57,239 nt of DNA from Candidatus Zixiibacteriota bacterium (GTDB taxonomy: Bacteria; Zixibacteria; MSB-5A5; GN15; JAAZOE01), in the NCBI GenBank assembly GCA_043819555.1, contig JBDREQ010000053.1, positions 1 through 57,239 on the forward strand. Reading direction: 5' to 3'. Numbering within the stretch: the first letter of the stretch is position 1; every line of letters starts with the position of its first letter. Below the pieces are notes generated by a model that saw only the letters and a program-made list of their open reading frames with translations, was not told the DNA's origin and did not search any database. A program made the position numbers and the translations under genes. Shown here one piece after another: positions 1 to 57,239 of the stretch.

Positions 1-53
1 CCCAGTTCCAGAAGCGAGAGCTTCTGATTGATTAGTTTTTGTTGAGTAGTCAT
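1..53 (-). CDS. IS481-family transposase, N-terminal fragment (MTTQQKLINQKLSLLELG...)
   Basis: AAGGAG SD upstream of ATG at 53. The N-terminus resembles the 'K..LL.LA..LGNVS.AC' start of IS481/ISSod13-like transposases. Only about 18 codons are visible. Confidence 0.6.
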   Translation of the reverse strand, partial: MTTQQKLINQKLSLLEL

Positions 54-136
54 TTTATCTCCTTTCAACTCGTTTCTCAGAGATAAATGACTACTCGCCT
101 TTTATGCAAGTGTCAACTCAAGTCCGTCCTGTCACA
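1..136 (-). mobile_element. Left end of an IS481-family-like insertion sequence (truncated by window start)
   Basis: Minus strand begins TGTGACAGGACGGACTTGAGTTGACA (136..111), matching the TGT-terminated ends of IS481-family elements. An SD-led ORF follows, and the end abuts palindromic ATTAAT (137-142). Confidence 0.7.
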
Positions 137-137
137 A

Positions 138-1325
138 TTAATGAATATGTTTTTCCAAAACATCAAGATATTTATACTCGCTGCCGGTCACAAATATCAC
201 AATCCTATCAGTTTTCTTTACAAAGTTCTCTACAAGCAGTTGCCTCAATGCGGCAAGGCACGCCCCCCCCTCAGGTGATGAAAAAATCCCCTCCTTTTTG
301 GCCAGACTGATAGTTCCCGCCATAATGTTTTCATCAGATACGGCTATTGCCGTACCGTTGCTTTCACGAACCGCCTCCAATATCAGAAAATCCCCTATTG
401 CTCCAGGTACTCGAAGACCAGCCGCAAGAGTCTGAGGGTTTTGCCATTCATCGGCAAAGTTCTTTCCTTCAGCAAAAGCTCTGGGAATGGGTGCACAGCC
501 TTTTGATTGAACTGCGATCATTTGGGGACGCTTTGAGCCAATCCAGCCCATTTTTTCCATCTCATCGAAAGCCTTCCACATTCCGATAAGGCCTGTTCCT
601 CCGCCGGTCGGATAAATTACTACTTCAGGAAGGTCCGATGCAAAATGCTCGGCCAGTTCATATCCCATTGTTTTCTTGCCTTCTATTCGATAAGGCTCCT
701 TCAAAGTCGCGATAGAGGACCAGTTTTCTTCTTTAACCAGCTGGGCGGCCCGAATTCCACAGTCTTTGATCGATCCTTCAACCTGCTCTATTTCAGCGCC
801 ATGATAAACCGCATCTACCAAAAATGGTGAGGGGACATCCATAGGCATGATTATTTTGCATTTTATTCCGGCTTTTGCCGAATAAGCAGCCAGGGCAGAG
901 CCGGCATTTCCGGCAGTTGGAATAATGACTTTGTCAATTCCAAGTTCTTTGGCGCGTGAAACAGCCATACCCAGACCGCGAGCCTTGAAAGATCCGGTAG
1001 GATTTACAGTTTCGTCTTTTAAATACAGAGCGTCAAGTCCTAGTTCATGGCCCAAATTCAACGCTGGTATCAAAGGCGTTCCCCCTTCTCCGAGATTAAT
1101 TATATTTAGGCTGTCCTGAACTGGCAGCATTTCTTGAAATCGCCACATGTCATTATTACGTTCCTTGAGCATTGATGGCCTTAGAAATTTTGCCGCTTTG
1201 TCACAATCATATTCAACCAGAAGCGGCGAACCGCACGGACAAAGATTTATAATCGTGTTAATTTCAAATTGTGATTTGCATTTTGGACAATGCAGATACT
1301 TCGCGGCTGAATTGGTTTGCGACAT
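138..1325 (-). CDS. thrC: Threonine synthase (PLP-dependent, N-terminal Zn ribbon)
   Basis: CPKC..CPCG N-terminus, LGEGGTPL, NPTGSFKARG PLP-lysine motif, PTAGNAG, YPTGGGTGLIG. Confidence 0.9.
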   Translation of the reverse strand: MSQTNSAAKYLHCPKCKSQFEINTIINLCPCGSPLLVEYDCDKAAKFLRPSMLKERNNDMWRFQEMLPVQDSLNIINLGEGGTPLIPALNLGHELGLDALYLKDETVNPTGSFKARGLGMAVSRAKELGIDKVIIPTAGNAGSALAAYSAKAGIKCKIIMPMDVPSPFLVDAVYHGAEIEQVEGSIKDCGIRAAQLVKEENWSSIATLKEPYRIEGKKTMGYELAEHFASDLPEVVIYPTGGGTGLIGMWKAFDEMEKMGWIGSKRPQMIAVQSKGCAPIPRAFAEGKNFADEWQNPQTLAAGLRVPGAIGDFLILEAVRESNGTAIAVSDENIMAGTISLAKKEGIFSSPEGGACLAALRQLLVENFVKKTDRIVIFVTGSEYKYLDVLEKHIH

Positions 1326-1389
1326 CTGGACCTCTGGCTTTAGTTAGACAATATGGTTTTGTTGGTTAAAGTTTAAATGGTTTAATTAG

Positions 1390-1417
1390 AAAAGGGAAGG
1401 AATAATTCCCTCCCTTT
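1390..1417 (-). terminator. Probable intrinsic terminator after the M16 peptidase
   Basis: AAAGGGAAGGAAT-A-ATTCCCTCCCTTT imperfect hairpin with T-run on the minus strand. Confidence 0.55.
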
Positions 1418-1435
1418 ATGGTTCAATAATCTCAA

Positions 1436-4147
1436 TTAGAGGGCAATAACTTCACCAAGGTTAAGTTCTTTAAGACCTTCTGAAATTTTTTCTCTATCTC
1501 CGACGACAACAATAATCAATTTATCCGGGTGGATATATTTTTTTGCAAGCGAATTGGCAAAATCCAGAGTAATCTCCTCAACCCGTTGATTATAGGTCTT
1601 CCATGAGTCGAGAGGAAGGTTGTAGGTTATCAGGCTTTGGAGCCGGCGGGTTATACCCCGCAAAGATTCAAATCCCTGGGGATAACTTTTAATGCTGCCC
1701 TGCTTACTATCGGCGAGTTCATCTTCCGAGAGGGGAAGAGCTCCAATTATATCGGTTATTTCTTTTACCATTTCAAAAACCGATTCTTTAGTATATTGGG
1801 AATGTACCTGGGTTGAAGCGGTAAATAAACCGGATACCGGGTTAATATTAAATCCGGATCGGGCGCCATAGGTATAGCCTTTATCCTCCCGAAGATTCAT
1901 GTTGATACGACTGGTAAACTGTCCGCCCAAAGGGCGATTTAGTATATTGATTGGGGTTAGCAATTCAAAATCATTTAGTTCTATCGCATTACCAATGACG
2001 ATTGCCGACTGAGCCGCCCCCGGTTTATCGACAATGTATATTTTTGTTTCATTGATAGTATTTGTAGCAGGCATTTCGGTCACCGAAGCGCTTCCCTTTT
2101 TCCAATCCTTAAGTACTGCATTGAGCTGCTTTTGGGCTTCCTGCATGCTAATATTACCGGCAATGACAATGGTTGCCGCGTCTGCGGTAAAGAAATCATT
2201 ATAAAAATTAACAATATCATCGCGGGTAATATTCTCCAGAGTTTCTTCAGTTCCGGTTCCCGAACCCGGCTGGCCGAAAGGATGCGATTCGCCGTACATC
2301 AATTTGGCAAAAGTATCATTGGCTACGGTCGTCGGTCGCGATTTTGATTGTTTGATCCTGCCAAGGTAACTCTTCTTTTTGCGCGCCACTTCATCTTCGG
2401 GGAATGTAGGATTTAAAATTATATCGGCCATCAGGTCAAGGGCTGGTGTAAGATTCTTTTTGAGAACATTGAGTGAAACCGTCGTGCTGGTCTCACCGCT
2501 TCTGGATCCCAAATCGGCGGCCAGCATATTTGTTTCATCGCTGATCTGCAAAGAAGTCCGAGTACTCGTCCCTTCATCCCATAAATCGGCGGTTAAACTG
2601 GCCAGACCAAATTTGTCGGCGGGATCGAGATTCTGGCCTCGATCAAGAGAGACAGTCATCTGAATTAATGGGAGTCGATTATCTTCAACCAGATAAACCT
2701 TGATACCATTAGAGAGTTCGCCCGTCTGGATTTCTGGAGGAGTGAACGATATTTCACCATCGGGTCCGGGATGGGTCGAGCGATCAGGGAGTATCTCGGC
2801 CGCTGTAAGGTCTCCCTGCGGGATTATATGTAAAACGGCACGATTGTCAAATCCGATATATTTCCGGGCGGCTTTGTTGACGCCCTCGACTGTAGCATTG
2901 ATGTAACGATCCATATCGAATTGAAGCTTATCGGGCGAACCCAGCATTACATTGTATGAATTCAGCGCATTCGCCCTGCCGCCAAATCCTCCTACGCTTT
3001 CAAGATTTCTAATAAAACCGGCCTCAAATGATATTTGCGCTTGTTTTAATTCATCTGCGGTAATGCCCTCTTCAAGCAAGATTTGTAGTTCTTCATCAAT
3101 GGCCTGTTCAAGTTCATCCAGAGAGTATCCTGCCCGTGCCGTTGCAGTGATTTCAAAAGTACTGCCAAGCGCGCGAGAGGACTGATAAGCTCTGATATCC
3201 TGTGCGATTTGTTTCTCGTAAACTAATGATTTATATAGCCGTGAATTTCGACCACGACTTAAAGCTGAACCGATAACATCCAATTCGGCATCATCGGGGG
3301 CATAATGGGGAGGAGTGTGCCAGGCAAGATATAAGCGGGGAAGTTGAACCTTATCTTCATACACGGTTCTCTTTTCTCCATCAAGCCCAGGTATTGATAA
3401 TTTCAGGCGTTCTATCGGTGGACCGGGGGGGATTGGGGCAAAATACTTCTCAACCAGCGCCTTGGCCTTATCCTGATCGAAATCTCCCGCAATACATAGC
3501 GAGGCGTTATTGGGGACATAATACATTCTGAAGAATTCTTTGGCATCTTCTAAGGCTGCAGACGACAAGTCCTCCAGACTTCCGATAACCGTCCAGGAAT
3601 AGGAATGGCCGTGCGGGAAAAGCATACCGGACATTATTTCATCCGCTCTTCCGTAAGGCTGATTATCAACACCCTGACGTTTTTCATTCTTAACAACGTC
3701 TTTTTGGGTATCCATACGCTCTTGAGTTAAGGCGTCGAGCAGATATCCCATGCGATCAGATTCCATTGCAAGGGCCAATTCCAGATAATTGCTGGGAACA
3801 TTTTCCCAATAATTCGTGCGGTCGTTTGATGTTGAACCATTGACGGCTCCGCCGATAGCCTGCAGTGGTTCGAAATATTCACCGTCAAATTGAGGGCTGC
3901 CCTGAAACATTAAGTGTTCAAAGAGATGGGCAAAACCTGTCCGACCCGGTTTTTCATTTTTCGATCCGACATTATACCAAATGTTAACCGATACCATTGG
4001 GATGGTATGATCCTCATGAAGGATCACATCGAGCCCGTTGGGCAGGGTATACTTATCAAATTTTAATTCCGGCGTATCACCGCCGAACACTGGAATTGAA
4101 AGCAACATAGAAATAATAATTAATGCTGAGAACTTAAACTTTACCAT
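1436..4147 (-). CDS. Exported M16 (insulinase/pitrilysin) zinc peptidase, fused two-module form
   Basis: Signal peptide, GFAHLFEHLMF (HxxEH), NGSTSNDRTNY; second module lacks the Zn motif and has LREDKGYTYG. Confidence 0.92.
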   Translation of the reverse strand: MVKFKFSALIIISMLLSIPVFGGDTPELKFDKYTLPNGLDVILHEDHTIPMVSVNIWYNVGSKNEKPGRTGFAHLFEHLMFQGSPQFDGEYFEPLQAIGGAVNGSTSNDRTNYWENVPSNYLELALAMESDRMGYLLDALTQERMDTQKDVVKNEKRQGVDNQPYGRADEIMSGMLFPHGHSYSWTVIGSLEDLSSAALEDAKEFFRMYYVPNNASLCIAGDFDQDKAKALVEKYFAPIPPGPPIERLKLSIPGLDGEKRTVYEDKVQLPRLYLAWHTPPHYAPDDAELDVIGSALSRGRNSRLYKSLVYEKQIAQDIRAYQSSRALGSTFEITATARAGYSLDELEQAIDEELQILLEEGITADELKQAQISFEAGFIRNLESVGGFGGRANALNSYNVMLGSPDKLQFDMDRYINATVEGVNKAARKYIGFDNRAVLHIIPQGDLTAAEILPDRSTHPGPDGEISFTPPEIQTGELSNGIKVYLVEDNRLPLIQMTVSLDRGQNLDPADKFGLASLTADLWDEGTSTRTSLQISDETNMLAADLGSRSGETSTTVSLNVLKKNLTPALDLMADIILNPTFPEDEVARKKKSYLGRIKQSKSRPTTVANDTFAKLMYGESHPFGQPGSGTGTEETLENITRDDIVNFYNDFFTADAATIVIAGNISMQEAQKQLNAVLKDWKKGSASVTEMPATNTINETKIYIVDKPGAAQSAIVIGNAIELNDFELLTPINILNRPLGGQFTSRINMNLREDKGYTYGARSGFNINPVSGLFTASTQVHSQYTKESVFEMVKEITDIIGALPLSEDELADSKQGSIKSYPQGFESLRGITRRLQSLITYNLPLDSWKTYNQRVEEITLDFANSLAKKYIHPDKLIIVVVGDREKISEGLKELNLGEVIAL

Positions 4148-4351
4148 GATGACTCCTTGCCATTAAAACAATTCTTTTGTAAATGGGTTTGACTTCTATT
4201 TACAGAAATGTTCATAAATTAGTTTTGTCAACTGCTTTGTATCATATACCGTACAAATCAATCAAATATCTAAAAAAGAAGGTAGCGAATTATCGGTAAT
4301 TTGGCAATGGGAATATGGGGAACTTTTGGTGGGTTTTAGGGCTAATTAAAA

Positions 4352-4425
4352 TACCCCCGACAGGACTCGAACCTGTTACCCTCTGCTTAGAAGGCAGATG
4401 CTCTATCCGCATGAGCTACGGGGGC
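4352..4425 (-). tRNA. tRNA-Arg (anticodon TCT), CCA not encoded
   Basis: GCCCCCGTAGCTCATGCGGATAGAGCA-TCTGC-CTTCTAA-GCAGA-...GGTTCGAGTCC...GGGGGTA cloverleaf; upstream TTGAAT-N17-TATTAT promoter. Confidence 0.95.
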
Positions 4426-4563
4426 ATATAGCTGCCGTAATAATACTAAATTTAGTAGGAGCATTCAAGAAATAATTGAACCGGATTTTCAAGAGAGAAA
4501 ATGGATTCAACTATGGGAAAGTAATAAAATCCCAATTTAATATGGGAACAATTAAATCTTCAT

Positions 4564-6489
4564 TCAGGCAATTTCAGCTGTGGCGGTTTTTGAATCAATT
4601 TCATTTCTTACTGCATGAGCAATAGTTTTCAGGGTAAGAGGTTTCCTTATAAAGGCCCCGGCGCCTAAGTCGATAGCTTTTCTAACCCGCTCGCTTTCGG
4701 CGTAGCCCGAAACAATTATCGATTTTTGATGCGGATTAATCTCAAGGATTTTTTCAAGAGTCTCAGTGCCGTCCATTCCGTTTGGCATGATCATATCCAA
4801 TATCACCAAATCCGGTTTAATATCAGGAACATTTTTTACAGCTTCTTTGCCGCAGTCCACTGAAAACACTTCATAACCCAATTTTCCAAGAAGGTAATTG
4901 GTGACTTCTCTCTGCATCGGATCATCATCAACGACCAGCATTTTTTCGCTTCCGCCGACTATTTGGTTTGTTGAAGGTTTATTTTTCGTTTTATCGGTTG
5001 GTTTAAAGTAGATATACATGGATGTGCCTTTCCCAATTTCACTGGTACAATCTATATATCCATTATGATCATCAATTACCGCATGGACAACGCTCAGTCC
5101 TAATCCAGAACCCCTTTTGCGATCTTGTGATTTGGTGGTAAAGAAAGGATCAAAAAATTTTGACAATACTTTATCCGGAATGCCTGTTCCCGTGTCAGAT
5201 ATTGTAATTTTGACGTATTGGCCTTTTGGAATTTTGTTAAAAATGCCATAATTATTCTGAACCACACAAAAGTTTTCACTTCTAATCTTTAAAGTACCAA
5301 TATCGTTCATAGCATCCCGGGCATTATAAATCAAATTGGTAATTACCCTGTTTATTTGGGCAGGACCTCCCAGGACGTTCATCAAATCATCTGGCAAGTC
5401 CACTTCAATGTTTAAAGTATCTGGTATATCCTGTACCTCATCCAAAGTCTGAAGTATCAGAGAATTTATGTTTAGAGGTTCCTGGTTGTAATGACCGCGC
5501 CGGCCAAGAGATAGAAGTTGCTGATTTATCTCAGAGATTTTTAAGGCGGAATTTTTCATGGTTTCAAGGTATTGCAATAAGGGGCTGTCCGCAGGAAGAT
5601 TTTCAGCGATTAAATCCGGATATGCGACCAAAGGCGCCAGGATATTATTGAAATCATGCGCCACCTGCCCCGCAATTCTACCGGCCGTTTCCAATCTCTG
5701 GGCGCGAGCGGAGAATTCCTGCAACCTTTTTGTTTCTGTTATATCTCTCATAGTTGACATGATCGAATCAACAGTTCCGTCAGCCGAAAACTCAGGAATC
5801 AGCCTGATGTCAAAAACAAGCTTGCCATTCGAATTGCTGGTTTCGAATTCGACATGGACATCTTGATTGGTTTCCAGTACCAATTTTATATTATTTTCCC
5901 AAAAATCTGCTGCGGATTGAGGGAAATTTAAATCCTTATGCGTTTTACCTATAAATTTATTGGCAGCCATGCCATAGAAATGTTCAATCGCGGAATTGAC
6001 GTATAGATGACGGCATTTTTCATCAAATCTTGCAATAATATCCGGTGAATTCTCAGATAAAGCCCTGTATTTTTCTTCACTTTCCCAAAGCTCTTTGGCG
6101 GCCATCATACGATCAATAGAATAACGGATAGATCTTTCAAGTTGAGGCCCTTCGATTTTGCTTTTTAACAAATAGTCCGACGCCCCGGCTTTGACAGCCT
6201 GATGATCCACATCATCATCACCCTGCCCGGTTAACAAAATTAGGGGGAGAATACAGCCGCGGCGGCGAGCTTCGCTGACCAAATCAAGGCCGCAATATTC
6301 GCCGAGATAATAATCGATTAAGTAAACATCATGAGAGTGTTTAGCAACCGAATCAAAAAATTCATCCGGCTGAGAAGTCCATTCAACGACGAACTCGACA
6401 TTTTTTATTTCCTTCAATATTTCCCGGCATAAAATAAAATCATCTTGATCATCATCGACTATCAAAAGTCTGAAAGCGCCACATTCCAT
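4564..6489 (-). CDS. Hybrid sensor kinase REC-PAS-HisKA-HATPase-REC
   Basis: N-terminal LLIVDDD receiver, PAS (ENSPDIIARFD), VAHDFNN H-box, DPFFTTK and GSGLGL, C-terminal receiver LDMIMP. Confidence 0.93.
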   Translation of the reverse strand: MECGAFRLLIVDDDQDDFILCREILKEIKNVEFVVEWTSQPDEFFDSVAKHSHDVYLIDYYLGEYCGLDLVSEARRRGCILPLILLTGQGDDDVDHQAVKAGASDYLLKSKIEGPQLERSIRYSIDRMMAAKELWESEEKYRALSENSPDIIARFDEKCRHLYVNSAIEHFYGMAANKFIGKTHKDLNFPQSAADFWENNIKLVLETNQDVHVEFETSNSNGKLVFDIRLIPEFSADGTVDSIMSTMRDITETKRLQEFSARAQRLETAGRIAGQVAHDFNNILAPLVAYPDLIAENLPADSPLLQYLETMKNSALKISEINQQLLSLGRRGHYNQEPLNINSLILQTLDEVQDIPDTLNIEVDLPDDLMNVLGGPAQINRVITNLIYNARDAMNDIGTLKIRSENFCVVQNNYGIFNKIPKGQYVKITISDTGTGIPDKVLSKFFDPFFTTKSQDRKRGSGLGLSVVHAVIDDHNGYIDCTSEIGKGTSMYIYFKPTDKTKNKPSTNQIVGGSEKMLVVDDDPMQREVTNYLLGKLGYEVFSVDCGKEAVKNVPDIKPDLVILDMIMPNGMDGTETLEKILEINPHQKSIIVSGYAESERVRKAIDLGAGAFIRKPLTLKTIAHAVRNEIDSKTATAEIA

Positions 6490-6490
6490 T

Positions 6491-6952
6491 TTATACTCCA
6501 GTCAAACACGTTGGCAAATCTACGATCTCAAACCAATAGCGGCTCAAGGTTTTCATTATATCTACTAATGATTCAAACGAAACCGGTTTGGTGATAAATG
6601 AATTAACGCCCAAATCATAGGTCCTTAATATGTCCTCTTCAGCCTTGGAAGTTGTAAGTACTACAATTGGAATTAGACGCAATTTGGGATTAGATTTAAT
6701 TTCCTTAAGCGCCTCTCTGCCGTCCTTTTTCGGCATATTTAGGTCAAGTAAGATTAATCCCGGCAAATTATCTGGCGAACGGTCGCTAAATTCATTGCGG
6801 CAGTTTAGATAATTCATCAGTTGTTCGCCATCTTCAACAATCACCAGTTCATTGCAGAGACGGTTATCTTCCAGGGCTTCCCGAGCCATTAAGGCATCAT
6901 CAGGATCATCCTCAGCCAGCAAGATGGTAATCGGTCTCGAATTGGCTTTCAT
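6491..6952 (-). CDS. Single-domain response regulator (Rcp1-like)
   Basis: ILLAEDDPDD, LLDLNMPKKDG, PIVVLTTS, YDLGVNSFITKP..YW. Confidence 0.92.
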   Translation of the reverse strand: MKANSRPITILLAEDDPDDALMAREALEDNRLCNELVIVEDGEQLMNYLNCRNEFSDRSPDNLPGLILLDLNMPKKDGREALKEIKSNPKLRLIPIVVLTTSKAEEDILRTYDLGVNSFITKPVSFESLVDIMKTLSRYWFEIVDLPTCLTGV

Positions 6953-8822
6953 TATCAGTATCTCCCTTCTTTATTTGTTTGGGTAAAGATATTATGAATT
7001 TCGCGCCTTTTCCCGGATGACTCTTAACGACAATGCTGCCGCCGTGCCGCTCGATTATTTTTCGGCAAATTGCCAGCCCGATTCCGGTTCCTTCATATTC
7101 GTCCCGCCCATGCAATCTCTGAAATATAGTAAAGATTCTATCCGAGTATTTTTGATCGAAACCGATACCATTATCTTCAATTACAATGCGGCACATACTT
7201 GAATTTGGATCCTTTGCGCATTCCTTGTCATCCGCGGCCGGCGAATATATTTTCACATGCGGTGCAACGCCAGGTTTATGGAATTTTAGCGCGTTTCCAA
7301 CCAGATTTTGTATTAATTGACGCATCTGAAGGGCGTCAGTTGTTACGACCGGTAAATCGCCCACCGTTACAAAGGCATTTAATTCTTCGATTCGAATTTC
7401 CAAATCGGAAAGTACTTCGGCGACTATTTTATTGAGATCCGTAGGGGTAGGCGGAAGCGCTTTGGTTGTTACTCTTGAAAAGGCCAATAAATCATCGATT
7501 AGCGTTTGCATGCGGTCAGCAGCATTTTGTATTCGCTTAAGATAATCACTTGCCTTCTCAGGTATGCTTTCACCTAAGGCAGTATTTAATCTATCTCCAA
7601 ATGCTCTGACTTTCCTCAGAGGCTCCTGTAAATCATGAGAAGCTATCGAAGCGAAATCCTGTAACTCCTTATTACTTCTCTCCAGGCGAACCGCAAAATC
7701 CTTTAATTTGTTTTCTGCTTTGATTTTTTCAGTAACTTCCCGGCAATTTACGACAATCCCATTTAGATCCTCAATATGTGGTAAATAGGTTGCCGCGCCT
7801 TCAAGATATAACCAGCATCCATTTTTGTGGTGAATTCTAAATGCGGGAAGACTGACAGTTATTCCGGGGTTATCAATAGAATCCTTTATGGCGACTTTAT
7901 ACTCATTGCAATCTAATGGATGTATCCATTTCTCTAATGTGTTCCTGGACAGATCTTGCTGTGATAAACCCAGTATTTTTTCCACCGAAGGACTGCAATA
8001 ACCGGTAATGCCATTGTCAGAAATTACAATAGTCAAATCTGTCGTGTTCTCAGTCATTGCCCGGAAATATTCTTCACTTTTTGAAAGAGCTTCCATGGCG
8101 CGGTCGCGCTCCTGACGACCCGATTCTATTTGATCGAGCATTTCATTAAAACCATTATAAAGAGAACCGATCTCGTCATTGCTTGATTTTTCGGCCCGTA
8201 TCGAATAGTCTTCCTTAATTGATATTTCCTTCGCTATTTTTGATAATTTTATAATGGGCGTGGAAATGATGGACTGCAATTTCCTTGCCAGAAAATAAGA
8301 TATGATAATAAGAATGGTCACGAGTAGAAGTATGGTACCAAGATAGCTTCTTATTTTGCTATCCATAACCTCCTCTGAAGCGACAATGTACAAATAACCA
8401 TAATTTTTATTTTCATGAATGATGGGTTTAATTAAGTGAAGATGATCCGAATAAAATTGCGTCACATCACCAGATTCTATGTATTCATAGTTAAGATAAG
8501 GATCATAATTATCGCTTCGATATATTGCAAATTCATTTCGATTCACGTCAAATAATGCGGCGTATTCAATCCAGTGTATGGTCGAATAGTTCTTCAGGAT
8601 ATCTTCGGCACCAGAATGATCATTGAATGCCAGAGCGGCGATGCAAGTGTTGCCGATTATGGTAGCGTTTAACTGGACATCTTCGATTAATTCCACCTTG
8701 TACGAAATCAAATCGGAAATAATGATATAAGTAAACCCGATAACAAGCACCAACAAAGACACCGAGAATATAATAAGAGTCAGTTTACTCTTAATGGTTA
8801 AATCCGAGAAGACTTTATTCAT
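6912..8822 (-). CDS. Membrane sensor histidine kinase (periplasmic CHASE8-like, HAMP, PAS, HisKA, HATPase)
   Basis: Two TM segments, HAMP (DEIGSLYNGFNEML), PAS, FASIASHDLQEPLR, FQRLH...GTGIGLAIC. Start 8822 chosen for GAGG SD and overlap with the yfiR stop. Confidence 0.9.
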   Translation of the reverse strand: MNKVFSDLTIKSKLTLIIFSVSLLVLVIGFTYIIISDLISYKVELIEDVQLNATIIGNTCIAALAFNDHSGAEDILKNYSTIHWIEYAALFDVNRNEFAIYRSDNYDPYLNYEYIESGDVTQFYSDHLHLIKPIIHENKNYGYLYIVASEEVMDSKIRSYLGTILLLVTILIIISYFLARKLQSIISTPIIKLSKIAKEISIKEDYSIRAEKSSNDEIGSLYNGFNEMLDQIESGRQERDRAMEALSKSEEYFRAMTENTTDLTIVISDNGITGYCSPSVEKILGLSQQDLSRNTLEKWIHPLDCNEYKVAIKDSIDNPGITVSLPAFRIHHKNGCWLYLEGAATYLPHIEDLNGIVVNCREVTEKIKAENKLKDFAVRLERSNKELQDFASIASHDLQEPLRKVRAFGDRLNTALGESIPEKASDYLKRIQNAADRMQTLIDDLLAFSRVTTKALPPTPTDLNKIVAEVLSDLEIRIEELNAFVTVGDLPVVTTDALQMRQLIQNLVGNALKFHKPGVAPHVKIYSPAADDKECAKDPNSSMCRIVIEDNGIGFDQKYSDRIFTIFQRLHGRDEYEGTGIGLAICRKIIERHGGSIVVKSHPGKGAKFIISLPKQIKKGDTDNESQFETDYHLAG

Positions 8823-9366
8823 GTTTTTCCTCACAATGAATAATTTTCGCAACTGAATAAAGGTGATGACTAAAAATCAATTTGGAATTTTTCAAGGCAC
8901 ATTCATTAATTTCGAAACTGACTTTGTTCCCATGGTTGTAAAAATTTACCAAAACTCCTTTATCGCCAAATCCATTTGTGTCTCCGACCGTTAGGGCATT
9001 ATATTCCCCCGCAATGTCCAGTATTTCTTTCAGATGCTTTGTTTCCGATTTTGATATAAATAGAATATTGCACCTGCCAATCGACGCCGCAGTTGGGAAG
9101 TACATAATCTTTGTTTTCTCGTTTTTTATTTTACGATCCTTGTACAGTTCATCGAGTAAATCTCCAAATATGTTTTCACCCACGACACCAATTATGAAGG
9201 CGTTTGAACTGTCTTTTTCCAATGTAGAATCCGGCCATTCAATGAAATTGGCGATCTTTTCCAGAAATGTTGCCTTGATCATTTCTGTGGTTATGTTGCT
9301 GGCTGAGGCCATCGGGCCTGATATCATCAGGATTGCCAATGTGATAGCCGTTATTGCATATTTCAT
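8815..9366 (-). CDS. YfiR/DUF4154-family periplasmic protein
   Basis: Signal peptide, IKATFLEKIANFIEWP, CNILFIS, LTVGD, VSFEIN. Confidence 0.85.
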   Translation of the reverse strand: MKYAITAITLAILMISGPMASASNITTEMIKATFLEKIANFIEWPDSTLEKDSSNAFIIGVVGENIFGDLLDELYKDRKIKNEKTKIMYFPTAASIGRCNILFISKSETKHLKEILDIAGEYNALTVGDTNGFGDKGVLVNFYNHGNKVSFEINECALKNSKLIFSHHLYSVAKIIHCEEKHE

Positions 9367-9406
9367 CTCAACCTGACCCCTTCATATAAATTCCAAAATC
9401 CGGGAA

Positions 9407-11598
9407 TTAGAATTTCACTCCAAAACCGAGGTTAACAGTCCGACCAACTCCAAGGGTTCCTTTATCTGCCCATGGATTACTCTCCGTCGCGGGATATCGT
9501 ATTTCCTGATTCAAAACATTGCCAATCTTCAAATTTGAAAACAATCCAGTTCCGCCAATAGCGTTTATCCGCAGATTAGCATCCCAAACCGTATAAGCGC
9601 CAATTGCCTCACCCAATCGGGCCGGTTGATTCTCGAAGACACCGTAGGGATTCTCAGCGCTGGGCGGTTCAATCATGACAAAATTATCAGCCCATTTGGT
9701 TTCCATTCTATCCAGGTACCTCCCAGATACGGCCAGATTAATATTGTGGGGAAAAAGATATGAGGCTTTTAGATATCCCAACAATTTCGGTGCATAACCC
9801 AACTCAATATCTTTCTTGCCCGACTCATTGTTCTGCGATGAGAAATAGCATGTTGTCAGGTTCACGGTTAATTGATTGATCGGTTTTGCCATTAAGCCCA
9901 ATTCCATTCCGTAGTTGGATACATTCCCCGAGTTTGAACTCCACGGAGATGACCTAAAAACATCATTGAAGCGAGAGATTAATTTATCGGCAGTATTCTT
10001 GAATATGCTGATATCAATCACTAATCGAGGTGAAATATCTCCCAAATAATTGACCTCAAAAGTAGTGATTTCAGAAGGTATCAGCCGGCTGTCGAATAGA
10101 AGTGACTCGGTTAACTGATATATTGATGGGGCTTTAATTGCCCTTCCGTACAAAAACTTGATGGCGTGATTTTGGGCGGGTTGATAAATTGCCGCCAATC
10201 GGGGTATAAATTGAATTCCGGTCGAATTTAATGCGGCTGTATTTTTGAATTTAAATTATCTAAAGGCTTGTAAAGGATAATTTCAGATGTAAATCCGCTG
10301 CGATGTTCAAATCGTCCGCCTGCAATAATTGAAAAATTCTCCATGAGAGATACGCCGAATTGCGCAAAGGCGGCCTTTGCATAACAATTTGAATTTGGAT
10401 CCATGCCCAAAGTAATGGAAACCAAATCTATGATATTTGCCTCGGCTTTACTATCAGCTATATTTCGAAGGTAAAAACCAAAAGTAGAGTTGAACCAATT
10501 GTTTGGCTTTATAAATATATCGGATTCAATCTCAAAGGCATTTGAGCCTTCATCTCCTCTGGATAAACCGTTGTCACTAATGTAGTCATAGTTGATTTCA
10601 TAATTATATTCCTGATATGCAAACCTGTTTGACACCGAAACAACATCTGAAATCTCTTTGTCAAAACCAAGCGCCAGAATGGAAGATTGGGTAATGCACT
10701 TTTGTTCCTTGGAGGATGTAATACGTCCGTCAATAGTTCCCATCTCTGTTCTGTTAAAGCTGAAATCAAAATTAAATGAATTGTATTTTCCTGCGACCCC
10801 GGCATATTTATTATTAGAGGAAAGATTGTTTTTTGCCGTCAAATCCTCAGGCAATCCCGCGCTTAAAAGTATATCGGGACCATTGGTCATCATGTCAGTA
10901 TAGGGATTATCGACTCCGCGATCATGAAATCCGGAAACATTCATGGTTAAAAAACCATTTTCAGTATAACTTGAATGCCGGTAAGTCAATCGAGCATTAT
11001 GATTAGAACCGTAAGAACTTCCCAATAGATTGGGTTTAGTTTCTTTCGAAGTTTCATTGGTGATAATGTTAATAGCGCCAAAAAAAGCGCCGCTGCCGTA
11101 TATCACCGACATAGGTCCGCGGACCACTTCAATCCTGTCAATAGCCTCTACGGGAACATTAATTTTGTTGAACGGATAGCTGCTATTTATATCCTCGACC
11201 TGGTTTACACCATTGATCAAAATAATCAAATCATTAAATGGACCAGTGGAGAAGAATCCACGCACTCCAAAATTCTCCGAACCGCGCCAATAATAATCAT
11301 CGACCATATAGAGGCCCGGAACACTCTGCAATATTTCCTGAATAGTCTTATAACCGAAGTTTTCAATTTCATTGCGTGTTATTATGACAACACTGGCCGG
11401 TATATCCTTAACCTTTTCGGCCTGTTTGCCCGCGGTCGTTATTACCGCTTCAACGTTCATCAACTCATCTAAGGATAATGAGAATAAATCCTGTGGCTGA
11501 GTTTCAGAATCGGCGATGATAGGCGAGCCAAGTATGCCTGCCGTTATAAATACAAGCAGAAATGCATAATATTGTGATTTAAAATTGCTATAATTCAC
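9407..11598 (-). pseudogene. TonB-dependent receptor split by a single-base frameshift near 10245 (ORFs 10228..11598 and 9407..10198)
   Basis: LSLDELMNV, PASVVIIT, IDRIEVVRGPMSVIYGSGA plug in the 5' ORF. The alternative frame continues KNTAALNSTGIQFIPRLAAIY and ends in C-terminal Phe (GFGVKF). Confidence 0.85.
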
Positions 11599-11782
11599 AA
11601 TTCCCTCCTCTTATATCTTGTTGTGCATAAAATTTTTTTATGTTTTACACGTAATTTCCGAAGCATCCTGTTGTCATACTATTTTCCCTATTCTGCTATT
11701 GGCGCCACAATTTTTGGCCCAATTACAGTTTTAACTGCAGGATAAGCCCAGATATCCCAATTACCCCATTTAGTAATTAGTT

Positions 11783-11809
11783 GTATCGTCAGTTATTAAA
11801 TAACCTTTA
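11783..11809 (-). promoter_or_regulatory. Sigma28 (FliA/WhiG)-like promoter upstream of the TonB-receptor operon
   Basis: TAAA-N15-GACGATAC on the minus strand versus consensus TAAA-N15-GCCGATAA. Confidence 0.45.
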
Positions 11810-12017
11810 ACCAAAATATTAATAGATTTCAACATTAGTCTAACATACATTGGATAGATTAGTTAGATCTTCAGCACAAACCGAGGCGGAATTTTATTAA
11901 AAAGGGTAACCATATCTAAGGCAATTAAGAATAATAATTTGAACGATAGACCAATGTAATTATATGGCAACTTATCAAATTGCCAATTCTAACAATATTC
12001 GAATGTACAAAAATAAA

Positions 12018-12091
12018 TCGGGGTGAGAGGATTTGAACCTCCGACATCTTGCTCCCAAAGCAAGCGCGCTGCCAGGCTGCGCTACACCCCG
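12018..12091 (-). tRNA. tRNA-Pro (anticodon TGG), CCA not encoded
   Basis: CGGGGTGTAGCGCAGCCTGGCAGCGCG-CTTGC-TTTGGGA-GCAAG-...GGTTCAAATCC...CACCCCGA; upstream TTGACT-N17-TAGATT promoter. Confidence 0.95.
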
Positions 12092-12137
12092 AAACGAGGA
12101 TCTAATCTACTTTTGTTTTATCGGAAAGTCAAGCCGT

Positions 12138-12734
12138 TCATGATATCCGTTCGGCCAGCAATTGCGCGGCTTTAAAGAGGGCCTTGCCTCGATGTGACAC
12201 TTTGTTTTTATCTTCTAATGATATCTCGGCGAACGTCTTACCCAATGGAGGATAATAAAAGACCGGATCGTAGCCGAAGCCGTTAGTAAACTCAGACGAC
12301 ACCTCGGTTATAAATCCTTCAACCGTGCCGTCAACCAATTTGGTGTCGTTTTCGCCAAAACTTATTGCGATCACGCATCTAAATCGAGCCGTTCGTTTCT
12401 CTTTTTCAACCCCGGCCATCTCATGAATTAGCTTTCGATTATTGTCTTCATAACTGCATCCCGGGCCGGCATAGCGGGACGAATAGACTCCCGGTGCCCC
12501 ATCAAGAGCGTCAACTTCAAGACCGGAATCGTCAGCCAGCGAGGGGAGACCGGTTGCTTTGAAAATACCTTCAGCTTTTAGAATTGCGTTTTCTTCGAGA
12601 GTCATACCGGTTTCTTCGATATCCGGAAAATCTTCAAAATCTTTTGAGGTCAATATTTCAATATCGAGGTCATCGAGCAGATTTTTCATCTCCCGAACTT
12701 TATCCCGATTATTTGTCGCCAGTACCAGTTTCAT
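12138..12734 (-). CDS. rdgB: XTP/dITP pyrophosphatase (RdgB/HAM1)
   Basis: LVLATNNRDK, ADDSGLEV, PGVYSSRY, GFGYDPVF, SHRGKA. Confidence 0.95.
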   Translation of the reverse strand: MKLVLATNNRDKVREMKNLLDDLDIEILTSKDFEDFPDIEETGMTLEENAILKAEGIFKATGLPSLADDSGLEVDALDGAPGVYSSRYAGPGCSYEDNNRKLIHEMAGVEKEKRTARFRCVIAISFGENDTKLVDGTVEGFITEVSSEFTNGFGYDPVFYYPPLGKTFAEISLEDKNKVSHRGKALFKAAQLLAERIS

Positions 12735-12760
12735 GGATTATTCCGATTTTATTAGGTGTA

Positions 12761-13570
12761 TCAATACTTCGTGATATCAACCCGGATGATGTTTTCGATG
12801 CGTTGGCCCAGGAATCTTTCGGCAACGGGAGTGAATTTCTCGGGCACATCAGAAACAAAATACTTATGAACAGCCGGAGTCGATTCTTCCTTTAACAAAT
12901 TATTTTTCTCAAGATACTGTTTCAATTCAATCGCGGTAAATGTTGCCGAATCTATGATTTTCACATTGTCGCCAACCGCTTTCTGAATCGGCTCTTTTAA
13001 TAGTGGATAGTGAGTACACCCCAGAACAAGCGTATCAATATCGTTTTCACGCAGAATTTTCAAATAATCTTCAGCTATCAAATAGGTCGCCTCTTTATCC
13101 TGATATCCTTCTTCCGCCAAAGGCACAAACAGGGGACAGGCCAGTGAAAAAACTTTTATCTCGGCGTCTATCTCGTGAATCGCTTTTGGATAAGCATCAG
13201 AGGCAATGGTAGCTTGAGTTCCGATAATTCCGACTTTGCCGTTATTCGTTGTTCGAATAGCCGCCCTCGCTCCCGGTTTTATTACTCCCAGCATCCCGAT
13301 CGCGTTTTCCGCGGAGACAGTATCGATTGCTACGGCGGAGGCGGAATTGCATGCGCCGACGATAAATTTGACATCCTGCTCGAGCATGAAGGCGACATCC
13401 TGACGGGTAAACTGAATGATGATATCTTTGGATCGGGGACCGTACGGAGTCCGGCCCATATCACCAAAATAGACTAGATCCTCATCAGGCAGTACATTCA
13501 TAATCGCCGCCAGAACCGTCAATCCGCCGACACCCGAATCAAAAACGCCAATCGGTTTATTTTTCATCAT
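12761..13570 (-). CDS. murI: Glutamate racemase
   Basis: FDSGVGGLTV, ACNSAS, LGCTHYP. Confidence 0.96.
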   Translation of the reverse strand: MMKNKPIGVFDSGVGGLTVLAAIMNVLPDEDLVYFGDMGRTPYGPRSKDIIIQFTRQDVAFMLEQDVKFIVGACNSASAVAIDTVSAENAIGMLGVIKPGARAAIRTTNNGKVGIIGTQATIASDAYPKAIHEIDAEIKVFSLACPLFVPLAEEGYQDKEATYLIAEDYLKILRENDIDTLVLGCTHYPLLKEPIQKAVGDNVKIIDSATFTAIELKQYLEKNNLLKEESTPAVHKYFVSDVPEKFTPVAERFLGQRIENIIRVDITKY

Positions 13571-15039
13571 ATCCTTTCGTACTTGGCCTTAAATCTCTTA
13601 ATCGAGTTATAAATCGCTTCTGCGATATCATTTCGAAAACTCTTTTTGCGCAGCAAATTTTCTTCATCCTTGTTGGATATAAACGCGGCTTCGATCAAAA
13701 TCGAAGGCATATAGACGCGATTCAAAACAAAAAAAGCGGCATGGTCGACACCGCGAGGCCGAATATTTATTTTTTTGCGCACTTCGATATCGGTCATATA
13801 AGCCAGATCCGCGGACTCGGTCAAAAACTCAGTCTGAATCATATCATTCAATATAAAAGCCAAATCATCTTCGGGATTTTTGTCAAGACCGGGATCGTTT
13901 ATCAAAAACGGGGCATTTTCAATCTGAGCGATTGCCCGGGCGGAATCATTTTTGGCCGGAGCGAGATAAAACACCTGATGGCCGCTGGCCTGCTTTTTAG
14001 ATGACGAATTGCAATGAATCGATACAAATAAATCGGCCTTGGCATCATTGGCGATTCTGGCCCGCTCGTCCAGAGAAACATAAGTGTCCTTGGTGCGGGT
14101 CATGACAACCTTAAATTGCTTGTCTTTGCGGATTAATTTTGCCAATGCCTCGGCGATTTCAAGATTAATCTCTTTTTCCCGAGTTCGTTTATTTCTGCCA
14201 ATCGCGCCGTAATCGCTGCCGCCATGTCCGGGATCAATGACAATTACATCGATTTTCTCATCGGGGCCAATTCGGTTAATATCCGTACTGAGGCTATCCG
14301 GGTTAAAAAGCGCGTCTTCAATCGATATCTGCAACCGTCCCGGATTGGACTTAAATGTATGATGAAACTTCTTATATCCCCGCCTCAACCGAAACGATAT
14401 CTGCGCCGATGTTTCAAATTGAAAGGCATTTATTTTCCAAACGTGGCGGCGGTCAATGCTTGACAATATTTTGTCGGTATTTATCCTGACATCAGGAAAG
14501 TGGATATTTATCCAATTACCCTCGCTTTCGGTTATTTCAAAATGCAGAGGCGCGGTCATAAAGATTTCAATCAAAAGGCCGTTGGCCTTTGGCATTATGG
14601 CTACGTCGGTAATATGAAACCACTCGGCATCAATGCTCAGGGTTCTTCGTTCCTGATTCCATGAAATGTTTTCGGGCCGTCCCAGATTTAAAAGAGGGGA
14701 AAAATATTCAGCCGGCACATACAGGGCGCCTTTTTTGACAAGCGCGGGAACCATCATATTAAAATTATTGCCATTGATATTCACATAAGGAGAACCGACC
14801 ATAAATTCATAACGGTTGGTATCAAGAATCATGCGAACTGAAAATCCCGGAGTAATCCATTCGAGGCGTCCGATGAGAAGCTGATTCAGCTGCGAGAGAT
14901 TATAATAGAGGGCGTCATCCGCCCCGTATGACGATATTTTTTCCGTTCCCCCGGAAGTTTTGACTTTTACATCATCAGCTTGAAGGCCACCGCAAGAGAT
15001 AAAGAGAAAAATAATCAATATCCAAAGGGTCAATTTCAT
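13567..15039 (-). CDS. N-acetylmuramoyl-L-alanine amidase (Amidase_3, AmiC-like)
   Basis: Signal peptide, IDPGHGG, EKEINL, FVSIHCN, PSILIEAAFISN. Confidence 0.92.
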   Translation of the reverse strand: MKLTLWILIIFLFISCGGLQADDVKVKTSGGTEKISSYGADDALYYNLSQLNQLLIGRLEWITPGFSVRMILDTNRYEFMVGSPYVNINGNNFNMMVPALVKKGALYVPAEYFSPLLNLGRPENISWNQERRTLSIDAEWFHITDVAIMPKANGLLIEIFMTAPLHFEITESEGNWINIHFPDVRINTDKILSSIDRRHVWKINAFQFETSAQISFRLRRGYKKFHHTFKSNPGRLQISIEDALFNPDSLSTDINRIGPDEKIDVIVIDPGHGGSDYGAIGRNKRTREKEINLEIAEALAKLIRKDKQFKVVMTRTKDTYVSLDERARIANDAKADLFVSIHCNSSSKKQASGHQVFYLAPAKNDSARAIAQIENAPFLINDPGLDKNPEDDLAFILNDMIQTEFLTESADLAYMTDIEVRKKINIRPRGVDHAAFFVLNRVYMPSILIEAAFISNKDEENLLRKKSFRNDIAEAIYNSIKRFKAKYERI

Positions 15040-15506
15040 TTATTATGCTCTCTTATCTTTCGGGCCATATCCCGGTCAGCTTCTCGTTTGGCAATCGCCT
15101 GTCTTTTGTCATATTTTTTCTTGCCTCGGGCAATGCCCAATTCAACTTTGGCATACGGTCCTTTGAAATATATCTTTAATGGTACGATTGTATAACCCTT
15201 CTCATTGATGGCCTTCCAGAGCTTTTTTATTTCTCTTTTATTGAGCAGCAAACGGCGTTTGCGAATTGGATCATGATTTTCTACCGTTGCCATTTTATAC
15301 TGACTTATATGTAAATTGATTAAAATTACTTCGCCTTCGATAATCGTGGCATACGCGTCCGCCATCTGGATTTTGCCGATCCGAATGGATTTGACTTCAC
15401 TGCCAACCAAAGATATGCCGGCCTCGATACGTTCCATAATTTCAAACTCATGGAAAGCCTTGCGGTTGGTCGTAATAACCTTTATTTTTCTCTCTGCGTC
15501 AGACAT
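15036..15506 (-). CDS. smpB: SsrA-binding protein
   Basis: NRKAFHEF, EAGISLVGSEVKS, RKRRLLL, GKKKYDKR; start at ATG 15506 (MSDAERK). Confidence 0.96.
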   Translation of the reverse strand: MSDAERKIKVITTNRKAFHEFEIMERIEAGISLVGSEVKSIRIGKIQMADAYATIIEGEVILINLHISQYKMATVENHDPIRKRRLLLNKREIKKLWKAINEKGYTIVPLKIYFKGPYAKVELGIARGKKKYDKRQAIAKREADRDMARKIREHNK

Positions 15507-15569
15507 TGCATGGAAAATAGAGTGGTACAAGCGTTAGGGCAATATAATTGTTACATTAAAGGACTCGAT

Positions 15570-16421
15570 ATGGCGTCAAAAAATAAAAAATCTTCATATG
15601 ATTTTAGAGTAGGGATCCTACAGTTTAAACCCAAACTGGGTGATGTTGAATACAATCTGGGAGCCATAAAGCGTTATTTGTCCCGTCGAAAATTCGACCT
15701 GGCCGTACTACCCGAACTGGCCACGACCGGGTATAATTTCCCAAACCGGGGTTACCTTGAAAATGTTTCAGAGACGAGAAATGGCAAATCATCAGAGTTT
15801 TTCAAATACCTGTCGGCAAAAACAGGCGGGGCAATCGTTTGGGGTATGGCCGAAAAATGCAGGGGGAAAATATATAACACGGCCATCTTAACTACTCCCG
15901 AAGGAGACCAATTTTACTACCGGAAAACTCACTTATTTTTCAGAGAAAAAGAACTTTTCAATCCCGGTAATACAGGTTTTAACGTCTTTGAATGGCGGGG
16001 AGTAAAAATCGGATTGATGATATGTTTTGACTGGATTTTTCCCGAGGCGGCCCGCACGCTGGCTCTGAAAGGAAGCCAGATTATATGCCATCCATCAAAT
16101 CTGGTTATGCATTACTGCCAGGATGCAATGATAACGCGTTCAATAGAAAACGGCGTTTTTTGTGCTCTGGCCAATCGGGTTGGAGTGGAAAATTCGGCCG
16201 GGATTAATTTGAAATTCACGGGTGGTTCTCAGGTTACCGATATCTGGGGCCGGAGAATATTGCAATTTACATCTGCCGAGCAAGCCTTCAAAACGGTTAA
16301 GGTAAATCCTTCAACGGCCGATACTAAAACAGTAAACAATTATAATCATCTGTTTGATGATAGGGTGGTTAAATACTATCAAAACTACCGAGGTGGTTTA
16401 TGGAATCAACCGGGGTCGTAA
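15570..16421 (+). CDS. Carbon-nitrogen hydrolase (nitrilase superfamily)
   Basis: E-K-C triad in LPELA, YRKTHLF, ICFDW; AAGGA SD before ATG 15570. Confidence 0.9.
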   Translation: MASKNKKSSYDFRVGILQFKPKLGDVEYNLGAIKRYLSRRKFDLAVLPELATTGYNFPNRGYLENVSETRNGKSSEFFKYLSAKTGGAIVWGMAEKCRGKIYNTAILTTPEGDQFYYRKTHLFFREKELFNPGNTGFNVFEWRGVKIGLMICFDWIFPEAARTLALKGSQIICHPSNLVMHYCQDAMITRSIENGVFCALANRVGVENSAGINLKFTGGSQVTDIWGRRILQFTSAEQAFKTVKVNPSTADTKTVNNYNHLFDDRVVKYYQNYRGGLWNQPGS

Positions 16422-16801
16422 AAGGCGCGAATATTTTAGTCATCGATGATGAACCTGAAATAACGGAAATAATAGAAGCGTTTCTCGATAACGCCGGATA
16501 TAATGTTCAAGTAGAAAATAGTCCGACCAAAGCCGTTGCACTGGCTAAAACTTTGAGTCCGGATCTGATACTACTCGATATTATGATGCCCGGTACAGAT
16601 GGTTATCAAATATGCAACCGCATTAAAGAAGAACCGGGACTGAGCAATACACCGGTTATTTTTCTGACCGGGAAGGACTCAAAGGACGATCAGGGACGAT
16701 CATTTCAGGTTGGCGGGGATATGTATATTAAGAAGCCATTTAGCTGTGAAAGACTGCTTGAAATTGTAAATATTGTGTTGTTGTCGGTTAACAAAGGCTA
16801 G
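16400..16801 (+). CDS. Single-domain response regulator
   Basis: ILVIDDE, LLDIMMPGTDG, PVIFLT, YIKKPF. Confidence 0.92.
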   Translation: MESTGVVKGANILVIDDEPEITEIIEAFLDNAGYNVQVENSPTKAVALAKTLSPDLILLDIMMPGTDGYQICNRIKEEPGLSNTPVIFLTGKDSKDDQGRSFQVGGDMYIKKPFSCERLLEIVNIVLLSVNKG

Positions 16802-16807
16802 GCAATT

Positions 16808-16836
16808 AAAAACTCCGGAACTTTCCGGAGTTTTTT
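16808..16836. terminator. Bidirectional intrinsic terminator
   Basis: AAAAACTCCGGAA-CT-TTCCGGAGTTTTTT perfect hairpin flanked by A and T runs. Confidence 0.85.
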
Positions 16837-16839
16837 GTG

Positions 16840-16867
16840 TTGACAATATTGTGCAGTGCACTATATT
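16840..16867 (+). promoter_or_regulatory. Sigma70 promoter of the phaR-like gene with an embedded TGC-repeat operator candidate
   Basis: TTGACA-N16-TATATT; spacer contains GTGCAGTGCAC; ATG lies 6 nt after the -10. Confidence 0.6.
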
Positions 16868-16873
16868 TGAATT

Positions 16874-17440
16874 ATGAAGATAATTAAACGATACAGGAAT
16901 CGCCGTTTATACGACACGGAACTTAGGGAGTTTATTGTTATTCCTGATTTGGAATTAATGGTGCGGCAAAATAAGTCATTTGTCGTAATCGATAATTCCA
17001 CGGGAAAAGATATAACCTTATCGGTGCTCACGGCGGTCCTTGGCGAACAGGTTCACAATTGGCGTGATACCGACCTGTCGCTGGATTTATTGCAATCAGT
17101 TATAAAAATAGGAGGTCGCCGTTCCATGAATATTTTGAAGAATACGGCTCTGGCCGGAATCGGACTGGTTAATATAACCAGGAAAAAGGCGGAAGAATTA
17201 ATTGAGACTCTGATTAAATCAGGGGAACTTTCCAAATCCGATAAAAAAGAAGCGGTAATGGAGCTCTTGGCAAAAGCGGAAAAAAGCGCCAAAGAAACCA
17301 AAGACAAGTTCACAAGAGGAATCGACAGGGGCATCGAGAATTTTCCCCTGGTTATGAAATCAGATTTCGAAAAGCTCGTAAAGAAAGTAGAGGGCTTATC
17401 GCGTAAATTAAATAAGCTTGAGAAAACGATTTCGTCCTGA
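16874..17440 (+). CDS. PhaR-type DNA-binding domain fused to a phasin-like helical domain
   Basis: IIKRYRNRRLYDT...VVIDNSTGKDIT is the PhaR N-terminal signature; the C-terminal LAGIGLVNITRKKAEELIETLIKSGEL resembles phasin-family proteins. Confidence 0.8.
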   Translation: MKIIKRYRNRRLYDTELREFIVIPDLELMVRQNKSFVVIDNSTGKDITLSVLTAVLGEQVHNWRDTDLSLDLLQSVIKIGGRRSMNILKNTALAGIGLVNITRKKAEELIETLIKSGELSKSDKKEAVMELLAKAEKSAKETKDKFTRGIDRGIENFPLVMKSDFEKLVKKVEGLSRKLNKLEKTISS

Positions 17441-17762
17441 TATAAGGCGGGTTTGGCTGAATATTACTGATTTTTGCGCGGAAATGTCAAGCAGTAACAG
17501 GATTGTTTCATCATCCATCGAGATTGCATAAGTGACCGCATTGGGCATTAGTCCGATGGCATTCAGTCAATTGCGTCCAATTGCCATTTTATATTATATT
17601 TTCATTCCATGCTCCAGAAATTGAATTGCTGGATAAAATATCGACACCGAAATGATATATATTTTGCTTCTTTGGATTCTCTTCAAAATGAAAATTTCCC
17701 CAATCTTTAACCCGGTTATTGAACTTGTTTGACCCGTATATTTGCGGTAAATTATATGCCTT

Positions 17763-18812
17763 ATGAATGAGGCATTGAATTTATGCGGACTATCGCGTTC
17801 TGATTTAGAACAGCTGATGGAATCAATTGGAAAGAAACCATTCCACGGCCGTCAATTGTACAAGTGGCTTTATAAGAAAAATATTTTTGACTTTACCCAA
17901 ATGACCGACCTTGGCCAGGGATTGCAAAAGATCCTTTTGGACAAATACAGGGTGGAAATTCCTCGGGAAATTGACTCTCGCAAATCAAGCGATGGAACCA
18001 CCAAATTCCTCCTGCGTCTTGAGGATAATGAGGTAATTGAATCGGTTTTAATTCCTGATGAAAAATCCGTCCGAATGACTTACTGCATTTCTTCTCAAGT
18101 CGGTTGCGCCCTTAATTGCGGGTTTTGCGCGACCGGCCAATTGGGATTTAGGCGCAACCTGACAGTAGGGGAGATTGTCGGTCAGGTTATATTTATCCGT
18201 CGACTAAAAGGTTCTGATGCCTTTGATAATTTGGTTTTTATGGGAATGGGGGAGCCCTTGCTGAATTTGGATAACGTCTTGGCGTCTATTGACATATTAA
18301 CCGATTCGCTGGGATTCATGCTCGGCGCCCGAAGGATGACTGTCTCAACGGCCGGGATTATCCCTGGAATAATAAAACTGACCGAATCGGGCTCCAAAGT
18401 AAATCTGGCGGTTTCATTAAACGCGGCCGATGACAATCTCAGAAAGCGTCTTATACCGATCGCCAAATCATATAAACTGAATGATTTAATTGAAGCAGTA
18501 AAAAAATGGACAAAAGCCGGAGCAAGACGCGTTACGTTTGAATATATATTGATTAAAGACATCAATGACAGCGATCGTCATGCCATAGATTTATCCAAAC
18601 TTATCCGGGGGGTGCCGTGTAAAATTAATATATTGGCCTTTAATCCGATCGCTGGATGCCCCTGGGAAGCTCCCGGCAGTGAGGCTGTTGATCGATTCGC
18701 AAAGATATTATTTCCACGGGCGCCGGCAGTCACTGTCCGGCAAAGCCGGGGTGGAGATATTGCCGCGGCCTGCGGCCAATTGGCAGGCCAGAAGGGATAT
18801 TTATGCGCCTAA
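17763..18812 (+). CDS. rlmN: Dual-specificity RNA methyltransferase RlmN (radical SAM)
   Basis: CISSQVGCALNCGFCATG, FMGMGEP, DIAAACGQL. Confidence 0.96.
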   Translation: MNEALNLCGLSRSDLEQLMESIGKKPFHGRQLYKWLYKKNIFDFTQMTDLGQGLQKILLDKYRVEIPREIDSRKSSDGTTKFLLRLEDNEVIESVLIPDEKSVRMTYCISSQVGCALNCGFCATGQLGFRRNLTVGEIVGQVIFIRRLKGSDAFDNLVFMGMGEPLLNLDNVLASIDILTDSLGFMLGARRMTVSTAGIIPGIIKLTESGSKVNLAVSLNAADDNLRKRLIPIAKSYKLNDLIEAVKKWTKAGARRVTFEYILIKDINDSDRHAIDLSKLIRGVPCKINILAFNPIAGCPWEAPGSEAVDRFAKILFPRAPAVTVRQSRGGDIAAACGQLAGQKGYLCA

Positions 18813-20128
18813 AGAGATTATTAATTATCCTGATTCTGATAGCCGGGATTTGCCCGAATTCATCTGAAGCCCAAAATATATTTGTTAAAAAAATAAGCCC
18901 CGATAAAAATTTGTGGGGAATTCGATATTTAAATATTCCGATCGAAAACAGACGAAATGATACCGCCAGAGTTAGCGCTGAATATTTTATTAAATATGAC
19001 GACCATTATCTCTCCGGCCTTGAAAGAATCGGATTCGATACAACTTTTGTTGTCCCCCCGAATTCCACTAATGAATATCGATTCTATTATGAACTGCCGG
19101 GTTCATTTGGCCGTTCAAAATCGCGTCTGTTAATTCGCTGGCAATATGATAATCCTCTCGCATCCGATACTATTAAGGATTCGACTTTGCAATCATTCAA
19201 TACGACCGTGGTCGCCATCGGGGAAGCCGAGCAATACGACACTAAAAGGTATTGTCTTGGCCCGGCCTATGGCACTCTGCATTCTCAGGATTTCTTCTTT
19301 GAATATCCGCGATTGCTATTGTATTTGCTGGCCCGCCAAAAAACTGTGGATGAGATAGGAAAACTTCTTCGAGTCGATCTCCGCTCAAATTACTTGATTA
19401 TTGACAGATTGCGGGCGGAGGGTTTATTTAGCGAGAATCAGGCAGACCTCAATCCCCGGCTTATGGCCATTAGCGAAAACGAAGGTCTCGCTGTGCGGCC
19501 ACTAATCAATGTTATGACCGAATCTTTTAAGGCATGGTACGACTCGACCGGCAAAGTGAAACTTGATGAGTTTTTCAAAGAAACTGAAATTGATCCCGGC
19601 CCGGCTGGATCAAAATCACTTAACCTTCTGATTCTAATTTCATTGCTTAATGAAAACTGGTCAGAACCTGAAAACTCATCCGGAATGGAATCATATAATT
19701 CAATTAAATGGATCGTTCAAGGCGGTGATTTTTTTATGCCTCGCCTGTGTCTGGGCAGTTATGAAAGGAATGGCAATTTTGTATTTTTAACTTTTTCATT
19801 AGATCCCGTGCACGGATTTGAGAAAGCCCGTCTTATCGGATTAAATGATAAAATTGAGGAACAATTTAGGCTTGAGAAAGATAACGTTCCGGGGATATCC
19901 GCTAATCAGTTTGGTGAATTAATGAAAATCGCTCGGCAAAGCGGATTGATTGAAGATGTCCTAAAAGACATTATTTCCTTACTTGCATCAACAAAAGCCA
20001 ATCTTGAATTTTATCAGGAATACCAGGAACCATACCTGGCCGACTATCTGATTCGTTCGGTTGTCGGGGGAGCGTTTGCCGAAAAACGGCATCAGGATAA
20101 TATTGACTTCATAATCATAAGGCAATAA
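18803..20128 (+). CDS. Hypothetical exported protein
   Basis: 441-aa ORF with N-terminal signal peptide, overlapping the rlmN stop; no family recognised. Confidence 0.7.
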   Translation: MRLKRLLIILILIAGICPNSSEAQNIFVKKISPDKNLWGIRYLNIPIENRRNDTARVSAEYFIKYDDHYLSGLERIGFDTTFVVPPNSTNEYRFYYELPGSFGRSKSRLLIRWQYDNPLASDTIKDSTLQSFNTTVVAIGEAEQYDTKRYCLGPAYGTLHSQDFFFEYPRLLLYLLARQKTVDEIGKLLRVDLRSNYLIIDRLRAEGLFSENQADLNPRLMAISENEGLAVRPLINVMTESFKAWYDSTGKVKLDEFFKETEIDPGPAGSKSLNLLILISLLNENWSEPENSSGMESYNSIKWIVQGGDFFMPRLCLGSYERNGNFVFLTFSLDPVHGFEKARLIGLNDKIEEQFRLEKDNVPGISANQFGELMKIARQSGLIEDVLKDIISLLASTKANLEFYQEYQEPYLADYLIRSVVGGAFAEKRHQDNIDFIIIRQ

Positions 20129-20130
20129 AA

Positions 20131-20586
20131 ATGAAAATACCATTGTTTATGATTACTCTGATCGCGGGATTTCTACTTCTATCATTTACCGGATGCCAGA
20201 ATGATATCGTAAATCGCGACGAAATACCTTTAATAAAAGATACCGTATCTGCTATCGAGACTGTCATTAAAGCTCGCAATACCATTTATCTTGATTCTTT
20301 GTTATGTTCCGAGGCGTCATCAGCCGGTACTACTCCTGAGTCAATACTGAGTTTTATTTATGATGATAATTTGAGCGAATTTACCGGATTTAAAGGACGG
20401 CAAATATTTTACAGAAATGAAGCGGCTCGAGTTGATTGTTCGGTTGGCGGACCAAACGGTCCCATAAAAGAAATAACTATTACTCTTAAAAAAGAAAATG
20501 AAGTTTGGCTGTTAAAAAAGATTGAGCCCCGGATCGATGATTCCGCTCCGCCAATAAAAGATACAATTAACTCCGATTCCGTATAG
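20131..20586 (+). CDS. Hypothetical lipoprotein
   Basis: Lipobox FTGC after a hydrophobic stretch; 2 bp from the previous gene. Confidence 0.7.
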   Translation: MKIPLFMITLIAGFLLLSFTGCQNDIVNRDEIPLIKDTVSAIETVIKARNTIYLDSLLCSEASSAGTTPESILSFIYDDNLSEFTGFKGRQIFYRNEAARVDCSVGGPNGPIKEITITLKKENEVWLLKKIEPRIDDSAPPIKDTINSDSV

Positions 20587-20602
20587 TAATAAATATAATG
20601 CC

Positions 20603-20633
20603 AAAAAAAACCCGCGGGCTCCGCGGGTTTTTT
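20603..20633. terminator. Bidirectional terminator between convergent genes
   Basis: AAAAAAAACCCGCGG-GCT-CCGCGGGTTTTTT. Confidence 0.85.
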
Positions 20634-20655
20634 ATTCATTGACGTTTATTTGAAT

Positions 20656-22524
20656 TTATAATTCAGCCTTGCTTTTAGAGCCATCAGTGATTGTATTGGA
20701 ATATTTCTCATCATCAAGGATTAATTCCAGGGCATTTAAAACTGTTCGGTCATATTTATGAATTATGCCCTCGTATAATCCGCGTTGACCATAAAGCTTC
20801 GTAAATATTTCTCTTTTAATAGAACGCCGAATATAGTCTTGAGATTCCGTGAAATCACCATCTTTTTCAGTTTCAATCAAGGTCTCAATATTTTCAATCG
20901 ATAATTTAAACAACTCTTCTTTATCTTCCTCAGTTATTATCTCTTTCAAATCTTCAACCGATGCCTCAAGAGCGGTTTTATATGTAAATGCTTTTTCCTT
21001 CAAGAATTCCTTGAATTCCTCCAAAACCTCGTCGCTTACTTCAAAATTCCAGTCAATTTCCGGGTGAGCTGCCGAATACTTGACCGCAAAGTCAAAAAAC
21101 ATTGATTGCGCAGTCATACTCATCTCAATTGGAAGCCATGGTTCCGGTTCAATTAATTGGTCAGGATAAATTCCACCGCCGCCATATACTTCGCGCCCGC
21201 CATTAGTATAAAATACTTCCTTTTTTTCGTCGACAGCCAGGCTGTCTGCTGACGGATGATCATCCATTTGATCCATGAAAGCATCAGCACTGCGTTTATG
21301 GTTTCGTTCGGGACGCTGAATGCATCTCCCGGATGGAATATAATATTTCGCGGTGGTTAATTTTAAGGCAATACTCTGGTCGGGGCCGACTGGGAAAACT
21401 TGCTGAACCAACCCTTTTCCATAAGTTTCCTGCCCCATTATTATTCCGCGGTCCCAGTCCTGAATAGCGCCAGCGACAATTTCCGAGGCCGAAGCTGTAC
21501 CGCCATTAACCAGCACCACGACTTTACCTTCCGGATAAATTGGGGGCTTATCGGTATGATAGTATCGTTCCGATCCTATATCACGGCCGCGGGTGAAAAC
21601 CACCAGTTGAGCGCTGTCCAAAAACAGGTTTGCCGTCTCAATTGCCTGATGGAGCAAGCCGCCGCCATTTGACCTGAGATCAAATATCACGCCTTCTATC
21701 GGTTTTTCCCTTAATAAATCCGCAAAAGCTTCCCGAAGTTCTCGGTCGGTTTCCTCCGCGAATCGAGAAAGTCTGACATAGCCGATATTGGTTCCTTCTA
21801 TAAAGCCATAATAATTGACCGATTTAAGCTCGATAACGGCCCGCTCAATATTATAATCAAGAAGTTCTGACACGCCTTCACGTTTTATTTTTATATTAAT
21901 GGCAGTTCCGGCAGGCCCTCTCATCATTTTAACCGCATCAGTAGATTCCATGCCCAGAGTCGGCTTGCCCTCAATCTCCCATATAATATCACCGGCCTGC
22001 AGCCCCTTGCGGTAGGCGGGGGTGCCTTCCATTGGAGAAATTACCCGGATGCGCTCGCCTCGGCTGTCAATTGAAATGCCAAGGCCTTCATATTTTCCGT
22101 GAGTCGATTCCATCAAATCTTCATAACCGCTCTCTTCCAGCAAGACCGAAAATGGATCAAGGTCGGCCAGCATTCCTTTAATACCGGAACGAATTAATTT
22201 CTTGACATCGACCTCTTCCATATATCGATTCTTAATATGGTAAGCCATATTATTGAAAATTTTAATATTCTTATAGAGAGTTTCCGGACTGTCAGGGTCA
22301 TCATCTTTAATTTCAGGAGTTTTTTCCTGCGCGTCAATATTCATCGTGTCAGCGACAATCATATCGCTATTTACCGCGAAATTATTATGCAGCTGTTGAT
22401 AAACGTTCTCTTCTTCGGCGCTGGATGTTTGCATGGCAATACCCGAACCGGTAACCCATAACAATCCCATTGCAAATACAAATAAAGCCGTCAGCTGAAG
22501 CAAAAACCTGCGAAGATCGAACAT
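20656..22524 (-). CDS. S41 carboxyl-terminal processing protease (CtpA/Prc-like, PDZ)
   Basis: LDPFS, GLGI PDZ, DLRSNGGGLL, TASASEIVAGAIQD, TYGKGLVQ. Confidence 0.93.
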   Translation of the reverse strand: MFDLRRFLLQLTALFVFAMGLLWVTGSGIAMQTSSAEEENVYQQLHNNFAVNSDMIVADTMNIDAQEKTPEIKDDDPDSPETLYKNIKIFNNMAYHIKNRYMEEVDVKKLIRSGIKGMLADLDPFSVLLEESGYEDLMESTHGKYEGLGISIDSRGERIRVISPMEGTPAYRKGLQAGDIIWEIEGKPTLGMESTDAVKMMRGPAGTAINIKIKREGVSELLDYNIERAVIELKSVNYYGFIEGTNIGYVRLSRFAEETDRELREAFADLLREKPIEGVIFDLRSNGGGLLHQAIETANLFLDSAQLVVFTRGRDIGSERYYHTDKPPIYPEGKVVVLVNGGTASASEIVAGAIQDWDRGIIMGQETYGKGLVQQVFPVGPDQSIALKLTTAKYYIPSGRCIQRPERNHKRSADAFMDQMDDHPSADSLAVDEKKEVFYTNGGREVYGGGGIYPDQLIEPEPWLPIEMSMTAQSMFFDFAVKYSAAHPEIDWNFEVSDEVLEEFKEFLKEKAFTYKTALEASVEDLKEIITEEDKEELFKLSIENIETLIETEKDGDFTESQDYIRRSIKREIFTKLYGQRGLYEGIIHKYDRTVLNALELILDDEKYSNTITDGSKSKAEL

Positions 22525-22907
22525 TTTATCCTCCTAAACAAGATGAATGTCTTATCAGAATATAATCAAAACTCGACAATATGCCAATTTATATCAAGTA
22601 TAAAGCAAATAAACGACCCGCCGTATAAATCCAGTGTCTTATTTCTTAAACGCCAAAGACTTGCAAATGGTTTCAATTTTTGAACAGTTTTGTTCAACTC
22701 TTAATAATGGTTGCGGGATAATTGCTTACAGAGATTTCAAAAATACCGCCAATAAATCACATTTAGAAAGCAGCATAATTCTTATATAGTATATATGCAT
22801 CTGTATGCGAATTATGCCAATCTCATTGCGATTAATTAGATTTGCGTTTGGCGCATGCAGTCAGATTACAATTGACCCGGAGTCGCTTGAAGTCTATTTT
22901 GACTTCT

Positions 22908-23546
22908 ATGTTTGAAGGAATTGAATCCATAATTTTTGACCTTGACGGGACTTTGATAGATTCCTCCGAAGGAGTGATTGAGGCGACTAATTATGCCCTC
23001 AATCAATCCGGGATTGCTGAGCGGACGCCGGAAGAAATTAAGCGCTTTATTGGATATCCGTTGGATAAAATGTTTCCGGCTTTTTGCGATGTCCCGATTG
23101 GAAAATTAAAAGACTTATTTCAGGAGCGGGCTCGCCAATCTGTGGTAAAATCTACCGTACCGATTCAAGGGGCAGAGGAGATTATTCGATATTTATATTC
23201 ATTAAACTACAAGCTCGCGATCGCTACTACAAAATTTACAAATCATACGACGGCAATATTGGCAAAACTCGGATGGGATATATATTTTGAGACTACCGCT
23301 TCAGGTGATGAAGTTAAAAATGTCAAACCGTCTCCCGATATTTTAAATCTGGCGCTTAAACGAATGGATTCGGTCATTAATAAGTCAATTATGATTGGCG
23401 ACACCATGAACGATATTATCGCGGCCCAAAGCATTAATATGAGAGTTATAGCGATAAAATCGCCCTTTGGAAATGAAAATCTGGCAAAATATAATCCCGA
23501 TTTACTGTTGGAAAATATAATCGACCTGAAGTCTGTTTTTAAATAA
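22908..23546 (+). CDS. HAD-family hydrolase (phosphoglycolate phosphatase-like)
   Basis: IFDLDGTLIDS, IATTK, KPSPD, MIGDTMND; ATG 22908 preferred. Confidence 0.9.
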   Translation: MFEGIESIIFDLDGTLIDSSEGVIEATNYALNQSGIAERTPEEIKRFIGYPLDKMFPAFCDVPIGKLKDLFQERARQSVVKSTVPIQGAEEIIRYLYSLNYKLAIATTKFTNHTTAILAKLGWDIYFETTASGDEVKNVKPSPDILNLALKRMDSVINKSIMIGDTMNDIIAAQSINMRVIAIKSPFGNENLAKYNPDLLLENIIDLKSVFK

Positions 23547-23585
23547 TATGAGCTTCTCAATCCGGTTTATCAAACCTTCACTTGA

Positions 23586-25943
23586 TTATTTAAAATCAAA
23601 TGGCGGCGGACCATTTTTGAGGATATGGTTTATAAGATAAACAGCGTCGGCGACATCAACCGCGATATCAAAATTCGCGTCGCCCGATTCAATGGTTATT
23701 GGTGGAGTTCCACCCTTAAAAACATGATTAATTAAATATACTGCATCCCCAACATTTAGGTGACTATCATTATTCGCGTCTCCGCGCATAACGTCATAAA
23801 TGTATATAGCGCCACTATTAATAATAGGTGTAAACGAAACCTCCCCCGAGTTCATTTCAGGGCCGAATTGCCCGAGAGTCACGGTATCAATAATATTCGA
23901 CCGCCCGCCAATACTCAATGAATCAGTACCAATATAGATTTTTGCAATTGTCCCCGTGCCTGGCGGAATCGATTCAGTCGTCGAATAAATCCGATAAGCT
24001 TTCTTTTTGCCATCCGATGTGGCCGCCGTTTTCGTGACCGAAAATCCATCGGTACGCGTTCCACTGACTGAAATTGAATCAATCGTTAAATTTGTAATTG
24101 TTTTAGAAATGTCTATCGGAACCCTCATGCTCCATAAATCCAGGGAATTAGTGAGATCAACAGAAATAATCCCGATTTGACCGGCATACACGGAGTCAGT
24201 CGCATAGACCATAGTGTCGGCTAACGCAATAATGAAATTGTTTTCAATATCTGCTATATCACCCCATTCGGTAGTGATTGTCAGCGTCACGTCATATATG
24301 CCGGGAACATTATAAGAATGAGAAGGGTTTTGTATGTTTGATGTTGCCCCGTCGCCAAAATCCCAGTTCCATTGAGTCGCCTGCAAATCCGACATGTCAA
24401 AGAAATTTACATCAAACGGAACTTGTTCAGTAGTCTTATCAGCTACTATTTTTGCTCCCCATTCAATTGCTGAGCCAAGATCGATTATACCGTATCCGTA
24501 GTCATTGTCAGGAGTATTTGACTGGCTTGCCGTTTCAATTAAAGCCCTTCGGATTAGTTGCGGGGTGAAACCGGGCCTGGCAGAGAGCAGAACGGCGGCG
24601 CTGCCACCAGCCAGGGGACATGAGAGCGACGTGCCGTTTGCTGTCGTATATGCCGTCGTACCCGAAGGCGACGCGCAAAAAGTGGCAACTCCCCGTGCAC
24701 AAACTTCCGGCTTTATGCGGCCGTCATACGTGGGGCCACGCGATGAAAATCCGGCTATATAACCATGGCTGTCAACTGCCCCGACGGCCAGAATTTCAAA
24801 CGCGTCGGATGGGGGCAGCACGGAACCTGGGCCGGGGCCTTCATTACCCATTGAATTCGCTACTACGATGCCATAAGAAGTCGCCAGATTAGCCGCTATA
24901 GTAGTCACTGCTGTTTCGCCGTCTACGTCGGCATATACATACCAATCGATATAAGCAAGTGACGACGATATAACATCGGCTCCAATAGAATCCGCCCATT
25001 CGACTGCGGCCACCCAGTTATCCTCCTCAACCTGCGTTTCCGAACGGACATCTTCAGTCTTGGCCAATATAAATGAAGCCCCATAAGCGGGTCCGTATAA
25101 TATCCCTTCTTTGGCGCCGCCCAAAGTTGACCATGTATACGTGCCATGATTATGCTGATTCTGAGCGTCGTTTACCTCGTTTTGAGTATTTCCATCATTA
25201 AATACAAAATCCCATTCGGCCAGGACACGACCAGTATTAAAGGCATCTGCAAAAGCTTCATGATCTTTCCTAAAACCAGTATCAAACATGGCCACGATTA
25301 CGCCCTGCCCATTATATCCCTTTTCATGTACAGCAGGTACGTTAATCTGAACCAATTGATCCAGAGATTGGCCGTAATCCAGATAATAACTAGACTGAAG
25401 CCCATTCGGTATTATCGGATCTTTATGCTCTAAATCTATTTTTACCGGTTCCCGGATGTATTCCAATACCGGTCGGACTTTGGAAACAAATGGCAGGTTA
25501 TTAATCGCATCCACCAAATCCAAAGAAATCTCAAAACTGGCGGCATTTAGCCAGCGGGAAGACTTCCTCAATTTGCCTCCCAGAGATTCAACTCGGCCAA
25601 TATAATCAGAGGATACCTGAAGGTCCCCAAAAGTAATTTTATCCAGACCAACCTTAGCTCGGCGATTTCGAGCATTATCCGTTAGGGTAACAGATGCAGC
25701 CAATTTATCAAACTCATCTTTGGTTGAAATATTCTTATCAGTAAAAAACACCCAGATTTTGACAATATTGTTTTCCGCACGGGGTGTCAGATATGTTTTG
25801 ACAACTTCAATCTTGTTATCGATTTCCTTATCCGTAAAAATTGGTTCAGAATTCAAAACCGATTTTTGCGCAAGCGCGCCGGATGTTAAAATAAGGATGA
25901 CTATAAAAAAGAGCAAAAAATCAAATCGTCGGTTATACTTCAT
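23586..25943 (-). CDS. Exported S8 serine peptidase with PKD, cohesin-like and C-terminal dockerin-like domains
   Basis: D-H-S triad (FDTG, HGT, GTSLSCP); PKD WNWDFGDG..NPSHSY; duplicated GDANNDSHLNVGDAVYLIN / GDANFDIAVDVADAVYLIN. Confidence 0.9.
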   Translation of the reverse strand: MKYNRRFDFLLFFIVILILTSGALAQKSVLNSEPIFTDKEIDNKIEVVKTYLTPRAENNIVKIWVFFTDKNISTKDEFDKLAASVTLTDNARNRRAKVGLDKITFGDLQVSSDYIGRVESLGGKLRKSSRWLNAASFEISLDLVDAINNLPFVSKVRPVLEYIREPVKIDLEHKDPIIPNGLQSSYYLDYGQSLDQLVQINVPAVHEKGYNGQGVIVAMFDTGFRKDHEAFADAFNTGRVLAEWDFVFNDGNTQNEVNDAQNQHNHGTYTWSTLGGAKEGILYGPAYGASFILAKTEDVRSETQVEEDNWVAAVEWADSIGADVISSSLAYIDWYVYADVDGETAVTTIAANLATSYGIVVANSMGNEGPGPGSVLPPSDAFEILAVGAVDSHGYIAGFSSRGPTYDGRIKPEVCARGVATFCASPSGTTAYTTANGTSLSCPLAGGSAAVLLSARPGFTPQLIRRALIETASQSNTPDNDYGYGIIDLGSAIEWGAKIVADKTTEQVPFDVNFFDMSDLQATQWNWDFGDGATSNIQNPSHSYNVPGIYDVTLTITTEWGDIADIENNFIIALADTMVYATDSVYAGQIGIISVDLTNSLDLWSMRVPIDISKTITNLTIDSISVSGTRTDGFSVTKTAATSDGKKKAYRIYSTTESIPPGTGTIAKIYIGTDSLSIGGRSNIIDTVTLGQFGPEMNSGEVSFTPIINSGAIYIYDVMRGDANNDSHLNVGDAVYLINHVFKGGTPPITIESGDANFDIAVDVADAVYLINHILKNGPPPFDFK

Positions 25944-26257
25944 AATATCCACCTTTTTGGTTGCACCATATTATATTCAATTATTTCTTTTGGCCAAGCT
26001 TTTATTTTATAACCGACAAGAATTATGATTTTGTTCCGAATAGTGACTTATTATTTAATCACAAAATAATGGCGATTGCCGCGGTTGCAAATATAGAACC
26101 AATAAATAGGTAAATGTCCACAAGTGTGGGATTGTCGCAATATATTTTTGGCATATTTGATAATCTTCGCTAATGGCATTATTTATATATCATGCATAAT
26201 GCGTTGTATGGCAATTAGATAAATGGAATGTGGAATAGCGGGAGATTGATTGGCTGA

Positions 26258-26273
26258 CGGCATGTATGTTGCG
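26258..26273 (+). promoter_or_regulatory. Sigma54 -24/-12 promoter upstream of the pseudopilin gene
   Basis: CGGCATGTATGTTGCG = GG-N10-GC, close to TGGCACGNNNNTTGC. Confidence 0.6.
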
Positions 26274-26330
26274 TGTGTTTGTGCAGAAAAATGGGCCTGG
26301 TTTCTGAAATCGGAATAGGGCGGTAAAAAT

Positions 26331-26834
26331 ATGAAGAAAATTAGACAAATCAGAGGAATCACAATGGTCGAAATGATGGTAATCGTGGTTATAATCGGTA
26401 TTATCTCGGCCATGGCACTACCTCGCTTTAAGATTACAATTGATCGACTCAAGTTTAAAACAGCTACCAAAGAGATGCTCTCGACCATGAGATTGGCGAG
26501 ATCAAGCGCCATAACTCAAAAACAGCCATTTGGAGTGAATTTTGACGCCTCCAATATGACGGTTACGCTTTTTCAAGATATCGTCAATCAAGCGTCACAA
26601 TCTTTTGAGTCGGGCGATTCAGTTATATATGTGGACACATTGCCTGATGATTGCTTTCTGGTGGCAACGACTTTCGGCGGTCAATCCCTTGTATATCAGC
26701 CCAATGGCTCTGCCTCGGCTTCAGGTTATGTCTGGCTTTTGTCTTATACAACCGACGATGATATTCATTTTGGGCTAATAAATGTATTGGCCTCAACGGG
26801 GCGGACTAAAGTCGATGGGATATATTACTATTAA
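26331..26834 (+). CDS. FimT/GspH-like minor pilin with class III prepilin signal
   Basis: RG|ITMVEMMVIVVIIGIISAMALP; LARSSAI; YQPNGSA. Confidence 0.88.
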   Translation: MKKIRQIRGITMVEMMVIVVIIGIISAMALPRFKITIDRLKFKTATKEMLSTMRLARSSAITQKQPFGVNFDASNMTVTLFQDIVNQASQSFESGDSVIYVDTLPDDCFLVATTFGGQSLVYQPNGSASASGYVWLLSYTTDDDIHFGLINVLASTGRTKVDGIYYY

Positions 26835-26867
26835 CAAAAAAAATGCTCCCTCCTTCTCATCCTCTGT

Positions 26868-26895
26868 AGGGCTCCGGATTAATTCGGAGCCCTTT
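26868..26895 (+). terminator. Intrinsic terminator after the pilin gene
   Basis: AGGGCTCCG-GATTAATT-CGGAGCCCT-TT. Confidence 0.7.
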
Positions 26896-26930
26896 AATAT
26901 ATTGATTTGAAATAAATTAGCAAAATAGGT

Positions 26931-27043
26931 TAAGAGTTAATCCCATAATGCCGAAAAAAATAAAAATTGAAACGTCGTGCAAAAATTTTGCCGGTAAAGC
27001 TTATGGCAAATTAAGGTAAATAAATTGACTCAAAAGACGATAT
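26931..27043 (+). promoter_or_regulatory. Two tandem sigma28-like promoter matches upstream of pilM
   Basis: TAAG-N15-GCCGAAAA (26931-26957) and TAAA-N15-GACGATAT (27017-27043). Confidence 0.45.
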
Positions 27044-27084
27044 AGAGATAGAATAAAACACAGTCTAACATAAGAAGAGAGGCC

Positions 27085-28137
27085 ATGATATTTTCACGAG
27101 GTAGCAAGAGTTTGATTGGGCTTGATGTCGGGGCCAACTCGATAAAACTGGTAAAGCTTAATCATACAAAGAACGGCTATGCGGTCGATGCCCTGGCGAT
27201 GCGTGAATTGCCGCCTGAGGCAATCGTATCCGATGAAATTCGGGATCGCGAAGCGGTTATTTTCAGTATTCAATCCGTTATGGATGAATGTGAAACGGGC
27301 ACCAAAAATGTTGTTGTCGGATTATCAGGCCATTCATTGATAACCGATAAGCTGGTCATCGATAAAAAAACGGGAGCTGAGGCGGAGCAGGCAATATTAT
27401 TTGAGGCCGAGCAGAGATCTCCATTTGATGTGGAAGATGTCGCTCTTGACCATCATGTTATTCGCATAAACGAGGAAACCAATAAAATGGAAGTCTTATT
27501 GGTAGCGGCGAGAAAAGAGTATTTACAACAATACCTCGAACTCATTATGGATTGCGGTTTGAATCCGGTAATTGTTGATACTGACGCTTTCGCTGTTTAC
27601 AACGCTTATGTTAATAACTATGAAGTCGATCCCGGCAAAACTACCGCCCTGGTCAATATTGGACAGGATATAACCAGTATTCTGTATATTTATCAGGGTA
27701 GTTATCATTCGACCCGAGATATCGCGATCGGCACCCGCTCCATCTTTAATTCCATTCAACAGGAATTCAGGCTGAACCATGAATTGACCAGTAAAGCTAT
27801 AAGAGGCGAAATGCAGGGATCAATTGACCAGGATATGCTCAAGGCTACGGTTATTTCGTCCTCCGAAGAAATAATTAATGGGCTGGAATTGGCCTTCAAC
27901 TATTTCAAATCCCAATCAAGGGCTGAAATGATTGACTGGATGGTTGTCTCAGGAGGAGGTGCTTTATTGCCATATCTGCCCGAATACATGCAGTCAAAAC
28001 TTCAAATCCCTCTGGAAATATTTAATCCCCTCAGGAATGTGGAATATGACCCCGAGAGATTAATGGGCCTTGAACTCGAAAAAATCGCTCCTCTCCTGGC
28101 TGTGCCGATTGGAATGGCGATGAGGAAGGCGGTGTAG
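27085..28137 (+). CDS. pilM: Type IV pilus assembly protein PilM
   Basis: IGLDVGANSIKLV actin-like motif, EAEQRSPF, VLLVAARKE, VSGGGA, IGMAMR. Confidence 0.93.
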   Translation: MIFSRGSKSLIGLDVGANSIKLVKLNHTKNGYAVDALAMRELPPEAIVSDEIRDREAVIFSIQSVMDECETGTKNVVVGLSGHSLITDKLVIDKKTGAEAEQAILFEAEQRSPFDVEDVALDHHVIRINEETNKMEVLLVAARKEYLQQYLELIMDCGLNPVIVDTDAFAVYNAYVNNYEVDPGKTTALVNIGQDITSILYIYQGSYHSTRDIAIGTRSIFNSIQQEFRLNHELTSKAIRGEMQGSIDQDMLKATVISSSEEIINGLELAFNYFKSQSRAEMIDWMVVSGGGALLPYLPEYMQSKLQIPLEIFNPLRNVEYDPERLMGLELEKIAPLLAVPIGMAMRKAV

Positions 28138-28140
28138 ATT

Positions 28141-28815
28141 ATGGAAATGATTAAAATAAATCTGCTGCCAAAGGAATTTAGAAAGAAAACCGGTCGATTA
28201 TCGTTAGGCAAAAAAGGATATTATGCCGTTGGCGCCGCAACTGGCGTTATTATTATGATCGCGGTTATTACATTTTATCAGATGGCTCAGGTAAGCGAGC
28301 TTAATGACAAAATGGAAATCGCGAAATTTCGAACACAGCAATTGAGAAAAGACATTGCCGTTGTTGACGCGCTTATAGATGTTAAAGAAAAAATTGTTAA
28401 ACGCATGGAAGCGATTGATAGACTCGACCAGCACCGCACGGTTTGGGTCAGAATTCTGGAAGATGTTTCTCGGCAGATTCCGGAATTTATGTGGTTATCG
28501 ACCTTTAAAGAAGAGGTCGCCAAAAATCCGGCGCCGAACGATACGACATCCAAAGCGCAATTACCAGCCATGACCCGGCCAGTAAAAATCGAGGGGTATG
28601 CGTTTACATTAAATTCCCTGGCCAATTTCATGATAAAAGTTATGCGTTCTGATTTTTTCAGTGATATTGAGATGGCCTCGACTGAGGAAGTTCAATTTCA
28701 GGAGCAAAAGGCTTACACATTTAAAATTACCGCCACTTTGCATTATTTGTCTGATGAAGAGCTCAAAAGGCTTCTGGAAGAGGAATCCGGTCCAAAACTC
28801 TTGGCCGGTTTTTAG
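28141..28815 (+). CDS. pilN: Type IV pilus assembly protein PilN
   Basis: IKINLLP, TM helix, coiled coil, IPEFMWL, IEGYA. Confidence 0.9.
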   Translation: MEMIKINLLPKEFRKKTGRLSLGKKGYYAVGAATGVIIMIAVITFYQMAQVSELNDKMEIAKFRTQQLRKDIAVVDALIDVKEKIVKRMEAIDRLDQHRTVWVRILEDVSRQIPEFMWLSTFKEEVAKNPAPNDTTSKAQLPAMTRPVKIEGYAFTLNSLANFMIKVMRSDFFSDIEMASTEEVQFQEQKAYTFKITATLHYLSDEELKRLLEEESGPKLLAGF

Positions 28816-28830
28816 AGGAGATCACAGGAG

Positions 28831-29433
28831 ATGGATTTCAAGGACCCCAAGGTTCAAAAAATAGCATTGGTTTGCGTTGTCTTTTTTATTCTTATCTATT
28901 TCTGGTACTCAAGGGTTTATACGCCCCAAACCAGTCAGATTGAATCCAAACAACGCGAATACCAAACAATGATTACCAATCTGCGCAATGTTGAGATGAA
29001 ATCAAAATCTCTTGAAGCATTGCAGGCCGAATATGAATCATTGTTATCAAAATATCGGGATATCGAGCAACTCTTGCCGGAAGTCAAAATGGTGCCGTCA
29101 TTTTTGGTTCAATTGCATACGGCGTCGTCTCTGACGGGAACCAAGATTACCTCGATCGAGCCGCAGGAAACTCAATCCGAGTCCTTTTATAATGTGGCCA
29201 GTTATGATATTGAGCTTGAAGGAGGATTTCATGAATTTGGCAAATTTATAAGTTATATCGCCAACTTCCCCTTTATCGTCAATGTCAGTAATGTCAAACT
29301 GGAAGCGACCACGGCTGCCAACCTTGGTGCCGAATCGGATAAGGATAATGAAGAGGTCACCATGAAGGCTTTCTTTACGCTGTCTACATATTATGTCAAG
29401 GCTGAAGAAAGACTCAAAGAGCTTGAATTATAA
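28831..29433 (+). CDS. pilO: Type IV pilus assembly protein PilO
   Basis: TM plus coiled coil, QLLPEVKMVPSFL, GGFHEFGKFISYIANFPFIVNV. Confidence 0.9.
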   Translation: MDFKDPKVQKIALVCVVFFILIYFWYSRVYTPQTSQIESKQREYQTMITNLRNVEMKSKSLEALQAEYESLLSKYRDIEQLLPEVKMVPSFLVQLHTASSLTGTKITSIEPQETQSESFYNVASYDIELEGGFHEFGKFISYIANFPFIVNVSNVKLEATTAANLGAESDKDNEEVTMKAFFTLSTYYVKAEERLKELEL

Positions 29434-29449
29434 ACGGAGAAAATCGACC

Positions 29450-31375
29450 ATGTCGAGTACATACAAAATCTCAGTATTGGCGTTGTTAATCGTAATAGTA
29501 TTTGCAGCCAGTATTTTTGCCGCACCGGCAAAAGTCGGCCGCTTGGGGTTATCCAAAGAAGCTAACTTTACGATTCTTACGATTGAAGCAGATAAACAGA
29601 TGCAGGTCGCTCATGAATCGGTTGAAGCCAAAGAAGGCAAACCGTTCAGAATTGTTATCGACTGTTTGGCGGCTCGGCATTCATTGCCCGATAAGTCGTA
29701 TCAGGATTTACCGACTTCGATAATTACTTCGATTCGCACCTCCCAATACGCGGTCGATCCCGAAGAAGTAGTTAGAATTGTTCTCGACCTGAAAGCCGAA
29801 TCCGTCTACCGGGTAGAATCAAAAGATAATACTGTTAGAATCTTGGTTTCCGACGCAGGGAATAAAGTGTTCAGCCAATGGTCAACGCCGCGTGCTACAG
29901 GATTCGCCGCGAAAATTGTCCCAAAAGCGGAAACGCCTGCTCTCGATAAAAATGTTAAGAAAACGGATACCAAAGCTAATTCGACCGATACGCCAAAGAT
30001 ACAATTAGTTCAGGGAAACAAGTCGATAGAATCAAAAAAGCAACAACTCACTCAAACAGAATCTAAGAATAAAAATAATTCGCAAATGAATGATTCACCC
30101 ATAGATAAAAAGCCGATTCCGTTACAGGAAAGGCTCGCTCTCGCCAAAGTAGATGAAACCAAGGGCATCAATAATAGTCCTGTAATTAATAATACTGAAT
30201 CAAAGCCGATGGCAAATGAATCCAAAAAAATGGCGGAAAAACCGAAACAGGCTAATGTTACAACATCAAAACTGACCGTAGTTTCACCTCAACCCCAGAA
30301 AGAAGCCGAAGTCCAAAAGAAATCGATTAAAACGGCCGAGATTAATACAACCATTAAAAATTCTAAGCCAAATATAAATGAACTAAAAAATGATTCGGTT
30401 AATCGGGCTTTGACATTTGCGGCAGCTCCTCAGAAAAAAGAAGTTCCGACTCCAGGCGATGCCCCGAAACCAAAAGAATCGGATAATAAAGACGTTCATA
30501 AGAATGCGGACGAAAAATCAAAGGCTCATGAAAAACAGACTGAAGTTGCGGCCACAAAGTCGGCAACATCTATGACTGTTGAGACTCCAAAGGTAACAGT
30601 AGTCCAGCAACCCCAGAAAACCGAGAAGCCCAAAGTGACCATCGCCGAGCAAAAACCGACCGAAGTTAAGCCAATGGTTACCGTGGCTCAAAAGGCCCAG
30701 AAAACCGAGAATCCCAAAGTGACCGTCGCCGAGCAAAAACCGACTGAAGTTAAGCCAAAAGTTGCCGTGGCGCAAAAACCCCAGGAAGTCGAAAAGCCCA
30801 AATTGACTGTCGCACAAGAAAAACAGATTGCCAATGATGCAAAGGCAAATCCGGCCCAGATCACGCAGGCCAAAAAGAATACTATATTGGCATCGCTGGA
30901 GCCTGAGAAACCAGCAACATCTACAAATGAATCTAAAGTTGAAAAGCAATCAGATAAAGAAGTAGAAAAGAAAGATCGTTCTCGTTTCCGCCGGGAATCA
31001 GCCAGGTCCGCAAAATACAAGCAGACCCAGGTCGTTCAATTTCCGCAAAGAATGGTAATCAAATATAATGGTTCTTCCACGCGCGACCCATTTGAAACTT
31101 TGATAGATGTTACCAAAAAGAATTTGGGCCCGGCTGATTTATCCAAAATTCCAAATATTGAAACTCTGAATTTGGTCGGAATAATCGAAGCGGCTCCGGG
31201 CGGCAAGGATGCCGCATTACTCGAAGATCTGGATGGTATCGGATATATCCTGAAAACAGGGGATAGGATTAAGAATGGATATGTGGGTCGAATTGACAAA
31301 CGAGCGGTTTATTTTCAGCTAAATGAATACGGCTGGAACCGAACCGTTACCAAACAATTGGAAAAAGAAAAATAA
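29450..31375 (+). CDS. AMIN-domain protein with long low-complexity linker and C-terminal PilP-like domain
   Basis: Signal peptide from ATG 29450 (GGAG SD); AMIN-like PFRIVID..IRTSQY..VVRIVLDL; C-terminal RDPF..LNLVGII..ALLED..GYILKTGDRIKNGYV in the pilP position. Confidence 0.75.
   Translation: MSSTYKISVLALLIVIVFAASIFAAPAKVGRLGLSKEANFTILTIEADKQMQVAHESVEAKEGKPFRIVIDCLAARHSLPDKSYQDLPTSIITSIRTSQYAVDPEEVVRIVLDLKAESVYRVESKDNTVRILVSDAGNKVFSQWSTPRATGFAAKIVPKAETPALDKNVKKTDTKANSTDTPKIQLVQGNKSIESKKQQLTQTESKNKNNSQMNDSPIDKKPIPLQERLALAKVDETKGINNSPVINNTESKPMANESKKMAEKPKQANVTTSKLTVVSPQPQKEAEVQKKSIKTAEINTTIKNSKPNINELKNDSVNRALTFAAAPQKKEVPTPGDAPKPKESDNKDVHKNADEKSKAHEKQTEVAATKSATSMTVETPKVTVVQQPQKTEKPKVTIAEQKPTEVKPMVTVAQKAQKTENPKVTVAEQKPTEVKPKVAVAQKPQEVEKPKLTVAQEKQIANDAKANPAQITQAKKNTILASLEPEKPATSTNESKVEKQSDKEVEKKDRSRFRRESARSAKYKQTQVVQFPQRMVIKYNGSSTRDPFETLIDVTKKNLGPADLSKIPNIETLNLVGIIEAAPGGKDAALLEDLDGIGYILKTGDRIKNGYVGRIDKRAVYFQLNEYGWNRTVTKQLEKEK
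30587..30820 (+). repeat. About six intragenic 14-aa (42 bp) repeats PKVTVAxQKPxxxK, alternating two variants
   Basis: PKVTVVQQPQKTEK / PKVTIAEQKPTEVK / PMVTVAQKAQKTEN / PKVTVAEQKPTEVK / PKVAVAQKPQEVEK / PKLTVAQEK. Confidence 0.85.
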
Positions 31376-31395
31376 TTATAGAGTGAGGTACTCCG

Positions 31396-32748
31396 ATGTG
31401 TAAAACCGGAAAAATTATACAGGTACTTTTTGGAATCATGATATTCATGACTTTTATGGTATCTATTTCCCTGGGACAATCCGGTGATGCGACCGAACCC
31501 ATAAAAACGCTTAATTATCAAGCAGCCGAGATTCGTTCGGTAATCCGCCATTTAGCGGATTACGGCAATATTAATGTCGTTGTGGCGCCTTCTGTATCTG
31601 GCAATGTTACTATAGCTTTGAAAGATGTAACGTGGCAGAATGCTCTCGAAATAATTGGCCGCACTTACGATTTGGCCATTGTTTTTGAGGAAGAAGAAGG
31701 TTACATAAGGGTTTTGCCGGCGGTCGATTACCGCAAGGAAGTCACCGAGGAAAAACAGCATGTCGTCGATCAGCGAAAACTTTCCGAACTGGAAACTCGA
31801 ATTCTTCGCATTAACAACTCAACATCGGAAAGCATAAAAGACGCCGTTCAGTCATTATTGACAGACAGAGGCAAGGCCACCGCCGATCCGCGCACTAATT
31901 CGATTATTCTTCAGGAGATTCCTGAAAATATCAATCGTGTGATTGAATATGTAAGTACTCTTGATCAACCTCCGCGGCAAATACGCATTTCGGCTCAGAT
32001 GCTGGAAATCAGTTCTCGTGAATTGACAGAATTTGGCATCGATTGGACTATGAATGGCGCCGGTGGTGATTTCACGACCGCCCCATCCGCGGATAATATG
32101 ATTCTTGATGGCGCCGCCGCGGGCGATGCCGTCGCCGAAGCCCGCCACCGGACATCACAAACATTGAATGATGTTGCAAGGCCGTCCGGTCAGTTCTGGA
32201 CAAGGATCATACAAGATGATTGGGATCTGGAAGCTGCTGTGTCTGCCCTGGTTTCAGAAGGTCGTGGAAAGATCATCGCTCATCCGGAAATCACGACAAT
32301 CGACAATCAAGAAGCCAATATCCAGATGGGTCAAAAAGTCCCGATTAAGCAGTTCGATCAAAATGGAAACACCGTAATCAGTTTTGAAGAAGTTGGAACA
32401 ATATTGACTGTAACGCCTCATATTACATCGAATGACAAAATCCTGATGCATATGACCCCGGAACGATCGACTTATGAGTTTGATCCCAACGGTGTTATTA
32501 TTAATACCAGTAATGCCGAAACCAACGTCGTTGTCCAAAATGGCCAGACGGCGGTTATTGGCGGTTTGACAACGCAGGATGAAGTAGAGACAGAGGTAGG
32601 AATTCCAATTCTGAAAGACATTCCCTTATTGGGTGCGCTGTTCAGCTATAATAAGAAAGAAATTATTAACCGCGATCTGGTTATTTTTGTGACCCCGACA
32701 ATAGTAGAAGACTTCGCCGCGGTTAGTAATGAAATAGATGTTCCGTAA
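31396..32748 (+). CDS. pilQ: Type IV pilus secretin PilQ (short, no AMIN domains)
   Basis: LKDVTWQNAL, DPRTNSII, QIRISAQMLE, PEITTIDNQEANI, IPILKDIPLLGALF, LVIFVTPTI. Confidence 0.9.
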   Translation: MCKTGKIIQVLFGIMIFMTFMVSISLGQSGDATEPIKTLNYQAAEIRSVIRHLADYGNINVVVAPSVSGNVTIALKDVTWQNALEIIGRTYDLAIVFEEEEGYIRVLPAVDYRKEVTEEKQHVVDQRKLSELETRILRINNSTSESIKDAVQSLLTDRGKATADPRTNSIILQEIPENINRVIEYVSTLDQPPRQIRISAQMLEISSRELTEFGIDWTMNGAGGDFTTAPSADNMILDGAAAGDAVAEARHRTSQTLNDVARPSGQFWTRIIQDDWDLEAAVSALVSEGRGKIIAHPEITTIDNQEANIQMGQKVPIKQFDQNGNTVISFEEVGTILTVTPHITSNDKILMHMTPERSTYEFDPNGVIINTSNAETNVVVQNGQTAVIGGLTTQDEVETEVGIPILKDIPLLGALFSYNKKEIINRDLVIFVTPTIVEDFAAVSNEIDVP

Positions 32749-32762
32749 AGGAAAGAAGTTTT

Positions 32763-32791
32763 ACCCCCGGATTTATAAATCCGGGGGTTTT
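32763..32791 (+). terminator. Hairpin/terminator between pilQ and the Ig-like lipoprotein gene
   Basis: ACCCCCGGATTT-AT-AAATCCGGGGGT-TTT. Confidence 0.75.
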
Positions 32792-32845
32792 GCGATGAAC
32801 ACTTTCGAATTGTAAAATATGAATCACAAATTAGAGGGAGGCGAC

Positions 32846-34957
32846 ATGTCTCTGCGGTCATTATTCAATAACTCGCTCCTTTTGGCAATAAGCGCTTTAA
32901 TACTGGCGTTATTTATATTTCAGGGATGCGAAACCAATAAACAACCTTCCACTTCCTCAAACGGAACGGGAACGACAGAAGTCAACCTGAGTCAGCCTAC
33001 GGCCAATCCGGCCGCTTTTGAAGAAGGTACAACTTCAATCGTTGAGGTCACTGTTACCGATGAAAACGGCGACCCAATCGAAGGTATTGAAATAGCTTTT
33101 GGAGTAACACCTGTTACCGGAGGTAATTTTAATCCTCCCTCGGCGACTACCAATGCGTTAGGAATTGCGGCCGCGATATTTACACCGGCCGAATCCGGTT
33201 CGATGCAAATTTATGGGGCGTACGGTACTTCATCTTCACCCTATGCCAATCTGATTGTGTCCTCTGGTACTCAGACCTCGAGCGGAAACCTCACCATGTC
33301 TATGTCTCCGTCTCTGCTGACAGCTGATGGAATTTCGACCGCTATGATCGTCATCCAGGTTACCGATGCCGCCGCCAACGCGGCTCCCGATTCGACCGTG
33401 GTAAAACTAACCGCCGGTGAAAAATTCGATGACGTTGATGGCAATGGATATTGGGGTCTTGGCGATTCATTGATGTTCGATTATAACGCCAATGAAACCT
33501 GGGATGCGGTGGGAGTTATCCCGGCCGTAGCCTATACAATAGATGGTGCAATAATGGTAACTTATACAGCCGGAACTGAAGCAACAACCGCATTTATTAA
33601 AGCGACTGTATCAGGTACTGGAGCCTTTGATGGTTCAGTCGAATCATCAATTCAATTGACTCCGAATGCCACCGTTCATGCCATTGAAATCTCAACCGAT
33701 GTGACCGGCATCCAGGTACGTCATACCGGCGGCCTAGAGATGACCAATCTTGAGGCAATCTGCTATGACGCCAACGGCAATACCGTACCCGAAGGCATCC
33801 CGGTTCAGTTTACCATAGCTGATGGCCCGGGCGGAGGGGAAAATATTAATGGTCTTGGCGCCGGACCGGTCACAATGACAACCAATTCTCAAGGTATTGC
33901 GGTTGCGCAGGTATGGTCCGGAACGATTTCAGGAACCTTGAGATTATATGCCAGCTCCGGAACAGTCCTTTCCAGTGCGACATTTGTCGCAGTTTACGCA
34001 GGACCCCCATACTATATGGCCGTAGGTTCTGACTTTTGCAATATAGATGGCTGGAATACGGTCAATCGCGAGCAATATATCGACGCCGCTGTATCCGATA
34101 TATATCATAATCCGGTTCAGGATTCAGTCGTCGTATATTTCACTGTCGATGAAGGCATTATTGATGCCTACAATATCACCCAGGATTCAACAGGTGTAAC
34201 GCAAGTTATTTTCCGTACCGGTGAACCGCAGGTTGACGGTATAGTCTGGGTATGGGCAGAAACTTCAGGTGGAACAGTCGTTTGCTCCACATATTTTATA
34301 AATAGTTTCATCCCCTCAAATTTGTATGCATCCATGTCGCCTCAATCAATTCCTGCCAGCATCTATGGAAATGCCACTGTTTGGGTTGATGTCCGCGATC
34401 TTAATAATAATTTCGTTGTGGATGAATCCATTGTCAAAGCCAAAGCGCTTTATGGTTCAATTTCAGACGGAGTAACAAATGATGGTTGTAATGCCTCCAT
34501 ATTTGAGGGAGAATACTCTGGTAATAAACTGCGTCAGGATTATTCACTGACTGGAGCCGATGATGATGGTATCGGAGCCATTGATTTATTGACCTTCCGG
34601 TCAGCTTTCTCTTCCACATCCATTGTTTGTACGTTGACTACAGGTTACACTTTCTATGAAGAATCCAGTGTATCGCTCGATGCCACAACGGTACCATATG
34701 GCTCAACTGGCAATATTATTCGCGTTCTCATTGCTGATCGAGACGGAAATCCTCTTGGCGATCATACTCTCACCGGGGCGATATCAGCGGGGACAATGAC
34801 AGTCACAACCGATGAAACAGATACCTATGGTGAATCATTCGGATTGAGGTTTAGCGCCCCGGCCGATAGTACTGGTGGAACTTCAGCAGTCATTGTTATA
34901 ACTGACACCGATGCCAGAGGCGGTATTAGCCTTTCGACTTCTGTAACATTTGAGTAA
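32846..34957 (+). CDS. Lipoprotein with tandem Ig-like (Big_1/invasin-like) domains
   Basis: Lipobox FQGC; repeated V.D..GNP..G..V.F and TTN..G.A motifs; DVDGNG/DYNANETWD Ca-binding-like loops. Confidence 0.75.
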   Translation: MSLRSLFNNSLLLAISALILALFIFQGCETNKQPSTSSNGTGTTEVNLSQPTANPAAFEEGTTSIVEVTVTDENGDPIEGIEIAFGVTPVTGGNFNPPSATTNALGIAAAIFTPAESGSMQIYGAYGTSSSPYANLIVSSGTQTSSGNLTMSMSPSLLTADGISTAMIVIQVTDAAANAAPDSTVVKLTAGEKFDDVDGNGYWGLGDSLMFDYNANETWDAVGVIPAVAYTIDGAIMVTYTAGTEATTAFIKATVSGTGAFDGSVESSIQLTPNATVHAIEISTDVTGIQVRHTGGLEMTNLEAICYDANGNTVPEGIPVQFTIADGPGGGENINGLGAGPVTMTTNSQGIAVAQVWSGTISGTLRLYASSGTVLSSATFVAVYAGPPYYMAVGSDFCNIDGWNTVNREQYIDAAVSDIYHNPVQDSVVVYFTVDEGIIDAYNITQDSTGVTQVIFRTGEPQVDGIVWVWAETSGGTVVCSTYFINSFIPSNLYASMSPQSIPASIYGNATVWVDVRDLNNNFVVDESIVKAKALYGSISDGVTNDGCNASIFEGEYSGNKLRQDYSLTGADDDGIGAIDLLTFRSAFSSTSIVCTLTTGYTFYEESSVSLDATTVPYGSTGNIIRVLIADRDGNPLGDHTLTGAISAGTMTVTTDETDTYGESFGLRFSAPADSTGGTSAVIVITDTDARGGISLSTSVTFE

Positions 34958-34978
34958 TAGCCAAATATCTGCGATTTT

Positions 34979-35009
34979 ACGCCGGATGAGCAATCATCCG
35001 GCGTTTTTT
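34979..35009 (+). terminator. Intrinsic terminator
   Basis: ACGCCGGATGA-GCAA-TCATCCGGCGT-TTTTT. Confidence 0.88.
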
Positions 35010-35102
35010 AATGCCCAAATTTTCAGATAAAATGCTTTCGCTCGACTGTTGCCTTCATTATATTTCTTTATCTGAATTTTTATTGCATATGAGTCTAATA
35101 TA

Positions 35103-36737
35103 ATGAATGATTTGCATCCAAATATAGCCGCCAGGTTTTTTGCGGCGGTTGATAAATATGGCGATAAACCTGCGGTTGGAATGGCGGGGGAAGACGCCTA
35201 TCTGACCTATTCGCAATTGGGCGCTAAAGTTCGCGAATGCGCCGCCTTTCTGGGGCAACTCAAACCTCTCGAACCGATCGGATTATTATCCGAGAATCGG
35301 CTTGAATGGGGGAAAGTCTATTTCGCGATCCTCGCTGCTGGAGGAAAAGTAGTCCCCGTCGATTCACTCCTCAAAGAAAGCGAATTAACCCAAGTTTTTT
35401 CCGAATCCGGAATGACGCGGTTATTCGTCTCTCACAAATATTATGAAATCGCTGAACGGGTTGCCTCCAAAATTGAAAATCCGCCCCAATTAATAGACCT
35501 TGAAACCATTCCGGCAAATAATACGGATTATGAACCGACATATTCTAATAAAGGCGACGATCCTGCCGTTTTGATTTTCACTTCGGGCACTACCGGAAAA
35601 TCTAAAAAAGTTATCCTGACCCACTATAATATGTTGAGTGATATTGAGGGAATCCTGAAGCGCCTTGATTTTACGCCCGAGGATAAGTTCCTTTCGGTTC
35701 TTCCCCTGCACCACACTTTTGAAGCCACCTGCGGTCTTCTTACTCCGCTTCTAAACGGCTGTTCCGTCTATTACGTGAAAGAAATAAACTCGCGGGAAAT
35801 CCTCGGCGGCATAAAGAAGCACAAAACGACTATTTTCATTGGCGTCCCGCTCCTTTTTGAAAAACTCTATCAAGGTATTCTGAGTGGTATAAAAAAGGCT
35901 CCATTCACAAAACGCGTTTTATTTAATCTTCTTATGAGTACGGCCAAAACGCTTTATTCCCTGACCGGTAAAAACGCCGGTAAAAAGCTGTTCCTTGGGC
36001 TCAGACAAAAGGCCGAACTGAACAGCCTGCGTTTGATGGTTTCCGGGAGCGCGCCAATCTCGATTGATATTATAAAAGGTTTCTATCTGCTTGGATTCAA
36101 TTTTATTGAAGGCTATGGTATGACGGAAACTTCGCCGGTTTTATCGGCGAATCCTCTGGATAAGCCCAAATTCGGTTCGGTGGGACCGGTACTTGATAAT
36201 GTTGAAGTCAAGATTGACTCTCCCAACGAAAATGGCGTCGGCGAAATAGTCGTTAAAGGCCCTATGGCGACTCCGGGGTATGAAGACAATCCCGATGCGA
36301 CCGCCGAACTCTGGAAAGATGGCTGGCTGCATACCGGCGACCTGGGATATCTCGACACGGATAATTATTTATTTATTTGCGGCCGTGCCAAAAACTTGAT
36401 TGTATCGGCGGCCGGGAAAAATATCTATCCCGAAGAAATCGAGGCGCATTTGATGCAATCGGAATATATTCAGGAACTCGTCGTTTTCGGCAAGCAATCT
36501 GATACCAGCCGGGAAGAGGTCGCCGCTTTGGTTTTTCCCAATTACGAACTACTTGAATCGGAGCTGGGTAAAATGCCAAATGAAATGACCGACGATGATT
36601 TGAAGAATACCGTCGGTGGTGACATTCGGCGCCTATGTTCCGACCTGGCCGATTTCAAACGCGTCAAACACGTTGAATTTACTCGCGAGGAGCTGGCGAA
36701 GACTTCCACAAAAAAAATCAAAAGGTACGTTTACTGA
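35103..36737 (+). CDS. AMP-binding enzyme, long-chain fatty acid-CoA ligase-like
   Basis: IFTSGTTGKSK, LPLHH, EGYGMTETSP, GWLHTGDLG, GKNIYPEEIE. Confidence 0.92.
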   Translation: MNDLHPNIAARFFAAVDKYGDKPAVGMAGEDAYLTYSQLGAKVRECAAFLGQLKPLEPIGLLSENRLEWGKVYFAILAAGGKVVPVDSLLKESELTQVFSESGMTRLFVSHKYYEIAERVASKIENPPQLIDLETIPANNTDYEPTYSNKGDDPAVLIFTSGTTGKSKKVILTHYNMLSDIEGILKRLDFTPEDKFLSVLPLHHTFEATCGLLTPLLNGCSVYYVKEINSREILGGIKKHKTTIFIGVPLLFEKLYQGILSGIKKAPFTKRVLFNLLMSTAKTLYSLTGKNAGKKLFLGLRQKAELNSLRLMVSGSAPISIDIIKGFYLLGFNFIEGYGMTETSPVLSANPLDKPKFGSVGPVLDNVEVKIDSPNENGVGEIVVKGPMATPGYEDNPDATAELWKDGWLHTGDLGYLDTDNYLFICGRAKNLIVSAAGKNIYPEEIEAHLMQSEYIQELVVFGKQSDTSREEVAALVFPNYELLESELGKMPNEMTDDDLKNTVGGDIRRLCSDLADFKRVKHVEFTREELAKTSTKKIKRYVY

Positions 36738-36739
36738 TT

Positions 36740-37156
36740 ATGGTTGTTTCCAAAACAATTCATCTTTCTTCCAAGGGGTACTGTGATATTCATGATATCA
36801 CCTCCGAAGTAACCGACTGCGTCCAATCAAGCGGAGTATCGAGGGGCACCGTGACGGTCTTCGTTCCAGGAGCGACGGGAGGTCTGACAACGATTGAATT
36901 CGAACCGGGACTCCGCGCTGATTTTCCCGAACTGATGGAAGAACTGATTCCCTCGAATAAAACCTATAAACATGATCAGACCTGGGGTGACGGCAATGGC
37001 TTTTCGCATTTGCGGGCGGCTATGATCGGTCCGGATATCACCATCCCATTTGTCTCGAGCAAACTGACATTGGGAACCTGGCAGCAGATCGTTTTCCTTG
37101 ATTTTGATAACCGCAGCCGCGACCGCGAACTGGTCGTGCAGATTGTTGGAGACTGA
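36740..37156 (+). CDS. YjbQ/UPF0047 family protein
   Basis: HDQTWGDGNGFSHLRA, LGTWQQIVFLDFD. Confidence 0.9.
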   Translation: MVVSKTIHLSSKGYCDIHDITSEVTDCVQSSGVSRGTVTVFVPGATGGLTTIEFEPGLRADFPELMEELIPSNKTYKHDQTWGDGNGFSHLRAAMIGPDITIPFVSSKLTLGTWQQIVFLDFDNRSRDRELVVQIVGD

Positions 37157-37157
37157 C

Positions 37158-38171
37158 ATGAAATTTGAGACTATCGCCGTTAAAGATAAAAAACTGATTC
37201 TGCTCGACCAAACCGTTCTACCCGGAAAATTGGTTTACAACGAATACACCGATTACCGCGAAGTTATTGCCGCAATCAAACGCCTCGAAGTTCGTGGCGC
37301 TCCCGCGATTGGTATCGCTGCGGCATATGCGTTGGCGATGGCGGCCGAAGCCGACGTTGACATAGCGCTCGACCATTTGCGCCAGCTTATGATCGCTATT
37401 GGCAAAGAGATCAAAGACGCCCGTCCCACGGCGGTAAATCTGGCCTGGGCGATTGACCGCTGTCTTGACGCCGTTTCCAAATACGATGACGTCTCGATCG
37501 ATGAATACCGGAAACTCCTTTGGGCCGAAGGCGAGTCCATTCACGCCGAAGATAAAAAAATGTGCGATGCCATAGGGCGCTATGGCGCGGAACTTCTAAA
37601 AGACGGCATGACCGTCCTGACCCACTGCAACGCAGGCGCGCTGGCCACCGGTGGAATCGGAACCGCATTGGCCGTGTTTTATAAGGCCAAAGAGACGGGT
37701 AAAAATATAAAAGTCCTCGCCGATGAAACTCGGCCGCTTCTTCAGGGCGCCCGGCTCACCTGCTGGGAGCTTATGCAGGAAGATATTGATGTAACGCTTC
37801 TGACCGATAACATGGCCGGGTATGCGATGGCTCAAGGTAAAATCGATGCTGTCATTACCGGCGCGGATCGAATTACCAAAAACGGCGACGTTGCCAACAA
37901 AATCGGTACTTACTCAGTCGCCATCCTCGCCAGAGAACATGGCATTCCGTTTTATGTCGCCGCACCCGATTCAACCTTTGATAAAATACTTGAATCCGGT
38001 AAAGACATCATTGTTGAGGAACGTTCTCCCAAAGAAGTCACCGAAGGATTTGGCAAACGCACTGCCCCCGAAGGCGTCAAGGTCTATTCACCCGCTTTTG
38101 ATATAACTCCCAATGAACTTATAACCGCCTACATCACCGACACCGGAGTTAAACCAGGGGGGAGGGAGTAA
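37158..38171 (+). CDS. mtnA: S-methyl-5-thioribose-1-phosphate isomerase
   Basis: LLDQTVLP, VRGAPAIG, RPTAVNL, LTHCNAGALAT, ETRPLLQGARLT, NKIGTY; ATG 37158 after GGAG. Confidence 0.95.
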   Translation: MKFETIAVKDKKLILLDQTVLPGKLVYNEYTDYREVIAAIKRLEVRGAPAIGIAAAYALAMAAEADVDIALDHLRQLMIAIGKEIKDARPTAVNLAWAIDRCLDAVSKYDDVSIDEYRKLLWAEGESIHAEDKKMCDAIGRYGAELLKDGMTVLTHCNAGALATGGIGTALAVFYKAKETGKNIKVLADETRPLLQGARLTCWELMQEDIDVTLLTDNMAGYAMAQGKIDAVITGADRITKNGDVANKIGTYSVAILAREHGIPFYVAAPDSTFDKILESGKDIIVEERSPKEVTEGFGKRTAPEGVKVYSPAFDITPNELITAYITDTGVKPGGRE

Positions 38172-38191
38172 TAGGCAACGATGCGTAATTT

Positions 38192-38288
38192 TGTCATACC
38201 CGCGCAGGCGGGTATCCAGAAAAATCAATCGTTGTCTGGATTCCCGATTCGCTTCGCCCCATTCGAGGCTACACTCTCGGGAATGACA
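38192..38288. repeat. Miniature palindromic REP/RPE-like element
   Basis: TGTCATACCCGCGCAGGCGGGTATCCAG ... CTGGATTCCCGA...TCGGGAATGACA: inverted pair of GTCAT(T/A)CCCG units with nested hairpins. Confidence 0.75.
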
Positions 38289-38389
38289 CAATTATAAGCC
38301 TGGTTTCGGCTATCATGCAGCGCTACTGCCTATTGTAGGGATAGAGCCTAAGGGGCTCCAGCCACTAAATCATTAAAGTTATCCACATT

Positions 38390-39005
38390 TCATATTTGTA
38401 AATCTCCCGTATTTTGTTGTATGGTATCGAATTGGGGGGAATTGGGTTCGTTTTGTTGCTTATTGTTTTCGCCTTTATCTATGCCCTGCAATTGCCTGAG
38501 AATTCTGAAAGAATATTTAAGCTGGCGGTCGATACGCATTTCGTAGCGGAGGATTTTGAATGCGACCTGATTTTCCGGAAGAATGAGTTTACCAATATAA
38601 TTATTGCGGTCGCATTCGTGATTTTGGAGTAGATTCCACATCGATAATTCTATTGTAGCGTTCCCTTTGCTTTATTTTGTGGTCAAGACCTTCGAGCTGG
38701 TCGTTGATTTCGGCGGTTTCGGCCCGAACCGAACGTCGGAACCGCCAGATGCTGACGGCGATGCGTAGAACCATAAAATCCTGAAGAGCGGTTTTGGGTT
38801 GGAGTTCGCCTGTAAGTGAGCCAAGGAGTTGTTCGAATTCTTCCTTGTTTTCTTTGTAGTGGGGTGTGTTGATAATTATGTCTTTGGCATAGAGGCCGTG
38901 TTTGAGTGAATTGCTGGACGCTGTTCTTTTGCCTTGTTCGGTTTTTGGCCCGGTTGATTTTTGAGCATTTTGTTTATTGGCTTTGGTTTGTTTTCCGGTA
39001 GCCAT
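38390..39005 (-). pseudogene. Conserved hypothetical protein (NAxKSTGPKT..GK..SSxNxxKHGL family) broken by a frameshift near 38623
   Basis: GGAGG SD and ATG 39005. The 5' frame stops at 38601; the family-typical tail ILRYEMRIDRQL..LRQLQ..QNEPN lies in the +1 frame. Confidence 0.7.
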
Positions 39006-39508
39006 GATACCTCCATTGATTGAGTTTTTAATTTCCTTCAATCAAGTGGATGATTTCGGAATTAATGGTGGGATTGAGGGATAATTGTGTAGGCGGGAAC
39101 CCACCGCAACAAGTTGCAGTGGGCCACCAGTCAATTATTGAGTTTTTAATCTCATTCAATCAAGCGGAGGATTTCGGAATTAATGGTGGGATTGGGGGAT
39201 AATTGTGCAGGCGGGAACCCACTGCAACAAGTTGCAGTGGGCCACCAGTCATGATACCTCCATTGATTGAGTTTTTAATTTCCTTCAATCAAGTGGATGA
39301 TTTCGGAATTAATGGTGGGATTGAGGGATTATTGTGTAGGCGGGAACCCACCGCAACAAGTTGCAGTGGGCCACCAGTTCATAATACCTCCAATGATTGA
39401 ATTTTTAATTTCCTTCAATCAAGCGGAGGATTCCGGGATTAATGGTGGGATTGAGGGATAATTGTGTAGGCGGAAACCCACCGCAACAAGTTGCAGTGGG
39501 CCACCAGT
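39003..39508. repeat. Four tandem 118-129 bp direct repeats, each with a REP-like hairpin
   Basis: Units 39003-39131, 39132-39249, 39250-39378, 39380-39508; each ends CCCAC(C/T)GCAACAAGTTGCAGTGGGCCACCAGT. Confidence 0.95.
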
Positions 39509-39836
39509 CCGTTCACACTCCTCATGGCCCACGGCATATTCTGTCTCCTTATTTTTGAATACAAAATACACCAAAAGTGTAAACCATGTCATGATACACA
39601 TTGTAAAGTATCTCATGATACTATACAGTCCTCGTCTGCCCCATTATTAAGCTGAGGAAACAAATCCATTTTACATGTATGGTTGCAATGCGAAAAAACC
39701 GTTCGTAAGTGCTTTATTCTAATTAAAAACTGCCGATACAATTCAAAAGGAAACGAATGTGCGAAAAATGCACACGAAATCGACGAATACGTAAAGCAAT
39801 AGCTCTATTAACCTACTTTTTCTTCAAGGAGGAACG

Positions 39837-40421
39837 ATGAAGAAATTAGTTTTGACTTTTGCATTAATTATGCTCTGCGCCGGTTTGGCTTCCGCGCAGA
39901 TCAGCAAGCCGTTCAACGTGTATGTTGGCGCTGGAGTGGGAATGGTCCAGGGTGATGCCGGGACTCTTTATAAAAATGGTTATCACGGCATGGCCGCTAT
40001 AGGCTTTAACGCCGCTCCAATGATTCAGTTTTTGGGCAAGGTTGAGTATCATACTTTTGGTTCCGACCTGACGCCCGTCCTCGGAATAGGTCTTGATGGA
40101 TCACAAAGAAATCTAATGTTCGGCGGCGCAGCCAAATTGCAGCCATCGCTTCCCGCCTTTCCGTTGAAAGTTTATGGATTGGCTGGAATCGGTATGGCTT
40201 CGATTCAAGCCCCTGATATTGTTTCGATTAATCTGATTACCAGCGAGCAGGTAACGATCACTCCTCCGAGCGAAAGCAAAATGTATTTTGAGCTCGGCGC
40301 CGGAGCGGAAATGCCGGCCGGTCCAAGCCTGTCGTTGTTTGCCATGGTCCGCTATGTCAGCATCAGCGAAGACGGACAATCATTTAACTACATACCGGTT
40401 ACAGTTGGCTTGAAATTTTAA
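39837..40421 (+). CDS. Outer-membrane beta-barrel protein (OmpA/OmpW-like 8-strand)
   Basis: Signal peptide ASA|Q, alternating beta-strands, C-terminal YIPVTVGLKF. Confidence 0.82.
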   Translation: MKKLVLTFALIMLCAGLASAQISKPFNVYVGAGVGMVQGDAGTLYKNGYHGMAAIGFNAAPMIQFLGKVEYHTFGSDLTPVLGIGLDGSQRNLMFGGAAKLQPSLPAFPLKVYGLAGIGMASIQAPDIVSINLITSEQVTITPPSESKMYFELGAGAEMPAGPSLSLFAMVRYVSISEDGQSFNYIPVTVGLKF

Positions 40422-40443
40422 ATGATTCCTAAAATAGTTATTC

Positions 40444-40476
40444 AAAACCCTCTGCCTTTTGACGGAGGGTTTTTTT
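40444..40476 (+). terminator. Intrinsic terminator
   Basis: AAAACCCTCTG-CCTTTTGA-CGGAGGGTTTTTTT. Confidence 0.75.
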
Positions 40477-40578
40477 GTTGCCCAAATTTATAAATACTGA
40501 TAAGCTATTCACATCGTAATACTTTGGTATCAATTCACTCATATATATTTTGGGTGGCGGTTTTAATAAGGAGGTAAA

Positions 40579-41106
40579 ATGAGAAAAGTAATTATTGTTT
40601 TCAGTCTGATATTTCTTTTTGCCGGTCTTGCCATGGGGCAGAGCGGAAAACCTTTTAGTATATATGCCGGAGGAGGTGTTTCAATACCTAAGGGTTTCGC
40701 CAGCGAGCTCTACAAGAACGGTTTTAATGGTATGGGAGCGATTTCTTATAAGGCTATGCCAGCCATGAAGTGGTTCGCCAAGGTCGAACTGAACTCATTC
40801 AAATCCGACAGCGCAATATATTTTGACGGTACAATAAATAATCTTCTATTAGGTATCGGTGGGATATTATCTCCTAAAATTTTAGATGCGCCGCTTAAAC
40901 CATTTGGCATTGCCGGGGTTGGCATCGCGTCGCTTAGCTCATCCGAAGGTGGAGAATCGGTATCCAAATTATATTTTGAATTCGGCGCCGGGGCAGAATT
41001 GGGTTCCGGATCGGCCTCGTTCTTTATAATGGCAAGGTATGTCACCATAGCAACTGAAGAGAAATCATTTAATTTCATTCCAATAACAGCGGGTATAAAG
41101 TTTTAA
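40579..41106 (+). CDS. Outer-membrane beta-barrel protein, paralog of the upstream gene
   Basis: Shares KPF..Y.G.GV, LYKNG..GM.AI, SK.YFE.GAGAE and C-terminal FIPITAGIKF. Confidence 0.82.
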   Translation: MRKVIIVFSLIFLFAGLAMGQSGKPFSIYAGGGVSIPKGFASELYKNGFNGMGAISYKAMPAMKWFAKVELNSFKSDSAIYFDGTINNLLLGIGGILSPKILDAPLKPFGIAGVGIASLSSSEGGESVSKLYFEFGAGAELGSGSASFFIMARYVTIATEEKSFNFIPITAGIKF

Positions 41107-41155
41107 TTCAGTGACTTTACAATCGAAAAAAAATCCCACGTTAATCAATGGATAA

Positions 41156-41803
41156 TTGAATATTATTGTTGACCCAAATACTATGATGACATTAATTGGC
41201 TCTATGAGATCCAGGCTATTTTTCTTTTTTTGTGCGCTTATCATTTGCCTGAACGTTGTGATTGATTGCGAGCAATCGGCAAAATCTGAAACAATGCAAT
41301 TGTTGCCATTCTCCCAAATCGATTCATTAATCGGCGACGAATACGCAATTTCACAGACTGATAAAATCATAAGGCCGCCAATTGGGTTTTCACAGCCGAA
41401 TGATTCTATACTAAACGAAATCCGGCAAGGCATGACTGATGAACAGGGATATGGCGATGGTAAAACATTGATAAACTGCTTTCTGGATACAATCAATCAA
41501 GCGGGATTTTTAATTAGTAAAATTGATGGTTTGAGTTTGAGGGGGGATACGGCTGCGTTTTTTGGCAAATATCGCGCAACTATTCATGGATTATATGGAG
41601 CTGAGAATATAACCGAAGCGTCGGGATGGATTGGATCGATATTCATAGCTAACTTCGTGATTAGTGATGGGACTACCGCCCGGTTTTATGCAATATGTCT
41701 TGATTCTTCCGAAGTCGCCTTGGAATTGAGCTATTTTTTGCCGGAGACTCAATTGGCGAGCATAATTGAATCAATTCATTCTTCGGTGGCATCAATTAAA
41801 TAG
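41156..41803 (+). CDS. Hypothetical exported protein (start may be ATG 41204)
   Basis: 215-aa ORF with hydrophobic N-terminal segment; no family recognised. Confidence 0.55.
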   Translation: MNIIVDPNTMMTLIGSMRSRLFFFFCALIICLNVVIDCEQSAKSETMQLLPFSQIDSLIGDEYAISQTDKIIRPPIGFSQPNDSILNEIRQGMTDEQGYGDGKTLINCFLDTINQAGFLISKIDGLSLRGDTAAFFGKYRATIHGLYGAENITEASGWIGSIFIANFVISDGTTARFYAICLDSSEVALELSYFLPETQLASIIESIHSSVASIK

Positions 41804-41868
41804 CTGGTCATAGTACCTGTAAGGTCCTGCAAATCAAGCAATTACAAACATGGAAGATTGTGAATAAC

Positions 41869-42129
41869 TTATCGCAGTTGATCTGCCGCTATGGCTTCAT
41901 CGATCAACATAACCGGGATGCCTTCATCGATACGATAGATTGTTTTTCCATCGACCGTAATTATTGCCTCAGTTATCGTATCTTTGATCACTTGGCCGTC
42001 GCGGTTTTTGATCGCCTTTTGCCCAATTAACTCATTAAGTTTTTTGAGTTTTGCCTCATCAAGTATTTTGACCGGCTGTTTGGTTTCGGGGCAACATAAT
42101 ATTTCGAGTAAATGATCACTTATTGTCAC
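41869..42129 (-). CDS. Trm112-like small protein
   Basis: ISDHLLEILCCPETKQP...YRIDEGIPVMLIDEA; GTG start at 42129 after AAGGA. Confidence 0.85.
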   Translation of the reverse strand: MTISDHLLEILCCPETKQPVKILDEAKLKKLNELIGQKAIKNRDGQVIKDTITEAIITVDGKTIYRIDEGIPVMLIDEAIAADQLR

Positions 42130-42658
42130 TTTAAAATCCTTTTTTTTGATCCAGGATATAAATCTAAGGAAATCAGGCGCAATGTCAAATATTTTCTGAA
42201 AACAATTCAATTCCATATCAGTAAAATCTGGGGAGAATTCCAATTGTGGATTGTGATTGCATTAAATAATACAGCCGCAATAGATGGGGAGGATAAAGGG
42301 GTCCATTTTTCAAAATTCATGGCATAAAATATGTAGAGTAAATGTTTAATAGTATTGCGTATCCGTCAGATTAATAATCATTTAGAATGTTGTGCACGGG
42401 TGTGCATATTATGTGCAGTTATAGTAAGTGGATTAGTTCGGCCCATGATTAAAAAAATTTTCCAAAAAAGCGGTATTTTTTTCTTGCAAAAATACTCTAT
42501 CCTGTTATATTTCAACATAATTGGTATAGTGGAAGAATATACCAATTTGAAATTCTCCATTTACTTTCTGGAGCGCAAACTATAAGATTTTCAGAAGGAA
42601 TATTACATTAGAAAATTTCTTTTGTGCAATAAGATCCTCAACGGTTAGGGGCGTAACG

Positions 42659-45600
42659 ATGTTAGGATTCCATTCGATTGGGCGCAAATTTAGTCCCCCC
42701 ATATGCAAGTGCAGGACTAAAGGTTTTTTAATTTTAATCTGTACATGTTTATTGTTTTTTTCTGGAAGTGTATTCGCTGGGGAAATCTTTACTCACGCGC
42801 CGGAATACCCCCCCAGTGAAGATGCCGTAATTGAAGGTACCTATTGGGCCAATGAAAAAGTAACCCTTCAAGTTACTCACCTTGATGGTACTCTGCTGAC
42901 CGGTCCCGGAGGCGATCCATGGGAAGCTGACGCTACCTATGATGAATCAAATGCCGCTCCGGTAAAAGAATCCGGCGGGTTTTTAACCTACTGGAATGTT
43001 GACTGGGCCTATGCCGGTGATACATTGATGATTACGGCAGAAGGAAATGAATCGGGAACTACTGCCACGGCATCTTTTGTGAGTCCCAAAACTAGTTTAA
43101 ATCAGCTCCATAATGGGACATTCACATCTAATGCCGCATGGGCTAACGGGAATATTAACAGTAATAACTCCTGTTATTCGGAAGGCCGTTCTGTAGCCTA
43201 TCGGTATTTTATAAAAGAGTTGGATGCTGGAACCGAGCATTTCTTTACAATTCAGATGGAATGGACTAAGGGTGGAATTCATGCTCTCGATTATTTAACT
43301 GATTATGACGCCACCGAAACAGATGCCTTATTTGATGTCGGAGGAGCATGCGGGACAATGTCAACCAGTCCGCCTCCCGGATGCAACGATCCAACGGAAT
43401 CTTTTACCTTTCCGGATTTTCTTAATACTGCCAATTACTCCGGTACGATCCCACCGGACTTCTTTACAACTGTTAATCCCGGTTTTGTTCTTGACGGACC
43501 GAGAAATCTAAAAGCCTATAATGTAATAATAGATTCGATTGGCGATTACGCTTTTGGGGGCACTTCCAGTGACCGCAAATTGGAAATGGTAGTTTATTTC
43601 ACCGTCCGGACGACGAGCAGCGTTGGGTTTTTCTGGGGAGGCCATTTGGCTGAAAGTAGCGCGGATGCCTGGGGTGCCGGATATGGCTCCTCGGCCGTCG
43701 GCGGCGCTCCTTATCATATGCGCGCAAAATCTCTTGACGGAGGCGGGGGATGTAATCAAGATCGAAGTATCCAAAATGGTGTTATTTGTATGCCGCCTAA
43801 TACGGGTATCACGATGGATTTTTCAACTGTTTGTGATGTCGGTAATAATATGTATATTGCGACAGATACCGCTTCAACCGCCAATATGTGGACCTGGACC
43901 ATTACTAATGGTACAATCGTTGGTCCCGATGATCAGAGTTCTGTCAGTTTCACGGTTAATCCGGGTTTGGGGGCGGGAGACTTTGTCACTATTATGGTTG
44001 AATCATGCGACGGCACCTCCGGATGTCCCGGAGAATCCTGCTGCGCGACCGATTCGAAATCCATTCCTGTCGCAGTATGCAATCAGCCACCGGTAGCATC
44101 ATGTCCGGATAATGAATCGCATTCATTTCTTTGCACTCCCTCAGAAATATGCGTGGGACCATTTAGCGCCTCGGATCCTGACAATAATATTGTGAGTGAA
44201 ACGGTCGATTTTGGAGTTTTAAACGGCGGGAATGTATGTTTCACGCCTAATGCGGCCGGCGTTTATATAATTACTTATACGGTCACGGATGCATATGGCG
44301 CAACGGATGAATGTCAAACGGAAGTGACAGTTTCTTACGTCAATCAACCCCCGGTCTGTAATATTCCTGGCGATGCCAGTTATCTTGTATGTGGCGACAC
44401 AACCTTTAATATTCCGGTTTCCGCGACGGATCCTGATGGTAATCTAACCGGATGCACCAAAACATCCGGCCCGGGAACATATGATGGCAGCACCTGGATC
44501 TTTACTACGACGGCTCCGGGCGTTTATACCGCTACATTCGAATGTAGTGATGATTGCGGTGAAATTTGTGGTGGCACTGTTAATATAACGGTTGGATATA
44601 ACAGCGCCCCGGTTTGTAATATTCCGTCAAGCGGTACTTATTTCGTTTGCAGTGATACGACCTTTAGTTTCCCGGTTTCTGCTAACGATGTTGACGGAAA
44701 TCTTGTCAGCTGTATTCAAAAATCCGGAAATGGAACTTTCGACGGAACTAACTGGACTTTCACGACAACAGGCCCCGGAGCTTATTCGGCGACATTTGAA
44801 TGTACCGATGAATGCGGCGAAGTTTGTACCGGCTCAGTCAATATCAATGTCAATTACAATCATAATCCAGTTTGCAATATGCCGCCCCATAATAGTTATT
44901 TCGTTTGCGGCGATACTACTTTCAATATTCCCATATCAGCTACTGATGTAGATGGAAATCTGGTCGGTTGCACGAAGTTATCCGGCCCGGGAACTTTCAA
45001 TGGCAGCACATGGACATTTACATCATCGGGCGACGGCACATATATCGCAACCTTTGAATGTACCGATGAATGCGGCTCTTCCTGCACGGGCGAGGCCAAA
45101 GTGACGGTAACGAATAATAAAGCTCCAACGCCGCAGTGTCCGGATAATCAGACCATATTTGTTTGCGACTTATCACCGATTACGATCAATGGATTTATAT
45201 GTGAAGATCCCAATGGTAATTTGGCGACTTGTGAAGTTGATGTTGGTGAGTTAGTTGGAGATGCGGTGACATTTACACCCATTGAAGGCCCAAATGTTAT
45301 TACAATAACAGCTACTGATGATTGCGGCGCGGTAGGAACCTGTTATACAACAGTGACGGTTGTTCTCAATGGCCCGCCGGTGGCGTCTTGTCCCGGTAAT
45401 GAATCGCATTCATTCCTGTGCGAGCCATCAGAGATTTGCGTTTCCGGATTTTCATCCTCTGACCCAGATAACAATATAGTAGAGGAATTGGTTAGTCTTG
45501 GAACGCTCACCGATGGAACGGTATGCTTTACTCCTGATGCTCCGGGAGTTTATACGATAATTTATACTGTTACTGATGCCTGCGGGGAAACTGATGAATG

Positions 45601-48600
45601 TCAGACCCAGGTAACGGTAACGTTTGATAATAATCCGCCGGTCTGCAATATTCCAGGGGACGCTTCGTATTTCGTCTGCGGAGATACGACTTTTAATTTC
45701 TCGGTATCCGCGACCGATCCCGATGGCAACTTAACTGGCTGTACCAAGATTTCCGGCCCGGGAAGTTATGACGGCAGTACCTGGACGTTTACGACGACTG
45801 CTCCGGGCGTATATACGGCGACTTTCGAATGCAGCGATGATTGCGGTTTAACTTGCGGCGGAACGGTTAATATAACAGTTGGATATAACAGCGCTCCGGT
45901 GTGTAATATCCCCGATGACGCATCATACTTCGTTTGTGGAGATACAACTTTTAATATCCCGGTGTCGGCGACTGACGTTGACGGCAATCTGGTTGGCTGT
46001 ACCAAGACTTCCGGTCCGGGCAGTTTTGATGGCAGTACCTGGACGTTTACCACGACTGCTCCGGGTGTATATACGGCAACGTTTGAATGTTCAGATGAAT
46101 GCGGAGAGGTTTGCGGAGGGACGGTCAATATCACGGTTGGATACAACAGCGCTCCCGTATGCGAATTGCCGACTCCCGAAAAATGTGATTATTATATTTG
46201 TCAGGATACGACTTTTAATATAGAAATATCAGCTACTGATGTTGATGATAACTTAGTTGGTTGTACAAAGACTTCCGGCCCCGGTAGTTTTGATGGCAGT
46301 ATCTGGACCTTCGATGTTACAGCGTCCGGCACATTTACGGCGACTTTTGAATGTGTTGATGAATGCGGTGAAATCTGCGGCGGTACGGTTGTTATAACAG
46401 TCGCTAAGAATCAGCCGCCAGTTGCTTCGTGTCCCGGTAATGAATCGCATTCATTCCTGTGCGAGCCATCAGAGATTTGCGTTTCCGGATTTTCATCCGC
46501 TGACCCAGATAACAATATAGTAGAGGAATCGGTTAGTCTTGGAACTCTCACCGATGGAACGGTTTGCTTCACCCCAGATGCTCCGGGAGTTTATACGATA
46601 ATTTATACAGTTACCGATGCCTGCGGTAAGACCGATGAATGTCAGACGCAAGTGACGGTCTCATTTGATAATAATTCACCGGTATGTGATTTGCCTTCGA
46701 ACGGAACTTATTTTGTCTGCGCAGATACGACTTTTAATTTCTCGGTATCAGCGACCGATCCTGACGATAATCTGGTTGGGTGTGAAATGACATCAGGCTC
46801 CGGAATTCTGAATGGCGGTATCTGGACATTTACGACAACCGGTCCGGGTGTTTATTCGGCAACATTTGAATGCAGCGATGATTGCGGATTGACTTGCGGT
46901 GGAACTGTCGAAATTACTGTTAATTACAATCAGGCCCCGGTTGTATCATGTCCCGGCAATGAAACATTCCAATTCGCATGCGAACCTGGCGAAATCTGTG
47001 TAGGACCGTTTAGCGCGACAGATGCCGATAATAACACCGTGGACGAGGTCGTTGATCTGGGTACTTTGACAGACGGAACGGTTTGCTTTACGCCGACATC
47101 GGCAGGGGTTTATACCATAACTTACACTGTCACTGATGCCTGTGGCACAACATCTGAGTGTCAAACAGAAGTAACTGTTGAGCTTGGCAATCAACCGCCG
47201 GTTTGCGATCTCCCAGCCAATACAACATACTTTATCTGTGGCGATTCAACTTTCAATTTTGAAATATCGGCCACCGATCCTGATGATAATCTAGCTGGGT
47301 GTGAAATGACTTCCGGAGATGGCAGTTTTGACGGTACAACCTGGACTTTCACGGCGACCACGGCGGGACAGTATTCAGCGACATTTGAATGCACCGATGA
47401 ATGCGGTTTGACATGCGGCGGAATGGTAACTATGACAATTCAGATGAATAATCCGCCGCCCTGTGATCTACCGCAAAGCGCCTCTTATTTTGTATGCGAT
47501 GATACGACATTCAGTTTCCCTGTTTCCGCGACCGATCCTGACGGAAACCTGGTCGGATGCGAGAAGACCTCTGGTGTCGGAACTCTGATTGATGGCATTT
47601 GGTCATTCACGACAACTGGTCCGGGAACTTATTCTGCTTCGTTTGAATGTAGCGATGCATGCGGCGAGACTTGCGGCGGCTCTGTAGATATAACCGTTAC
47701 ATATAATAATGATCCTGTGGCGACGGTTCCTAATCCGATGACTATGAACGTGTGTACATTGTCGGAGTTAGTCATTGGAGGATTCTCATGTTCAGATCCT
47801 GATGGTAATCTGGCACGGTGTGAAACAGATGTTGGTACATATAGTAATGGCGAGGTAAGATTCACTCCTGTCGCAGGCGCAAATGTTATAACACTGTTTG
47901 CGGTCGATGAATGCGGTATGGTTGATTCTGCCAAAACCACGGTGACTATTAATCTGAATCATACGCCTACATGCGATATAATTAATCATGAATATTTCCA
48001 ATGTGTACCAAGTCAGGTTTGCGAACCTAAAGTAGCAACCGATCCTGATGGTGATATAACGATTGGTGAAATTATCTTAGGTCCGGGCGTTTTTGAGAAT
48101 GGCCAATGGTGCTATACGCCGGAAGGTAGTGAAACTGTTGAAGTAACTATTCGATTCACAGATATGTGCGGCGCTTATTGCGATGGCACTTTCACGGCAG
48201 AATTTAATATAAATGATGGTCCCGTTGCTTCCTGTCCCGGCAATCAAACCAAGTACCTATTCAGTTTGGGTGAGATTTGTGTCGATGGTCTTGAATGCAG
48301 TGATCCCGATGATAATCTAACCAGTTGCCAGATTTTGGTTAATGGTGCCAGTGAAACTTTGGTTGATGGTACTGTATGTTTCGACCCGGTCTGGGGCGAT
48401 AATATTATCGAATTAACAGCCACCGATGCCTGTGGACAATCAGCGACTTGTCAAACAGTGATTACCGTCGAAGAATTATATGAGTGTCCAATTGTCAAAA
48501 TTGAAAAAACGCATAATACTCTGCAAGGTCATTACACCAATGTTGAAGTCACTATAGAAAATGGCAATTTTGATTTGGCCGGTTTTGATCTGTTATTGTC

Positions 48601-49972
48601 TTATGATGCGTCTGCTCTTTCATTCATAAATGCCGAAGCGGGTGACTTGCTCCAATATTGCGGTTGGGAGCACTTCTCGTATCGTTTCGGTTCCAGAGGC
48701 AATTGTGGAGGTTCTTGTCCTTCCGGACTACTCAGAATAATCGGTTTGGCGGAAACGAATAATGGCTCTCTACATCCCGACTGTTTTGGCGCGCCCACCG
48801 GTGATCCGTGGCAATTGGCAGTGTTGACTTTCTTTGTTTCCAATGACCGCACCTTTAACTGCATGTATGCCCCGATTAAATTCTTCTGGGACGATTGCGG
48901 AGATAACGCCTTGTCGAATATCACCGGCGATAGCCTGATAATCGGCGGCAGGATTTATGATTTTGAAGGCAATCTTATCTGGGATGAACTCGATGATATA
49001 AATTATCCCGAAAATGATCGTATTCCGTTCACCGGGACTCCTGATTTGTGTGGAAACGAAGGAAAGTATCCCCCTATCCGATGCGTTGATTATGTGTATG
49101 GCGGGATCGATATTGTATGTTCAGATTCAATCGATGATCGCGGCGATGTAAATATGAATGGATTGCCCAACGAAGTTGCCGATGCGGTAATGTTAACCAA
49201 CTACTTTATTGGCGGTTTGACAGCCTTTGGTAATCACAGTGAAGCATCGATCGCCGCATCTGATGTCAATGCCGATGGAGTATCGCTAACGGTTGCTGAC
49301 CTGGTTTACCTCGTCCGAATAATTACCGGTGATACCAGCCCAATATTAAAGCCAATCTTAAGATCAGAATTCAATATAACCTCGCATATGCGGGAAGATC
49401 GAATCGATATCAAGTATGATTCTGAAACTAAGGCAGGAGCGGCGTTACTCATATTTGAGACATTGGGGAATGCGGGTATACCAATACTTGGCGAAGGCGC
49501 CGAAAATATGGATATGACATACGGCGTCGAAGGCAATCAGTTGCGGGTATTGATTTATAATATTGGTTCACAATCGATATCATCTGGTGTTAACACACTA
49601 TTATCAATCCCGGCCGAGGGTTCGATAACTTTGATTGACGCCGAGATTGCCGATTATTTTGGCGGAATGATGACAACAAACCTAAAAACAATTCCGGATA
49701 ATTTCCGGTTAAGCCAGAATTATCCGAATCCATTTAATCCTTCAACATCTATAAGTCTATCAATGGCTGTACCGGGCAATTGGAGCATTGCTGTTTACAA
49801 TATCGCCGGTCAGAAAATCCGGGAGTATTCCGGATATTCAGAGGCTGGCATTGTATCAGTAACCTGGGACGGTTCGGACGAAAGCGGCCGCAAAGTGGCT
49901 TCCGGAATCTACTTATACAAAGCTGTTAGCGGCGACTTTAATGCCACGCGAAAGATGGTGTTGATGAAGTAA
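42659..49972 (+). CDS. Giant exported Cys-rich repeat protein with cohesin-like, dockerin-like and FlgD/T9SS-type C-terminal domains
   Basis: Signal peptide (SVFA|G); 17 tandem ~85-aa modules; AGFDLLLSYD cohesin-like segment; RGDVNMNG..VADAVML / ASDVNADG..VADLVYL; LSQNYPNPFNPST...WDG..SGIYLY..KMVLMK. Confidence 0.85.
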   Translation: MLGFHSIGRKFSPPICKCRTKGFLILICTCLLFFSGSVFAGEIFTHAPEYPPSEDAVIEGTYWANEKVTLQVTHLDGTLLTGPGGDPWEADATYDESNAAPVKESGGFLTYWNVDWAYAGDTLMITAEGNESGTTATASFVSPKTSLNQLHNGTFTSNAAWANGNINSNNSCYSEGRSVAYRYFIKELDAGTEHFFTIQMEWTKGGIHALDYLTDYDATETDALFDVGGACGTMSTSPPPGCNDPTESFTFPDFLNTANYSGTIPPDFFTTVNPGFVLDGPRNLKAYNVIIDSIGDYAFGGTSSDRKLEMVVYFTVRTTSSVGFFWGGHLAESSADAWGAGYGSSAVGGAPYHMRAKSLDGGGGCNQDRSIQNGVICMPPNTGITMDFSTVCDVGNNMYIATDTASTANMWTWTITNGTIVGPDDQSSVSFTVNPGLGAGDFVTIMVESCDGTSGCPGESCCATDSKSIPVAVCNQPPVASCPDNESHSFLCTPSEICVGPFSASDPDNNIVSETVDFGVLNGGNVCFTPNAAGVYIITYTVTDAYGATDECQTEVTVSYVNQPPVCNIPGDASYLVCGDTTFNIPVSATDPDGNLTGCTKTSGPGTYDGSTWIFTTTAPGVYTATFECSDDCGEICGGTVNITVGYNSAPVCNIPSSGTYFVCSDTTFSFPVSANDVDGNLVSCIQKSGNGTFDGTNWTFTTTGPGAYSATFECTDECGEVCTGSVNINVNYNHNPVCNMPPHNSYFVCGDTTFNIPISATDVDGNLVGCTKLSGPGTFNGSTWTFTSSGDGTYIATFECTDECGSSCTGEAKVTVTNNKAPTPQCPDNQTIFVCDLSPITINGFICEDPNGNLATCEVDVGELVGDAVTFTPIEGPNVITITATDDCGAVGTCYTTVTVVLNGPPVASCPGNESHSFLCEPSEICVSGFSSSDPDNNIVEELVSLGTLTDGTVCFTPDAPGVYTIIYTVTDACGETDECQTQVTVTFDNNPPVCNIPGDASYFVCGDTTFNFSVSATDPDGNLTGCTKISGPGSYDGSTWTFTTTAPGVYTATFECSDDCGLTCGGTVNITVGYNSAPVCNIPDDASYFVCGDTTFNIPVSATDVDGNLVGCTKTSGPGSFDGSTWTFTTTAPGVYTATFECSDECGEVCGGTVNITVGYNSAPVCELPTPEKCDYYICQDTTFNIEISATDVDDNLVGCTKTSGPGSFDGSIWTFDVTASGTFTATFECVDECGEICGGTVVITVAKNQPPVASCPGNESHSFLCEPSEICVSGFSSADPDNNIVEESVSLGTLTDGTVCFTPDAPGVYTIIYTVTDACGKTDECQTQVTVSFDNNSPVCDLPSNGTYFVCADTTFNFSVSATDPDDNLVGCEMTSGSGILNGGIWTFTTTGPGVYSATFECSDDCGLTCGGTVEITVNYNQAPVVSCPGNETFQFACEPGEICVGPFSATDADNNTVDEVVDLGTLTDGTVCFTPTSAGVYTITYTVTDACGTTSECQTEVTVELGNQPPVCDLPANTTYFICGDSTFNFEISATDPDDNLAGCEMTSGDGSFDGTTWTFTATTAGQYSATFECTDECGLTCGGMVTMTIQMNNPPPCDLPQSASYFVCDDTTFSFPVSATDPDGNLVGCEKTSGVGTLIDGIWSFTTTGPGTYSASFECSDACGETCGGSVDITVTYNNDPVATVPNPMTMNVCTLSELVIGGFSCSDPDGNLARCETDVGTYSNGEVRFTPVAGANVITLFAVDECGMVDSAKTTVTINLNHTPTCDIINHEYFQCVPSQVCEPKVATDPDGDITIGEIILGPGVFENGQWCYTPEGSETVEVTIRFTDMCGAYCDGTFTAEFNINDGPVASCPGNQTKYLFSLGEICVDGLECSDPDDNLTSCQILVNGASETLVDGTVCFDPVWGDNIIELTATDACGQSATCQTVITVEELYECPIVKIEKTHNTLQGHYTNVEVTIENGNFDLAGFDLLLSYDASALSFINAEAGDLLQYCGWEHFSYRFGSRGNCGGSCPSGLLRIIGLAETNNGSLHPDCFGAPTGDPWQLAVLTFFVSNDRTFNCMYAPIKFFWDDCGDNALSNITGDSLIIGGRIYDFEGNLIWDELDDINYPENDRIPFTGTPDLCGNEGKYPPIRCVDYVYGGIDIVCSDSIDDRGDVNMNGLPNEVADAVMLTNYFIGGLTAFGNHSEASIAASDVNADGVSLTVADLVYLVRIITGDTSPILKPILRSEFNITSHMREDRIDIKYDSETKAGAALLIFETLGNAGIPILGEGAENMDMTYGVEGNQLRVLIYNIGSQSISSGVNTLLSIPAEGSITLIDAEIADYFGGMMTTNLKTIPDNFRLSQNYPNPFNPSTSISLSMAVPGNWSIAVYNIAGQKIREYSGYSEAGIVSVTWDGSDESGRKVASGIYLYKAVSGDFNATRKMVLMK
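44081..48480 (+). repeat. 17 intragenic Ig-like Cys-rich modules (order A B B B C A B B B A B A B B C D C)
   Basis: Type A NxPPVASCPxNESHSFLCEP..TDACG; type B NxAPVCxIP..YFVCGDTTF..FECxDxCGxxC; A2 and A3 nearly identical at DNA level. Confidence 0.9.
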
Positions 49973-49993
49973 TATATTCCCCAATTCAATGCT

Positions 49994-50025
49994 AAAAACC
50001 CCCTGGAAAACACAGGGGGTTTTTT
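49994..50025. terminator. Bidirectional terminator
   Basis: AAAAACCCCCTG-GAAAACA-CAGGGGGTTTTTT between convergent genes. Confidence 0.85.
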
Positions 50026-50044
50026 ATTATCCCTGGAACGGCTA

Positions 50045-50877
50045 TTAGCCTTTGTCGGGAGACATAATGGCAAAGGAATGCATTTCATATTCAATTCTCG
50101 GTCCATAATGCATGCGCAATGAAGGATTAGAATAAAGAAAACCGGCTTTAGTAAACAAATGAATTGCCTCGGTGTTTATGCCGGGCAAGCCAGTTGATAA
50201 ATAAACAGTTTTATAATCGTTGAGAATTTGGTCAAGAATTGACTGAGCAGCATTTACGGATTTTGCCACAAATGGTCCTATAACATAGCCGCCGTTAGAT
50301 ATTGGTCGGACAAATGAATATCCATTGATAGTATTTTCTTCGGCGGTATAAAGTCTATCTTTAAATTCCTTATATAATGGGTAAGGAGGCGGCTATGGTC
50401 CTTCCCCGTTAATTCTTTGTCTAAATGCAAAATATCCTTGCAGGGTGCGTCCGGCTCTTTCCGGTTCGGCGAGAATTCCTTTTTTAGACCCGGTCGGAAT
50501 AATCTAAGCGACAAATACTTATCACGAAAATTAAGCCTTCGATAAAGCGGGACGGCCGGGAAGACACCATCGAGCTCAATTGTTGCGACTTTATCCTTTT
50601 TCAATCTATCAATAGCATGGAGTACCAGGGACTCGCCAATTTTTCGTCCCCGGAATTGGGGGGGGACTATCAGGGTACCCAGAAAGGCGCTGTCCGCGTA
50701 CTTTATTGAAGTGACAATGCCAACCGGTTCTTCGCCCTTCCAGGCGACAAAACATCCATCAGGAGACAGATTGACCAGGCGGACAAAACCTTCGCGTGTA
50801 TAACCCCATTCCTCATAGTCAGTTAGGGATTTAGCAAAATCAATATCTTCATATGTCATGCATCGTATATCACTCAT
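50045..50877 (-). pseudogene. Two-domain GNAT acetyltransferase (YitH-like) split by a frameshift near 50372
   Basis: LIVPPQFRGRKIG..LYRRLNF in the 5' ORF; the alternative frame continues KEFKDRLY..GYSFVRP..YVIGPFVA into the 50045..50269 ORF. Confidence 0.8.
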
Positions 50878-51087
50878 ATTATATCCTCCAATATTTTTTT
50901 GCCAAGTTATTTAAATAATTAAATTTTGCAATAAAAATTCCGGGAATAAAGAATATGGCCGTTTCATTTAAATAAGTTAGCTGAATGTCGATATTACATT
51001 AATTAAGGTACAGACGATAAAAATCAGAGATTGTGCAATTATTGGAAATGAATAGCTTGAATTTGCGGCAATATTTTTGCTAATTAT

Positions 51088-52539
51088 ATGGATTTCCGAA
51101 TGAAATTGCCGCGAAAGGAGAAAATCTTGACTCTGGATAAGTTATCAAAATACGCAAAAGCCAATAGGGCCGAATATATTGACATGAAGTTTTCTGATCT
51201 TCCCGGAAGCTGGCATCATATAACACTTCCGATTTCGTCTTTGAATAGCCAATTATTGATTGATGGTGTAGGCGTGGATGGTAGTTCATTGCCAGGGTTT
51301 TCTCGAATAGAACGGGGCGATATGATTGCGCTGCCGGATACCGATACCGTATTTGTCGATCCTTTCTTTGAATTGCCGACGATTTCGTTTATATGCGATA
51401 TTTATGACGTGAGCGAAAAGATGAAACCGTATTCTCGCAATCCGCGGAGAATAGCCAAGGATGCGGAAAAATTCCTTCAGAAATACGTCAAGGGGGCAAG
51501 CCTGATTATTGGTCCGGAATTCGAGTTTTATATTTTTGATAAAGTGAATTTTTTTCAGGGCCCGGACAGCGCTTTTTATTATATCGATTCCAAGGAGGCG
51601 GAATGGAATGCTGCCCAGGATGAAGAAAATCTTGGGTATAAAATACCCTATAAAAAGGGATATCATGTTGCTCCTCCGATGGACAGGACATTTAATATCC
51701 GTTCGACCATATCATCAATACTGGCAAGTTTGGGCATTGATCTGAAGTATCATCATCATGAAGTCGGGGGTGGCGGCCAGCATGAAATTGAGGTGAAATT
51801 TCAACCTCTTTTGAAAATGGCCGATCAAACGATGATGGTTAAATATGTTGTAAAGAATCAATGCTTTCGACTAAGTAAGTCGGCGACTTTTATGCCCAAA
51901 CCGCTGTTTAATGAACCGGGTTCAGGGCTCCATGTCCATCAGTATCTGGCCGATAAAAACGGTTCGATATTTTATGATAAAAAGGGACCCGCCAGATTTT
52001 CAAAAATCGGATTGCATTATATTGGCGGCGTCTTAAAGCATGTCGATTCAATTCTCGCTTTTTCAAATCCCTCCACAAATTCCTTCAAGCGATTAGTACC
52101 GGGGTTTGAGGCTCCGGTTGCCGGAACATACTCCGTCGGCAATCGGACGGCATGCATAAGGATCCCCGGCTATCAAAAGGATCCGAAGACGATGAGATTT
52201 GAGTTTCGCCCCCCTGATGGAACCATGAACGCTTACCTTTCTTATTCGGCCATGTTAATGGCCGGTATTGACGGAATACGAAATAAGATTGATCCCGGCT
52301 TGCCATTAGATAAAAATCTCGATGAAATGCCATTGGAAGAGTTGGCCAAAATCCATCAGTTACCGACTTCACTGACAAAAGCGCTCAACGCTCTTGAAAA
52401 TGATCATGATTATCTATTGGAGGGCGGCGTATTTACAGAAGATCTCCTGCAAACCTGGATTGGACTGAAGAGTAAAGAAGTTGACCAAATTCGCATCCGT
52501 CCGACGCCTTATGAGTTTGAAGTTTATTATAATACCTAA
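51088..52539 (+). CDS. glnA: Glutamine synthetase type I
   Basis: DGSSLPGF, GPEFEFYIF, HHHEVG, ATFMPKP, GSGLHVH, NSFKRLVPGFEAP, NRTACIRIP, RFEFRPPD. Confidence 0.96.
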   Translation: MDFRMKLPRKEKILTLDKLSKYAKANRAEYIDMKFSDLPGSWHHITLPISSLNSQLLIDGVGVDGSSLPGFSRIERGDMIALPDTDTVFVDPFFELPTISFICDIYDVSEKMKPYSRNPRRIAKDAEKFLQKYVKGASLIIGPEFEFYIFDKVNFFQGPDSAFYYIDSKEAEWNAAQDEENLGYKIPYKKGYHVAPPMDRTFNIRSTISSILASLGIDLKYHHHEVGGGGQHEIEVKFQPLLKMADQTMMVKYVVKNQCFRLSKSATFMPKPLFNEPGSGLHVHQYLADKNGSIFYDKKGPARFSKIGLHYIGGVLKHVDSILAFSNPSTNSFKRLVPGFEAPVAGTYSVGNRTACIRIPGYQKDPKTMRFEFRPPDGTMNAYLSYSAMLMAGIDGIRNKIDPGLPLDKNLDEMPLEELAKIHQLPTSLTKALNALENDHDYLLEGGVFTEDLLQTWIGLKSKEVDQIRIRPTPYEFEVYYNT

Positions 52540-52558
52540 TTGAGATGTTTTATGCCAG

Positions 52559-53074
52559 ATGATCAAATTAAAAGAAAAATACATACTGGCTAATTGCTGT
52601 TCTCCTCAGTTAAGCGATAGTATTACCGGTTATTTTAGCTATGATGACAAAATAAAAGTCCACCGCTCTGATTGTGGCAATCTTATTAAGGCGGATAAAT
52701 CCAGATTATTGGACTTGAGGTGGGATGAGATTTGCGAGGAAGAAGATTTTATCCCGAGTGATGATTTTGCGACTCTAACTAAGATTGATTTTCTCCTGAT
52801 GGAACACCACAAGAATTATGGTTTTGATTATTCGAGAAAGATAGCTTCAATGTACAAACTCGACAAGCAGGCTGTTTTTGAGAGTCATGCCAAATTGAGA
52901 GAGATGAAATTATTAGAGCGAGTCGAGCCGCGCATGATTCAATATCGTAAAAATATCGTCAAGGGAAAGTGGATAAAACATCGCAATCATACTTATTATG
53001 ATTTGACGGATAAGGGCAAGAAATACTATGATTATTTTATCAAACAATCAAAAGGGAGAAATAATAAATTCTAA
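52559..53074 (+). CDS. RelA/SpoT-type zinc-finger domain fused to DUF2250-like winged helix
   Basis: LANCCSP..DSITGY..IKVHRSDCGNL..RLLDLRW followed by GFDYSRKIA..LLERVE..KHRNHTYYDLTDKG. Confidence 0.7.
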   Translation: MIKLKEKYILANCCSPQLSDSITGYFSYDDKIKVHRSDCGNLIKADKSRLLDLRWDEICEEEDFIPSDDFATLTKIDFLLMEHHKNYGFDYSRKIASMYKLDKQAVFESHAKLREMKLLERVEPRMIQYRKNIVKGKWIKHRNHTYYDLTDKGKKYYDYFIKQSKGRNNKF

Positions 53075-54690
53075 TCGCATTCAGGGGGAGAGCCGCCTTT
53101 AAAAGTAAAATTTATTAAAAATACGGCATCGCCGACGTTTACTCGGCCATCGGAATTGGCATCAGCGGCTTCAGGATATTCAGGGGGAAGCCCGCCCTTG
53201 AAGATAAGATTTATGATAAATACGGCATCGCCAATGTTTACATCAGAATCGTTATTGGCATCACCGCAAACATATGGCGGAGGTATTGATAAAGATACAT
53301 CCAGTCTAATGCCATTATTCTCAGAAACGTCGATATCGTATATTATTAATGTATCATATCCAGCTGAAGTAAATTCAATATCATAAGTTCCCGGTTCAAT
53401 CATTCGGTGATAGTCGCCAACATCGGGGTCCGTAAACACTCGCGAGCTATCCAAATCACTATCATGGCTCGGTATTCGAATCGAGGCCAATAAGGGTAAA
53501 CCTGTTTGCTCATCTGTGACAACCCCTCGAATTCCAAATAGCGCGTTTTCAATATAATGTAGAAAGCTTGATCTGTTGTAGTTCCAGAATTCCAGGAGCA
53601 GTGATTCGGGCAGAAATTTAATGTCCGAAATTTCTATCAATACTTCCCGACATCCGTGCCAATAGTTCATATAATCCTGTCTGCCGCCGGTGATAGGATA
53701 CCAGGCATATCCATTGGTTATGCCATTGTTGCGGTCAGTCAAATAATTAGCCGGGGAGTAGTATTGGGCGGAATCGGCATAGTCGCGTGAGATATCGATA
53801 AACCAATTATCATCAGTGTGCAGGCGCGACCAGGTATCCCAGGGGTAATTGATGACTTCGGCGCCGCCATGGAAATTCACGGCAAGGCAAAACGATTGCG
53901 CCGCGGCAAGGTTCATCATCACCGTAGTTTCTGCTTGCCAACCGTTACCATCCGGGTGAGGGCCGTCGTCCGGGTCGGGATAGTTACGATTCAAATCAAC
54001 ACCCATAGCATTAAACCGAGTCGGAAGATAAATGGCATTATCACCGGTTGAATAGGTACCGTCGGGATTTGCCAGCGGATTTATCCAAATTTCACAACTG
54101 TCAACCAGTCGAGAAATCAGTTCATTATTCCCGTAATTTTGCAGGAGATAATCGATAAGCCGAAGCATAAGTACATAGCCGGTTGTTTCATCGCCATGCA
54201 TCGAACTCGTGAGGAATACCTCCGGTTCATCCTCCTCCAACTCAATATTATCCGAAATCCGAGCGACAAGGATTTGATGATCCATTACCGAAGAGCCGGC
54301 ATCAATAATCTGACAATATTCTGGGAAATCCGCCTGGAATTGATACATCATGGCCACGTAAGCAGGGTAAGTTGGGTAAACATCCCAATCAGCCATTGAG
54401 TTTTTATCCAGCCCCATTTTTGGTGAAAACAAACTGCCAGGGTGAGGAAGACTTTTATAAAAATATCCGCGATTCTCAAGATTGGCTAACTGTTGTGGCG
54501 TTCCATAAGCGAAGACCGTATTGCCTTTGATATTATCAATAGAAATCAATCTGGTTAACTCATTCAAATTGGTTTGGGAATCAACCTGTATCTCTATATA
54601 ATACTCGGATACGCCAGCGGAAATTGCCGTCGCAAAAACGAGCAGAACAATAATGGTTTGCAGAATATTCAATCTTGTGCCTCTGTTCAT
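53071..54690 (-). CDS. Exported M14 zinc carboxypeptidase with C-terminal dockerin-like domain
   Basis: MHGDE, NPDG, DLNRNYP, NFHGGA..NYPWD, GGRQDY; GDANNDSDVNIGDAVFIIN / ADANSDGRVNVGDAVFLIN. Confidence 0.92.
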   Translation of the reverse strand: MNRGTRLNILQTIIVLLVFATAISAGVSEYYIEIQVDSQTNLNELTRLISIDNIKGNTVFAYGTPQQLANLENRGYFYKSLPHPGSLFSPKMGLDKNSMADWDVYPTYPAYVAMMYQFQADFPEYCQIIDAGSSVMDHQILVARISDNIELEEDEPEVFLTSSMHGDETTGYVLMLRLIDYLLQNYGNNELISRLVDSCEIWINPLANPDGTYSTGDNAIYLPTRFNAMGVDLNRNYPDPDDGPHPDGNGWQAETTVMMNLAAAQSFCLAVNFHGGAEVINYPWDTWSRLHTDDNWFIDISRDYADSAQYYSPANYLTDRNNGITNGYAWYPITGGRQDYMNYWHGCREVLIEISDIKFLPESLLLEFWNYNRSSFLHYIENALFGIRGVVTDEQTGLPLLASIRIPSHDSDLDSSRVFTDPDVGDYHRMIEPGTYDIEFTSAGYDTLIIYDIDVSENNGIRLDVSLSIPPPYVCGDANNDSDVNIGDAVFIINLIFKGGLPPEYPEAADANSDGRVNVGDAVFLINFTFKGGSPPECD

Positions 54691-54865
54691 ATATTATATT
54701 TCGGCTTTTGGCCGATTATTTTCAGTTGTTATGACATAGCAGTAACAATACGATCCGTTAAGAGTAAAATAGTCAATATTATTTTTTCGTCAATTGCTAA
54801 TTTTTGATTGAATTTTGTATGAAAAATGATAAATATAGTAAGGTGCGTATTCAGGAAGGAGTGTT

Positions 54866-55378
54866 ATGATTGGAATAAATAGTTTGAGGACTAATTCAAT
54901 CCTGGCGGCTTTATTAATAATCTGTAATTTTGTTATTTCGGCCTGCAAGGAGGATGATAGTTTATTTCAGGAAAAGAAAAAAGACATGATTTCTGAGGCC
55001 AAAAATGCAGTCGGCTTGGTGACGGTTGATGAATTGGCGGAAATAATGAGCAATAATCAAGAGTTTTCAATAATCGATATTAGGACCGAAGACGAATATA
55101 CTCAGGGTCATATAAATGGCTCCGTTTGGATTGCCCGAGGCATGCTTGAATTCAAGGCGGGGCAGGGGCCATTAAAAGATTTCGATAAAAAATATATCTT
55201 GTATTGCCGGGTAGATTCTCGGAGCGCGTTGGCCGCAAAAACACTTATCGATCTGGGTTATCAAGACGTTTCGATTTTGAAGGGCGGTTTTTCCGTCTGG
55301 TGCAACGCCGGGTATAGTATTTATAATCGCCACGGTGAAATGACTGTAAAATCTTTCGAGCGAGAAGAAACGGAATAA
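54866..55378 (+). CDS. Rhodanese-domain lipoprotein
   Basis: Lipobox ISAC; IDIRTEDEY..GHING; active loop YCRVDSRS; LKGGFSVW. Confidence 0.88.
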   Translation: MIGINSLRTNSILAALLIICNFVISACKEDDSLFQEKKKDMISEAKNAVGLVTVDELAEIMSNNQEFSIIDIRTEDEYTQGHINGSVWIARGMLEFKAGQGPLKDFDKKYILYCRVDSRSALAAKTLIDLGYQDVSILKGGFSVWCNAGYSIYNRHGEMTVKSFEREETE

Positions 55379-55477
55379 TTGCATCGGAAAGATGAGAGAA
55401 TGTATTAAACAGGCTTGGTAAAGGCAGGAGAATAATTAATATCCTCCTGCCCATTCCATGTATAACGGTGAACCGTA

Positions 55478-55921
55478 TTATTTTATGGTAATCTCCTGCA
55501 TCAATTTACCGCCGAAAATCTCCCGGATTTTCTCACGGCCTAAGCTCTTTTTGATTTGTTCGTCTTCTGTACCAATTGCGTTTTCGATGATAGCCTCAAA
55601 TTTGTCGCCCAATCCGTCAAGGGCGGCGTAGTTTTCATATTCGACCATCAGCATTACATCCCAGTCGTCAGGATTGGAGGCTCCACCGACAAAGACCGTA
55701 TAAGATAAGATTAATCCCTCTTTCAAAGCGGCGTCCATGACTTTTTTCCAGGCCCCCTGCAGGTCTTTGATATATTGATCCTGCATATTGGCTTCGGTTT
55801 GAATTAATGATATTTGCCAAACAGAGCCTTCAGTGTAGGGCGATTCGGCGGACACAATCGGAGTGATAAAAATAAAAATCAATGATAAAATTACGGCGGC
55901 GGTAATACCAAGGCGAAGCAT
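55478..55921 (-). CDS. Hypothetical exported protein
   Basis: GGAGG SD, signal peptide VSA|E, YTEGSVW..DDWDVMLMVEY; upstream TTGACT-N17-TATATA promoter. Confidence 0.75.
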   Translation of the reverse strand: MLRLGITAAVILSLIFIFITPIVSAESPYTEGSVWQISLIQTEANMQDQYIKDLQGAWKKVMDAALKEGLILSYTVFVGGASNPDDWDVMLMVEYENYAALDGLGDKFEAIIENAIGTEDEQIKKSLGREKIREIFGGKLMQEITIK

Positions 55922-56209
55922 AATTACCTCCCGGTTTAAAATACTTGATAATAATGAGTCCGGCCTGATGATTATAATGGCAAATGCTGATAAGATAAAT
56001 TACTGACGGGCCCCCATTGCCTCGGCGAGTTATATAATAAATACTCTCGGAAAAGTCAAGCGTCTGGCTTAGTATTTTTGAAAATGGGTTTGTTTCCTCA
56101 GATTAACGCGTATTATTTATCTAACAATTATTTTCCTTGTGATACAATAAGTTATTGACATTTCATACTCCGTTATTTATATATTCTAACATATTTCTAA
56201 GGAGTTTGC

Positions 56210-57239
56210 ATGGCTAGTATTCATTTTAAGAAACGAAAAGATGGTGGGAAAACCTACTATGTGGTGGTCTGCATGCCGGGTAGCCATAAGTGGATTAAGG
56301 GAGGATCTCTTAAAGACGCCAAGATTTTGAAAAAAGAAATTGAATCATTGGAAAAATCCAAAAGGATTGAGAAGTTGGGACTTGTGAACGAGAAGAAACG
56401 CATTGACGCTTTCTTTCAGGAATATGCAGACCATGTGCGCTTAAGAACTGCACCCAGTACCTTGAAACGATATCTTACAGTGTTAAATACTGTTATCATA
56501 TTTTTGAAGATGTTTCACCCCAAAATCAAGTTTCTCGTGCAGATTACACCTGAGATTATTGAGTCGTATCAAGTACAACGTTTGAAGTCTATTGAATTGA
56601 AGAGTTCAGCAGATGGAGATAAATCCGGAGTTCATAGAAAAAAGCGCTTACCCCTTCCTCAAACGGTAAACACCGAAGTCATAGTGTTGGGCTCAGCATT
56701 TATTTGGGCTTATAGCCGAGAACTAATTCCTTCAGTACCGACCAAAAAAGTAAAGCCGCTTCGAGCCAAACTAAAAAGAAAAGTCAGACTTCTCGATCAA
56801 AGAGAATGCAAGCATTTTTTGAAAACTGCGCGGCAAATGGCCAGAGATAATAAACGACTCAAAGTATTTTATTTGATTTTCAAATTCTTACTCAATACAG
56901 GTCTGCGATCAGGAGAATTATGCAATTTAACCTGGGATGATGTTAATCTTGAAACCGGCTTGATAAAAATTCAGCCAAAAGAAGGGTGGACACCAAAAAC
57001 ATATTCCAGAGAGTTCTTTCTAAATGAACATTCAATAAAAATCCTAAAGCGGATTGGTCAGTCAGAAGGATTGATATTCAGAACCAATACTGGTAAACAA
57101 CTCGACACCGATGATATACGACGAGCATTAATAAAAATAGCCAAAGAAGCGGGACTTAATGACCTTACCAAAGTCCATGACCTCAGACATACATTCAATT
57201 CATTAATGCAAATGAATGGAGTTGATCCAGCCACAATGA
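56210..57239 (+). CDS. Tyrosine recombinase/phage integrase (truncated by window end; absent from the ORF track)
   Basis: AAGGAG SD, ATG 56210, open to the end; LLNTGLRSGELCNLTWDDV, TPKT, KVHDLRHTF. Confidence 0.9.
   Translation, partial: MASIHFKKRKDGGKTYYVVVCMPGSHKWIKGGSLKDAKILKKEIESLEKSKRIEKLGLVNEKKRIDAFFQEYADHVRLRTAPSTLKRYLTVLNTVIIFLKMFHPKIKFLVQITPEIIESYQVQRLKSIELKSSADGDKSGVHRKKRLPLPQTVNTEVIVLGSAFIWAYSRELIPSVPTKKVKPLRAKLKRKVRLLDQRECKHFLKTARQMARDNKRLKVFYLIFKFLLNTGLRSGELCNLTWDDVNLETGLIKIQPKEGWTPKTYSREFFLNEHSIKILKRIGQSEGLIFRTNTGKQLDTDDIRRALIKIAKEAGLNDLTKVHDLRHTFNSLMQMNGVDPATM

Follow-up and report, generated by a model that had tools for sequence, protein, structure and literature searches.

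C-terminal dockerins as a probable surface-anchoring tag for exported proteins, including an S8 and an M14 peptidase, in a Zixiibacteriota genome

The window (the whole stretch of DNA that was analyzed, 57,239 nucleotides on one of the 79 contigs of a Candidatus Zixiibacteriota assembly) encodes three exported proteins that carry dockerins: an S8 serine endopeptidase, an M14 zinc carboxypeptidase, and a giant protein of 2437 amino acids. Dockerin ("plug") and cohesin ("socket") modules are known from cellulosomes. The S8 gene (788 amino acids, 23,586–25,952, minus strand, assigned by open reading frame and Pfam) codes for a signal peptide, a propeptide, the catalytic domain (24,489–25,310; Pfam PF00082, E = 1.2e-39), a PKD domain (24,228–24,455; Pfam), a cohesin-fold domain (23,799–24,221), and a class-A dockerin (23,601–23,786), all on the minus strand, and it lacks a type IX secretion system (T9SS) tail. 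The catalytic residues D224, H269, and S442 are present in the sequence. Pfam recognizes Dockerin_1 at residues 724 to 778 (28 bits, cut-off 22.9), and the tail takes on the dockerin fold when compared with 5m2o_B (Z = 10.6, rmsd 1.7, 70 residues aligned). The cohesin segment (residues ∼578–718) escaped Pfam, and a PDB sequence search with its alignment retrieved no cohesin. Its AF2 model (pLDDT 94), in contrast, matches solved cohesins, which fill the top rows of the structure search (best 6kgc_A, Z = 17.1, rmsd 2.3, 136 aligned). The cohesin-dockerin ending of the protein is retained in 29/29 related loci.

The M14 gene (539 amino acids, 53,071–54,690, minus strand; open reading frame and Pfam) encodes a signal peptide, the M14 domain with H165, E168, H274, and E353 as catalytic residues, a regulatory-like domain, and a class-A dockerin (53,080–53,265, minus strand; Dockerin_1 at residues 476–527, 42.6 bits), likewise without a T9SS tail. 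The dockerins of both peptidases consist of two repeats with Asp/Asn at the calcium-ligand positions 1, 3, 5, 9, and 12, each followed by a helix, and the signature GDANND..xNxGDAVxxINxxFKGGxPP is common to both translations, as the preliminary description had reported. The tail of the enzyme is swapped in some orthologs. In its clade of 17 rows (support 100/100), the ending is a dockerin in 11 rows, a T9SS tail in two that come from dockerin-free genomes, and IPTL-CTERM in two more, and the remaining two are cut off. As an alternative tail, IPTL-CTERM is compatible with an inner-membrane or periplasmic location.

The giant protein (42,659–49,972, plus strand; open reading frame, Pfam, and TIGR04183) is organized as a stalk, with all of its features on the plus strand. 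The N-terminal region (42,779–44,083), which has no match in Pfam, PDB sequences, or Atlas, is a candidate adhesive tip. It is followed by 17 tandem Ig/cadherin-like repeats of ∼86 amino acids (44,081–48,481; Big_9, E = 3.6e-51) that are rich in cysteine (101 Cys in ∼1460 residues). Next come a class-B cohesin with Cys-rich insertions (48,485–49,114), a class-B dockerin (49,139–49,336, residues 2161–2226), a β-sandwich X that is all-β in the model and present in six copies (49,367–49,678), and a T9SS type A C-terminal sorting domain (49,688–49,969). No catalytic domain was found with Pfam. The cohesin segment (residues ∼1943–2152, model pLDDT 83) reaches only E = 0.017 in Pfam, whereas its fold is that of solved cohesins, which again hold the top rows (4uyp_A, Z = 16.4, rmsd 1.9, 143 aligned). 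Both cohesin-like segments of the window thus fold as the preliminary description had proposed, and chance resemblance is ruled out by these fold matches. Domain X is possibly a degenerate cohesin.

The three dockerins lie where they had been placed; the Dockerin_1 model detects those of S8 and M14 above its cut-off and misses that of the giant, which was recovered by HHalign against the main dockerin profile of the genome (95.9% probability, E = 5.6e-9). The view that this module is a divergent second type holds: it belongs to a separate, lineage-conserved class (n = 7 in the genome) and has one extra residue per loop in the giant. In the model the region is helical (pLDDT blocks of 47–82), and its fold-search rows are taken by the cohesin and tail domains. 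The sorting domain scores 46.9 bits with TIGR04183 (cut-off 23) and matches the PorU C-terminal domain (6za2_B, residues 1056–1157, Z = 11.0); a PNPF tail occurs in just this one open reading frame of the window. With a signal peptide and a type A tail, in a genome that encodes PorU (over cut-off), a PorV family member, and SprA, the giant has the attributes of a T9SS substrate, and these T9SS parts agree with the diderm host that had been proposed.

The three genes do not constitute a locus. They are spread over both strands among unrelated neighbors, and three dockerin genes in 57 kb compare with 1.28 expected from the genome-wide density (P≥3 = 0.14), so a joint S8, M14, and giant locus is ruled out as the count matches chance. 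More than 2 Mb separates the best S8 match from the best giant match in genome G099, which is a single contig. This lack of clustering is one argument against a dedicated protease complex with the giant as the scaffold onto which the endo- and exopeptidase would dock, a reading that is very unlikely on the whole. It draws on the true cohesin fold and T9SS tail of the giant and on the genome-wide count of dockerin proteins and their catalytic partners, in which peptidases outnumber every other named enzyme class. Among 75 dockerin proteins, 17 are recognizable peptidases (five M28, four S8, two C10, two M6, and one each of M43, M1, M14, and trypsin-like), which is a lower bound as many cargos have no assigned family. 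No glycoside hydrolase catalytic family was found (0/75), nor any CBM family among the cargos; the family scan covered 72 at E ≤ 1e-6, 27 of those again at 1e-3, and three at 0.1. About three-quarters of the cargos, however, are not recognizable peptidases, and peptidases are equally frequent among proteins that carry the T9SS tail directly (9/48; in the comparison of shares 16/66 for dockerin versus 9/47 for T9SS-tagged proteins, Fisher p = 0.65).

The single cohesin of the giant also speaks against a scaffold role. It keeps 45 to 60% identity across families whose cargo dockerins differ at their recognition positions, and a cohesin-dockerin B query finds matches in 115/121 genomes of the phylum; the class-B cohesin is present in six copies in the genome. 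A tandem array of equivalent receptor-type cohesins was found in no protein of the 79-contig assembly, so the side-by-side placement of an endo- and an exopeptidase on one scaffold is hypothetical. The preliminary description of a system built around proteases, with the giant as scaffold, is therefore too narrow and stands only in part. Most likely, the giant is a long adhesin on a stalk, whose cohesin and dockerin form a conserved class of their own.

Most dockerin proteins share the architecture of the two peptidases. The T9SS tail is absent from 66 of the 75, and in 60 of these 66 the dockerin lies within 20 residues of the C-terminus. A crude signal-peptide test, which discriminates weakly, is positive for 55/66 cargos versus 591/1308 background proteins. 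At least three dockerin classes are present in the genome. The dockerins are internally symmetric (repeat identity of 0.54–0.82 at code positions), and a profile derived from the genome retrieves solved dockerins (best E = 3.5e-11). The corresponding cohesin profile, which was seeded from Pfam cohesin hits, retrieves solved cohesins as well (best E = 3e-7). The cohesin A and B profiles are barely alike (HHalign 14.8%), whereas the S8 cohesin aligns with the free cohesins at 99.5%.

If class-A dockerins were stand-alone calcium-binding or sorting tags recognized by a partner that is not a cohesin, the cohesins would serve as spacers or bind the adjoining dockerin only. In line with this, 34/76 cohesin-like domains in four genomes directly precede a dockerin in the same chain, 23 of them in one clade with the S8 domain (support 100/97), and there are roughly ten dockerins for each receptor-type cohesin. 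An origin of all such "pre-dockerin" cohesins as one clade was rejected (eight changes on a tree whose bootstrap is not settled and whose support is confined to the 23-row group). Against stand-alone tags, free cohesins exist, including cohesin-only proteins and cohesins joined to a T9SS tail, and a conserved putative binding face is common to three to five cohesin families that the genome encodes outside the window. Across three paralogous families, face identity is 0.69 to 0.73, compared with 0.31 to 0.39 overall and 0.07 to 0.29 on the opposite sheet, in a set of eight genomes of the family in which the dockerin code is nearly constant. The positions assigned to the face were chosen manually once the alignment had been inspected, on the strand assignment of cohesin structures. 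Furthermore, cohesins and dockerins occur together in 118/121 phylum genomes and are missing from the same three, a co-loss that may stem from one or few events since the families are related. Stand-alone tags are accordingly an improbable reading.

The S8 cohesin itself is without the common face, and the corresponding positions are poorly conserved (0.25 among eight orthologs versus 0.42 overall); it is likely a spacer, a support, or a separate specificity rather than a receptor for class-A dockerins. The best candidate receptors are encoded on contigs other than that of the window. Most of the proteins that carry a cohesin have a T9SS tail at the C-terminus, and receptor-type cohesins are present once per protein; the maximum of cohesin-like domains found in one protein of the 79-contig assembly is four, of differing classes (C20:56800). 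Just two intact T9SS-tailed receptor carriers were found for ∼60 cargos, and in a third carrier gene (C48:13874-18909) the present assembly shows a frameshift. Two cohesin-only proteins have no anchor. The faces of some small cohesin-T9SS proteins and of the solo cohesin on contig C3 differ from the shared one.

The recognition residues of the dockerins are uniform inside a genome and different between lineages. In four genomes, the nearest neighbor of 147/154 dockerins lies in the same genome, and the consensus at positions 10/11 and 17/18, which are published dockerin recognition positions (PMC6780208), reads VG/NH, IL/DY, LS/NY, and AV/variable. The S8 dockerin of the window bears the code of its genome (V10-G11, N17-H18). 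S8 orthologs agree with the consensus of their own genome at 16, 17, and 14 of 20 code positions and with the window S8 at just 7, 4, and 7, while the S8-type linker is kept in 13/22 parsed orthologs versus 3/106 other parsed dockerins. These counts rest on parsed repeats (106/154 dockerins, 22/30 S8 orthologs, and 7/32 for genome G031), and phylum-wide dockerin counts on at most 48 scored per genome. Code drift with a kept linker points to selection by a shared partner, not wholesale copying.

The variation of M14 ortholog tails between dockerin, T9SS tail, and IPTL-CTERM implies that anchoring is the likely role of the dockerin as a tag. In 11/12 dockerin-poor genomes, a T9SS tail is present on the best S8 match. 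T9SS-tail candidates amount to 24 per Mb in four dockerin-poor families versus 14 in the other 15, a rough proxy for a trade-off that, given the relatedness of the families, may also stem from one or few events. The bound pairs could instead operate away from the cell surface, within the periplasm or in released material such as matrix or vesicles, or the cargo could exit through a secretin and dock afterward. Cargo without a T9SS tail, IPTL-CTERM in some orthologs, the two unanchored cohesin-only proteins, and three secretin matches in the genome (none over the GspD cut-off) fit such a location. It is nevertheless unlikely, as most cohesin carriers have the T9SS tail, the PorU sortase is universal (121/121 phylum genomes), and orthologous cargo is T9SS-tagged directly where dockerins are scarce.

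The preferred reading, held at a probability of about two in three, is that the C-terminal dockerin is a general calcium-dependent tag that anchors ∼60 exported proteins to cohesin carriers fixed by the T9SS. The evidence comprises domains, predicted folds, counts, co-occurrence, lineage-specific residues, and tail swapping. The cargo would include peptidases (about one-quarter), propellers, adhesin-like proteins, and uncharacterized proteins, with the window S8 and M14 enzymes as ordinary members. Their class-A dockerins would bind calcium and pair with few cohesin-bearing proteins, which would themselves be fixed on the outer surface via type IX secretion; the tail-less cargo would have to cross the outer membrane as well. 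Two T9SS-tailed proteins, G000:C72:22173-24575 and C20:56800-60600, are the likely receptors through their N-terminal cohesins; C48:9036-11351 is predicted to act as an extender, and C48:8266-8790 is a putative free cohesin. Cohesin B and dockerin B may form a second, lineage-conserved pair that links anchors or binds few class-B cargos.

A more speculative, rather doubtful extension is that the dockerin of Zixibacteria serves as an indirect T9SS signal and lineage barcode. Tail-less cargo would bind a cohesin and tail carrier in the periplasm, pass SprA together with it, and remain displayed. The recognition residues would shift in step genome-wide, so that the cell keeps its exoenzymes and neighbors cannot capture them, and the invariant class-B pair would cross-link the anchors with the giant stalks, giving a lattice at the surface.

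Related systems have been described in other phyla. The "planctosome" of freshwater Planctomycetes (Andrei et al. 2019, PMC6461901), in which an M12B endopeptidase and an M14 carboxypeptidase have been proposed to dock at the surface of a diderm, embodies the same idea as the preliminary description; it is described with few components and a lamin-tail-domain anchor, not T9SS. In Ca. Stygibacter (Cloacimonadota), a diderm, Williams et al. (2021, PMC8542988) inferred a cellulosome-like complex in silico, in which S8 and other enzymes bear C-terminal dockerins and the cohesin protein ends in a surface-attachment domain. The present system is likewise known in silico only. Its dockerin-bearing endo- and exopeptidases and predicted surface-anchored cohesin proteins conform to this type, but its cargo does not consist mainly of polymer-degrading enzymes, and peptidases are a minority (17/75 as a lower bound). 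Whereas Stygibacter is reported with one 3755-amino acid scaffoldin of tandem cohesins, CBM2/3, and GH18 and GH57 cargo, ∼60 cargos without a detected glycoside hydrolase or CBM, single-cohesin receptors, at least three dockerin classes, and a phylum-wide distribution are found here.

The type I pairs of clostridial cellulosomes (6kgc, 4uyp, 5nrk, 2vn5, 1ohz) share the folds, the duplicated calcium loops, the internal symmetry, and lineage-specific residues at 10/11/17/18. This symmetry permits dual binding in cellulosomes (PMC12484212), and a cohesin-dockerin unit is terminal in an S8-containing protein of Acetivibrio (PMC11557425). Here, however, a primary scaffoldin of many equal cohesins was not found in the 79-contig assembly, dockerin-bearing cellulases or other glycoside hydrolases number 0/75, a T9SS tail takes the place of SLH or sortase anchors, and the recognition helices are hydrophobic in place of the Ser/Thr, Lys/Arg code. 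ANME archaea, in which dockerins and cohesins are expanded (Chadwick et al. 2022, PMC9012536), resemble the system in a putative noncellulosomal use and in varied cargo, and they are described with an archaeal envelope, at most five cohesins per scaffold, and cargo that is often substrate-binding proteins. Tail, sortase, PorV family, and SprA homologs are shared with the Bacteroidota T9SS type A, from which the second tier of tail-less cargo differs; GldM and GldN had no match in 21 genomes, in a search in which the controls were silent too. In the main texts searched, which included a minority of the subscription journals, no match was found that combines Zixibacteria or Zixiibacteriota with dockerin, or Zixibacteria with the type IX system.

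The basic idea that cohesin-dockerin pairs dock peptidases at the surface of a diderm has already been published for two other phyla, so the system is less surprising than it would otherwise be. If the preferred reading is true, an entire uncultured phylum would display its surface proteins mainly through cohesin-dockerin pairing, which would then be no cellulose specialty and would be coupled to type IX secretion outside Bacteroidota. The small named domain pairs, together with their lineage codes, may be a source of numerous orthogonal plug-and-socket pairs with which to scaffold enzymes.

The S8 endopeptidase (23586-25952, minus strand), the M14 carboxypeptidase (53071-54690, minus strand) and a giant protein of 2437 residues (42659-49972, plus strand) all carry dockerin-like tails where the preliminary description had placed them. 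The dockerins of both peptidases exceed the Pfam cut-off; that of the giant protein receives no Pfam call but is matched by the main dockerin profile of the host genome (3.35 Mb, 97% complete), of which the window is contig C53. By a single gene, RlmN, the host is probably a Zixibacterium: the nearest sequences, at 59-62% identity, belong to one Ca. Zixiibacteriota record and to two records labeled uncultured Ignavibacteriales. Residues 578-718 of the S8 enzyme (Z 17.1, rmsd 2.3, 136 residues) and 1943-2152 of the giant protein (Z 16.4, rmsd 1.9, 143 residues) match the cohesin fold in AF2 models built on alignments of 30 and 34 rows, respectively, and Foldseek is concordant. The cohesin-like segments described earlier are therefore predicted to fold as cohesins. 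The modeled S8 tail resembles solved dockerins (Z 10.6). The terminal domain of the giant protein matches both the PorU C-terminal domain (Z 11.0) and the type IX secretion system (T9SS) sorting domain TIGR04183, and it is the sole such tail within the window, as had been noted. Its middle is composed of 17 cysteine-rich repeats of ~86 residues each, and no catalytic domain was found in the protein.

The window holds further features. The S8 gene is divergent from an adjoining pilin and pilM-N-O-P-Q operon (26331-34957), and in many relatives the S8 and secretin matches lie at most ~10 kb apart, which could reflect plain synteny or a pilus-protease link. The operon encodes a 660-residue protein (29393-31375) with a long low-complexity middle rich in Lys, Thr, and Gln and without a Pfam family. 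Two adjoining paralogous genes for small outer-membrane β-barrels (39837-41106) lie immediately upstream of the giant gene. Four intergenic tandem repeats of ~129 nt (39000-39515, 82-96% identical) each contain a short palindrome behind a GTAG-like start (folding z-score only -1.6), and we take them to resemble REP/BIME elements. A gene labeled by eye as TonB-dependent-receptor-like (9407-11598), seemingly split into frames of 456 and 263 residues, is located upstream of a two-component cluster, and a tyrosine recombinase (56210-57239) extends past the contig end.

Genome-wide, Pfam yields 61 dockerin matches and eight cohesin matches above cut-off. Profiles built from the genome recover 75 dockerin proteins and one further protein of a third class, together with 22 cohesin domains of type A, the more numerous type, in 16 proteins and six of type B, the type of the giant protein. 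T9SS-tail matches number 57, FlgD itself being one of them. Such a tail is borne by 9 of the 75 dockerin proteins, and in 60 of the remaining 66 the dockerin is C-terminal. The named cargo includes 17 peptidases, many β-propellers, TSP3, PKD, and Ig-like proteins and one C-type lectin beside many unknowns; no glycoside hydrolase was found among the dockerin cargo of the genome. Peptidases also make up 9 of the 48 tail-only proteins, and the dockerin is therefore not a protease-specific tag. The observations of the preliminary description stand. Its interpretation, a system built around proteases with the peptidases docked on the giant protein as a surface scaffold, is upheld in part; neither the protease-centered aspect nor the giant protein as their scaffold is supported. 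The three dockerin genes inside the window are within chance expectation.

Among orthologues, the dockerin alternates with other C-terminal endings. In a well-supported M14 clade of 17 proteins, 11 end in a dockerin, two, both from dockerin-free genomes, in a T9SS tail, and two in IPTL-CTERM, of which one is recognized by TIGR04174 while the second has the motif but does not reach 1e-5; the locus boundary truncates the remaining two. Of 12 dockerin-poor genomes, 11 have a T9SS tail at the end of their top S8 match and one has a weak dockerin match there, compared to three dockerin and two tail endings in five dockerin-rich controls. The dockerin thus takes the C-terminal place that is held elsewhere by two known sorting signals. 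Tail candidates amount to 24 per Mb in dockerin-poor families versus 14 elsewhere, these being proxy counts under a post hoc threshold from non-independent families. IPTL-CTERM tails are seen on M14 and S8 peptidases in genomes of one family (f14; loci L479, L481, and L507).

The genome encodes SprA and a PorU sortase (622.6 bits, cut-off 420) that adjoins a PorV-family gene, and PorU is found in 121/121 phylum genomes. GldM and GldN gave no match in 21 genomes, in which controls were equally silent; a T9SS with a different motor, or none, is possible. Class-A dockerins and type-A cohesins are both present in 118 of the 121 genomes and both absent from the same three (G065, G089, and G114, from two families), which keep PorU. 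The cohesin-B/dockerin-B query from the giant protein finds a match in 115/121 genomes; the dockerin B motif is kept across families, and giant-type tails outside the genus are 45-60% identical among the best 28 relatives aligned.

Among class-A dockerins of four genomes, 147 of 154 have their nearest neighbor in their own genome, although the sets from the other genomes are top scorers against the profile of the host genome, a bias that runs against this result. The differences between genomes sit at positions 10, 11, 17, and 18, which PMC6780208 gives as recognition positions. This code is nearly constant across eight genomes of the host's family. S8 orthologues agree with the code of their own host at 14 to 17 of 20 positions and with the window S8 enzyme at 4 to 7, and most retain the S8-specific linker, a pattern expected if many proteins fit one shared partner.

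Candidate partners come from three paralogous cohesin families (the N-terminus of C72:22173-24575, C48:9036-11351, and C48:8266-8790; contig coordinates), whose identity to one another in these eight genomes is 0.69-0.73 over 12 positions of the putative binding face versus 0.31-0.39 overall and only 0.07-0.29 on the other sheet. The putative face is partly common to the first cohesin of C20:56800 (0.46-0.49) and to that of a frameshifted C48 gene (0.39-0.45). The S8 cohesin lacks it, with a face identity of 0.25 even between its own orthologues, and clusters with 22 others that each lie directly upstream of a cargo dockerin in the chain. Because the face positions were hand-picked on an assumed strand assignment, the common-face cohesins offer a lead to the partners of the cargo dockerins rather than proof. 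Class B seems to be another functioning pair: a small protein of the host genome (C33:34862-35458) carries dockerin B alone, and in genome G113 some proteins have cohesin B by itself, whereas another combines two copies of this domain with both a dockerin B and a dockerin A. The dockerin of the third class has a separate class of cohesin beside it and was found only in the T9SS-tailed C20:56800-60600 and C29:101-7714. The frameshifted gene (C48:13874-18909; L127:13700-18735) encodes FG-GAP, BACON, cohesin, dockerin, and T9SS-tail modules in frames of 1260 and 406 residues; its relatives have a single frame of ~1680 residues, and the split is an assembly error or a true frameshift. The contig ends C58:1-3771 and C24:1-1713 overlap by 141 identical bases and therefore probably belong to a single gene that encodes two cohesin-like domains plus a T9SS tail.

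Peptidase docking by cohesin and dockerin has been proposed in silico for diderm cells in the planctosome (PMC6461901) and for Ca. Stygibacter, whose scaffoldin is anchored by a C-terminal domain (PMC8542988). Further sources describe dockerin/cohesin expansions in ANME archaea, similar to those of Zixibacteria (PMC9012536), and giant dockerin-rich proteins in Omnitrophota (bioRxiv 2023.11.21.568195). In the collection of papers searched, none connects Zixibacteria with dockerins or T9SS. The system resembles the docking layer of a cellulosome in its working, yet is no cellulosome.

We infer the cohesin-dockerin binding, its location, and the partner assignment as follows. In the most likely mechanism, Sec exports the cargo, which, with calcium bound, attaches to the cohesin of a carrier that is secreted by the T9SS and attached by PorU. 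Tail-less cargo may cross the outer membrane either together with its carrier via SprA or via one of three secretins. The tether would be made longer by extenders, for example C48:9036, which consists of a cohesin, BACON repeats, and a dockerin. For the giant protein, a role as stalked adhesin within the class-B network is likely.

Follow-up and report, generated by a model that had tools for sequence, protein, structure and literature searches.

A RelA/SpoT-type zinc finger fused to a DUF2250 winged helix in a conserved family of small proteins from Zixibacteria, Poribacteria and other bacteria

The fusion of a RelA/SpoT-type zinc-finger domain (ZFD) with a DUF2250 winged helix forms a conserved single-copy protein family that extends over at least three phyla. 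The member analyzed here is a 171-aa protein encoded in the window, by which we mean the whole stretch of 57,239 nt of contig JBDREQ010000053.1 from a Candidatus Zixiibacteriota bacterium (assembly GCA_043819555.1). By analogy with the structural relatives of its C-terminal half, it may well be a nucleic-acid-binding protein, most likely one that binds DNA, in which the finger would serve as a second contact or as a partner-binding input; we favor this reading tentatively and weigh it below against the alternatives. The features of the locus are as follows.

51088..52539, + strand: glnA, encoding a type I glutamine synthetase of 483 aa; upstream neighbor on the same strand
52540..52558, + strand: spacer of 19 nt between the glnA stop codon and the start codon of the ORF
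52559..53074, + strand: ZFD-DUF2250 ORF with an ATG start, encoding 171 aa (20.6 kDa, pI 9.2)
52580..52726, + strand: RelA/SpoT-type zinc-finger domain (ZFD, also RIS or CC), residues 8–56, assigned from profile, sequence and fold
52595–52597, 52598–52600, 52661–52663 and 52673–52675, + strand: codons of the predicted zinc ligands C13, C14, H35 and C39, respectively
52727..52789, + strand: acidic linker, residues 57–77, net charge −7 (family median −8)
52790..53023, + strand: DUF2250 winged helix-turn-helix (PF10007), residues 78–155, net charge +8 (family median +7.5)
52919..52996, + strand: extended basic wing, residues 121–146, net charge +7, pI 11
53071..54690, − strand: M14 carboxypeptidase with a dockerin domain, convergent and not part of the unit

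The start codon of the ORF is supported by an M-x-LKE beginning that the homologs share with it, and at the other end the 3' end of the carboxypeptidase/dockerin gene overlaps its stop codon by 4 nt. The genome from which the window comes is 97% complete and contains one copy of the ZFD-DUF2250 gene.

The N-terminal zinc-finger domain

Residues 8–56 are a RelA/SpoT-type ZFD with all four CCHC ligands. Residues 6–62 match positions 553–611 of the NCBIfam model TIGR00691 (spoT_relA) with an E value of 1.8e-8, the score over the 171-aa protein (33.2 bits) staying far below the cut-off of 499. When the protein was compared with PDB chains by phmmer, residues 9/10–57 aligned to the ZFDs of Bacillus subtilis Rel (6htq_x, E 5e-4) and Mycobacterium smegmatis Rsh (8fr8_I), and to residues 608–659 of Escherichia coli RelA (5iqr_8, E 0.01), so that C13, C14, H35 and C39 correspond to C612/C613, H634 and C638 of RelA. 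A model of residues 1–62 alone (pLDDT 91.5) has four strands (8–10, 22–26, 32–36 and 50–52) and a short helix, and its nine best matches in the PDB are all long RSH chains (6htq, 5kpv, 5kps, 5iqr, four chains of 7qpr, and 8fr8) with TM scores by query of 0.65–0.73, the next match having an E value of 2. The local Pfam model PF19296 (RelA_AH_RIS, 185 positions) gave no match to the protein at an E value of 1 or less and does match the Rel protein encoded elsewhere in the same genome; the Pfam 38.1 model PF28438, named RelA_RIS in the Atlas, is precomputed on all 120 homologs listed out of 445.

The domain is complete from its first strand to the closing RL-x-x-x-W motif, and it aligns without gaps over its whole length to the fingers of 14 long RSH proteins. 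It thus shares with the RSH domain (approximately residues 585/594–663 of E. coli RelA, represented by PF28438 and by the C-terminal part of PF19296) the CCHC pattern, the four strands and helix, and a core of A-x-CC-x-P, I-x-G-Y/F, V/I-H-R/K-x-x-C and R-L-x-x-x-W. C13, C14, P16, H35 and C39 are invariant in all 44 aligned homologs, the four ligands are again invariant in a second set of 37, and the pattern CCxP...Hx3C is kept in each of the 40 Poribacteria orthologs found among the best 80 of 306 relatives. Only 14 of 49 positions in the ZFD are conserved in both Zixibacteria and Poribacteria, namely the zinc ligands together with Y8, A11, P16, I22, G24, Y25, V34, R49, L50 and W55; nearly all of these recur in the aligned RSH domains, and they therefore look like residues of the core fold.

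Unlike in RSH enzymes, the finger stands at the N-terminus of a protein that lacks the helical domain, and a Pfam scan of the 171 aa found no HD, synthetase, TGS or ACT domain. The first-pass annotation, which had described an orphan RelA/SpoT zinc finger without synthetase, TGS or ACT domain, is therefore borne out by profile, PDB-chain alignment, fold, the invariant CCHC set and the domain scan. A complete Rel is encoded separately in the genome (C7:24193-26229; 727 aa; HD_4, RelA_SpoT, TGS, RelA_AH_RIS and ACT_4 domains), and its ZFD is 28–30% identical to that of the 171-aa protein. Given this intact Rel gene and the low identity of the two fingers, we rule out that the ORF is a split or decayed fragment of Rel.

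The presence of a resident Rel with its own ZFD also bears on a different role, in which the 171-aa protein would modulate Rel in trans, its free finger touching the C-terminal region of Rel and damping or tuning (p)ppGpp synthesis. There is a precedent in YG4, an artificial fragment of E. coli RelA (RIS plus ACT, aa 564–744) that inhibits synthesis by RelA through what is described as direct contact between RelA and the fragment rather than competition for the ribosome (PMC7669825). RelA Cys-638, the equivalent of C39 in the ZFD-DUF2250 protein, is given there as critical for the effect (PMC7669825). YG4 is likewise a free RIS polypeptide acting in trans on a stringent factor; unlike the natural protein analyzed here, it was made artificially and carries ACT instead of a winged helix (PMC7669825). 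We consider modulation of Rel very unlikely, however: oligomerization of RelA via its C-terminal domain is disputed, a contrary report being cited in PMC7669825, the finger has diverged from that of the resident Rel to the extent given above, no linkage to rel was seen in any locus examined, and such a role would leave the strongly conserved basic winged helix unexplained.

The DUF2250 winged helix

The remainder of the protein had been likened to DUF2250 and a winged helix from its sequence, and this assignment holds. Residues 78–155 match PF10007 with 44.2 bits against a gathering cut-off of 24.4, a genome search with DUF2250 returned the same coordinates with 45.3 bits, and the fold is MarR/PadR-like in a model of the full-length protein (pLDDT 87.3, pTM 0.63) that also includes the linker at high confidence (block means 88–97). 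Residues 65–171 of this model superpose on DNA-bound and free winged helices of the MarR, PadR and ArsR families with Z scores of 10–12.3 and an rmsd of 1.6–3.2 A over 79–93 residues (Foldseek E values of about 7e-4 to 8e-3), the best match being 3bj6_B (Z 12.3, rmsd 1.9 A, 89 residues) and the PadR chains reaching Z 10–11. The likeness to these regulators includes the C-terminal helix that follows the wing. Unlike in MarR and PadR proteins, however, the wing is unusually long and invariant, there is neither a MarR-like ligand pocket nor a dimer domain of that type, and the Pfam profiles stay below their cut-offs, PadR scoring 11.3 bits against a cut-off of 27 and MarR giving no match. A homodimer prediction from two copies with an alignment, run without controls, scored 0.00 and weighs neither for nor against dimerization.

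The wing comprises about 23 residues between the strands at 119–122 and 146–149, of which residues 130–137 are modeled with low confidence. Adjoining that segment, W138, K140, H141, R142, N143, H144, T145 and Y146 are invariant, and the block W-I-K-H-R-N-H-T-Y-Y is present in 44 of 44 family members; the HTYYxLT ending pointed out in the first-pass annotation falls within it. Conservation between Zixibacteria and Poribacteria is denser here than in the finger, with 32 of 73 positions of the winged helix conserved in both phyla versus the 14 of 49 in the ZFD. Judged from these alignments, purifying selection has acted mainly on the zinc site and, more strongly still, on the wing of the winged helix.

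Stand-alone DUF2250 proteins share PF10007 with the fusion and include those of Desulfurella, Athalassotoga/Mesoaciditoga, Hydrogenobaculum and Desulfofundulus as well as tandem copies in haloarchaea. They have in common with it a helix of the form H/Y-x-K-x-x-G-x-D/E-Y and the K-H-R-N-H-T-Y-Y block, which occurs in all eight stand-alone proteins aligned (Desulfurella, Athalassotoga/Thermotogota and Desulfofundulus-type clusters) and which we take, from our own reading of the alignments, as a signature of DUF2250. They differ in being 92–118 aa long and in having no zinc finger (0 of 13 loci). Across Zixibacteria, Thermotogota, Aquificota, Desulfurella and Bacillota the block does not vary. 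DUF2250 had been called mostly archaeal, a description that does not fit the relatives listed, among which the closest stand-alone proteins belong to Thermotogota, Desulfurella, Aquificota and Bacillota. A longer DUF2250 protein of 287 aa (P0187) has an N-terminus that reads as coiled-coil-like in its sequence. This protein gave no PCRF match, and an apparent translation link through an Atlas cluster from Bacillota labeled DUF2250 plus PCRF (release factor) was accordingly given no weight.

Distribution and gene neighborhoods

In all, 445 relatives were found at an E value of 0.001 or less in a protein collection at 90% identity, and all 120 of the 445 that were listed carry both Pfam tags, those with names being Zixibacteria or FCB-group bacteria. 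At the level of 50% identity there are about two full-length clusters, the other matches being fragments, fingers of long RSH proteins, and stand-alone DUF2250. Within the phylum of the window, Zixibacteria, 164 of 285 genomes carry the gene, among them 117 of the 198 genomes of good quality, and it occurs in 83 of 130 genera, nearly always as a single copy. It is absent from 121 of the 285 genomes including whole families, and is thus dispensable. DUF2250 was found in 158 of these 285 genomes with one match each, apart from one genome that has a second match at a contig end; its coordinates coincide with those of the fused gene wherever both searches list a place, and no stand-alone DUF2250 was seen in the 285 genomes.

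Beyond this phylum, one genome per species was scanned with an alignment of stand-alone DUF2250 proteins; this yielded 306 relatives, of which the best 80 were kept, and the fused form was scored as a CCxP motif upstream of DUF2250 in the same frame. Among these best 80 of 306, the fused form was found in 40 of 40 records from Poribacteria, 9 of 9 labeled Zixibacteria, 11 of 11 labeled Ignavibacteria or Ignavibacteriales, one each from Calditrichota and the FCB group, and 3 of 4 unclassified records, whereas 13 records from Desulfurella, Thermotogota, Aquificota and a MAG labeled Nanoarchaeia have DUF2250 alone. The Poribacteria orthologs are 40–49% identical to the window protein over its full length. 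No fused form longer than 300 aa was scored in a search with residues 66–171, which is weak evidence.

The gene next to the ORF in the window is identified as one for type I glutamine synthetase by TIGR00653, which it matches with 531.6 bits (cut-off 429), as well as by the Pfam models Gln-synt_N and Gln-synt_C, and direct reading of positions 52540–52558 agrees with the earlier statement that the ORF begins 19 bp behind glnA on the same strand. No terminator-like site was found between the two genes in the window, and the last 60 nt upstream of the start codon, spacer included, fold weakly (−2.1 kcal/mol); from these two observations it is plausible that the genes are co-transcribed in this genome. 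Such an arrangement would suit a dedicated regulator of glnA or of nitrogen metabolism, as the first-pass annotation had suggested, comparable with a glnRA-type pair. GlnR and TnrA of Bacillus are regulators of the MerR family, and they are encoded upstream of glnA (glnRA operon). Like them, the ZFD-DUF2250 protein is a small protein of DNA-binding type encoded beside a type I glnA; unlike them, it has no MerR domain, its gene lies downstream of glnA, and the adjacency occurs in one family only.

The extent of this adjacency was determined in a context survey of 81 Zixibacteria loci with about 5–6 kb on each side, or less at contig ends. In the family of the window genome (f1), 12 of 13 loci have glnA upstream in the same orientation, and the contig of the 13th (4.3 kb) ends before the position of glnA. 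The linkage proposed as a check is not conserved among the homologs beyond this family: glnA was found in none of the 68 Zixibacteria loci of eight other families (flanks of about 5–6 kb or less) and in none of 40 Poribacteria loci (flanks of 4 kb or less; from the best 80 of 306 relatives). An earlier pass with flanks of 1.5 kb had found it in 8 of 29 loci, all of them f1. Even inside f1, a gene of the nitroreductase family (PF00881) intervenes between glnA and the ZFD-DUF2250 gene in 4 of the 13 loci, and four others (L034, L063, L064 and L066) have a hairpin of −15 to −27 kcal/mol with a T-run abutting the start codon. The window genome furthermore has two GSI genes, the second on contig C33. 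Adjacency to glnA is therefore lineage-specific, and the ZFD-DUF2250 gene is not a dedicated partner of glnA. As a family-wide property, a dedicated glnA regulator is largely refuted, and despite the close spacing in the window and the consistent order within f1 we regard this role as highly improbable; nitrogen control likewise finds no support as a property of the family.

Other lineages place the gene in other surroundings. In family f2 a DUF819 gene diverges from it in 24 loci and a Met-zincin gene lies downstream, as does a nitroreductase gene in 16 loci; in f4 the gene immediately before it encodes a nitroreductase in 5 of 16 loci, and in a sixth a short ORF stands between the two; in f9 a pseudouridine synthase gene is upstream and TldD/PmbA-type genes are downstream; in f10 genes of the mevalonate pathway adjoin it; and in f14 the gene immediately preceding it, in the same orientation, is folD in 4 of 8 loci, or else there is a divergent histidine kinase gene. 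Further neighbors among the lineages include PCMT, cytochrome bd and DUF169. Poribacteria have an array of purD, the ZFD-DUF2250 gene, and genes for a VWA protein, a short-chain dehydrogenase, a 104-aa ORF and a polyprenyl synthetase, with purD upstream in all 40 loci (from the best 80 of 306), adjacent in 33 and mostly at gaps of 5–43 nt. In Hydrogenobaculum/Aquificaceae, glyA lies directly upstream of stand-alone DUF2250 in 3 of 3 loci. No operon partner conserved across lineages was found in the loci compared.

The recurrence of glnA, folD, purD and glyA, all of which supply purine synthesis, directly upstream on the same strand in four separate lineages would fit a narrower form of the transcription-factor reading, extended to stand-alone DUF2250, in which the protein regulates or is co-expressed with genes for nitrogen, one-carbon and purine supply. 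This category was defined post hoc, though, about eight other lineages have unrelated neighbors, related genomes are not independent observations, and no shared operator was found across 14 lineage groups, which together make this form of the reading quite unlikely. In the upstream regions of those 14 groups, shared inverted repeats did not rise above shuffled controls. The best candidate operator, with an ATATTT half-site, was rejected: it formed an inverted repeat in 4 of the 14 groups as against up to 3 in 20 shuffles, and it is AT-rich.

Promoter-like signals point to a unit that often stands by itself. In 24 of 80 Zixibacteria loci, 5–8 nt separate the end of a TATATT box from the start codon, and the hexamer occurs within 15 nt of the start codon in 20 of 27 loci of f2, 3 of 3 of f10 and 3 of 4 of f16; the 15,600 positions contain only 42 such hexamers. 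An excess of TT lies about 22 nt ahead of the box. The box together with the upstream TT suggests that the gene often has its own promoter and forms an independent unit, and the mRNA from these loci is probably leaderless or nearly so, judging from the position of the box. An alignment of 27 promoters shows no evident conserved palindrome in the stretch from the −35-like TT to the TATATT box.

Possible targets and meaning of the fusion

The reading we favor is that of a free-standing two-domain regulator. The protein unites two folds directed at nucleic acid in a small basic chain. A zinc-stabilized RIS/ZFD finger would have been copied from long RelA/SpoT enzymes and joined through the conserved acidic linker to a basic DUF2250 winged helix of MarR/PadR type, which would sit where Rel has RRM/ACT. 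Nucleic acid would be contacted by the recognition helix together with the long basic wing, and the winged helix would most likely act on DNA as a transcription regulator, DNA being its likeliest target by analogy with its structural relatives; candidate contacts for the finger are an RNA or DNA groove, the ribosome, and Rel. Lack of a conserved operon partner is usual for a stand-alone regulator. Some observations count against this reading, among them the lack of a DNA target in the inverted-repeat search over 14 lineage groups and the PadR and MarR profile results. The invariance of the wing block across distant phyla would be expected of a protein with a universal target as well, rRNA for instance. 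Winged helices can also bind RNA, and the fold matches include, at Z 11.2, that of the N-terminus of Rio2 kinase; Rio2 acts on pre-40S ribosomal particles. In addition, the role documented for RIS/ZFD in PMC4974054, PMC5829649 and PMC7669825 is ribosome binding and regulation of Rel, not DNA binding; as the only documented role, it weighs against a DNA regulator.

The main rival is a ribosome factor, in which the finger would dock as in RelA at bridge B1a, formed by 23S rRNA helix 38 (H38) and uS19, the winged helix would take over the role of RRM/ACT on the A-site finger, and the protein would mark or block ribosomes with an empty A site or compete with Rel for its anchor site. According to structural work (PMC4974054; Loveland et al. 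2016), the ZFD is the major ribosome-binding element of RelA, its helix 638–647 occupying the H38 minor groove and its sheet packing against S19, and the H38–ZFD contact is described as key to RelA binding in PMC5829649 as well as PMC8012599 and PMC6606846. The 171-aa protein has kept the whole ZFD in an ungapped alignment and the same fold, its order of ZFD followed by a second domain mirrors ZFD-RRM in Rel, and the wing invariance fits a universal RNA target. Several points count against this rival. Residues 40–48, which align to the H38-contacting helix, read N-L-x-K-A in Zixibacteria versus x-x-x-x-L-R-x-E in Poribacteria and are thus unconserved across the family, and where RSH ZFDs typically have a basic T-R-G-R-G loop, this family has S-H/Y-D-N/D. 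The gene is also dispensable, as its absence from 121 of 285 genomes indicates, and neither the 81 Zixibacteria nor the 40 Poribacteria loci showed ribosomal or translation genes linked to it. We regard a ribosome factor as less likely than the DNA-binding reading.

A bolder version, which we think unlikely, would make the protein a free copy of the ribosome anchor of Rel: its finger would sit on helix 38 and uS19 of ribosomes with an empty A site, the winged helix replacing the RRM, and the protein would either compete with Rel and so set the threshold of the stringent response or be released to DNA according to ribosome occupancy.

What is new is the recombination of known parts, in which the ribosome-anchor finger of Rel is found outside Rel. 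Both domains are already tagged by Pfam 38.1, the NCBI name is DUF2250 domain-containing protein, and an Atlas cluster of 260 members is automatically named 'DUF2250/RelA/SpoT RIS domain-containing protein'. A literature search of main texts returned no publication on the ZFD-DUF2250 protein and no function for DUF2250; a search for RelA_RIS, PF28438 and PF10007 gave nothing on the protein, its text matches being Plasmodium gene names, and a search on Zixibacteria with glutamine synthetase likewise yielded nothing on it.

In the structures and literature searched, RIS/ZFD is confined to long RelA/SpoT enzymes, in which it provides the main attachment to the ribosome. A detached finger joined to a winged helix in a conserved family means that the module can work alone, and a soluble protein of 20 kDa offers a simple experimental handle on what the finger recognizes outside Rel. 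With glnA adjacency confined to one lineage, an attractive but weak account based on nitrogen control falls away. Zixibacteria and Poribacteria are, to our knowledge, phyla without cultured representatives. If the protein binds the ribosome or Rel, it would represent a new class of stringent-response modulators in these two phyla; if it binds DNA, this would be the first function for DUF2250, a domain spread over bacteria and archaea; and if it is held on the ribosome and released to DNA, it would be a direct protein link from translation to transcription with no need for (p)ppGpp.

Genes adjoining the ZFD-DUF2250 gene

Four separate lineages have glnA, folD, glyA or purD as the immediate co-directional neighbour upstream, the gene beside glyA being a stand-alone DUF2250 gene rather than the fused form. 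The locations of these genes (L-numbers denote fetched loci), together with that of the other type I glutamine synthetase gene of the window's genome, are as follows:

Window 51088-52539, same strand as the ZFD-DUF2250 gene: glnA
L050, L086, L088 and L091: folD
L124, L129 and L130: glyA, beside stand-alone DUF2250
Poribacteria loci: purD
G000:C33:17707-19005 (window's genome, contig C33), + strand: the other type I glutamine synthetase gene, with a frame of 460 codons and a score of 508.5 bits

Viewed post hoc, the pattern common to glnA, folD, glyA and purD is the supply of purine synthesis.

The most recurrent neighbour across families is a nitroreductase-family gene (PF00881), which lies between glnA and the ZFD-DUF2250 gene in 4 of the 13 loci of the window's own family (f1), upstream in 6/16 loci of family f4 (immediately adjacent in five, with a single short ORF intervening in L046) and downstream in 16 of the 28 loci of family f2. 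The copy from the window's genus has a signal-peptide-like N-terminus. Poribacteria carry a conserved co-directional array in which purD and the ZFD-DUF2250 gene are followed by a VWA-domain protein gene, a short-chain dehydrogenase gene, a 104-aa ORF that matches no family and a polyprenyl synthetase gene; its first four genes are kept in 39-40 of 40 genomes. In all three Desulfurella records, a stand-alone DUF2250 gene is flanked by an HD-domain gene and by rplU-rpmA-obg (encoding L21, L27 and the Obg GTPase), all on the same strand.

L005:2009-2809, - strand: nitroreductase-family gene (PF00881); also in L059-L062 and in f4 and f2 loci
L138-L197, around 2400-8000, one strand: Poribacteria array
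L118-L120, 3454-5872, one strand: Desulfurella DUF2250 neighbourhood

Two further genes of the window are listed below; the first encodes a C-terminal end that we take to resemble a type IX secretion sorting tail. A search for a tRNA gene in window 49900-57239 found none.

Window 42659-49972, + strand: 2437-aa protein with many repeated cysteine-rich modules
Window 56210-57238, + strand: phage-integrase-family gene (PF00589), running off the window end

Expression signals

In a survey confined to the regions upstream of ZFD-DUF2250 homologues, 24 of 80 Zixibacteria loci have a TATATT box ending 5-8 nt 5' of the start codon, and TT is enriched about 22 nt upstream at such loci. Together these sequence signals suggest a promoter belonging to the gene itself, and an mRNA that is leaderless or nearly so, in families f2, f10 and f16. 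The box is absent upstream of the gene in f1. At L034, L063, L064 and L066, a GC-rich hairpin (-15 to -27 kcal/mol) with a T-run behind it abuts the start codon between glnA and the gene, whose expression there would depend entirely on transcription continuing past the glnA terminator or on a promoter within glnA.

Immediately 5' of the homologue in L035, L038-L040, L042, L098-L100, L103, L105-L108, L110-L112, L114-L117, L049, L084, L085, L053, L095 and L096: TATATT box

Taxonomic labels and the acidic linker

The fused gene is also present, with a Zixibacteria-like sequence, in 11 records titled Ignavibacteriales or Ignavibacteria, and the taxonomic labels of these MAGs may be inconsistent.

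Between the two domains lies a conserved, very acidic linker (residues 57-77; window 52727-52789), whose net charge is -7 here and has a family median of -8 over 21 residues. In the window protein it adjoins a wing, the basic extension of the winged helix (residues 121-146), of charge +7. Purely by conjecture, the linker could fold against the wing and act as a built-in mimic of nucleic acid.
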